A DNA stretch of 64,000 nucleotides from Paraspadella gotoi (lineage: Eukaryota; Animalia; Chaetognatha): assembly GCA_051294375.1 (NCBI GenBank), contig CM119264.1:12092263-12156262 (forward strand), given 5' to 3'. Position numbers and translations under genes: made by a program. How positions within the stretch are numbered: the stretch's first letter is position 1; each line of letters opens with the position of its first letter. The notes under the pieces are model-generated. The model was not told where the DNA came from. It searched no databases and saw only the letters and a list, made by a program, of their open reading frames with translations. Shown piece after piece: positions 1 through 64,000 of this stretch.

Positions 1-10
1 AACCTAACCA

Positions 11-42
<32 letters not shown>

Positions 43-89
43 TCCTCTCTCTCTCACTCTCCTCTCCTCTCTCTCCTCTCCCTCTCTCT

Positions 90-534
90 GCCCTACCCGG
101 CCGTCATGACAATGAAAACGAGAAAGAACAGCGGAGAACCGAACTGCGTCTTCAGGAGATGCAACAGCAACGTCAACAAATACAGCAATGACGATAACGT
201 CTAAAAAATTGGGAACAGAACTTCAACTTCAACTTCAACTTCACCATCAAAGTCGACTGATGACAGCCAGAGGTATTTTTAAACGTAAGATGAACTTGAA
301 CTACAAGAACCGAATGAAGAAAGGCAGAGAAATTTTTTTAACAATTCCCAACTGATTTATTTTTAAATCTCAAACTTTCCCTGAAATCGTGGGGAAAAGA
401 AAATCGTTCAACTGGTTGAGGCGACGAGGCAACGAAAAAGAGATGAGAAAGGGTTGGCTGCCGGAGAGAAAGAAAGACGGAACTTGGCGGAAAAGGGGAG
501 GGGAAAGTCATCCAGAGAGAATTGGGCTTCGATG

Positions 535-569
<35 letters not shown>

Positions 570-1265
570 TAAAGATTGTTCTTAAACAAACAAGATACAC
601 GAACCGATGATGGGATCGAAGAACAAGAGGACGGACAGAGAGACGAAAAGAAGGATGGATGGAAGTAGAAGCAAAAGATGGATAGACGGACACACAATGT
701 GCTAAAAAACGATGATCAGACTGACTTGGATGGATCGGGAAACGGACAAAAGGATAGAGAGAGAATTGTTTTTGTTTTTTTTCCTTTGCCAGATTGAAAA
801 AAAAGGAGAAACTGCGAGGAAATCGTGTTTTGAAATAATAAAACTTATTTTCTCTCTCTTCTGCTTTGAGTTTCTTATTACCATTCGTTCTCCCCATTTC
901 CACGCTTCCTTTTTTTATTCTTTTCTTTTTCTTTTTCTTTCTTTTTCTTTATCTCCCGTCATTTGATTTCCCTTATTTGAGAAAAAACTGAATTTTGTCT
1001 TCGTTGTTGTTTTCCGTTTAATCGTTGCAAGTGACCGCAACTGCGTCAAAAGGCAACACTTTTTAAACTCCTCAAAGAAGCAGTTGTCGAGAACCGCGAA
1101 CCCGAAACCTTCAGGGCAAGAATCAGTTCATCTTCGTCGTCGACATCGTCGCAGTCGCCGTCGTCTTCGTCAAATATAAATTACAATTCAGCGCGAAAAA
1201 AAAAAAAAAATTTGATCGAATCCAAAGTTTTTTCATTCGCCGATCTTTTTTTTCCTCGATGTCGA
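90..1265 (+). repeat. Copy 1 of a ~1.2 kb direct duplication (copy 2 at ~5235-6500)
   Basis: Colinear text from 'ctacccggccgtcat' to 'ctcgatgtc' recurs at ~5235-6500. Copy 2 differs mostly by scattered 1-bp insertions. Confidence 0.9.
534..569. repeat. (GAC)n trinucleotide microsatellite (another at ~13830-13866, just upstream of the SAMD5-SASH1 start)
   Basis: Seen directly. Confidence 0.95.
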
Positions 1266-1880
1266 AGAGACCGAAGTTTATGGGGCGAAGATCTGAATTT
1301 CAGTTTAGGGTCCAATGAGTGGAGATCTCGCTAAGTCGGTCGGTCTGTGCGGTGAATGGAGTTCAAAATGAGTGGGTTGGGGAGAGCGCTTTTTCAAGTG
1401 AAAAGTTTGAAGGACAAGGTTAAAGAGGATGTCGGGAGAAACAATATGAAGCGGATTGACGCTTTTTTCACGGAATTCTTAGCTGCTCTATCTATTTGGC
1501 TGTGGACACTAAATTTTTCTGACCTGTGAGCAAAGCCCCCTTTTTACAGGCAACAGCATCTCGTGCGAGTGAGCTTTAAGGTAGTAGTTTTCTGACAAAG
1601 AAGATGCGAGATGATTGAGATATAATTTAGGAATTGTTGGTGAGTTTTTTAGTGAGACATACCAATAACGTTGCAAGGATAGTGTTCAAAAAGCTATAAT
1701 GAAAATTAAGTAGATTATAGATTGTAAGAAAGCAACTCGTCTTTGCAAACGGTGGCAATGTTGGTCGCATCACAAAGATCTGATGGTGATGAGGAGGTAG
1801 TGAAAACGCTCCGAAGGATGTTAAGGTTGGACAAGAGCGGAAACGCGACGCCGCCAACGAGTTAGTCGCTTCGTCAGGCC
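1266..1880 (+). mobile_element. Possible degenerate 3' fragment of a non-LTR (RTE-like) retrotransposon ORF
   Basis: Reading ~1470-1830 with frameshifts gives remnants resembling the post-RT 'ILxxLxFGCETWxL...LQA...R...D..R...I' region of RTE-clade LINEs. It begins where duplication copy 1 stops matching copy 2. No intact ORF. Confidence 0.3.
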
Positions 1881-2154
1881 CCCCGGGGAAAAAAAAAATG
1901 AAAAAAAAAAAAAATTTTTTTTATGCGCGGCCCGCCCGAGTAAAGAAAAGAAAAAAAAAAAGCCCTTTATTTTTTCCCCCGGGGCTCCCGAACTTCCTTA
2001 GAGCCAATGCGCCGCGGCGGCCGCTGCCCGACGCCGCTGGCGCCGCCATGGCCGGCCGACGCCGAACGGCGCGACGCCGGCGGCATAGCACGCCGCGCCT
2101 TCACTTCGCGGTGCAAATCTTTGTGCAAAAAGGTCCTTTAAGATTGGGGGCAGA

Positions 2155-2222
2155 TGGGGAGAGAGGAGAGAGTAGAGAGAGAGAGAAGAGAGTACGAGAG
2201 AAGAGAAGAGAGAGAGAGAGAG

Positions 2223-2254
<32 letters not shown>

Positions 2255-2449
2255 TAAGAGAAAGACTCGGTTGGGAAGTTGTTTTTGGGGTTGAAAAGTT
2301 TCTCGTTTTTGAAGAATCCCGCAGCTTTTGGGGATTTTTAAAAGGACCGAAGGAGAGTGACCTCGTCTCAAAACAAGAGGAGAGAAGGAAGAAGAAAGAA
2401 GAGGAATGATGTTCTAAACGTGAAAAAGAAAAAGAAAGAAAGAAAGAAA

Positions 2450-2486
<37 letters not shown>

Positions 2487-2810
2487 AAAGAATAGAAAGA
2501 AAGAAAAGAAAAAAAAAGGGAAAATAGAAAAAGATAGAAAGAAAAGAAAAAGAAAGAAGAAAGAAAGAAAGAGAAAGAAGTAAAAGAAAGAAAAAAGAAA
2601 GAAAAGAAAAGAAAGAAAAGAAAGAAAGAAAGAAAGAAAGAAAGAAAAAAAGGGAAAAATTTAGAAAAAGAAAGAAAAGAAAGAAGAAAGAAAGAAAAGA
2701 AATGATAAGAGACAGAAAGAAGGAAGAAAGATAAGATAAGATAGATAAAGAAAGAAACAAAGAAATGAAAAATAGGGAAAGAAAGAAACGAACGAAAGGA
2801 AGAGAGAGAG
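2155..2810. repeat. Purine-rich (GA)n/(GAAA)n low-complexity tract
   Basis: Seen directly; explains the F/S/L-rich spurious ORFs. Confidence 0.95.
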
Positions 2811-3752
2811 AATTCGAAACAAAAACAGAACCCGATCCTTTCGCGGAATAGAGAGAAAAAAAAAGGGGTTGAAGCTTTTTCTCTCTCACTCAACTAAAAA
2901 TGAAAAATACATAGAAGATTCGGTTTGGAACAGATGTTGATCCAGTTTGCGAACAAAGAATTTTATTCCCGGTCATTATCGAGGAATGCCTCGAACGCTG
3001 ATTGGGTCCCGCGTTTCCTCGGGCCGTCGATTGGTACAAATAAACTTCTCCGTAAAACGATAGCGGAATCTTTTTTGTCCGTTTTTTTCTTCATTCGCAT
3101 TTTTTCTTTCTTTCATTCTTTCTCTTTTCGAATTCTTTGTTCGCAGAGGAATCCCCGCCCCCGCCCTCGCCCACCTTTTCCCGCCGCTTTTCTCGTCGCC
3201 AGTTTCCTTTTTTTGCTTACGAGCACCCAATGCACAAAGAGATTTTTTCCAAATTGCAACTAAAAACCTCGGTTCTATGTTCGTTTAAACCAATCAAAAG
3301 ACGTGTTTTTTTTTCGTTCATACCAATACGACCTAGTTTGTTTTTCTTTCAGTTTTACCAATAAGAGCAAGAGGATCAATAAAATGAATGTGTTGTGAAA
3401 GTGCTTTGTTTGATTACTCCAATCATGAACAGTTTCTTTCTCTCCATATCATTATATGATAAATAATTCATTTTCTGACAGTTCAAAAAAGTTCGTAGTA
3501 GGCAATCACAAACGAATCTCAAAACGACAGTTCGTCTCACAGTTATCAACTTTGCGATCAACTCCTTCTTATCCTCTACGAAGTAGATCTCTTTATTTTT
3601 TTTCTTTCCCTTCCCCCATTTCCTTCCCCTTATCCCCTCCCCTTAGTCCCCGTTCCATCCCCTCTTCCTCCCCGGAGCCCGAGGGGGAACGCAGCGACGG
3701 ATTTACGAGAGAAGAACCGATGAACCCAGTTTGTATAAAGAGGGAATAAATA

Positions 3753-3954
3753 AGGGGGCGAATCGGCCAGGCGGACAGGCCCGCTCCGGGGGAGGACTGG
3801 CTCATTCCGAGGAAGACGGGCAAGCAACGGGGAGGACGGGCAGGCTCTGAGGAGGACGGGCATGGCCGATAGAGGGACGGACAGGTCCCCACAACGGATT
3901 GGCTCTGAGGAGAACTGACTGGCTGCTCTCGTCCTCGACACTGATTTCGCCCCC
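3753..3954. mobile_element. Small GC-rich element with short inverted ends (MITE-like)
   Basis: GGGGGCGAATCGG at the left end vs CTGATTTCGCCCCC at the right end; internal repeats of 'ggacgggca' and 'ggctctgagga'. Confidence 0.35.
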
Positions 3955-4391
3955 AAAGGTTTTTTTTTCTGTCCCTGACCTTTGCCACGTATATATATAT
4001 ATATATATAGCGATCATCTCATCGTCTCTCCTCCTCTCTATCTCTCTCTCTCTCTCTCTCTCCTCTCTTCTCTCTCTCTCTCTCTCCTCTAGACTTAACG
4101 TCGTTTTCAATGCAAAACTTTTATCTTTGAACATTTTCTTTTTGTGATAATTCGTTTTATAATAATACTTATTCGCACTTTAATTCTCACTCCTCTAACT
4201 ATGTTTCCTTTTGTTTTTTTCTCCTTTCTTGTATTCCCCATTCATCCAACCTGACCCTTCCCCTCCCCTCAACCTATTCAATGAAAACGTTCTCCGCCCC
4301 TCTCCCCCTCCTCACTCCCACCCAGCTCGCTTAACATCTGACCGAATCCTCCTCCACAGTAGTAATTCAGCCTTTTTTTCCCCTCAAGCGA

Positions 4392-4416
4392 NNNNNNNNN
4401 NNNNNNNNNNNNNNNN
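4392..4416. other. Assembly gap of exactly 25 N (also 36264-36288 and 58595-58619); other gaps at 24705-24714, 49214-49485, 49633-49642
   Basis: N runs counted directly. A fixed 25-N placeholder is typical of PBJelly-style long-read gap filling. Confidence 0.95.
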
Positions 4417-5234
4417 TGCTGTGCGCGGCGTCTCTGGCCTGCTGACGATGTCTGCAATTTCTGATATTGTTTCCCTTCCTTGCGACCGCCCTCTTACACA
4501 TTGCTTCAGCCCAGTCCGGATTAGCTAACTCCTGAGCTTCTTGTCTGCGCTGGCTTTCGTTTCTAACATACCTCTCTTCTCCTCTCTCTCTCTCATCTCG
4601 CCTTCTCTCTTCTTCTCTTCTCTCTCTCTCTCTTTCCTTCATCCTCCCCCAATCCAACGAACTCCGTCGGCTCGGAGGCTTTCTTTCTTATTCTCGCGTC
4701 CATTCGTCTTCGAATTGAAGCTTCAAACTCGACGCAAGAAAAGACCGTCCCTCCCCTCTCGCCGTCCGCCCGGTCCGCGCCGCGTCCACTCGATTTTCCG
4801 AGCCGCAGCGCCGTCATTTGGCGGAAAGAGAGAGAACCGGCGGGCAAAGACGGAAGTTGATGGGCAGAGACCAGAAAGGCGAGCGGTGTTTGCCCGGCTG
4901 CGGAATCGAAGCAAAGAAGGATGGCCACGAAAATGATCCGTTTGCGTATATAAAGCCGCTATTAGAAGTTCTGGAAAAAAGAATGATGTGGAGCAGAAAA
5001 GGAGAGAGGCTGAAAGTGGGAAGGTTGAAGACAGGAAGACAGAAAAGGAGAAATGAGAGGAAGACGGAAAGTTGGAGAGGAGAAGAAGGGAGGTTATGGG
5101 AGGTAAGGGATTTACGGGGGGAATTTCTTGAGTTTTATTTTGTTCTAAACTAGGAGCGCTCTGTCTTCTCTCTCGCTCTCTGTCTCTCTTTCCTCTCTCT
5201 TCTCTCTCTCCCTCTCTCTCCCTCTCTTCTGCCT

Positions 5235-6500
5235 CTACCCGGCCGTCATTGACATATGAAAACGAGAAAGAACAGCGGGAGAACCGAACTTGCGTCTTCA
5301 TGGAAGATTGCTAACAGCAACGGTCACAATATACAGCAATGACTGATAACTGTCTAAAAATTGGAAACAGAACTTCAATCAGTTTAAAATAGCAAATTTT
5401 CAACTTCACCATCAAAGTCGACTTGATGACAGGCCAGAGGGCTATTTTAAACGTAAGATGACGTTGTAACAACAAGAATCCGAGATGAAGAAAGGCAGAG
5501 AAATTTTTTTTAACAATTCCCAACTGATTTTATTTTTTTAAATCTCAAACTTTCCTGAAATCTGGGGCGAAAATGAAAAATCGTTAACTGGTTGAGGGCA
5601 ACGTACTCTGGCAACGGAAAAGAGATGAGAAAAAGGCGTTTGGCTGCCGCGAGAGAAAGAAAGACGGAACTTGGCGGAAAAAGGGGAGGGAAAGTTGCAT
5701 CCAGAGATGAATTGGGCTTCGATGGACTGAGACACGACGACGATCGACGACGACGCGACGACAACAATCGACGACGGGACGACGATTTAAGATTGTTTCT
5801 TAAACCAAACAAGATACACGAACTTATTGATGGATTCGAATGAACAATGAGGACGGACAGAGAGAGAAAAGAAGGATGGATTGGAAGTAGAAGCAAAAGA
5901 TGGGTATAGACGGGACACACAATGCTGCTAAAAAACGTATGATCAGACTGACTTGGAGTGTGATCGGTGAAACGGACAAAAGGATTAGAGAGAGATTGTT
6001 TTGTTTTTGTTTTTTTCTTTGCCAGATTGAAAAAAAAGGAGAAACTGCGAGGAAATGTGTTTTGAAATAATAAAACTTTATTTTTCTCTCTCTTCTGTTT
6101 TGAGTTTCTTATTACCATGCGTTCTCCCCATTTCCACGGGCTTCCTTTTTATTCTTTTTTTTTTTTTTTTTTCTTTTTCTTATCTCCCGTCATTTGATTT
6201 CCCTTATTTGAGAAAAAAGTGAATTTGTCTTCTGTTGTTGTTTTCCGTTTAATCGTTGCATGACGCAACTGCGTCAAAAGGCTAACACTTTTTTAAAACT
6301 CTCAAAGAAGCAGTTGTCGAGAACGCGAACGGAAAACCTTCAGTTGGCTAGAATCAGTTGTCATCTTCGTCGTCGACATCGTCGCAGTCGCTCGTGTCTT
6401 TCGTCAAATATAAATTACAATTTCAGCGCGAAAAAAAAAAAAATTTGGATTTCGAATCCAAGTTTTTTCTTCGCCGATCTTTTTTTTCTCGATGTCCGAA
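5235..6500 (+). repeat. Copy 2 of the ~1.2 kb direct duplication; insertion-rich, probably poorly corrected long-read sequence
   Basis: Same sequence as 90-1265 with many single-base insertions (e.g. the (GAC)n tract is corrupted). A 25-N gap lies between the copies. Confidence 0.85.
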
Positions 6501-9500
6501 AGGCGATGTTATCTTCTCTGCCTCACAGCGATACACAGCTCTATTTATATTTTTTCTCCTCGTTTTATATAACGATCTGACAATTATACGATTTGTTTAT
6601 TATGTTTGACCCGACCCCGGGGTGAGCGTCGGGGTGAGTCTGGTTCGGTGGCCGCAGCTGCGGCGTCGCAAGGCGGCGGTGTGCTGCCGCGGCCGCAGGG
6701 TGCAGCGGATTTCGTGAGTTTCGTTTCAAAAAAAAATTGTGTTTTGATTATTTTCCATTTTTTTGGTTTCGATATCGATTTTGAATTTTCGAACTCGTTG
6801 TCACACGCCACATATTTTTACATATTTTATTTCAATTACATGAGTCACTAACGAAAAAGCGGAATGGAATAAAAGGACGATCGCAACATTGACATTGAAA
6901 TGACAATGACAATGACATTAACAATGACAACATTGACAATGAAGAATCGAAGATGTCGGCGATGATGACATTAATTTAATTGTTGTCTACGACGACGACG
7001 ACGACCATGAAGATGATTACGACGGAAACTATTCGAATGACGATGGTGATGACGACGAAGACGACGACGACGACGACTATGCTGCGGTGGCCGTCATTCG
7101 ATATTCATGAGCCGAAGTCATGGAAGCATCAAAACTTGAAATATTCATGGTTCGGTCTCGGCCAAGTTCCGAAACCGTCGACGAAAAGATGGAATCGAAT
7201 GGAATCAAGAAAAAAAAGTGGAGACGGAAAAAAAGATTTTGGAAGGACGTGATCCGGTTTCGAGCGACGACGGTGAAAGTGATTCGTCGAATCTCACTCC
7301 TCCACGCGGTTGTCGAGGTGTCACGAAGTTCTTTGCCAAATGAATTTATTTCGGTTTTTTTTTTTATCATTGATGTTAAATCATTTTGTTTTGAGAGGCT
7401 TTCTCGCAACTCTCAAGCCCTTTTATTAGTTTACTAAATAGCATGGAAGAGTTTGTGGTCGAGATAAAAAAAAGGCAAACCTGAGATGAATCGATTTTTA
7501 TTGAAACCAGAACGGAAAATGGAATCGCATTGACTGGTTAATGGTCTTTGAACAAACGGAGCAAAGTAATTCCTTAGCGAGCATTGTATTTTTAAAAGAG
7601 ATCGGTCGGCGATTTTATTTCTTTCCGACGGGATTTCCACTATTTAATTTATTTTTTAATGATTTATCTCTTCGCCTTCCTGTATTTTTCGCTTTCCTTT
7701 TCCCCAACCCTTTTCTAATAAACCTGATTACATTTTACATGCTAATACGTAGTTTTCTCTCGGGATTTTTTCCTCTTTTATTCAATTTCGATTAATTTGT
7801 AAATTTTTGTTTTCATTCCATCCCCCACCCCCACGATCCACGCGTCCTGTTTTCCTTTTGAGTTGTTTTCTTCCTCTCTCCATCCATCCATCCATCCGTC
7901 CATCCGTCCATCTAGTCGAGAGGCCGAAAGAGAAGCCGACTGAAGTGAAACTCCCTCGGGATGGCAGCTGCAGCCTCTTGAGACGAAAGCCTTAAATACG
8001 CCGCCGCACGACATCAAGTCCCGAAAATTGGAAAGGGGGCCCGGGGGGGGTGGAGATTCAAGTGAGGGGGTTAAAGTGTTGGGAGATGAGAAAAAAGAGG
8101 GGAGAGGGTTTAGGAATTAAAAAAAAGAAAGAAAACTAAAGTTAGGGGTTGGATATGAAGCCTTAAATGACCTGAATAAACGCGGTAGGGGTTTATAGGA
8201 AAGGGCGATTAAAAGTAAGTGCACTTAAGGGGGGCATGTCGAGAGATGCCTCGTTCGATATTAAATGGGCGGTCAATTGAAATGCACGAGATATCGACGG
8301 CCTCTCCGTACGGTGAAATTTAATGGCATCAATAAAACGAGAAAACAATAGCGACTTCCGTCGACATCGACCACGAAAGCCGAGCTTAGTATTAATGGTT
8401 TAAATTAGTTTTTGTTTTCAATAATATTTTTTTTAATTAATTTTTAAAAGAATGAATGAAATAATAGTATAAAATATATTGGCATTTTTTATTATTATTT
8501 ATTATTTTTCCTATTTTTCTTCTCGCAGAGAAAGTTTCGTCGTTTTTTTTCTCCGTAAACGAAAAGGAAAAACGAAATTTGACGGAATCAAGAATAAAAG
8601 GGACTCAGCTGTGAAACGCCGATGTATAAATATCGATAGTGAGGGGAAGGATGGAGTGGAGAAATAGCAGGGGGGTGGCAGAAAAGGGTACATAGGCGGC
8701 ATGAGGTGTGGATGAATGGAAGGGCGGAGCTCTCTTGGGTTTTTTCCCCGCGGTTGCCGCAAAAAAAAAACCCAAAAAAACGAGGTTGTCAACCGATCGT
8801 TGAAGTTTTGCAATGAAATTCCAATTTCGAATCCTCTTGTCGTTTTGCGTTTAAAGTCAAGATGAAATCGCCACAATCCGACAACGCAATCTCTCTACGA
8901 CTTTTACGCCAATCTTAAAGCCAATCTCTTTAATAAAGACTTTAATAAAGACTTTAATAAAGACTTCATCATATTCACCACGAAACAACGAATTCCGCGT
9001 CGAAAATGCGAAGCTACGCCAGCGCAGAAGCTAAGAGCGAAAGAATTGAAAATCAGTTCCGCAAACGAAGCCCTTTTTTTTGGGGCGGGAGTTTGCGAGA
9101 TGGAGTAAGAGATAGAGAAGGAAAGAGAGAAGGGAGAAGGGAGAGTGAGTTTCAAATGGAGATTGTGTTTTATGTTGGATAGAGAAATGGAGCTAAGGAC
9201 AAAGGCGATAGGATAACTCTTTGATTTTGGGAGAAAAAGAGGAAATAGGGAAAGACAAGGAAAGAAGGGGAAATTCCGAAATATCGTATGGAACGCGCAA
9301 AAAATTTCTGAGGCAAAAAAACACTTTCCCTATTTATTCGTCCATGAAGCTAAACCGGGCGCGTGCCGATGCAATTGGGGCGGGGGGGGGACGAGGCGAC
9401 GTAACGAGCAATTGTTGCTTGAAAACGATTTTCGTGCTACGTATCAAAGCCTTAATTTTCGTTTTGACAACTGATGGGTGAATCCTATGTGACTCCTTTT

Positions 9501-12192
9501 TTCAACTTTCACCTGCTCTCAATTTTTGCCTCAAATTAACGATCACGAATCGTTGGCCTTTCGCCCCACCTCCCGCCCCCCGCCGCCCCTTCCGCCTCTT
9601 CCCAGCCCCTCCTCTCTCTCGCTCCTCTTCCCGCCCTTTCCTCATTTTTTTTCCTCTGACCAAGACCCAAATAAAAATCGGACGTAACCCGCGAAAACTT
9701 TAACCTCGACCTCGCTCCGTCTCTCTTGGCATTGCGCGACTGACCGACGGACCGACCAGTCGAAATACCGACCGACCGACCAAATACGACCGATCCTAAA
9801 GTATTGATTGTGGACGGCGATCTTCTCGTGAATTTTGATTTGCCAATTCTGACTCGAATTGAACTGTATTTCGCGAATAATTATTCTCGATAAAACGTCA
9901 CTAGAACCGATCTGTTCAAAGTCGCCAATAAACTGATCTCCCCAATGGAGGCTTCGATCCCCTGACCTTCGCAGACGCAAAGTTACGATCGAGCGACGGA
10001 GAAGGCGCAGTCGTGCGAAGGAGGAACCGAAGACCGAAAAGCGGCGACTCCATCGACATTTGAGAATCCAAATTTAGGGAGTTGTTCTTCACTGCCTCTC
10101 TGCCTCAGTTATCTGTCCCGACAATCGCCAAATCTGCTAATTTGGTTGCGAATACTTTTGCATATATCGCCCAAACCGTAAATGCCATCAAAATAATAGT
10201 CAACTCTGACATACAATTCGACAAAGCTATCGATACAGCGAAAGAAACAATACAATACAAGCAATAAGCAAATCACTGCTAACTCTGTCATTTACACTTT
10301 TGACACAACTGACAATTCCATCGGCCCAGCCGAATTGTTAAAGTCGCTAATTTACGAATCACCGCCCTCTCTGCCATTCATACTTTTCACGCCGTCAAAA
10401 CCGCCAATGTCATCGACACAACCGTGTATACCGCCGATGCCGAAAATCCCGCCAACTCGGACGACGATCCCAACTTCGCCAACTTCGCGCTTCGCCGCTA
10501 CAATTATTCCCTTTTCCTCTCTTTTCGTTCCCTTTGGGCCGATACTTAATCGAATCTGTGGTCACTCGTTGCGCGCCAATTTTACAATTTCAACCCAGGC
10601 TCTCTCTCCCATTCCTCTCCCATTCCTCTCCCATTCCTCTCCCAGAGCTCCATCCTTCATTCTCCTCCTCCTCCTCCTCCTCTTTTCGTTCCACGGTTCT
10701 TTCCAACGCTTCAGTCGCTCCGGTTTATAATTCTTTTGTTGCTGACAGAGAAAAATACGAAAAACTAAAAGAGTTTCTTATTTATGCACTAAACGATTTG
10801 CACCCTGCCGACTCTCTCTCTCTCTCTCTCGCTCTCTCTGTCTTTTTTTTCTTTCTTTTTTTTAGTTTTTTCTTTCTTTCTTTCTCCATTTACACACTCT
10901 CTCTCTCTTTCTCCCTTAACTTTTTTTATATATGTATTTTTGACCCGATTTTTCGAATGTTGAACTTGTCACCAGAGTTCACAATTTATTGACTTTTCTT
11001 TTCCTCTTCTTTTTTTTTTTCCTAATCTTTACTCTTCCTTCCTTTTTTTTTCTCCTTTTCCTTTCTTTTTCAACTCCTCTCGTTCCTCCACCGAATCCTC
11101 TTTTCTCCTTCTCCCTCTTATTCTCTTCTCTTTCAACGCTGTCAATTATTTCCTGTTACTTGGCAGGCTTTCGCCCTTCGGCTTTTAAAAGCCCTCGTCG
11201 CGCTAAATGGATCGCGTGTGCTTGTTCGGGAGATGGTGATTGGTGCTGGTGATTGGCGCTGGTAGGAGATGGTAATCAACTAATCATGGTTTATGTTTTG
11301 TAGCGATGATGATTTATGAGGGACGGATTTGTGTCCGAAAGAAGAGGAGGCAGTTTCTATCCGTTTAACCTGAATTAGTCTTGCTTAGACTACTTAATTT
11401 AGGAAACCCAAAACTTAAAATATATACGTACTTCTTTATCTTTCGTTTTTGTCTTTATTTTATTGTTGAATGTTACCTGCGATTCAGTTGAAACTCAGCG
11501 ACGTGAAATTCGAGCGAGGATAATGGATTCTTAAATCTTTAATCCTGGAATCCAACGCGGGACATTCTCAATTTGGACTCATTAACAGAGGCGGAACCTC
11601 GTTTTACGACCAAAGAGGGAGCCTTTTCTTCGCTTCATCACCTTGAAAACCTGGAGGAAGAAACTTAGCTCGAGAAAATAAAATGAAGCTTTGATAGTTT
11701 GGAAAGGAAATCAATTTCAGACTTATTAACAAGTTAAGGGATAAGGGAAAAAAATAATTTGCTTGAGACTTTAGAAATGAAGCCAAGAACTTGAAAATTT
11801 TAAAAAAAATATTAATGAAAAATTGAAATTTGAAATTTATAAAGTGGTTTGTTTTTCTTGTTGAAGGAGAAGGGAAAGAATTTGAAATAAAGCCAATTCT
11901 AAGGGAATTTAAATCTTCTATGAGAGTTGTTTAAACTTTCTAAGAAAGCGAAAACATCGCCACAAATCATAATACAACAATGTCGTTTACAGTTTATGAA
12001 ACAAACTAAAAAAAAAAACAGTTTGATAAGTTCATCAAAGAGGTTTGAAACCCTGCAATTGGGTGTTTTGGCAAAATGGCGCGAAGCAGCAAATTCTTCC
12101 TTTCGCCTTCCACCATAATCTATCAAGATTAAGCGACTTTTCTTTCCCTTCAGCCGCCAGTCGCTTTTTGAGTGAGCGTCGCGTGGCGCGAG

Positions 12193-12407
12193 TGGATGAA
12201 TGTGGTTCGTGTCGTGGGCGCCAATATGGATGAATGTGGTTCTATAAATGGGAGCAAATACGAATGAATGTGGTTTGAATAACGGAAGTGAATACGGATG
12301 AATGTGGTTTGAACAAAGGAGGTGAATACGGATGAATGTGGTTTGAATAACGGAAGTGAATACGAATAAATGTGGTTTGAATAACGGAAGTGAATACGGA
12401 TGAATGT
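12193..12407. repeat. 34-bp minisatellite, ~6.3 copies (consensus CGGATGAATGTGGTTTGAATAACGGAAGTGAATA)
   Basis: Head-to-tail units seen directly; the first two are more diverged in their second half. Confidence 0.9.
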
Positions 12408-13655
12408 CGTCGCCGTGGCGGTTTTCATTTTGGGTCTTAACGTGGATAACAAATGGATATAAATGTGTCTTTCGCATAAGTGCGTAAAGCGTAATGAGTC
12501 AAGTCAAATTTGATTTTACGATTAATTTTAGGATTAAATTTCGTGCTAAGTATTCAGTAATATCACTGAAGTTTTTGATGACTAAATATTTAAAAAAAAG
12601 TTTGTTTTTCTCAGAATTGATAGTCGGGATTTTTCGGTTTATTCCGTATTTTATAATTATACTACGAGTCTTGATTAATGCGATGAAAAAAAACAGTTTC
12701 CTCTCAAAGTTCAACTCGATTGAGAAAACCGATCGAATATAAAAATTAAAGAGAGAGTTGGTTCAATAGCTGACTCAGCCCGCTTAATAGAATACAATAA
12801 ATCTTAAATGAATAGAAATAAAAGGTAATTTGTAAAAAAATTTATGGCATAGCGATTTATTTTTCTGTCGCACGTATATTTCAAACGAATTGATTTTAAT
12901 TTAAAATTCTGTTTCTTTCAGATTCGCGTGACTGTCGCGTCAGGAATCCGAATTTTTTTTTTAACTTCAAAAAACTCAAAAAACCCGGGAAAAAAATCCG
13001 AATTAACTTTTGAAAATTGGAGCAGAAATCGATAAAAGAAAAATACATTGAGTAAAAAATATCGATAAAAGAAACGAAGAATCTACAAAAAGTGAAAATG
13101 AAAAAGACTAAAAAAATTTGTTGAGTGCCTCCCAAATAAAATTCTCTCTCTCTCTCTCTCTCTCTCGTCTCTCATCTCTTCTCTTTCTGCGCCTCGATGA
13201 AAAGTCTGAGCGACAGTGAAAAACGAGAAATGCGGAAATAAATCAACGGGAAAACATCACAAAAGAAAAAAAATTCATATCAAAATAAAAAAGATGGAAA
13301 GAGGAAAAGAAATTTACTATGTGTCGTGAAAATATATAAGCTAATGCGAAATAAATACAACATCGATATATTTAATTCCGACGGTTGACACGACGGCGGA
13401 TTTTTAATCTTCGGAATCTCGGGATTAACGATAATGAAAAAATAGCGAGCGACGTCCGACTCAGATATATCGGCTCGCCACAACGTCGGCAATTTCGTTC
13501 CGGCACTCTCTATCGGTGCTGCCATCTCGGCAGCGGAAAAGGGGGACATCGAATCCACTGAGAAAATAGACAAAAGGGAAAGCGAACGAGAAATCTTACA
13601 TCGAGAACGAAAAAAAAAAAAATAAAAAGAAAAACTCGAGATAAAATGAGGCTGA

Positions 13656-29256
<15,601 letters not shown>

Positions 29257-31540
29257 ATCGCGAGCGAATTTCGAAACAAGAGCGACCGGCCTTCGCCCTC
29301 GGGGAATGCAAAGCAGCGAAGCAAATCACATTTTAACTACCTTTGATTTAAATAAAATAAGAAATAAATATTAAATAAGCATATTATAATAAATTAAAAA
29401 TTAATTGTATTCACATAGATAGAAATAAATTATGGAAGATATTTCTAAATGAAAAATCGCAACCACTGATAATGCTTTTTAACCCTTTGTCTTCTCAATG
29501 ATAGGATATTTGATCGCAACAATGGAAGGCGATGGTTATTTTAGATTCAACTGGCGTTCGAGTTTATCTGAGTCTCGATCCTTATCAATTCTTTTTTTTT
29601 CGATCTCGTTGAAGCAGCTCCGATTTCGTGATTTGGGGACCACCGACGTTACTGTGCTAAAAATTATTTTTGAAAGTTATACGATTAATTTATTACGTGT
29701 AATTTGGTACAAAAAACTACGTGCTATCCGTTGACTCAGTTATTAAGACTAACTTGACCGTAATTTTCTTTTATTTGTTTAATCAGAAAAGTATTTCAAT
29801 ATCAATATTAATCGTCGAAAGTCCCTACGACTAGTCAATAATCGGAAACAAGATTAGTTCCCTCCCCAATCTCGTTCTCATTTCGCCATCTGTGACAAGG
29901 AAAAAAAAATAAGAAAACAAAACAAAAAAAACGTCGTTTTTACTGCCTTCTTTTTTGTTTTTAATTTAACTTCAAATATCGAAAGAAATGTTTTGTATTT
30001 CATTGAAACGATGAAGAGAAACGATACAGTTGTTATATTGCTCCCTCATGTGTAATAATTAAAAATGAAACCATGTACGTATCTTTATATGAAATTGTGA
30101 CTGTACGATTTTTCTCGACATAAATCTGTGGTTTCGAAACAAAAGTACAATTTTAAATTGAGAATTGAAGCTCATACGTTCCGTCTATTACGCTTTACGA
30201 AGGTAGATTAGATTATAGTTAGATTATATTCCATTGAATTTTTCTTGGGGCTAAGTTAGTTTGTAATAAAAAAGACTAACCAAAATATTTCTAATCTGTG
30301 AAAAAATGCAATTACGTACTGCTGTCTATTCATTCTAATTTTTTTGTGAAAAGAAAAGTTAAAAGGGTTTTACTTTTATAATTGGAAAAGAATCGACTCT
30401 AGTTTATGGTTCATCACCGCATCAGTCGGATATTTATAATCGCATTCCCGCATTCACCGAAAAAAAAAATTGGGTTAATCAAGAATGATTACATTTTTCG
30501 GCTGACGAACGACGACCAGGATGAAGTTGCGACGGAAATAATGACATTTCAGGGGCGAATCTGAGACGACTGATCTTTAGAAATGAATCGGCAAAGCCAA
30601 CGTTGAAAGTTGAATGGTCTTCTACTGCAAAAATTGATTTCTGTTATATTGATTACTATAAATTTAGTACACATGATGCCGATTGAAACTGATAACTTGC
30701 CAAAATCAGTATCGCAATTAAGGGCTTTACAAGAAGTTAAAGTCGCAGAAAAAAATATACGTATAAATTTCGAGCCTCAACGAAAAAAAATTCAAAATAG
30801 AATAAAAGAAAGGAATAGAATATATCATATAACTAAAATTATCATCCCGTCGCTAGAGAAAGATAATAAACATTCGATGAAAGTTCGACAATATATTCAT
30901 ATCTTTGAAAATCAACCCTGATCAGATTTAAAAAAAAAAAGAAAGAAAGAAAAAAAATCCTCAAAGAACGTTCATGCCGAAATCGGTACCTCGCTTGGAG
31001 CGAGATTATTTCGCCCGAACGAAACTTTAAGAAATGAGACAAAACAAATTTAAAAAAAAAATCGATAAAACTTTTTCGAGTATCACAAGGGCGACATTTT
31101 ATTTTACCTAGTACCTCGTTTATAAATTTCGGGAATAAGCACAAACAAAAAATTGCTAACAAAGGATTTAAAGGGAGAAAAGAAGGCCTGACGAGCTGAG
31201 CTTCTCAATCCTCGTTGGAAGGAAGAATCGAATCAGGAGCTCGAAAAATTTTCAACATGGAATCATTTCTCGGTCGCTTCTCTCTGCAGTGCTGACTAGT
31301 TTTTCCAGTTTTAATCTCGATCAAGTTTTTTTTAACCAGTTCTTTGAATCAATCTTCATGATAACTTATTAACATTCTATTACAAACTAGTAACTTTATT
31401 CATATTTAGATTAAACGGGGAAATGATAATATTGAAAAATATTCTTATTATTTGGCATTATTTCTTCTTTTTTTTTCTATTCAATTCAATAAGTGGAAAG
31501 TATAATGTTCTTAACTTAAATTTTAAAAAATTCACTAGTG

Positions 31541-31626
<86 letters not shown>

Positions 31627-32921
31627 TCCTTTAATCCAAATAATAATAATCAGTTAATACTGATTACGGATAAATATAACTTTAACAATTAAAACGGTAA
31701 TTTTATATTGGCCCATGTAATTTTGACATCAGTAGATAACCATGTTCTATAATTTATTTGTTTGAATGCATAATTTATAATTTTTTCTGTTCCTGACTAA
31801 TGTAGCAGATCTTTTTCCTTTTCCGAATTTGTTACTTTGTTCCATGGTGGTCTGAGTTGGCTTTTGAAGAAACTCTATAAATTTAGAATAAATGTATAAC
31901 TAAAAGATTATAACATTAAGTTCTTCATTCGTCTCGTAATTTTGACTGACCAAGTGTCTCAATGTTGCTTGACTAGACCGAAAAAATTAATCTTTTTCCC
32001 GTTTAATATGAATTCGCGCAAATCCTGTTTTAAACATTCGCCCTACGAATCAATGAACAATTTTTTTCCTTCAGTTTTCAAAATCGTCTTTCAAAAATCA
32101 AGAACTCAATTTTTTTTAAAATTTCAATTTTCATATCGCGAAAATTTCGATAATCAGATTGAAACTTATTTACAAACGTACTTTTAGTTTTTAAAATTTG
32201 TCAAAAAATATGCTAATGAACTAATCTGAGAAACCTTTTTTTAAAATAAACTTTGGTATTTTCCTTTTGAAGGAGGCGACGAGATTCAACTCTGCTTTTC
32301 CCCGGAGATTGTCGTCAGAGACCAGACGCTCGTCGAAGCCTCGATCGTGTCATCTCTGAGATAGTCGCGCGGTTGGCCCCAGAGCGGACTCTCAAATACC
32401 ATTACCAGACTTTTTCTGCGGAGAAAGAGATACGTTGAAACTTCTTACGAAAAAAAAAGTTGACGAGAATGATATCAAACAATTTTGTGCAATGTAGTAG
32501 TTACTCAGCGAAACTTGTTTACATCGAGGTTTTACAGCATAATCCGTAAGACACAATTCATTCCTGGCGATAATTTCAGGTGAGAAATCTATATTCACGG
32601 GTATCACTTAAAATGGTTTTACGTGCTATGCTACATCTTCAATATAAGTTGTCTTGCAACTAAAGCATTCGTTTTATTTTTTTATTTAATAAGTCCTATT
32701 ACATATCTTTGAGATTTTTTTCTCGGCTTCTACTCTTACTAAGTTCCTTATATCTGGATATAATATTCAATATATTACATTTAACGGGCAAAATATAAAA
32801 AAAAGTAGCCAGCACGTTGTCGATTTCGTTCCGGTGATGAAATGACGGTCGTTGTCGGTCGATCTTGTCGTTGTCGTCTAGTCACTAGTATATCCCTCAT
32901 GGATTAATACTTAATGGTTTC

Positions 32922-35900
32922 ATGCGATTTCGTCAATCGATTTCTTTCTGGGTAAGTGATGCTCATTGCTATTCAATAATAATTACAAAAATAATATATT
33001 TGTAATTGATGTACCAGATAAAATTTTCAATCTTAAAATGTGCAATGTGCCATCATCGAGGTGGTTTGTCCTAAACTAAATCAAATTTTTATTAACATCT
33101 GTTTAGTTCATGATTTAAAAACTATTATTTTTTTATTTAAAGATACCTCCGACACGATGGCATCGAACATTAATAATTCATTAAATTACGCCTCGACGTC
33201 CTATGTCTTTCAAGGTACTTTTTAAAAGCGCTTTAAACATTTTATTATATTATATATTGTAAAATATTTTTTTCACTCCTGAATCCACCTATCAAACTGT
33301 TAAAAATCGTGAAAACTTTCATCATTAATTGCATAATTCCTACTTCTAATTATTAGTGGCATTTTATCCGCTGTCTTTTGTTTCCGGCTTTACATTTCGC
33401 TAACGCTCTACAGATGTCTCATTCGAGTCTTCGACTACCACGAATATGACGATGACGACAGCGACGCCGGAAGGGCGTGGCTTCGTCGCAGGGTTCGTGG
33501 CGTCGATCAGCGTAATCCTTGTCTCGGAACTGGGTGACAAAACCTTTTTTATCGCGGCGCTAATGGCCATGAGAAACGGGAGAATCATGGTTTTTTCGGG
33601 TGAGTTTATGCTCACGGTGCCTCGTTGCAAACAGGGTGGGCTTCAGTAAGTACGTGAATTGGGTAAAAGTTTGAATTAAATATCTTAGGCTTCAATTTGA
33701 AGATGCTCTTTTTTTATAAAAAAAAACAAAAAACAAAAAACAAGGTCTCGTTTTTTTAAATTTCATTTCAATTCATTGTTCATAAATCTTTAACATTTCA
33801 GGCGCACTGGCGGCATTGGCTTCCATGACAATTTTATCTGCATTGGGCGGAAAACTCGTTACGCAAATAATTCCGCGGTAAAAAGATTAGGTTAATTTTA
33901 CTTTCGCCGACCGGGGTTGGGGAGGTTTAGGGTTCAAGGTAGTTTAGGGTTAGGGGTGGTTAGGATTAAGAGGATTTAAGGTTAGAGTAATTAGGTAATA
34001 ATTTTTAAAAAAATTTTTTAACAAAAATAATTTTAAAAAATTTTAAGTAAGTATTTTAAATAATTTTTAAAAATGCCAAAACCCCGGTCAGCAAAAGTAA
34101 AATTTTGCCAAAAAAGTTGCTTATTTATATTTAAAGAACAGAATTAATAATGTTTTTTCTGTTGTCCATCGTTGAGGCGATTTTGGTCAAAAGTCTAGTT
34201 TTAAAAGAGGTAACCGAAGACAGCAGTAACGCAGTAATCTCTACTTCAGGGACTATACGTTTTACATCTCCGCGGCGCTGTTTTTTATATTCGGGATGAA
34301 GATGGTGCACGAGGGCTACATGATGTCGCCCGATGAGGCCAAGGAGGAGATGGAAGAAGCACAACAAGAGATTGCTCAGCATCAGCAGCCTGCTCGCCAG
34401 AATCAACGACAGCAGAATCTCAGAGTGAGAAAAAAACAAAACAAAAGGGACAACAAATGAAAGAAGAATAATAAGAAAGATTAATCAATTTAATGAACGA
34501 ATGAATGTCTTCCGAATTTCCGGTTTCAAATGTATTCTATTCACAGCCAGACGAAACAGACGTCACGGTTAATTTTGTAAACAATAACGACGCCGAGTTG
34601 GCCGACAACATGGGAGGCGATGTGGAATCCGGTTCGGCGGTATCGTCTGCGTCGCGAGTTTCGCCAATCGAGGGCGCCCTTTCCGACGCGACCGCCGGAA
34701 CGCCTACCCCCCAGCCCCCCGCCAAAACGCTCAAGAAACTCCCCCTTGCGAAAGACTGACGAAGGCATTGTGCAATTTTTTCCGGCGACGCGTTCTCTTG
34801 TCTGCGATGGGCGTGTCTCTCTCCAGCGCATTTTTCAGGTTATGTTCGGGAATTGAAAGTTTAAATCAATTATAATCCAGCTAGTTATAATTAAGCTTTC
34901 TTTGATATATTTGTATAATTATAAATTTAATCCCACTGTAAAATTATAAGTTTTTTGTTTTCCAGGCTTTCACGTTGACCTTTGTGGCGGAATGGGCGAC
35001 CGGTCGCAACTTGCAACGATTGCCTTGGCGTCTCGGTTAGTGTGATTTTAACTTCACTTCTTTTTGAAGTCTTTCCCTTACCAAGTTATCAGCTCTTTTT
35101 CTTCGCTTCTATTCCTTAAACTACACGGATTTCAAATGGGGAAAAAAGAAAGTTCTTATAACTCTTAACTAGGTGAATGTGATTAATATTTGTTCATTTC
35201 AATAGTTAAAAAATTTCCTGATGTTTATGTTCCTATATAACAAATACTATAACAACTGGTGCGCGTGCCTTCTAGTTCTAGCAGCTTTTTTTGCAACATT
35301 TCTCCCCTCTTATTTGATAGTTTCATTTTAAAAAAAATTGTCAAAAAAATTGAGCCAAAAAATTTAATTTCTTTATTATACATTAGTATAATGTCTTGGG
35401 AGCATGAAAAAAAATTATCATTTATACATTTCAAGGTTTAGTCAGGCAACAAGCACTTGCCAGTTTTAACTAGAAAAACCATAAAATGAAAATGGCTGTC
35501 ATTGTGGTTGTGAAAAAGCTTTTGACATTCTGATTGCTCAGGCACATACTCCAATGACAATGTCTATATCTGTAAAATGAACCAAAATTTTTTAACATTT
35601 TATTTTTTTTAAAATATATCTAATCACAGAAAAGTCCTTTTCAAATGAAAAAAAATTTGCTTTTTTGAAATTCGACCATGCCATTGTCATTGCATTGCAT
35701 TGATGAGCACATAACTAAGAAAGTAAGCAAGTTGAACTACTGGGAGTTGAAAAATAAAAAAAGTAAACGATTTTTTTACCAGAGTACAAAATCTGAAGTT
35801 GCTATAACAAATTATTTAGCCACAGTCACTGATATTTTCCATTTCACTCCCATTTGAAATCCGTGTAATTACGCGAGCGCTGCTTGAGTTTTAAGAAAAA

Positions 35901-36220
35901 CAAAACCTAAACAATATCTCTTGTATCGCTAGAAATTTGGCACAAATAATATAAAAATTATACATTGGCTTTATTGTCCCTGTCTTCGGGCATGCTGGGT
36001 TAAGCCTAAGGCATCTTACAGACTTTTTCTACCAATCTCCAGAGAAGATGTAGGCGGCGTGATAGTGGGCGGAATTCTCGGTCACGCCCTCTGCACCGGA
36101 AGTGCCGTTATCGGCGGTCGACTACTCGCCTCGAAAATTTCCGTTCGCCACGTGACTCTTTTGGGTGGACTCGTTTTTATCGTTTTCGCCTTCGTCGCCA
36201 TCGGGATGGGCCCGGATTGA
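32922..36220 (+). CDS. TMEM165: TMEM165/GDT1 (UPF0016) Golgi Ca2+/Mn2+ transporter; core exons 33414-33599, 33802-33877, 34250-34424, 34547-34838, 34966-35035, 36043-36220; tentative 5' exons 32922-32951, 33018-33060, 33143-33214
   Basis: Motif 1 'SISVILVSELGDKTFFIAALMAMR'; 'YTFYISAALFFIFGMKMVHEGYMMSPDEAKEEMEE'; motif 2 'AFTLTFVAEWGDRSQLATI' (needs one extra G at 34994-96); 'GHALCTGSAVIGGRLLASKISVR'. Splice phases are consistent; the start is uncertain. Confidence 0.92.
33894..34104. mobile_element. MITE/foldback-like element in a TMEM165 intron with 23-bp inverted ends and internal GGTTAG-like repeats
   Basis: AATTTTACTTTCGCCGACCGGGG (33894-916) vs CCCCGGTCAGCAAAAGTAAAATT (34082-104), 2 mismatches. 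Confidence 0.7.
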
Positions 36221-36917
36221 CGGACAGTGCCGGAGAGAAGGCTGTTCCGATTTCTTTTTTTTCNNNNNNNNNNNNNNNNNNNNNNNNNTGGATGACTGGA
36301 CTTGTGATAATTTTGATTAAACACCTGTTATCAAATGCAGCTCTTTTGGTTTAATCCAAAATGAAATTGAGATTTTCAATCTTGTCTGCATACCGTAGGA
36401 ATGAGCCTAGCGATTTGTTTTTTTGCTCCATTATCTTCCTCGGTTTTCACCTATTATTATCATTTAGTGTTTACTGATGATGAATTATTTCTTAGTTATT
36501 GAATTAATTAGTAAAGAGTTTAATTCCTAAACTAGTTTTTTATTATTTAACAAGCGTTTTTTTTCATGAGCGATGAAAATGGTTAAGATAGTTGCCAGCA
36601 TAAAACGTATATGGAACAAAAAAATTTAAAATTACAAATAGCTTTTGACCTAATGCCTCGGGGTAGCAAAACTTATAATTCCAGAGATGATAATCCGTTC
36701 TAAAATATAAGATTTAATTAAATGTTGAAATCAAATCTATTTAAAGAATAGAATGAAATCGATAGGATACTTCAGCAAGTAATAATATTTGCTTAGTTTA
36801 CAAAGTAGAAGAGTTTTATTTTAATTATCGTACATGTTTCGGTTTTGGTTGAAAACCATCATCAACGCATAATACTTTCTGAAAATTTTATCTTATTACA
36901 TATTTTATTCATAATAT

Positions 36918-37153
36918 TATGGCAATAGCCGGGTTGCCTGTGATGCCCATGGGGTGGGGCATCTCACTGTTGGCTTTAGGGGCTACTGACCCTCAGTGAC
37001 GCCTCCTGATACTGGCGCTGGTTACCCTCGGACCGTCTCGCTTTGCCAACGCAGAGGGAAGTCGTTAGGACTGTGGAAGTGTGTGGATGGAACGTAACTC
37101 TTGGGATTGGCTGAACGATGGTGGATGTGAGGCGGTGAGAATATACCGCCACA
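36918..37153. mobile_element. 236-bp inserted element, family member B (same family as 19660-19916)
   Basis: Termini TATGGC...GCCACA, flanked by the 4-bp direct repeat ATAT (36914-17, 37154-57). GC-rich island in AT-rich DNA; shares 'taggggct...gaccctcagtgac.gcctcctg..actggc', 'ggatggaa' and 'gtgaggc' with member A. Confidence 0.75.
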
Positions 37154-37299
37154 ATATATCAAATAAAATTAAGATATAACTTTGTTTAGACAAGAAACGA
37201 AACGAAAAAAGCTAATTACCTCGAAGTCTAATTTCTTCTTCATGTCGAACCATGTCATTACGCATTAAAATGACTCAAAAAAAAAAAAAAAGACCTTCT

Positions 37300-37944
37300 T
37301 CAATGTTCTGGCACCAACGGCCTGAGAGGTAGCACCACCGAGGGCGAGGGATCAATCTTATCGACGAGATGGCACGAGAACGAGTCCTCGTAATCCGGAG
37401 GCGGCACGTCAACCGGCTCGTATGGTGGTGGAGGCGCTTCGTCGTTCTTTAAAAAGAGTTCTTCGTATGAAGGCGGCGCCAGCACGGCAACCGGGGCCGG
37501 ACAATCATCAATTCGCGAGACTTGAAACGGCTCCCGGTCGCCGGCTCCGTTTCGCGATTGTCCCAAGTAGAAAAAAGCGACGAAGAGAAAGTCAAAGATG
37601 TAGACGGACAAGACAACAACGTTGGGTTTTCCGTCGTCGCCAACGGCGAACGCCGCCAGGGGGCCGAGGACGAAATCGACGACGACGACGAAAAAGACAA
37701 ATGCGCGGCGGAACCGCTGGGTCGACGTCGAAGCGGAGAGTCGGTAGTGAACGAGAAAGAAGGCCCCCGAGGCGAGAAAGACGCCCGAACAAGCGACGAC
37801 GAAGAAGCAAAGAATACGGCGAGCCACGTCCGTCGAGTTTTCCGTTGTCAAGGCGACTATCGCCACGGAGAGCGACGCCAGTCCGAACAAGACGCGAACG
37901 ATACCCATTATTTTGACGAATTTCGGTGGAAATTCCATGACCAA
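37300..37944 (-). CDS. Uncharacterised intronless four-transmembrane protein with three PPxY motifs (214 aa)
   Basis: Four hydrophobic stretches followed by a tail with PPSY, PPPY and PPDY; GC-rich ORF in AT-rich flanks. An in-frame ATG at 37938 is the likely start. Confidence 0.75.
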   Translation of the reverse strand: MVMEFPPKFVKIMGIVRVLFGLASLSVAIVALTTENSTDVARRILCFFVVACSGVFLASGAFFLVHYRLSASTSTQRFRRAFVFFVVVVDFVLGPLAAFAVGDDGKPNVVVLSVYIFDFLFVAFFYLGQSRNGAGDREPFQVSRIDDCPAPVAVLAPPSYEELFLKNDEAPPPPYEPVDVPPPDYEDSFSCHLVDKIDPSPSVVLPLRPLVPEH

Positions 37945-39004
37945 GTCGTAGAGACTAAAAGAGGGACTTTGTTTCGAATAGTTTACTATTTCGAAGTCCT
38001 TACTACGATTTGAGTTGGTTTTTTTTTTTCGAGGTTACTTCGTTTCACTTCATTTGACACAATTTCGACCGGACGAGAAAAACCACTCGATTTGGAAAAG
38101 AACGAGAAAAAATTTTATCGCGATTCGAAGATTGGTTTTTAGTATTTGGAGATAATGTTCCGTATCGCATTCTGGCGTGAACTTCTAAAGAGGAGTTAAT
38201 GGTTATTGGTTTCGTTTTTGAATTTTGCTACCTCCGTTGTCCTTACAGTCTAGGGGTGAATACTTAATTTGAAACAGCGTGAAAAATTATTTCACCGTAT
38301 TCTGAAGAAAGCTGTAAGGAAGTTTAGACCCGAAAAATTCCCCAAAGCCAAAGTCTGTTTCGCCGATGTAAATTGTACGAATTGAATTATATCACTTATG
38401 TCGGATGTTTTTTTCTTCGGTGGTTTAGTCATTGATATTTCGGGAAATGATTTTGGCAAAGATTCTTTGTCTTAGTAAGAAACGGGTCGTAATTGTTTTT
38501 TTCGTTAACGGTTAAAGTTCATATAATACTAGTATATTTAAAAATTGAGGATTGCAACACAAGTCGTAATCAACTCGTAAAAACAAAAATCAGATGACAA
38601 TGGATTTCCCAGAAAAAGTTCTTTCACCGCCTTGTGAAATGAATTATAAGGAATTATAATTTCTTTCGCCGTGAGAGAAAAATGGTTAAAGGTTCCGTCC
38701 TACATAAATGAAGCATTCAAGAACTTAATTCAGTAAAAGAGTTTTTATAACTTGAGATGAACTCTACAGGCGTTCACGAAACTAATTGAAGCACAAAACG
38801 TAGGGGTAAAAAACGGTTTAACGTCTAGCTTTTGATGAATAATTAAAAAAGTAAAATGGAGAGAAACCCTCATCACAAACGGAATATACCAGATGGGAGA
38901 GAAGCTGAAAGAAAGAAAGATGGAAAAAGAGCCAAATACGAAAAAAATTTAAAGGATATAAACCGATGAAACAAAGCAATGAGGATATAATTAATATAAT
39001 ATAA

Positions 39005-39091
39005 ATGTAGCAGATTAATTTGTGAATTGTCTGAAATGAGACCGAGTAACCCAATCTCACTCCAGACAATTCACAAATTAATCTGCTACAT
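39005..39091 (-). ncRNA. 87-nt hairpin (42-bp stem, 3-nt loop); candidate pre-miRNA/hairpin RNA or 3' UTR structure
   Basis: 29 consecutive Watson-Crick pairs plus 13 further pairs. All 5 non-WC positions are A.C on + and hence G.U on -. Confidence 0.5.
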
Positions 39092-39277
39092 AAACAGTGT
39101 AGCCAGAAAAAAAAACAAGATATTAATGCTCGACCGAAATAGTTTCGCTGACTAATGCTGCCAGATTATAATAAGTTAACACATTTTTTAAAAAATAAAT
39201 ACGTGATATATTCTGTAAGTAAAATTTAATCAATAAATCAATAAATTTTGCACATTAGATTCTACGTATTGTCGAAA

Positions 39278-42200
39278 TCATTGGGAGTCGCGAGGAGACT
39301 CGGACGGAGACGAAGATTGAAGAGGAGAAATGACTGGATCGATGGGTGAACGACGAGGACGGTTCGATTCTAAGCAAAAATAAATACATAGGAGATAGAT
39401 ATGTATAAATGATGAGCATAATTAAGGACGAGCAGAGTTGAATTACCGACTTGGAAATTCAAATTGAATGATATTTATTATTTAATCATCATGAAAAGTA
39501 AAGTTTTATTAATTAAAACGAGTATGAAAGAAAATTTACGCCAACATAAAATATATTAAAAAAATTTGTAAAGGATTATCATCATGTAATATGTACTCCT
39601 CACGCGTCACTGCTAAAGCCTAAAATTGCACAATTATAAAAAAACGCCAACTTACCTTTCCTTTGAGCGACCGTGCCAGGCATCCTCGTTTTGACTGCCT
39701 TCGAGACTTCCGCTGCCAACAGAATAGGCGACTCTCGACTGGATGTAGGCGTAGAGGAAAGCGGCGATCGGCGCCCAGACAGAGCCGAGTGGGGCGCGTC
39801 GAGTGGAGACCCGGCCGCAGAGATCGGCGATGATCGTGGGGAAGAGCGGAGCGATGGGGTCAGCCCAGGATCGGGAGTGGGGACCAACTGAGGATGGGAG
39901 GAGGGAATCGGCAACGAACTGGGGGAGGCGGGATCGGGACGGCCCGTCGGTAAGGGATGGGAAGCTGCTCGCGGAACGTCGTAAGTCGATTTTAGTGCAA
40001 TTCTCACGGAGGCGTCCGGCGGGAGTGAAAGAGACTTTGGCTTCGAAGCGTCAGCGTTGCCATCTTCGGACGAACTCTTTCCCTCGTCGCTCTCTATGCC
40101 GCTAATCCCGTTCGAGGTAGCGTCAGAATCGCGACGTAGACGAGGATTGGGCAGTTCGGGTTTGCGTTTTCCGGCGGCCGACGCGTCGCCGCAATCTTTT
40201 CGGGACTCCGGAAGGAATTTTCTCTCTTCCGCGGGAAGGGCTTTACGTTTGACATCGCCCGAATTTCGGTTCCGCGTTCTTGAGTCTTTAGTCTCCATCT
40301 TGTCGACGACCCGCTTTTCCCCGAAGTCTTTCATTCGTGAAACGTTAGAAAGAGGCGACCGACCACTAAGCTCCGCTTCGTATTGCAAATTGGTCAGTTC
40401 CGCCTCCACTGAAGATTTGGAAGACTCCAGTTCGACGACGATCTTCCTTAAACCGTCCACCTCGGCGGCCTGCCCGACAACCATCTCCTTTGCCTCGGCC
40501 AACTGCTTCATTCGCGCCTCCAATTCGTCTCTCATCTTCTCCATGTCGACGCGACTGACGAACTCTCGCTCACGCGACGACGCCACCACCGACTCCAAAC
40601 CCACCACCGACGCCTGCTCCGTCGTCAGCGCAGAACGGAGTGCGTCGCACTCGAGCCGTCTGTCGGAAATTTCCTGACAGGGAAAAACGAATCCGGTAGT
40701 ACGTAATACGAATCAACGAAGATCAGAATTAGTGTTTTGGTAATAATATAAGTACCTGATTTAATTGTTGACAAAGTGTATCCTTGTTTGAGAGTTCTAG
40801 TTGAATCTTTTCCTTAGCCGCGTCTAACTGTGCGGCGAGCCCTCTTAGTGACCGAAGATCACTTTGTAAGGTGTCGATCGTCTGTAAAATTTTAATGTTT
40901 AAAATAGTAAAATCAAAAAAGTTCACAGATGACGTCACATTGTCATTGATACCTGTCTGGCGTCCTTGAGATCCATCTTTAGCTCTTGTATTTCTGTGGC
41001 CAAATTTTGGGACTGGGAATCGCTCATGCTTCGTTCATCTTCCGAAGACCGAAGTCGTTGTTGTAAGTCCTCAACATGGGAAGCCATTTGAGACTGGAGA
41101 GGGTGAAATAGGAGTAACTATAATACTGTAGTAGCCGCGCCAGAAATTTATTTTTTTGGCACAACTTGGAGTTAACGTGAACTCACACGTTCGTAAAGAC
41201 GACCCTCGACTTCCGTTTGTAGCCTGACATTTTCCCCCTCCACATCTCTCACACGCTGATCCAGCAGCTGCATCTGCGAGGACATGGCCTGGATTTGCTG
41301 CACTAGTTCTTCGTGATGAGAATGAGAACCTTCTACGATTTTCGAAGCCTGAAAAAAAAAATTGCGTCAAGATGTGGGAATTGCTAGACCAGAAACATGG
41401 ACGAACCGACCTGCGAAAGGTTTGCTTGTTCTCTAAGCAACTCCAGCTCAACCGCTGAGAGTCTGTCCCGGACAGTTTCTCCTTCTAAATTGAGCCGTTG
41501 TATTTCCGAAGTCAATTCGGCCGCGTCTTCCGTCAACTTCCGGTTCCTCCTCGACAACGCCTCTTTCTCTTGACGGTATTCGTTCTCGACCTCGGCGCGA
41601 GATCTCACGTCTTCTTGGAGATGGCGCAATTGTTTTTCTCGCGTCTCGATGTCAGACGATTGTCGATCCAATTCTTCCTCCAGAGCCTTGATCTGAATCG
41701 TAGGAGAACTAAAAGAGTTTACTTTCCTCAAAACAGAAATATTGACTCATTAAAATACCTCGGTTTCTTTATTCTTTAAAGCATCTTTGATATTATTCAT
41801 TTCGGCGGTAAGGTTGACCAATTGTTCAGTCTTATCGTCGAGAGCTTCTTGGGCCAAATCACGTTCTTTATCGACCTTGAATAGATAAATTATGACCTCA
41901 TCTCGCATTTGGTCACACGCATTTACCGTCAACCTCAGCGCAAAACTTACCACCGAAAGCGCCGCCTTAGCCTTTTCCAATTCGTTCTTCGTCGCGTGAA
42001 GCTTTAAACTCAACTCTTTGACCTTCGTCTCGACTGTCATCGTTTTCTCTCCGCTGGCGCTGACCGACGACGCAGCGGCGGAGAGTTGGCGGCGCAAATC
42101 GATCGTCTCTTCCTGAGCAGCAGCGCATTGCGTCCGCAACTCGGCCACGTGCCCTCGTTCTTCGCGGAGTTCGTCGTGGTTGACGCGAAGTTGGCGCTCC

Positions 42201-44864
42201 ATCGTATGCAAATGCTGCCTCATGGACTGCAGAGTTTCGCGAAGATGACTGCACTCGGCGAGGGCATTGTCTCTTTCGCGTTCGGCGCCGGAGACGCGAC
42301 TCTCCAGCTGATTGACTTGGCGCATGGATTCGGTCTGAGTTTGCAAAGATTTCTGCTCGATCGAAGCCATTCGCGCCTCCACGGAAGCTTTTTCTTCGGT
42401 CAATGCCTTCCGGTCTTTGAGCAACGACTCTCGCTCACTCTCCAGGCGTTTGACGACCGAGTGTGCTACGAGACGATCGGTGGAACTCGGTTCTGGAGAT
42501 GAGACGAAGTAATTTTAATTAAAATAGATTAGGTGATAATCCATCAAAACATTTACCCGTAATATTTTCATTGACGTCCCTGTCTGGGCCTTTAATCATT
42601 TTTAAGTACGCGTGCTCAAGCTCGTTTTGAACCTAGCGAAGGAAATGTAGATTGCGGTAATTATAACATTGTGATTTTTAGCTTGGGGTTTGATTGGGAG
42701 AGTTCCATAAAAAAATAATTTTTACCTGGATGAGTTTCAATTGAATTCTATCCTTATCGTCGCTGGTTTCTTGCAGTTGTTTCTGTGTGACGAAGACTTT
42801 CTCCTCCAAAAATTTGACTTCACCACGAAGATTGTCCTCCTTATTTCTTAGGGTCACGAGGGTAGATCTCTCCGCAGCCAACTCGTCTTCAATTATGCGC
42901 CGATTCTTTTCTGTCGTCACCAAGTCGTGACGCTGACCATCCAATTGACTGCAGACGTGACAAGGTGGATGTAAAGAATTTTTAATATAAAGAAAACTGG
43001 GCCAATCAACGGATAACGAACCTTTTTTGCAACGTCACCAGATTCTTCAATTCGAGAAATTCGCGCCGTGAATTTCTTAATTCTTCCTCCAGCTCTTCCA
43101 ATCGCCTCAACGACGTCGTTTCATTTTCTTCAAATTCGAGGAGCTTCTTCGTCCAGGCCTCTTTCTCCGCTTCGAAGATAAGGCGAGCATCGGACAACTC
43201 TCGCTCTCGAGCTTCCAACAAGCTCTCCACCTCCTTCAATCGTACCTTGGTCTCCTCTACCTCAAGGGACTTGTCGCTTACAACCCTTTCCTTGGCGGCT
43301 TTAAGCTCCGCAACTTTGGTTGTCAAGGATTCTAATTCTGACTTGATAAGCGCTGGGTCCAGGACGGATTCTTTTTTTGAAAAAGAAAATGGTTTAAAAA
43401 ATATTGTTTAAGAAATAGACCAATTGTGGACGCATCAATTTTCGGATTAAGATTGTCGCGTCCACATAATCATTTTCGCACCTGGGGGTGTTGTTTTAAT
43501 TTTGATGCTTGTTTCACCGCTCCTAAACTCAGCAACCTGCAAACATTTTTCCTTGATAAGTGCGATACTAATCAAATAAAATTTCCTGAACGATAAAATA
43601 ACCTGATCGTGAAGGGCTTTGTTTTCTTCCGTGAGCAGAGTGATCTGGTCGTTCATCCTTTGGGCCATCCTCTGCATAGCGTCCTCTCTAGCCGAGGCGT
43701 CTACGGCGGCTTCTGGTCTCCCGCCATCAAGTAGTCGTTGCAGCCGCGCGATTTCGGTATCGCGTGCGTCTAATTGATTCTGCAGATCTCGGGCAGAGGA
43801 TGTAAGAGTCTCCGCCTTATGCTCGAGATCGGCTGCGAATTATTTTTAAGAATTTCATGACTAAATAGAATAGAATAGAATAGAAAAATAAATATCAACG
43901 CGACTCACCGAGTTCTTTTTCCAGAGAGGCAATTCTTTTGTCAGACACAGCTATCAAGTCGAGGGAGACTTTAGCAGACGATCCCTGGCTAATAGTCAAG
44001 GGGTCGCCGGGTGGCAATAGAGACTCGATATCCATTCGTTGGCGCCGGAAAGGGACTTTTTTTTTATTCCCGCCTGCAAAAGAAAAATACAAATCAGAGA
44101 ACGCTCTAATAGTGACTATTAAAATTCCCTCAAACCTGGAGTTTGGACAACAGCTTGAAAATTTTTTTCCTGCAGCTTGAGGATTTTTTTTGTTTTCTCG
44201 TTAGACTCTTGCTCCAAAGAGTTTAACTTGTGAAGGTATTGAGAGTTAAGGAATCGTAAATCTGTATTTTGGTGCTCCACCTTGCGAAAATTGCTCTTTA
44301 AGTCCTGTTTTTAAAAAACGTTCAATTGACTATAAAAAAGACAGAATCAATGAAAAATTTTAGTAACCTTGACAGTTTTTTCACGATCTTCCTTTTCCCG
44401 CAAAAGCTTCAAATGGATATCGGTGTTTTCCCTGACCAATCTCGCGTTTTCTGGGGAAGAATGAAAAATAAAAAGACCATCAAGTAAAATTAACCAATAC
44501 TTTACTATCAAAAGTACTATTACCGTTCTTGTAAGACTCGAGGCTAGATTGCCCTAGAGCCAAACTTAAACTCGCCGGGGCATCGATGGCGCCAACAGGC
44601 GGGCCGACAGCAGAAAGAGATGATCCGCTGGCCCCCTTGCGCGCGTTCTTAAGGCTGGTTGTGGTCCTGACCAAATCCGCCAATAAACGTTGAACAAGGG
44701 GCAAGGAATCCATTCCGAGGGGCTAAGAAAGTAACATGATCATTTAGTCCAAATATACACAGATTAAAAAAGAACACCGCAAGAATCAACACCTGCTGGA
44801 AACCTAACTGATCCAGCCGTTTCCTCAACATCATGTACCGCTGCTCTGACGAGGGAATCGCCAT
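39278..44864 (-). CDS. CEP135: Centrosomal protein CEP135/BLD10 (multi-exon coiled-coil protein)
   Basis: N-terminus 'EQRYMMLRKRLDQLGFQQ|PLGMDSLPLVQRLLADLVRTTTSLK' and 'LRFLNSQYLHKLNSLEQES...ILKLQEKNFQAVVQTPGGNKKKVPFRRQRMDI' are diagnostic for CEP135. GT-AG exons were traced in frame through the 5' two-thirds; the last exon 39369-39278 ends in TGA. Confidence 0.93.
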
Positions 44865-45197
44865 TTTGTCGGGTTAAAGGGTGTATTTTGTTTTTTAATG
44901 TCACATCTTCACTGGTTAAAGAAAATTTAAACTTCAAAGGTGATTCTGCTAATGATAAAATGTATTAACAAATGGCACAATTAAGGATAAAGAGTTGGGA
45001 CAAAAACACGAAAAAAAATTACATGTACTATTTTACATCGTCAAAACGTATTTTAAATAAAAAATATATTCCTTCAGTTTAGTTTTAGTTTGAACCAGAT
45101 CCCATCATCAAGTTGTGTAAAAGTTATTCAACGTATACGCATATATATCATAAATCATGTAAATCAATTACCATAATTGTCCTTCAGATAAAAAATA

Positions 45198-48100
45198 CTA
45201 AAAGGATATCAAATCATTCTCAATCGCGTTTTCTTCCTCCTCGTCAAACGTCGGCTGTATCATAGGGGGTTGACCTTGCTCCAGCTTACGGAGATGATTG
45301 GCGGAAAAGATGGAGGAGCGGCGAATGCGTCGCATCTCCGGGGTGTTGCCCCCGAACAAAAAAGCGTCTTCCTTCAAAACGGGTGGGTGAGCGAAAGGAG
45401 AGTTGGGATCCACTGATGACGTTGGTTTGGTTGGCGTGAAGGTTAACAAAGTGACCACCGGCTCGACCAGGGCGTGGGAGGGAGACTCGTTAACCGACGC
45501 GCTTGGTTGCGATGGGGAAGACGAAGGCTGGGCGCGTTTGGGCGGAGTTGAAGGAACCACGTCTTGCGCCGCTAATACTCTCGAGGGGCTGGCTTTAGCA
45601 GGACTCTCCTTGGCTTTCATCATTTGATTCATCTTCTTTTTAGCAAGGAACGCGCGAAAATTCATGCGCGGCTTTTTAGGCTTGGAAGCATCGACTTAAT
45701 AGGAAAAAAAAAATTACCCTCTAAACTTCCTTATGTATTTAATTATTCACAACTTTTTCCCAGTCAACCTGGGGCCGCATTCTTCTTAGGAAGTTGATTT
45801 TTGACAGCGGCCAGCGGGCGCTTTGAGGCGACAGGAATGACCGCGGGTTCTTCGACGACCCATCCGTTGGCTTCGAGACGAAACAATTTCGCGAATCCCT
45901 CGTCCACTTCCTCAATCTGTCCAAAACAGTGAAAAATTTTACAGGAATAAATAATAATTCCAAAAAAATAAAAATAAATTTAAAAAAACGACGTCTGAGC
46001 GCCGCGCCAGCAGACTCGCCTGAATGCCGACCATCTCCCAGAAACCCTGAAGGTCCGACGGCGCAGTCCTAGGTTCTCCCTCGGGTGGATGAATGCAATT
46101 GTCGCACAGACCCCGGAATTGCTTGAACTTTTTCGTGATGAGGAGCTTTGCCTTTCCGGTGACAGCGCGGATCTGGCCTTTTAGCTCTTCCGACACGGCA
46201 GGGTCTTCGAGAAATTTCTCAGCTCGAGTGGACAACGAGGTGAAATGATCTGCGGGACGAATGGGAAAAGAAATCGAATTCGGTCAACTAACCGCGAGAA
46301 TAAAAGACAAGCGTGACAAGGTGGACCGATGAAAAATTGGAATTTGGTAAAAAATAAAAAATCAATACCTATTTGATCGTCCATAGTTTTAATGAATTCG
46401 TTGGCTTTGTCGACGTACTCTGGAGAAACTTCTACCTCTTCGTTTTTGACGACGTCGGCGACGATAGCCTCATTGGACGGCTTTGCCATTGATGTTCGAG
46501 GATTAATGTCTTTGCTTTCCACCGCTTGGCTTTTCTCTTCTCTGTCGCACGGTACAGATTCATCGACAACCGGCGAAGGTGAATCGACGACAGACAAGAC
46601 GCGGCTGATGTCATCGATCGGCACTTCAAAAACTGACCGGTTGAGAGGTCCAGACTCGACATTACCGTCTGATATTAATTCACTGTTCAAGCTCGATCCT
46701 TTTTTCAAGGCAACAACATTGCTTAATTCTAAATACGTTTGATCATTTTTATCTTCAAATGCCGCATCTTTCGAATTCTCTCTTGTTGTGAAGTCTTTAT
46801 CACGGGATAGAATAGGCGAAGTTTCTTTGACATCCATCATTTCTTCCTCAATACATGGGTCATCAGAGGGTTCGAGATATTTCATGGAACAAGACTCCAC
46901 CGACCGTTCGTCGGATGTTTGGGAATTCGTTCCGTCAGACGTCTTATCGACACCCATTTGAGAAGGTGGTTCGATGATTCTTTCCGATTGTGAATCGTGT
47001 ACTAAAACCGGAGGTTTCGGAAAATTGACGGAGATTTCATCCTCTGATTTCACCAGCAAATCTTCGGAATATACATGAACATTTTTGGTTTTTGAAGAAT
47101 CGAGATTGGAAGCCACTGACAGGTTTGCGTCCGAACGACTAGCCGCCGAACTCTCAATTCGCGATCGGTCGGTGGCCGATCTATTCGCCAATTTGGTTCC
47201 TTTACATCCTTTGACAGAGGCTAAAAAGGCGTCGACTTTTTTACGAGAAGAAGCGGCGTGTTCGGCTGTAACAATCACGAGATTATTAATCAAAAATATT
47301 GGAACATCGACTCGCCTTTCTAATGAATAATATACCTGGCTTCCCACTCTTGTCAACTTCGTCACAGTCGTTGTGCGGGACGTCGGTGTCAGATTGGACG
47401 ATGTCAATCACGACGGCCTGAGCATCTTTGGAACTGACTTGCTCGATGTTGCATTCATGGACATCAACCTCTTGCTGAGATTGGGAACGAGTAGACATTG
47501 AAACATTACGGTCAGGAGGCGCTGCGGAGAGTTTAGCTCCGCCGCGAGAGGTCGAAACAGCTAAAGCCCCTCGCCCAGAAACCGTCGAAGCCGTTGGGAC
47601 CCCGCGCCCAGATGACGCCCCGCGCCCTCGGCCCGTGACTGAGGCCCCGCGCCCGCGCTCAGTAGCTGAAGCCCCCCGCGTGGAAACTGAAGGAACTGTG
47701 GCGCCGAGACGAGAGACAGGAGCAAGCCTTGATGTTTTTGGATTCTTATCGGGACGCGAAGGAGGTCGTGACTGGGGACAGAGTTTTACGCCGATGGCAG
47801 ATCCAGCGACCTGTTTCTCGGAGCCGGTCGACTTCATGGACAGTGCTCGGACTTGACCGTGCGAGGCTAAAGGTCGAGCCGGAATACGGCTAAAGGAAGC
47901 GGATTCCACCTGTTTAACGACATGAACTTTAAAGGGCATCTTCTTTGACATTTTCTCCTCATCCTGTCGTTTTTCTGTAACAAGCGAAAAAAAATAAAAA
48001 CAATTTTAATCAAGAAATATTTTTGTAAAAAACTTTTTTATGTAGTATTCAGAGAGAGACTAACGTTTGTTTTTCTTGAAATTCTCATAATTTTGCATGA

Positions 48101-48392
48101 AGACGGTCCGTGATACAGCCCGTCTTTTTTCTCTCGGGGTGAGCGAGAGTTCTTCTGTTTTTTCCGAGTTATCCGTTTGCAGCAGTTCCGGCCGCCGCGC
48201 CATCATATTTGCTTGTCTTCCGTCTTTTTGTCTGAACTCGTTAGAAACAAAAGACTTTTAAAGTTTGAATGGTGTTGCTCCTTTAATCATAATAATTATT
48301 AACACTTACCTTTGCCTTTGAACATGAATGTTCTTATCACGAACGGTCTTAACGTCCCTCTGACGTTTCTTAGCAAGTATGGCCCGGTCCAT
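45198..48392 (-). CDS. DLGAP5: DLGAP5/HURP/Mars spindle microtubule-associated protein (GKAP domain); exons 48392-48310, 48231-48065, 47974-47336, 47265-46369, 46249-46020, 45916-45769, 45694-45198
   Basis: GKAP domain 'EELKGQIRAVTGKAKLLITKKFKQFRGLCDNC...DLQGFWEMVGIQ|IEEVDEGFAKLFRLEANGW'; basic N-terminus with 'KKMPFKV'; many S/T-P sites; C-terminal 'DLISF'. All splice phases are consistent. Confidence 0.88.
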
Positions 48393-48488
48393 CTTTCGCG
48401 CGTATTACAACTATATTACTCACTTAAAAAATACGTTCGTAATAAAAAACATACAAATATAAATGAATTAGAGGCTACAGGGTTGCGG

Positions 48489-49001
48489 TCAAGTATGATT
48501 CAATTTAAATCCTTTAACAGACTGGGTGCACAAGTACCAAATATAATCCCCCTCCTTTTCAAGACGTGATTTTTCTCTTTGGACGGGATCGAATGACTCC
48601 AAAGAGTCGAGGGTGAATTCGGCTCCGACTTTCCGATTCACGTTTAGCCCGAACCCTTCGTCGAGGCAGAGTTTCTCGCAAAATTCCTCAGAAATGTGAA
48701 AAGGATCATCGACCAACGTTCGACGAAACCCTTGAGGAAGGTCGGCGTCGACATGGGGTTCCACGCCCGAAATGCGGCAGGAAACGCAGGAGGCAGAAAG
48801 AGAGAGGCGTCGGTCCGATTCAGTCTCATCGTTGCCGTTTTGGGCAGATTCAACATCAAGAGAGACGATAGCCCCGCGGCGCAGGCGAGAGAGGCCCGCC
48901 AGAAATGGCGCCGAAAGCCCCGGATTTAGCGAAGCAGAGCGAGGGGCCTTCAGCGCCACGTGAAGGATCGTGGGAAACTTGGATGATAGTTTAGAGATAT
49001 C
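48489..49001 (-). CDS. MAD2L1BP: MAD2L1-binding protein (p31comet), exon 2
   Basis: Acceptor TTCTCAG|GAT is phase 0 and in frame with the 48489-48959 ORF. The end 'DYIWYLCTQSVKGFK' resembles the p31comet C-terminus 'DYIWFQAPVTFKGFR'. Confidence 0.82.
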   Translation of the reverse strand, partial: DISKLSSKFPTILHVALKAPRSASLNPGLSAPFLAGLSRLRRGAIVSLDVESAQNGNDETESDRRLSLSASCVSCRISGVEPHVDADLPQGFRRTLVDDPFHISEEFCEKLCLDEGFGLNVNRKVGAEFTLDSLESFDPVQREKSRLEKEGDYIWYLCTQSVKGFKLNHT

Positions 49002-49060
49002 CTGAGAACAAATCGAACTCGGAAATCAAAATTGTAGAGCAAAAATGTACAATTTGGTCA

Positions 49061-49975
49061 TTACGGCGTAGTGAAAGTTACAGATCAAAATTCGAATAGT
49101 TGTTCATGGACAGTCTTGGACTAAAGAACATTGATATATAATTTTATTTTAAATTTCTCAATTTTCGCATACACTTATATTTATACATAGTACTTACCAT
49201 AGAAAATATCAAANNNNNNNNNNNNNNNNNNNNNNNNNNNNNNNNNNNNNNNNNNNNNNNNNNNNNNNNNNNNNNNNNNNNNNNNNNNNNNNNNNNNNNN
49301 NNNNNNNNNNNNNNNNNNNNNNNNNNNNNNNNNNNNNNNNNNNNNNNNNNNNNNNNNNNNNNNNNNNNNNNNNNNNNNNNNNNNNNNNNNNNNNNNNNNN
49401 NNNNNNNNNNNNNNNNNNNNNNNNNNNNNNNNNNNNNNNNNNNNNNNNNNNNNNNNNNNNNNNNNNNNNNNNNNNNNNNNNNNNNAATATATTTCTTTTT
49501 ATCAACTTTTCGTGAGAAATTCGAATCTGCTTTCAAAAATTAAAACAAAAAATTTAATTTTTTTAATTTTGAGTATTATGTATAAATATGGGCGTATTCG
49601 AAAATTGAAAAATACATTTTTTTATATTTAAANNNNNNNNNNTTCATGGACAGTCTTGCACTAAAGAACATTGATATATAATTTTATTTTAAATTTTTCA
49701 ATTTTCGCATACGCTTATATTTATACATAGTACTTACCATAGAAAATATCAAAGGTATAATTAACCTATATTTTAAATTTAGTATAAAAAATAGGTTTTT
49801 TAATTTTTAGCTAACTTAATGAAAAAAATTTTGATTAAGATTTTCTAAAAAAAAAATTATTTTAAATTTTGATATTTTCTATGGTAAGTACTATGTATAA
49901 TATAAGCGTATGCGAAAATTGAAAAATTTAAAATAAAATTATATATCAATGTTCTTTAGTGCAAGACTGTCCATG
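49061..49975. mobile_element. AT-rich foldback/MITE-like element with long imperfect inverted arms in the MAD2L1BP intron, present as several partial copies around N gaps; right arm also at ~58620-58907
   Basis: 'caattttcgcatac.cttatatttatacatagtact' (49160-95, 49699-734) is the inverse of 'agtactatgtataaatatgggcgtatgcgaaaattg' (58756-91, 49572-607). 49486-49632 is duplicated at ~58668-58816. Confidence 0.75.
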
Positions 49976-50078
49976 AACAACTATTCGAATTTTGATCTGT
50001 AACTTTCACTACGCCGTAATGACCAAATTGTACATTTTTGCTCTACAATTTTGATTTCCGAGTTCGATTTGTTCTCAG

Positions 50079-50583
50079 GATATCTCTAAAACTATCATCC
50101 AAGTTTCCCACGATCCTTCACGTGGCGCTGAAGGCCCCTCGCTCTGCTTCGCTAAATCGGGCTCTCGGCGCCATTTCTGGCGGGCCTCTCTCGCCTGCGC
50201 CGCGGGCTATCGTCTCTCTTGATGTTGAATCTGCCCAAAACGGCAACGATGACTGAATCGGACCGACGCCTCTCTCTTTCTGCCTCCTGCGTTTCCTGCC
50301 GCATTTCGGGCGTGGAGCCCCATGTCGACGCCGACCTTCCTCAAGGGTTTCGTCGAACGTTGGTCGATGATCCTTTTCACATTTCTGAGGAATTTGCGAG
50401 AAACTCTGCCTCGACGAAGGGTTCGGGCTAAACGTGAATCGGAAAGTCGGAGCCGAATTCACCCTCGACTCTTTGGAGGCATTCGATCCCGTCCAAAGAG
50501 AAAAATCACGTCTTGAAAAGGAGGGGGATTATTTGGTACTGTGCACCCAGTCTGTTAAAGGATTTAAATTGAATCATACTTGA
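50079..50583 (+). pseudogene. MAD2L1BP: Frameshifted inverted copy of MAD2L1BP exon 2 (probably artefactual)
   Basis: Same sequence as 49001-48489 with small indels. Confidence 0.7.
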
Positions 50584-50678
50584 CCGCAACCCTGTAGCCT
50601 CTAATTCATTTATATTTGTATGTTTTTTTTACGAACGTATTTTTTAAGTGAGTAATATAGTTGTAATACGCGCGAAAG

Positions 50679-53600
50679 ATGGACCGGGCCATACTTGCTA
50701 AGAAAACGTCAGAGGGACGTTAAGACCGTTCGTGATAAGAACATCCATGTTCAAGGCAAAGGTAAGTGTTAATAATTATTAGATTAAATTAAAGGAGCAA
50801 CACCATTCAAACTTTGATAGTCTTTTGTTCTAACGAGTTCAGACAAAAAAGACGGAAGACAAGCAAATATGATGGCGCGGCGGCCGGAACTGCTGCAAAA
50901 CGGATAACTCGGAAAAAACAGAAGAACTCTCGCTCACCCGAGAGAAAAAAAGACGGGCTGTATCACGGACCGTCTTCATGCAAAATTATGAGAATTTCAA
51001 GAAAAACAAACGTTAGTCTCTCTCTGAATACTACATAAAAAAGTTTTTACAAAAATATTTCTTGATTAAAATTATTTTATTTTTTTTCGCTTGTTACAGA
51101 AAAACGACAGGATGAGGAGAAATGTCAAAGAAGATGCCCTTTAAAGTTCATGTCGTTAAACAGGTGGAATCCGCTTCCTTTAGCCGTATTCCGGCTCGAC
51201 CTTTAGCCTCGCACGGTCAAGTCCGAGCACTGTCCATGAAGTCGACCGGCTCCGAGAAACAGGTCGCTGGATCTGCCATCGGCGTAAAACTCTGTCCCAG
51301 TCACGACCTCCTTCGCGTCCCGATAAGAATCCAAAAACATCAAGGCTTGCTCTGTCTCTCGTCTCGGCGCCACAGTTCCTTCAGTTTCCACGCGGGGGGC
51401 TTCAGCTACTGAGCGCGGGCGCGGGGCCTCAGTCACGGGCCGAGGGCGCGGGCGTCATCTGGGCGCGGGGTCCCAACGGCTTCGACGGTTTCTGGGCGAG
51501 GGCTTTAGCTGTTTCGACCTCTCGCGGCGGAGCTAAACTCTCCGCAGCGCCTCCTGACCGTAATGTTTCAATGTCTACTCGTTCCAATCTCAGCAGAGGT
51601 TGATGTCCATGAATGCAACATCGAGCAAGTCAGTTCCAAAGATGCCAGGCCGTCGTGATTGACATCGTCCAATCTGACACCGACGTCCCGCACAACGACG
51701 TGACGAAGTGACAGAGTGGGAAGCCAGGTATTATTCATTAGAAGGCGAGTCGATGTTCCAATATTTTTGATTAATAATCTCGTGATTGTTACAGCCGAAC
51801 ACGCCGCTTCTTCTCGTAAAAAAGTCGACGCCTTTTTAGCCTCTGTCAAAGGATGTAAAGAACCAAATTGGCGAATAGATCGGCCACCGACCGATCGCGA
51901 ATTGAGAGTTCGGCGGCTAGTCGTTCGGACGCAAACCTGTCAGTGGCTTCCAATCTCGATTCTTCAAAAACCAAAAATGTTCATGTATATTCCGAAGATT
52001 TGCTGGTGAAATCAGAGGATGAAATCTCCGTCAATTTTCCGAAACCTCCGGTTTAGTACACGATTCACAATCGAAAGAATCATCGAACCACCTTCTCAAA
52101 TGGGTGTCGATAAGACGTCTGACGGAACGAATTCCCAAACATCCGACGAACGGTCGGTGGAGTCTTGTTCCATGAATATCTCGAACCCTCTGATGACCCA
52201 TGTATTGAGGAAGAAATGATGGATGTCAAAGAAACTTCGCCTATTCTATCCCGTGATAAAGACTTCACAACAAGAGAGAATTCGAAAGATGCGGCATTTG
52301 AAGATAAAAATGATCAAACGTATTTAGAATTAAGCAATGTTGTTGCCTTGAAAAAGGATCGAGCTTGAACAGTGAATTAATATCAACGGTAATGTCGAGT
52401 CTGGACCTCTCAACCGGTCAGTTTTTTGAAGTGCCGATCGATGACATCAGCCGCGTCTTGTCTGTCGTCGATTCACTTCGCCGGTTGTCGATGAATCTGT
52501 ACCGTGCGACAGAGAAGAGAAAAGCCAAGCGGTGGAAAGCAAAGACATTAATCCTCGAACATCAATGGCAAAGCCGTCCAATGAGGCTATCGTCGCCGAC
52601 GTCGTCAAAAACGAAGAGGTAGAAGTTTCTCCAGAGTACGTCGACAAAGCCAACGAATTCATTAAAACTATGGACGATCAAATAGGTATTGATTTTTTTT
52701 ATTTTTACCAAATTCCAATTTTTCATCGGTCCACCTTGCACGCTTGTCTTTTATTCTCGCGGTTAGTTGACCGAATTCGATTTCTTTTCCCATTCGTCCC
52801 GCAGATCATTTCACCTCGTTGTCACTCGAGCTGAGAAATTTCTCGAAGACCCTGCCGTGTCGGAAGAGCTAAAGGCCAGATCCGCGCTGTCACCGGAAAG
52901 GCAAAGCTCCTCATCACGAAAAAGTTCAAGCAATTCCGGGTCTGTGCGACAATTGCATTCATCCACCGAGGGAGAACCTAGGACTGCGCCGTCGGACCTT
53001 CAAGGGTTCTGGAGATGGTCGGCATTCAGGCGAGTCTGCTGGCGCGGCGCTCAGACGCGTTTTTTTAAATTATTTTTATTTTTTTGGAATTATTATTTAT
53101 TCCTGTAAAATTTTTCACTGTTTGGACAGATTGAGGAAGTGGACGAGGGATTCGCGAAATTGTTTCGTCTCGAAGCCAACGGATGGGTCGTCGAAGAACC
53201 GCGTCATTCCTGTCGCCTCAAGCGCCCGCTGGCCGCTGTCAAAAATCAACTTCCTAAGAAGAAGCGGCCCAGTTGACTGGGAAAAGTTGTGAATAATTAA
53301 TACATAAGGAAGTTTAGGGAGGTAATTTTTTTTTTCCTATTAAGTCGATGCTTCCAAGCCTAAAAAGCCGCCATGAATTTTCGTCGCGTTCCTTGCTAAA
53401 AAGAAGATGAATAAATGATGAAAGCCAAGGAGAGTCCTGCTAAAGCCAGCCCTCGAGAGTATTAGCGGCGCAAGACGTGGTTCCTTCAACTCCGGCCCAA
53501 ACGCGCCCGACCTTCGTCTTCCCCATCGCAACCAAGCGCGTCGGTTAACGAGTCCCCTCCCACGCCCTGGTCGAGCCGGTGGTCACTTGTTAACCTTCAC

Positions 53601-53833
53601 GCCAACCAAACCAACGTCATCAGTGGATCCCAACCTCCTTTCGCTCACCCACCCGTTTTGAAGGAAGACGCTTTTTTTGTTCGGGGGCAACACCCGGAGA
53701 TGCGACGCATTCGCCGCTCCTCCATCTTTTCCGCCAATCATCTCCGTAAGCTGGAGCAAGGTCAACCCCCTATGATACAGCGACGTTTGACGAGGAGAGA
53801 AAACGCGATTGAGAATGATTGATATCCTTTTAG
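50679..53833 (+). pseudogene. DLGAP5: Frameshifted inverted copy of DLGAP5 (probably artefactual)
   Basis: ORF fragments identical to parts of the - strand gene (e.g. MSKKMPFKVHVVKQ..., ESKDINPRTS...), broken by 1-bp deletions. Confidence 0.75.
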
Positions 53834-54168
53834 TATTTTTTATCTGAGGACAATTATGGTAATTGATTTACATGATTTATGATATATATGCGTATACGTT
53901 TATAACTTTTACACACTGATGATGGGATCTGGTTCAAACTAAAACTAAACTGAAGGAATATATTTTATTTAAAATACGTTTTGACGATGTAAAATAGTAC
54001 ATGTAATTTTTTTTCGTGTTTTTGTCCCAACTCTTTATCCTTAATTGTGCCATTTGTTAATACTTTTATCATTAGCAGAATCAACCTTTGAAGTTTTAAA
54101 TTTGTTCTTTAACCCAGTGAAGATGTGACATTAAAAGAACAAAAATACACCCTTTAAAACCCGACAAA

Positions 54169-57100
54169 ATGGCGATCCTCGTCAAGAGCAGCGTACATGA
54201 TGTTGAGGAACGGCTGGATCAGTTAGGTTTCCAGCAGGTGTTGATTCTTGCGGTGTTCTTTTTAATCTGTGTATATTTGACTAATGATCAATGTTACTTT
54301 CTTAGCCCCTCGGAAGGATTCCTTGCCCCTTGTTTCAACGTTTATTGGCGGATTGGTCAGGACCACACCAGCCTTAAGAACGCGCGCAGGGGCCAGCGAT
54401 CATCTCTTTCTGCTGTCGGCCCGCCTGTTGGCGCCATCGATGCCCCGGCGAGTTTAAGTTTGGCTCTAGGGCAATCTAGCCTCGAGTCTTACAAGAACGG
54501 GAATAGTACTTTTGATAGTAATATTGGTTAATTTTACTTTGATGGTCTTTTATTTTTATTCTTCCCAGAAAACGCGAGATTGGTCAGGGAAAACACCGAT
54601 ATCCATTGAGCTTTTTGCGGAAAAGGAAGATCGTGAAAAAACTGTCAAGGTTACTAAATTTTCATTGATTCTGTCTTTTTATAGTCAATGAACGTTTTTT
54701 AAACAGGACTTAAAGAGCAATTTTGCAAGGTGGAGCACAAATACAGATTACGATTCCTTACTCTCAATACCTTCACAAGTAAATCTTTGGAGCAAGAGTC
54801 TACGAGAAACAAAAAAATCCTCAAGCTGCAGGAAAATTTTCAGCTGTTGTCCAAACTCCAGGTTTGAGGGAATTTTATAGTCACATTAGAGCGTTCTCTT
54901 GATTTGTATTTTCTTTTGCAGGCGGGAATAAAAAAAAAGTCCCTTTCCGGCGCCAACGAATGGATATCGAGTCTCTATTGCCACCCGGCGACCCTTGACT
55001 ATTAGCCAGGATCGTCTGCTAAGTCTCCCTCGACTTGATAGCTGTGTCTGACAAAGAATTGCCTCTCTGGAAAAAGAACTCGGTTGAGTCGCGTTGATAT
55101 TTATTTTTTCTATTCTATTCTATTTAGTCATGAATTCTAAAAATATCGCAGCGATCTCGAGCATAAGGCGGAGACTTACATCCTCCCGAGATCTGCAGAA
55201 TCAATTGACGCACGCGATACCGAAATCGCGCGGCTTCATACGACTACTTGATGGGGAGACCAGAAGCCGCCGTAGACGCCTCGGCTAGAGAGGACGCTAT
55301 GCAGAGGAGCCCAAAGGATGAACGACCAGATCACTCTGCTCACGGAAGAAAACAAAGCCCTTCACGATCAGGTTATTTATCGTTCAGGAAATTTATTGGT
55401 TAGTATCGCACTTATCAGGAAAATGTTTGCGGTTGCTGAGTTTAGGAGCGGTTTGAAACACGCATCAAAATTAAAACAACACCCCCAGCGTGCGAAAATG
55501 ATATGTGGACGCGACAATCTTATCCGAAAATGATGCGTCCACAATTGCGTATTTCTTAACAATAGTTTTTAACATTTCTTTTCAAAAAAGAATCCGTCCT
55601 GGACCAGCGCTTATCAAGTCAGAATTAGAATCCTTTGACAACCAAAGTTGCGGAGCTTAAGCCGCCAAGGAAGGGTTGTAAGCGACAAGTCCCTTGAGGT
55701 AGAGGAGACCAAGGTACGATTGAGGAGGTGGAGACTTGTTGAAGCTCGAGAGCGAGAGTGTCCGATGCTCGCCTTATCTTCGAAGCGGAGAAAGAGGCCT
55801 GGACGAAGAGCTCCTCGAATTTGAAGAAAATGAAACGACGTCGTTGAGGCGATTGAAGAGCTGAGGAAGAATAAGAAATTCACGGCGGCGAATTCTCGAA
55901 TTGAAGAATCTGGTGACGTTGCAAAAAGGTTCGTTATCCGTGATTGGCCCAGTTTTTCTTTATATTAAAATTCTTTAATCCGACCTTGTCACGTCTGCAG
56001 TCATTGGATGGTCAGCGTCACGACTTGGTGACGACAGAAAGAATCGGCGCATATTGAAGACGAGTTGGCTGCGGAGAGATCTACCTCGTGACCTAAGAAA
56101 TAAGAGGGACAATCTTCGTGGTGAAGTCAAATTTTGGAGGAGAAGTCTCGTCACACAGAAACAACTGCAGAACCAGCGACGATAAGGATAGAATTCAATT
56201 GAAAGCTCATCCAGGTAAAAATTATTTTTTTATATGGAACTCTCCCAATCAAACCCAAGCTAAAATCACAATGTTATAATTACCGCAATCTACATTTCCT
56301 TCGCTAGGTTCAAACGAGCTTGAGCACGCGTACTTAAAATGATTAAAGGCCCAGACAGGGACGTCAATGAAAATATACGGGTAAATGTTTGATGGATATC
56401 ACCTAATCTATTTTAATTAAAATTACTTCGTCTCATCTCCAGAACCGAGTTCCACCGATCGTCTCGTAGCACACTCGGTCGTCAAACGCCTGGAGAGTGA
56501 GCGAGAGTCGTTGCTCAAAGACCGGAAGCATTGACCGAGAAAAGCTTCCGTGGAGGCGGCGAATGGCTTCGATCGAGCAGAATCTTTGCAAACTCAGACG
56601 CAATCCATGCGCCAAGTCAATCAGCTGGAGAGTGCGGTCTCCGCGCCGAACGCGAAAGAGACAATGCCCTCGCCGGTGCAGTCATCTTCGCGAAACTCTG
56701 CAGTCCATGAGGCAGCATTTGCATAGATGGAGCGCCAACTTCGCGTCAACCACGACGAACTCCGCGAAGAACGAGGGCACGTGGCCGAGTTGCGGACGCA
56801 ATGCGCTGCTGCTCAGAAGAGACGATCGATTTGCGCCGCAACTCTCCGCCGCTGCGTCGTCGGTCAGCGCCAGCGGAGAGAAAACGATGACAGTCGAGAC
56901 GAAGGCAAAGAGTTGAGTTTAAAGCTTCACGCGACGAGAACGAATTGGAAAGCTAAGGCGGCGCTTTCGGTGGTAAGTTTTGCGCTGGGTAATGTTTGTG
57001 ACCAAATGCGAGATGAGGTTATATTTATCTATTCAAGGTCGATAAAGAACGTGATTTGGCCCAAGAAGCTCTCGACGATAAGACTGAACATTGGCAACCT

Positions 57101-58594
57101 TACCGCGAAATGAAGAATACAAAGATGCTTTAAAGAATAAGAAACCGAGGGTATTTAATGAGTCAATATTTCTGTTTTGAGGAAAGTAAACCTCTTTTAG
57201 TTCTCCTACGATTCAGATCAAGGCTCTGGGGAAGAATTGGATCGACAACGTCTGACATCGACGCGCGAGAAAAAAATTGCGCCACTCCAAGAAGACGTGA
57301 GATCTCGCGCCGAGTCGAGACGAATACCGTCAAGAGAAAGAGGCGTTGTCGAGGAGGAAACCGGAAGTTGACGGAAGACGCGGCCGAATTGACTTCGGAA
57401 TACAACGGCTCAATTAGAAGGAGAAACGGTCCGTGACAGACTCTCAGCGGTTGAGCTGGAGCTTGCTTAGAGAACAAGCAAACCTTTCGCAGGTCGGTTT
57501 GCCATGTTTCTGGTCTAGCAATTCCCAATCTTGACGCAATTTTTTTTTCAGGCTTCGAAAATCGTGAAGGTTTCATTCTATCACGAAGAACTAGTGCAGC
57601 AATCCAGGCCATGTCTCGCAGATGCAGCTGCTGGATCAGCGTGTAGAGATTGGAGGGGAAAATGTTAGGCTACAAACGGAATCGGGTCGTCTTTACGAAC
57701 GTTGTGAGTTCACGTTAACTACAAGTTGTGCCAAAAAAATATTTCTGGCGCGGCACTACAGTATTACAGTTATCCTATTTCACCCTCTCCAGTCTCAAAT
57801 GGCTTCCCATGTTGAGGACTGACAACAACGACTTCGGTCTTCGGAAGATGAACGAAGCATGAGCGATTCCAGTCCCAAATTTGGCCACAGAAATACAGAG
57901 TAAGATGATCTCAAGGACGCCAGACAGGTATCAATGACAATGTGACGTCATCTGTGAACTTTTTTTATTTTACTATTAAACATTACAATTTTACAGACGA
58001 TCGCACCTTGCAAAGTGATCTTCGGTCACTTAGAGGGCTCGCCGCACAGTTAGACGCGGCTAAGGAAAGATTCAACTAGAACTCTCAACAAGATACACTT
58101 TGTCAACAATTAATCAGGTACTTATATTGTTTAAATACCAATAATAATAAATTACCAAAACACTAATTCTGATCTTCGTTGATTCGTATTACGTACTACC
58201 GGATTCGTTTTTCCCTGTCAGGAAATTTCCGCACGACGGCTCGAGTCGCGACGCCACTCCGTTCTGCGCTGACGACGGAGCAGCGTCGGTGGTGGGTTTG
58301 GAGTCGGTGGTGGCGTCGTCGCGTGAGCGGAGTTCGTCAGTCGCGTCGACATGGAGAAGATGAGAGACGAATTGGAGCGCGAATGAAGCAGTTGCCGAGG
58401 CAAAGGAGATGGTTGTCGGGCAGGCCGCTGAGGTGGACGGTTTAAGGAAGAATGTCGCGAACTGGAGTCTTCCAATCCTTCAGTGGAGCGGAACTGACCA
58501 ATTTGCAATACGAAGCGGAGCTTAGTGGTCGTCGCCTCTTCTAACGTTTCACGAATAAAGCTTCGGGGAAAAGCGGGTCGTCGACAAGATGGAG
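54169..58594 (+). pseudogene. CEP135: Frameshifted, 3'-truncated inverted copy of CEP135 (probably artefactual)
   Basis: ORF fragments match the - strand gene (RLDQLGFQQ, MNDQITLLTEENK, MERQLRVNHDELREE); truncated at the N gap. Confidence 0.75.
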
Positions 58595-58969
58595 NNNNNN
58601 NNNNNNNNNNNNNNNNNNNAGTTTTTTAAAGATTTTGACCCACTTAATGAAATAATTTTCTAAAAAGAAATATATTTCTTTTTATCAACTTTTCGTAAGA
58701 AATTCGAATCTGATTTTAAAAATTAAAACAAAAAAATTAATTTTTTTTTATTTTGAGTACTATGTATAAATATGGGCGTATGCGAAAATTGAAAAATACA
58801 TTTTTTTTATATTTAAAAATGTTCACAGTTACAAGCCTATTCAATGAACAGTGTTCATGATCGAAATTTTGATTCTACTTGATTTTAATATTTTTTTCTA
58901 CGCTTTATTGGTCAATGGTCATGTACCTAATTTGCCAGAAAATAATCAAACCCGGGCTTCGTAAATAAC

Positions 58970-59515
58970 CTGCAACTTCGAGGCAAAGTCTTGCGCCACG
59001 ACGAAGGACAAAAACTTTCTCATCGCTTTGGCGTTTCCGATTGCCGAGGCGGCGCTACGCGACGTCGGCGCAGGAAACGACAAGAGAAACGACTCTTTCG
59101 GGGAAACGAGGGTAGAGCCCAAGACGAGCGCTACTTCCGGCACGAACTCCGCGGCGGCGAAGGCGTCGTCGATGAAATCGAAGACGACGCCCAGACGAGC
59201 GAGGAAAGCGTCGCGGCGACGAAGAGTCAATTTGGGTCGTCGAGCAGAGGTCGCCGCTTTATTAATCGTCTCGAGCGCCCCGCGCTCTTCGTCCGCTCGT
59301 TTGTCGCCCGCCAAGATGTCGACGGGCGTTGGAATTTGATTCCTCACGTAGATGAGGTACTTAAGGGTTTCCTTGACGAGGGAGCCCCGAAGGGCGGAAG
59401 GAAGATGCCCGTCGAAGTTGATCGTGGCTGATGCGTCGGGAATAGTTCTTATAGGTCGGGTGTGGAGTTTACGCGCTTTAACGCGGGATTCCGATAGTAT
59501 TTTTGGGTTTTCCAT
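58970..59515 (-). CDS. MAD2L1BP: MAD2L1-binding protein (p31comet), exon 1
   Basis: 'LVKETLKYLIYVRNQIPTP' and 'VPEVALVLGSTLVSPKESFLL' match the p31comet HORMA core. Donor CAG|GTTATT (phase 0) joins exon 2 to give ~352 aa. Confidence 0.85.
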
Positions 59516-59751
59516 GATAAACTATCACCCATGGACATTTTAGTTCTTCATTATATATTTAAAACAAGAAAAATAAAGAACAATATAAGCATAAAAAATG
59601 TAAAGCTAATATTAATAATTGCCGATAACTTTGAATGACATGAAATAAAAAAAAAGTCACGAATCAAAAACCAAATCAATAATTATAAAGTTGTATTCAA
59701 ATATAATCAGAACCTTTGTAGATTGTACATCATTAATACCACTTTTAATTT

Positions 59752-61335
59752 CTATAGTAATTTTAGAGATGGGATTTCCAAAGTACGCTTATCCGAGCAG
59801 AAAAAGGCAATTCCTTTTTCATAATAAGCGGCTTCGTTGATAAAAAGCGGATATGTTCCTCTGGTTCCGTCCCAAACGATTTCTTCTTCATTTGGTTTTA
59901 AAAATATCGGTCGACCGACTTCCAAAAATGTGTAATCCTTGTCCTACGCGGCCATAGGATAATCGACATACGTCAAAAAATAAACAAATTTCTTAAAAAG
60001 ACTGCAATTCTATTGAAATTTGTACCAACGGGAGGGTACCTGTAAATCTGGATGAATTACAGCCGCGACCTCGTGGGGCGAGTTTCCGTCACGCGGAAAG
60101 TCGACGGTCCCCGTAGCAACGAACACTTCCGCCATTTTTTTTTCAGAGATACGAACTTCGTTAAGACTTTGCAAAAAGTCCAAGACGAACTGGACCGCGA
60201 GCTTTTGCCGACGTACGACGTCTGCCCGATAAACTCCCTGGGGTTGTGGACCAACCTCTATGACCATGCCGAAATTAGTAGACAGCGTTGAAGCCAATGT
60301 GCTTTTCGCTAAACGAGCTGAGGTGACAAAAATCTCGCAAGGAACCGGAGGATCCATTCGGCGAAAACGAGACTAGGTACGGAGAGATTTCCTCAAGTCG
60401 TTTCAATAAAATAAGAAAACTAACCGGCAAGGTCAAAATGTTGCGCCGCTACACTTGACTCAGATAAACAAAATAACATAAATATATAAAATTTGTAAAA
60501 TAAGTATCTTTTCATTAATCATAATATACATATAAAATATGAACTTAAAAGATTATGCCACAAAACTATTTTTATATTAAAAAAAAAAAACCAGTTAACT
60601 TAATGATCACATAACTGCACAAAGTACATTGTAAAAGTATGATACATATTATATTATGCATCTTTAGGTACCTCACCTTTTTAATAAATAAAATAATATT
60701 ACTAAATTATAAATATTTAAAATATAAATAAAACACATTCCTACCCACCGACCAAAAAGTAACTTTAGTGCTCGTGGCGCAACTAAATCACTCGAACGCT
60801 TTAAAAACGACACCTGAACGTATAGCGCCGCATGCAACGAGAGCCAGTGGCGCTCGTTCTTTGTAACCCATTCGTCAAGGCTGGGCGACTCATCTATGAA
60901 ATGATGACTGAGAAAATAACCACATTATCAATTTCAGAAATCAGAATGACACTGATCTCAGGCTATTTACTTGACTAGTAGCATCACTCCCACGTTAGAA
61001 GTAGTATTGTGCAAATCGACCAAAAATTGATTCTTTCCCCCAAATTCTCGTTCGAGTTCAATGACGCGTTTCGTCTCATATGGCGTGACGTTGTCGACAG
61101 GCCGTTCCAGGTTTTTCCCGAAGTTGCGATTAAGGTCGACGTCGATGTATCGACGGCAGCGCTCGACGGCCAGCTCGTTGGTCAGGATAGTCGAAACGGA
61201 CAAGGAATCTCTGTCCAAAGTCACCGCACCCTCGGGGGTAAGCCAAAAACGCCATAAAAAGACGGAGCTCAATTCGTTTCCATGGGTTCCGCACAAAATA
61301 GCTAATTTTTGAATAGAGGAAATTCGAGTTTCCAT
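59752..61335 (-). CDS. ASPA: Aspartoacylase / aminoacylase-3 family (AstE_AspA) zinc hydrolase, multi-exon
   Basis: Motifs 'GTHGNE', 'RYIDVDLNRNF', 'DLHNTTSN', 'IEVGPQPQGV', 'DFPRD', 'IHPDLQ|DKDY' and 'PLFINEAAYYEKGIAF'; TAG stop at 59754-52. Internal exon boundaries are not fully resolved. Confidence 0.93.
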
Positions 61336-61527
61336 TTTGCTTCTAAAACATAATAAAACATTAATAACAAAAAGAATCTTTCCGTTTGCTTTATCCCATC
61401 TCCGGTGAACCCATAAGAGGCTTTCACGTGACAACAATAACATTGAGAAAAACAAAATCTATTTTTTTTAATATAACGTAGTCGAAATGTTGGGGGTGGT
61501 TTTATGAAGAATCAAAACCGCCACAAA

Positions 61528-63969
61528 TCAATCTAGGGGCGGCAACTTTCGTAGTTGGCGCTCTTGATATCGTTTCATGGAATCGATAACTTTTTCGTAT
61601 CCTCGTCGCTCCGCATCCATTTTCTCTCTATGACACCTTTCCTCCAATTCGATCTTTTCACGGAGCTGAAAGAGAGCCGCTCTTGCGTCATCGGCTACAG
61701 AGTTAGCACCGTTGAGATTCTTGGAAAGCAGTTCTTTCTCGTGTCGCAGGTCTTCGACGCCGCAGTGTTTGATCCTAGTGGCGTGGGCCAATTCCAGCTT
61801 GGTCATTTTTTCCACTTTGGAGGCCTCCAAGCGGTCAAGCTGCTGCAATTTTCCGCCGAGGGTGCCATACTCTTCTTTCCGAGCAGCCAGCACGTCCTGG
61901 AGCTCTTTCAACTTTGGTTTGAGTTCCTCGCATCGCGCAGCTTCGTCCTCTGTCGATTTTAGAGTTTGAAGAACCTTCACGAGGGCTTCGTTGGTTTCTT
62001 TAACCTTAAGGGAGAAAAATATTTGTAAATTTAAGTCCATTTTAACGAAATATGTTTTTATACTTTTCTCTTTGATGAATACTTAATATTTACAGTTTAT
62101 ACCGTAGTAATTTAGCTAAATTTTTGGCCCGTTTGATTATATCTATCGTCCCGTTGAAGTCGTAACTAAAATTTAGCCGAGTAACAAGGTAAACAAACTG
62201 AAGTGTTTCAATCTCTCGAATCTTATCGATAGTCGTCGTCGTCGTCCGCTATCACTTCTCTTCACCTCTGCCCCTCTTTGCCCGGTCTCCTCGATGACGC
62301 CTTGAACTTGAGCGATCTCCTGTTGGTTCCCGACTAGCTTGTTCTTTTGTTCTTGAATCTCCTGTTGTAATTTCTCCGGCGATGGAACGATGTCCCGATT
62401 GAGATTCTCCACTTCCTCCTTCAAAGTTGCCTTTCGCAATTTCAGGTCGTCGTTAGACTTTTGAAGCTCGGATGCTTCCAGCTTTAGATGACGAATCTCT
62501 GGTCAGTTTTGAAACATTTTTAGAAAGTTGTAGGGTCGATGACAATGTACTATAGTAAATATGAATTAAACTAAGAGCAAAGTTTCCCTAGTCAATAGTA
62601 ATCCATCTCACTTGTGTCAAGTTCGGCCTGGCTTGCTTTGAGATCATCAATGGCTTTTCGCTTGTCCTCGATCTCAGCTTTTTTGGACCGAACCAGATGA
62701 ACGTTTTCTTCACGAATCTTTAGCCGATCATTGATCCACGACTTTGTTTCGTCAATTTGTTGTCGAAGTCCTTCTGACTGACTCCGAGCTTTCTTTTCGC
62801 GACTACCAAATGTAAATAAAAAGAATATAAAAATCAAGTAATAAATAAAACAGATTCTACATCAATCCAGCATTATAAAAAATTGGCGATCCCGGAGTTG
62901 AATACGCTCTGGAGGCTTATGGGAAAACGAAGAAAGATAAAAAAATAAATTTCGTTTCTATACGGAAAAGAAAATTTAAGACTAACAACAATTATAATAA
63001 AAACGTTGATAAGCTTCATGGGCGAAGGAATTTTTTTTTAAAATATTAGTATTTATAGTATTTTTTTTCGTTGCTTTAATAGATATTTATAAAATAACAG
63101 TTTTTATTTATGATTTTAACGATCATTTAATAATTGGGACATGTTTCGGTTTTTGTTCTTCGAACCTTCATCAGCCAGTTTTGATAGTTTTGAAAAATAT
63201 TTGGATTCTAACTTTGAGAGAAAGAGAGAGGCAATTTTAACCTTGATATCCTTTCTCTCTCTCTCCGAATTATTAAAAGATCGTTGTAATCATAAATAAA
63301 AACTTATTGTGTAAATATAATTATTATATTTTTTTATAAATTTATTAATATTAAAATATTTTTTTTAAATTTTCAATTATTATATACTTAAGCTAAACTT
63401 AAGTTTAACCCTAACTTACCCCTAATCTATTTTTAACCCTAACTTATTTTTTTTGTTATCTTACACTTATTCTTAATTTATTCTTATCCATAATTTATTA
63501 TAACCTTAATTTTTACCCAAATATATAACAAAAATAACAAATATTTAAAAATTGTGATATCTGAATTCCTTTTATTTTTTTCCTAGAAATTATCCTTTTC
63601 CGTTACATTTCTTTCGTTCCTCTTCTTTTTCCGTTAATTCTTTATGAAAAACCTTGCTCTTTGTTTTCCATATGCATCCAGAGCGTATTGATCTCCAGGA
63701 ATGCCAAAAAATTACTTGACTATATCGCTGGACATGCTGACTGTGTCCTCGCGATGTCGGCAAAAGTTAATGATGGCGCTGAGAATTTTTTCTAGACGCT
63801 GAGGATTAGGAGTGGTTATGTCGGCAAGCTTGAAGTCAGTGTAGCGACACGTGTATAAAAACCAGGACATAACCTTCGATAGGCGCAAGTACACCATAAA
63901 ATCGTTTTGAAGCTCGGGAAATGGGAGAGCGCTGTTCTCTTCGAACGTTAACATTGTGAGCTGCTCCGC
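61528..63969 (-). CDS. NUF2: Kinetochore protein NUF2 (NDC80 complex), 5' end outside the window; exons 63969-63716, 62802-62612, 62498-62266, 62004-61528
   Basis: CH-domain end 'DFKLADITTPNPQRLEKILSAIINFCRHRE', 'IVPSPEKL' motif and long coiled coil; splice phases are consistent. Confidence 0.9.
62883..63707. mobile_element. ~825-bp element with ~50-bp imperfect terminal inverted repeats filling a NUF2 intron; internal (T)AACCCTAAC-like repeats
   Basis: TTGGCGATCCCGGAGTTGAATACGCTCTGGAGGCTTATGGGAAAAC (+, from 62883) vs TTGGCATTCCTGGAGATCAATACGCTCTGGATGCATATGGAAAAC (-, from 63707). Confidence 0.75.
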
Positions 63970-64000
63970 CTTAAAATAAGAAGAAAGTGAGGTTGATAAA

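What the first reader, a model, noticed from the sequence alone, without database searches (positions are those of the whole stretch)
39278..63969. Candidate animal 'mitosis operon': NUF2-ASPA-MAD2L1BP-DLGAP5-CEP135
Seen: once the inverted copy inside the MAD2L1BP intron is ignored, five unrelated genes lie head-to-tail on the - strand. Stop-to-ATG spacers are 192 bp (NUF2-ASPA), 236 bp (ASPA-MAD2L1BP), 96 bp (MAD2L1BP-DLGAP5) and 333 bp (DLGAP5-CEP135), and each is T-rich on the sense strand. Established: NUF2 (NDC80 kinetochore complex), p31comet (spindle-checkpoint silencing), DLGAP5/HURP (kinetochore fibres) and CEP135 (centriole) all act in cell division. Spacers of this size typify SL-trans-spliced operons in nematodes, tunicates and flatworms. 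Inference: a functionally coherent, proliferation-linked polycistronic unit. 96 bp is very little room for a 3' UTR, terminator, promoter and 5' UTR. The cluster may extend beyond the window upstream of NUF2.
Basis: partly seen in the sequence, partly recalled or inferred. Interest (0 to 1): 0.85.

Follow-up and report, generated by a model that had tools for sequence, protein, structure and literature searches.

The report
Tight cell-division gene cluster, possible operon
Five intact genes of an unidentified animal, four of them predicted cell-division genes, lie head to tail only 96-333 bases apart, and assembled spliced sequence runs across three of the four gaps; they are likely read in shared transcripts as in worm operons, but no spliced leader has been seen and read-through of independent genes remains nearly as likely.

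Summary
Observation confirmed. NUF2, an aspartoacylase-family gene, MAD2L1BP (p31comet), DLGAP5 and a CEP135-like gene are intact on the minus strand, with stop-to-ATG gaps of exactly 192, 236, 96 and 333 bp. The other three gaps I could measure in the window are 1.1-3.9 kb. The 9-kb inverted copy is almost certainly a long-read assembly artefact, so the real cluster spans about 15 kb. New evidence comes from one public run (RNA by guess, but spliced). One 4,859-nt contig holds MAD2L1BP, the 96-bp gap, DLGAP5, the 333-bp gap and CEP135 exons 1-5. A 2,248-nt contig joins NUF2 to ASPA. A contig is not a molecule, so overlapping UTRs or read-through would look the same. No leader is shown, acceptor signals are good at only 2 of 4 starts, the T-richness equals that of introns, and ASPA is not mitotic. 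Best reading (about 0.5): one or two co-transcribed blocks, likely resolved by leader trans-splicing. Rival (about 0.38): packed independent genes. A single five-gene 'mitosis operon' is not shown. The scan has noted similar tight clusters in other animal genomes, without RNA data.

The parts
61528..63969 (-). NUF2, 3' four exons (63969-63716, 62802-62612, 62498-62266, 62004-61528); start lies outside the window
   Evidence: Pfam Nuf2; 3 of 3 introns skipped by an X1 contig; open frame
61336..61527 (-). 192-bp spacer NUF2-ASPA; ATTAAA at +56; five upstream ATGs; TTTTAG acceptor-like site 7 nt before the ASPA ATG
   Evidence: bridged by the 2,248-nt contig
59752..61335 (-). Aspartoacylase-family gene (ASPA/ACY3 type), 4 exons (61335-60971, 60907-60814, 60372-60040, 59943-59752), 327 aa
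   Evidence: Pfam; homologues; PDB aspartoacylase E 4e-15; introns 1 and 3 skipped, intron 2 present in contigs
59516..59751 (-). 236-bp spacer ASPA-MAD2L1BP, the T-richest (0.47), no strong acceptor
58970..59515 (-). MAD2L1BP (p31comet) exon 1
   Evidence: Pfam p31comet; atlas first hit p31comet 0.93; joined to exon 2 in the 4,859-nt contig
49868..58594 (+). Error-rich inverted copy of 40293-49213 inside the MAD2L1BP intron; assembly artefact (inferred)
   Evidence: 233 deletions, 48 insertions, 49 substitutions; flanked by N runs
48489..49001 (-). MAD2L1BP exon 2 with stop
48393..48488 (-). 96-bp spacer MAD2L1BP-DLGAP5; no AATAAA or ATTAAA, AATATA starting 25 nt before the ATG; weak AAG acceptor at -30; E2F-type TTTCGCGC (read on + strand) at 48394-48401
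   Evidence: bridged unspliced by the 4,859-nt contig
45198..48392 (-). DLGAP5/HURP, 7 exons, 886 aa, one GC-AG intron (46019-45917)
   Evidence: Pfam GKAP; 6 of 6 introns skipped
44865..45197 (-). 333-bp spacer DLGAP5-CEP135; CAG acceptor-like sites 47 and 81 nt before the ATG
   Evidence: bridged unspliced by the 4,859-nt contig
39278..44864 (-). CEP135/Bld10-like coiled-coil gene, 18 exons, 1366 aa

Best explanation
The five genes are likely transcribed as one or two shared precursors (at least NUF2-ASPA and MAD2L1BP-DLGAP5-CEP135), which would be cut into single-gene mRNAs by 3'-end cleavage and spliced-leader trans-splicing onto an acceptor just before each downstream ATG. Shown: intact genes, 96-333 bp gaps, and spliced contigs that carry three of the gaps unspliced. 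Inferred: that single molecules span the gaps, that the species has a leader, and that the mitotic trio is co-regulated. MAD2L1BP-DLGAP5 is the strongest junction, because its only poly(A)-like hexamer would put the upstream 3' end at about the downstream ATG. ASPA is probably a passenger.
For: (1) Four consecutive same-strand gaps of 96-333 bp, against 1,339, 1,079 and 3,900 bp for the three other gaps measured in the window. (2) A 4,859-nt X1 contig equals, to the base, the predicted length of spliced MAD2L1BP + 96 bp + spliced DLGAP5 + 333 bp + CEP135 exons 1-5. A 2,248-nt contig likewise equals spliced NUF2 + 192 bp + ASPA 5' part. These contigs skip the introns, including the 261- and 913-nt NUF2 introns, so plain DNA does not explain the spacer cover. 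(3) ASPA has a TAG acceptor with 10 of 14 pyrimidines 7 nt before its ATG, which would remove five upstream ATGs (chance within 30 nt: 8%); CEP135 has CAG sites at -47 and -81 that the contig does not use for cis-splicing. (4) AATAAA is in 0 of 4 spacers. (5) Precedent, passages read: SL-trans-spliced genes are enriched among stem-cell genes in Macrostomum and its operon gaps peak near 100 bp (PMC8629364); chaetognath candidate operons were defined by gaps under 250 bp (PMC12460157).
Against: A contig across two genes shows no single transcript; there is one run from one study, and it is RNA only by guess. Acceptor signals are weak at DLGAP5 (AAG, 8 of 14 pyrimidines) and MAD2L1BP, and 2 good sites of 4 is within chance (0.28-0.49). 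AATAAA is also absent from 1.18 kb after CEP135, so its lack in spacers says little. An E2F-type site lies 2 nt before the DLGAP5 ATG, a weak hint of its own promoter (10 motifs tried). ASPA intron 2 is present in the contigs, as expected of read-through from NUF2 rather than of a finished mRNA. Compact animal genomes can lack operons (Dimorphilus, PMC7854359), and Amphimedon has 1,168 overlapping head-to-tail pairs (PMC4773876). The lineage is unidentified, so it is unknown whether it has a leader at all.
Confidence: 0.5

Rival explanations
1. Independent genes with very short UTRs packed in a compact genome. Each has its own small promoter, partly inside the upstream gene's 3' end. Overlapping UTRs and leaky termination give RNA cover across the gaps, and the assembler fuses it. 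The cell-division trio would be co-regulated through separate E2F-type promoters or be a chance neighbourhood.
For: Contig bridging needs only low-level cover (tool caveat). E2F-type site at 48394-48401, the only one in about 15 kb of mostly non-coding sequence apart from one in TMEM165 coding DNA. ASPA intron 2 is present in contigs that continue from NUF2. Acceptors are not above chance. Mushroom fungi make read-through polycistronic RNAs (mean inter-ORF distance 364 nt) from genes that are also transcribed independently (PMC4503453, passages). Amphimedon and Dimorphilus precedents.
Against: Four gaps of 333 bp or less in a row, measured stop to ATG, while neighbours sit 1.1-3.9 kb apart. 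The 96-bp gap has no canonical poly(A) signal and forces overlap of terminator and promoter. The ASPA acceptor sits where an outron acceptor would.
Confidence: 0.38
2. A stable, polyadenylated polycistronic mRNA (MAD2L1BP-DLGAP5-CEP135) that is not cut by trans-splicing; downstream frames would be translated by re-initiation, leaky scanning or internal entry.
For: The 4,859-nt contig is fully spliced and unbroken across both gaps, and all 24 depth bins checked (44040-49031) are explained by that one contig to within 0.1.
Against: Contigs drop short side branches and fuse overlapping RNAs. The first frame is 352 codons and the CEP135 spacer holds nine upstream ATGs, which makes re-initiation unlikely (general knowledge, recalled).
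Confidence: 0.08
3. The adjacency is an assembly product: MAD2L1BP's two exons, or the two halves of the cluster, were joined wrongly across the gap-filled inversion.
For: N runs and an error-rich inverted copy lie inside the cluster.
Against: The 4,859-nt contig joins exon 1 to exon 2 at the predicted GT-AG sites and continues through DLGAP5 into CEP135 with no gap; none of the four spacers contains an N.
Confidence: 0.02

Closest known systems
SL2-type operons of Caenorhabditis (as described in PMC1488885 and PMC7986045, passages read)
   Same: Same-strand housekeeping genes with about 100 nt between the upstream 3' end and the next acceptor; NUF2-ASPA fits if ATTAAA at +56 is the signal (inferred).
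   Different: No leader shown; lineage unknown; cis acceptors here are not of a fixed TTTCAG type (the nematode consensus is recalled).
Intercistron-less operons of Ciona intestinalis (PMC1488885, passages read)
   Same: MAD2L1BP-DLGAP5 leaves almost no room between a possible 3' end and the next ATG; unresolved dicistronic cDNAs were the evidence there, as bridging contigs are here.
   Different: There, SL-bearing full-length ESTs and cloned single cDNAs were shown; here only assembled contigs exist and the acceptor at DLGAP5 is weak.
Operons of Macrostomum lignano (PMC8629364) and Paraspadella gotoi (PMC12460157), passages read
   Same: Conserved, proliferation- or germline-linked genes; gaps near 100 bp (Macrostomum) or under 250 bp (Paraspadella); up to nine genes.
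   Different: Those papers report enrichment across many operons, not a single locus of spindle, checkpoint and centriole genes; trans-splicing was demonstrated there.
Read-through polycistronic transcripts of Agaricomycete fungi (PMC4503453, passages read)
   Same: Tandem genes a few hundred bases apart, spliced RNA across the gaps, weak termination signals.
   Different: Fungal; independent transcription was shown there and is untested here.

Membership tests
SL-resolved eukaryotic operon | Adjacent same-strand genes with short gaps (under 250 bp as used in PMC12460157) | tested here: met
   3 of 4 gaps are under 250 bp stop-to-ATG (192, 236, 96); the fourth is 333 bp
SL-resolved eukaryotic operon | Polycistronic precursor spanning the genes | tested here: inconclusive
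   Spliced contigs bridge 3 of 4 gaps, but a contig is not a molecule; one run
SL-resolved eukaryotic operon | Common non-genomic leader on downstream mRNAs | tested here: inconclusive
   None among the 4 loose ends or the 8 of 57 shown; contigs drop rare variants and cannot show starts
SL-resolved eukaryotic operon | Unpaired splice acceptor before each downstream ATG | tested here: inconclusive
   Good YAG site at ASPA (-7) and CEP135 (-47, -81), weak at DLGAP5 and MAD2L1BP; 2 of 4, chance 0.28-0.49
SL-resolved eukaryotic operon | SL RNA gene in the genome | not testable with these tools
   No whole genome is held; Rfam finds 0 families in the window
SL-resolved eukaryotic operon | One upstream promoter and no internal capped starts | not testable with these tools
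   No raw reads, CAGE or ATAC data were available
Read-through tandem genes (fungal type) | Each gene is also transcribed independently | not testable with these tools
   Only a weak E2F-type motif at DLGAP5
Read-through tandem genes (fungal type) | Weak termination signals of upstream genes | tested here: inconclusive
   AATAAA in 0 of 4 spacers, but also absent after the last gene
CEP135/Bld10 | Conserved N-terminal segment followed by a long coiled coil | tested here: inconclusive
   Colinear weak PDB hits for exon 1 (E 0.008, residues 7-25) and exon 2 (E 0.73, residues 26-53) on two different chains; no named homologue

The most novel reading that the evidence does not exclude
MAD2L1BP-DLGAP5-CEP135 (with or without NUF2-ASPA) is a true, functionally coherent mitotic operon in an animal lineage not yet known to have operons: spindle-checkpoint silencing, kinetochore-fibre and centriole genes expressed from one promoter, resolved by an undescribed spliced leader or left as a stable polycistronic mRNA.
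Probability: 0.2. Interest if true: 0.8.

Novelty: new member of a known kind. Interest (0 to 1): 0.48.

Why it matters
Animal operons are usually functionally mixed, and SL trans-splicing has a patchy distribution. A three- to five-gene unit of mitotic genes would be a clear case of selection for co-regulation, and a direct test of the idea that operons serve proliferating or germline cells. It could also add a lineage to the list with trans-splicing. Practically, the locus warns that transcript assemblies of this species fuse neighbouring genes and that the assembly carries a 9-kb false duplication of DLGAP5 and CEP135.

Tried and rejected
Run search: no RNA holder listed on record; X1 (share 0.67) is RNA by guess; X2 and X3 of the same study laid 0 and 1 records. 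ASPA-MAD2L1BP gap: listed contigs reach about 59646 from ASPA and 59545 from MAD2L1BP, and the bin depth is accounted for without a contig between. This part without cover proves nothing and is not used as evidence. The MAD2L1BP contig begins at 59545, right after an AG, with no foreign letters shown; contigs cannot show starts, so this is not used either. No leader- or poly(A)-like loose ends at the DLGAP5 or CEP135 starts: absence in contigs only. One bin in the NUF2-ASPA spacer has unexplained extra depth (121 against 118.2); 49 loose-end rows and 152 piece rows and 16 piece rows were not shown. No separate silent stretch was laid; skipped introns served as the internal control. T-richness as an operon mark was rejected. 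An acceptor weight matrix from 30 introns was noisy and was replaced by a simple YAG and pyrimidine count. A codon-score scan for further genes was too noisy to use and its output was cut, so small genes in the 3.9-kb gap are not excluded. Lineage and synteny: homologue searches with MAD2L1BP and CEP135 exons found 0 hits. The ASPA exon gave 36 hits at 31-48%. A tree of 37 rows put ASPA beside fish ACY3 (92/86, not starred, long branch). A TMEM165 exon search gave no close relative, a metagenome scan 0 loci, and look-ups by place and gene names 0 earlier findings. A xenacoelomorph origin was a guess from 43% GC and was not confirmed. Literature: no paper held 'spliced leader', 'operon' and 'Xenoturbella' together. 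Listings showed no title or abstract start describing an operon of mitotic genes; only those searches were made, and no supplements were read.
Full report
Observation. The window is animal DNA (43% GC, CpG observed/expected 1.35); no whole genome is held. Exon models built on GT/GC-AG sites give five open frames on the minus strand: NUF2 (5' end outside the window, stop 61528), ASPA (61335-59752), MAD2L1BP (59515-58970 and 49001-48489), DLGAP5 (48392-45198) and a CEP135-like gene (44864-39278). Pfam confirms Nuf2, AstE_AspA, p31comet and GKAP above cut-off (19 single exons or ORFs scanned). CEP135 rests on two weak, colinear PDB hits and its coiled coil. The roles of these proteins in cell division are recalled, not tested. 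The claimed T-richness is ordinary: 0.38-0.47 in spacers against 0.39 in introns.

The inverted copy. 49868-58594 mirrors 40293-49213 at 95.5% identity, between N runs. Aligned end to end it has 233 deletions, 48 insertions and 49 substitutions; 249 of 281 indels are single-base, and 188 of 190 in coding sequence break the frame. That is the profile of a poorly corrected long read folded back on itself (inference). Without the block 49214-58619 the cluster spans about 15.3 kb.

RNA-type evidence. One run, X1, holds 0.67 of the sampled words; it is RNA only by the tool's guess. A 2,248-nt contig runs through spliced NUF2, the 192-bp spacer, ASPA exons 1-2 and into ASPA intron 2. A 4,859-nt contig starts at 59545 and joins MAD2L1BP exon 1 to exon 2 across the artefact. 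It then carries the 96-bp spacer, DLGAP5 with 6 of 6 introns removed (one GC-AG), the 333-bp spacer and CEP135 exons 1-5. Both lengths equal the lengths predicted from my models exactly. The spacers are therefore present, unspliced, in sequence that is otherwise spliced. The tool's caveat stands: a contig across two genes shows no single transcript, and this is one run of one study. The ASPA-MAD2L1BP junction is untested.

Sequence signals. Of 30 cis acceptors, 20 end in CAG, 6 in TAG and 4 in AAG. ASPA has TAG with 10 of 14 pyrimidines 7 nt before its ATG, downstream of five upstream ATGs; CEP135 has CAG sites (9 of 14) at -47 and -81; DLGAP5 has only AAG (8 of 14) at -30; MAD2L1BP has nothing good. 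A YAG with 9 or more pyrimidines occurs in 26% of 60-nt and 38% of 100-nt non-coding stretches, so 2 of 4 is within chance (0.28-0.49). The two unlinked genes checked also have an acceptor-like site 14-16 nt before the ATG, which may mean 5' UTR introns or general trans-splicing. AATAAA is in 0 of 4 spacers and is also absent for 1.18 kb after CEP135. The 96-bp spacer has only AATATA, starting 25 nt before the DLGAP5 ATG, so a MAD2L1BP 3' end made there would fall at about that ATG (inferred). An E2F-type TTTCGCGC sits 2 nt before the same ATG; the motif occurs 10 times in the window against 14.9 expected, twice in 15 kb outside the five coding sequences, and 10 motifs were tried, so it is a weak lead for an internal promoter.

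Context and chance. The other three gaps measured are 1,339 bp (CEP135 to a same-strand membrane-protein ORF), 1,079 bp (convergent, includes an N run) and 3,900 bp (SAM-SH3 gene to TMEM165): the cluster is locally much tighter, but n is 3. With an assumed 3-8% cell-division genes among 15,000, four or more in five neighbours is expected 0.06-2.9 times per genome, or 0.004-0.18 times if all must share a strand. The coherence is thus notable but not decisive in a scan of many genomes.

Mechanism. I favour, at about even odds, shared precursors resolved by leader trans-splicing, in one or two blocks, with ASPA a passenger. Shown: genes, gaps, bridging contigs. Inferred: single molecules, a leader, one promoter, co-regulation. 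The near-equal rival is independent genes with overlapping ends and read-through. A stable polycistronic mRNA is a distant third.

Comparison with what is known (passages read by term search, unless stated). Ciona operons lack intercistronic DNA and were shown by dicistronic cDNAs and SL-bearing ESTs; Caenorhabditis gaps are about 100 nt (PMC1488885). SLOPPR defines operons by leaders first and by distance only optionally (PMC7986045). In Macrostomum 85% of neoblast genes are trans-spliced and 39% lie in operons (PMC8629364). In Paraspadella 18% of genes are in operons, the longest of nine genes (PMC12460157). The acoel Symsagittifera trans-splices 30% of genes (PMC9911081). Against: Dimorphilus is compact with no operons or leaders (PMC7854359); Amphimedon has a median gap of 587 bp and 1,168 overlapping head-to-tail pairs (PMC4773876); mushroom fungi make read-through polycistrons from independently transcribed genes (PMC4503453). 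PMC11521371 (passages and section 6) was read for genome statistics only. No supplements were read. The locus works like an SL-type operon in layout; membership is not established, because the leader, the SL RNA gene and the single promoter could not be tested.

Lineage. Not determined. The closest ASPA homologues are 33-38% identical over the whole protein (lancelet, fish ACY3, annelid, coral), and the tree position beside fish ACY3 is weak. No relative's locus was found, so synteny of the cluster is untested.

Earlier scan notes list five similar tight clusters in other animal genomes, none with RNA data; they are unchecked leads and add no support.

Verdict. A real, unusually tight cluster with contig-level evidence of RNA across three junctions. 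Operon about 0.5, packed independent genes about 0.38. New member of a known kind if true; interest 0.48, rising to about 0.8 if a mitotic operon is shown in a lineage without known trans-splicing.

Noticed in passing
window 33157-36220 (+): TMEM165/GDT1 gene (Pfam) lies one ORF away from CEP135; both genes are listed in the human 4q11-q12 region (PMC8261101, one passage). Possible old linkage, not tested in other animals.
   Followed up: partly
window 60373-60813 (-): ASPA intron 2 (441 nt) is present in X1 contigs while introns 1 and 3 are skipped; retention would truncate the enzyme.
   Followed up: partly
window 60040-60372 (-): The aspartoacylase does not match the human KYATTRS segment that holds substrate-binding residues Y164 and R168 (roles recalled), so it may be ACY3-like rather than N-acetylaspartate-specific; the tree places it weakly beside fish ACY3.
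   Followed up: partly
window 45917-46019 (-): GC-AG intron in DLGAP5, supported by a contig joint.
   Followed up: yes
window 11-1263 and 5160-6496: Direct duplicate at 85.7% identity with 85 gap openings, near an N run; perhaps a second long-read artefact.
   Followed up: no
window about 13700-29256 (+): Large SAM / SH3 / SAM gene (SASH1/SAMD5-like by domain order; name recalled) with long microsatellite-rich introns, a contrast to the packed housekeeping cluster.
   Followed up: no
window 37300-37938 (-): Single-exon ORF of about 210 aa with hydrophobic segments and PPxY-like motifs, no Pfam family; same strand as the cluster, 1,339 bp after CEP135, with an acceptor-like TAG 16 nt before its ATG.
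   Followed up: partly
window 59675-59679: An X1 contig carries 29 extra, self-complementary letters with a 5-nt duplication in the ASPA 3' region: a small insertion allele or transposon footprint.
   Followed up: partly
whole window: CpG observed/expected is 1.35 (1.28 in coding sequence), which suggests little or no gene-body methylation (inference).
   Followed up: no
window 49103-49213, 49486-49753, 58669-58817: The real MAD2L1BP intron holds a short AT-rich repeat with inverted arms, which may have caused the fold-back artefact.
   Followed up: partly
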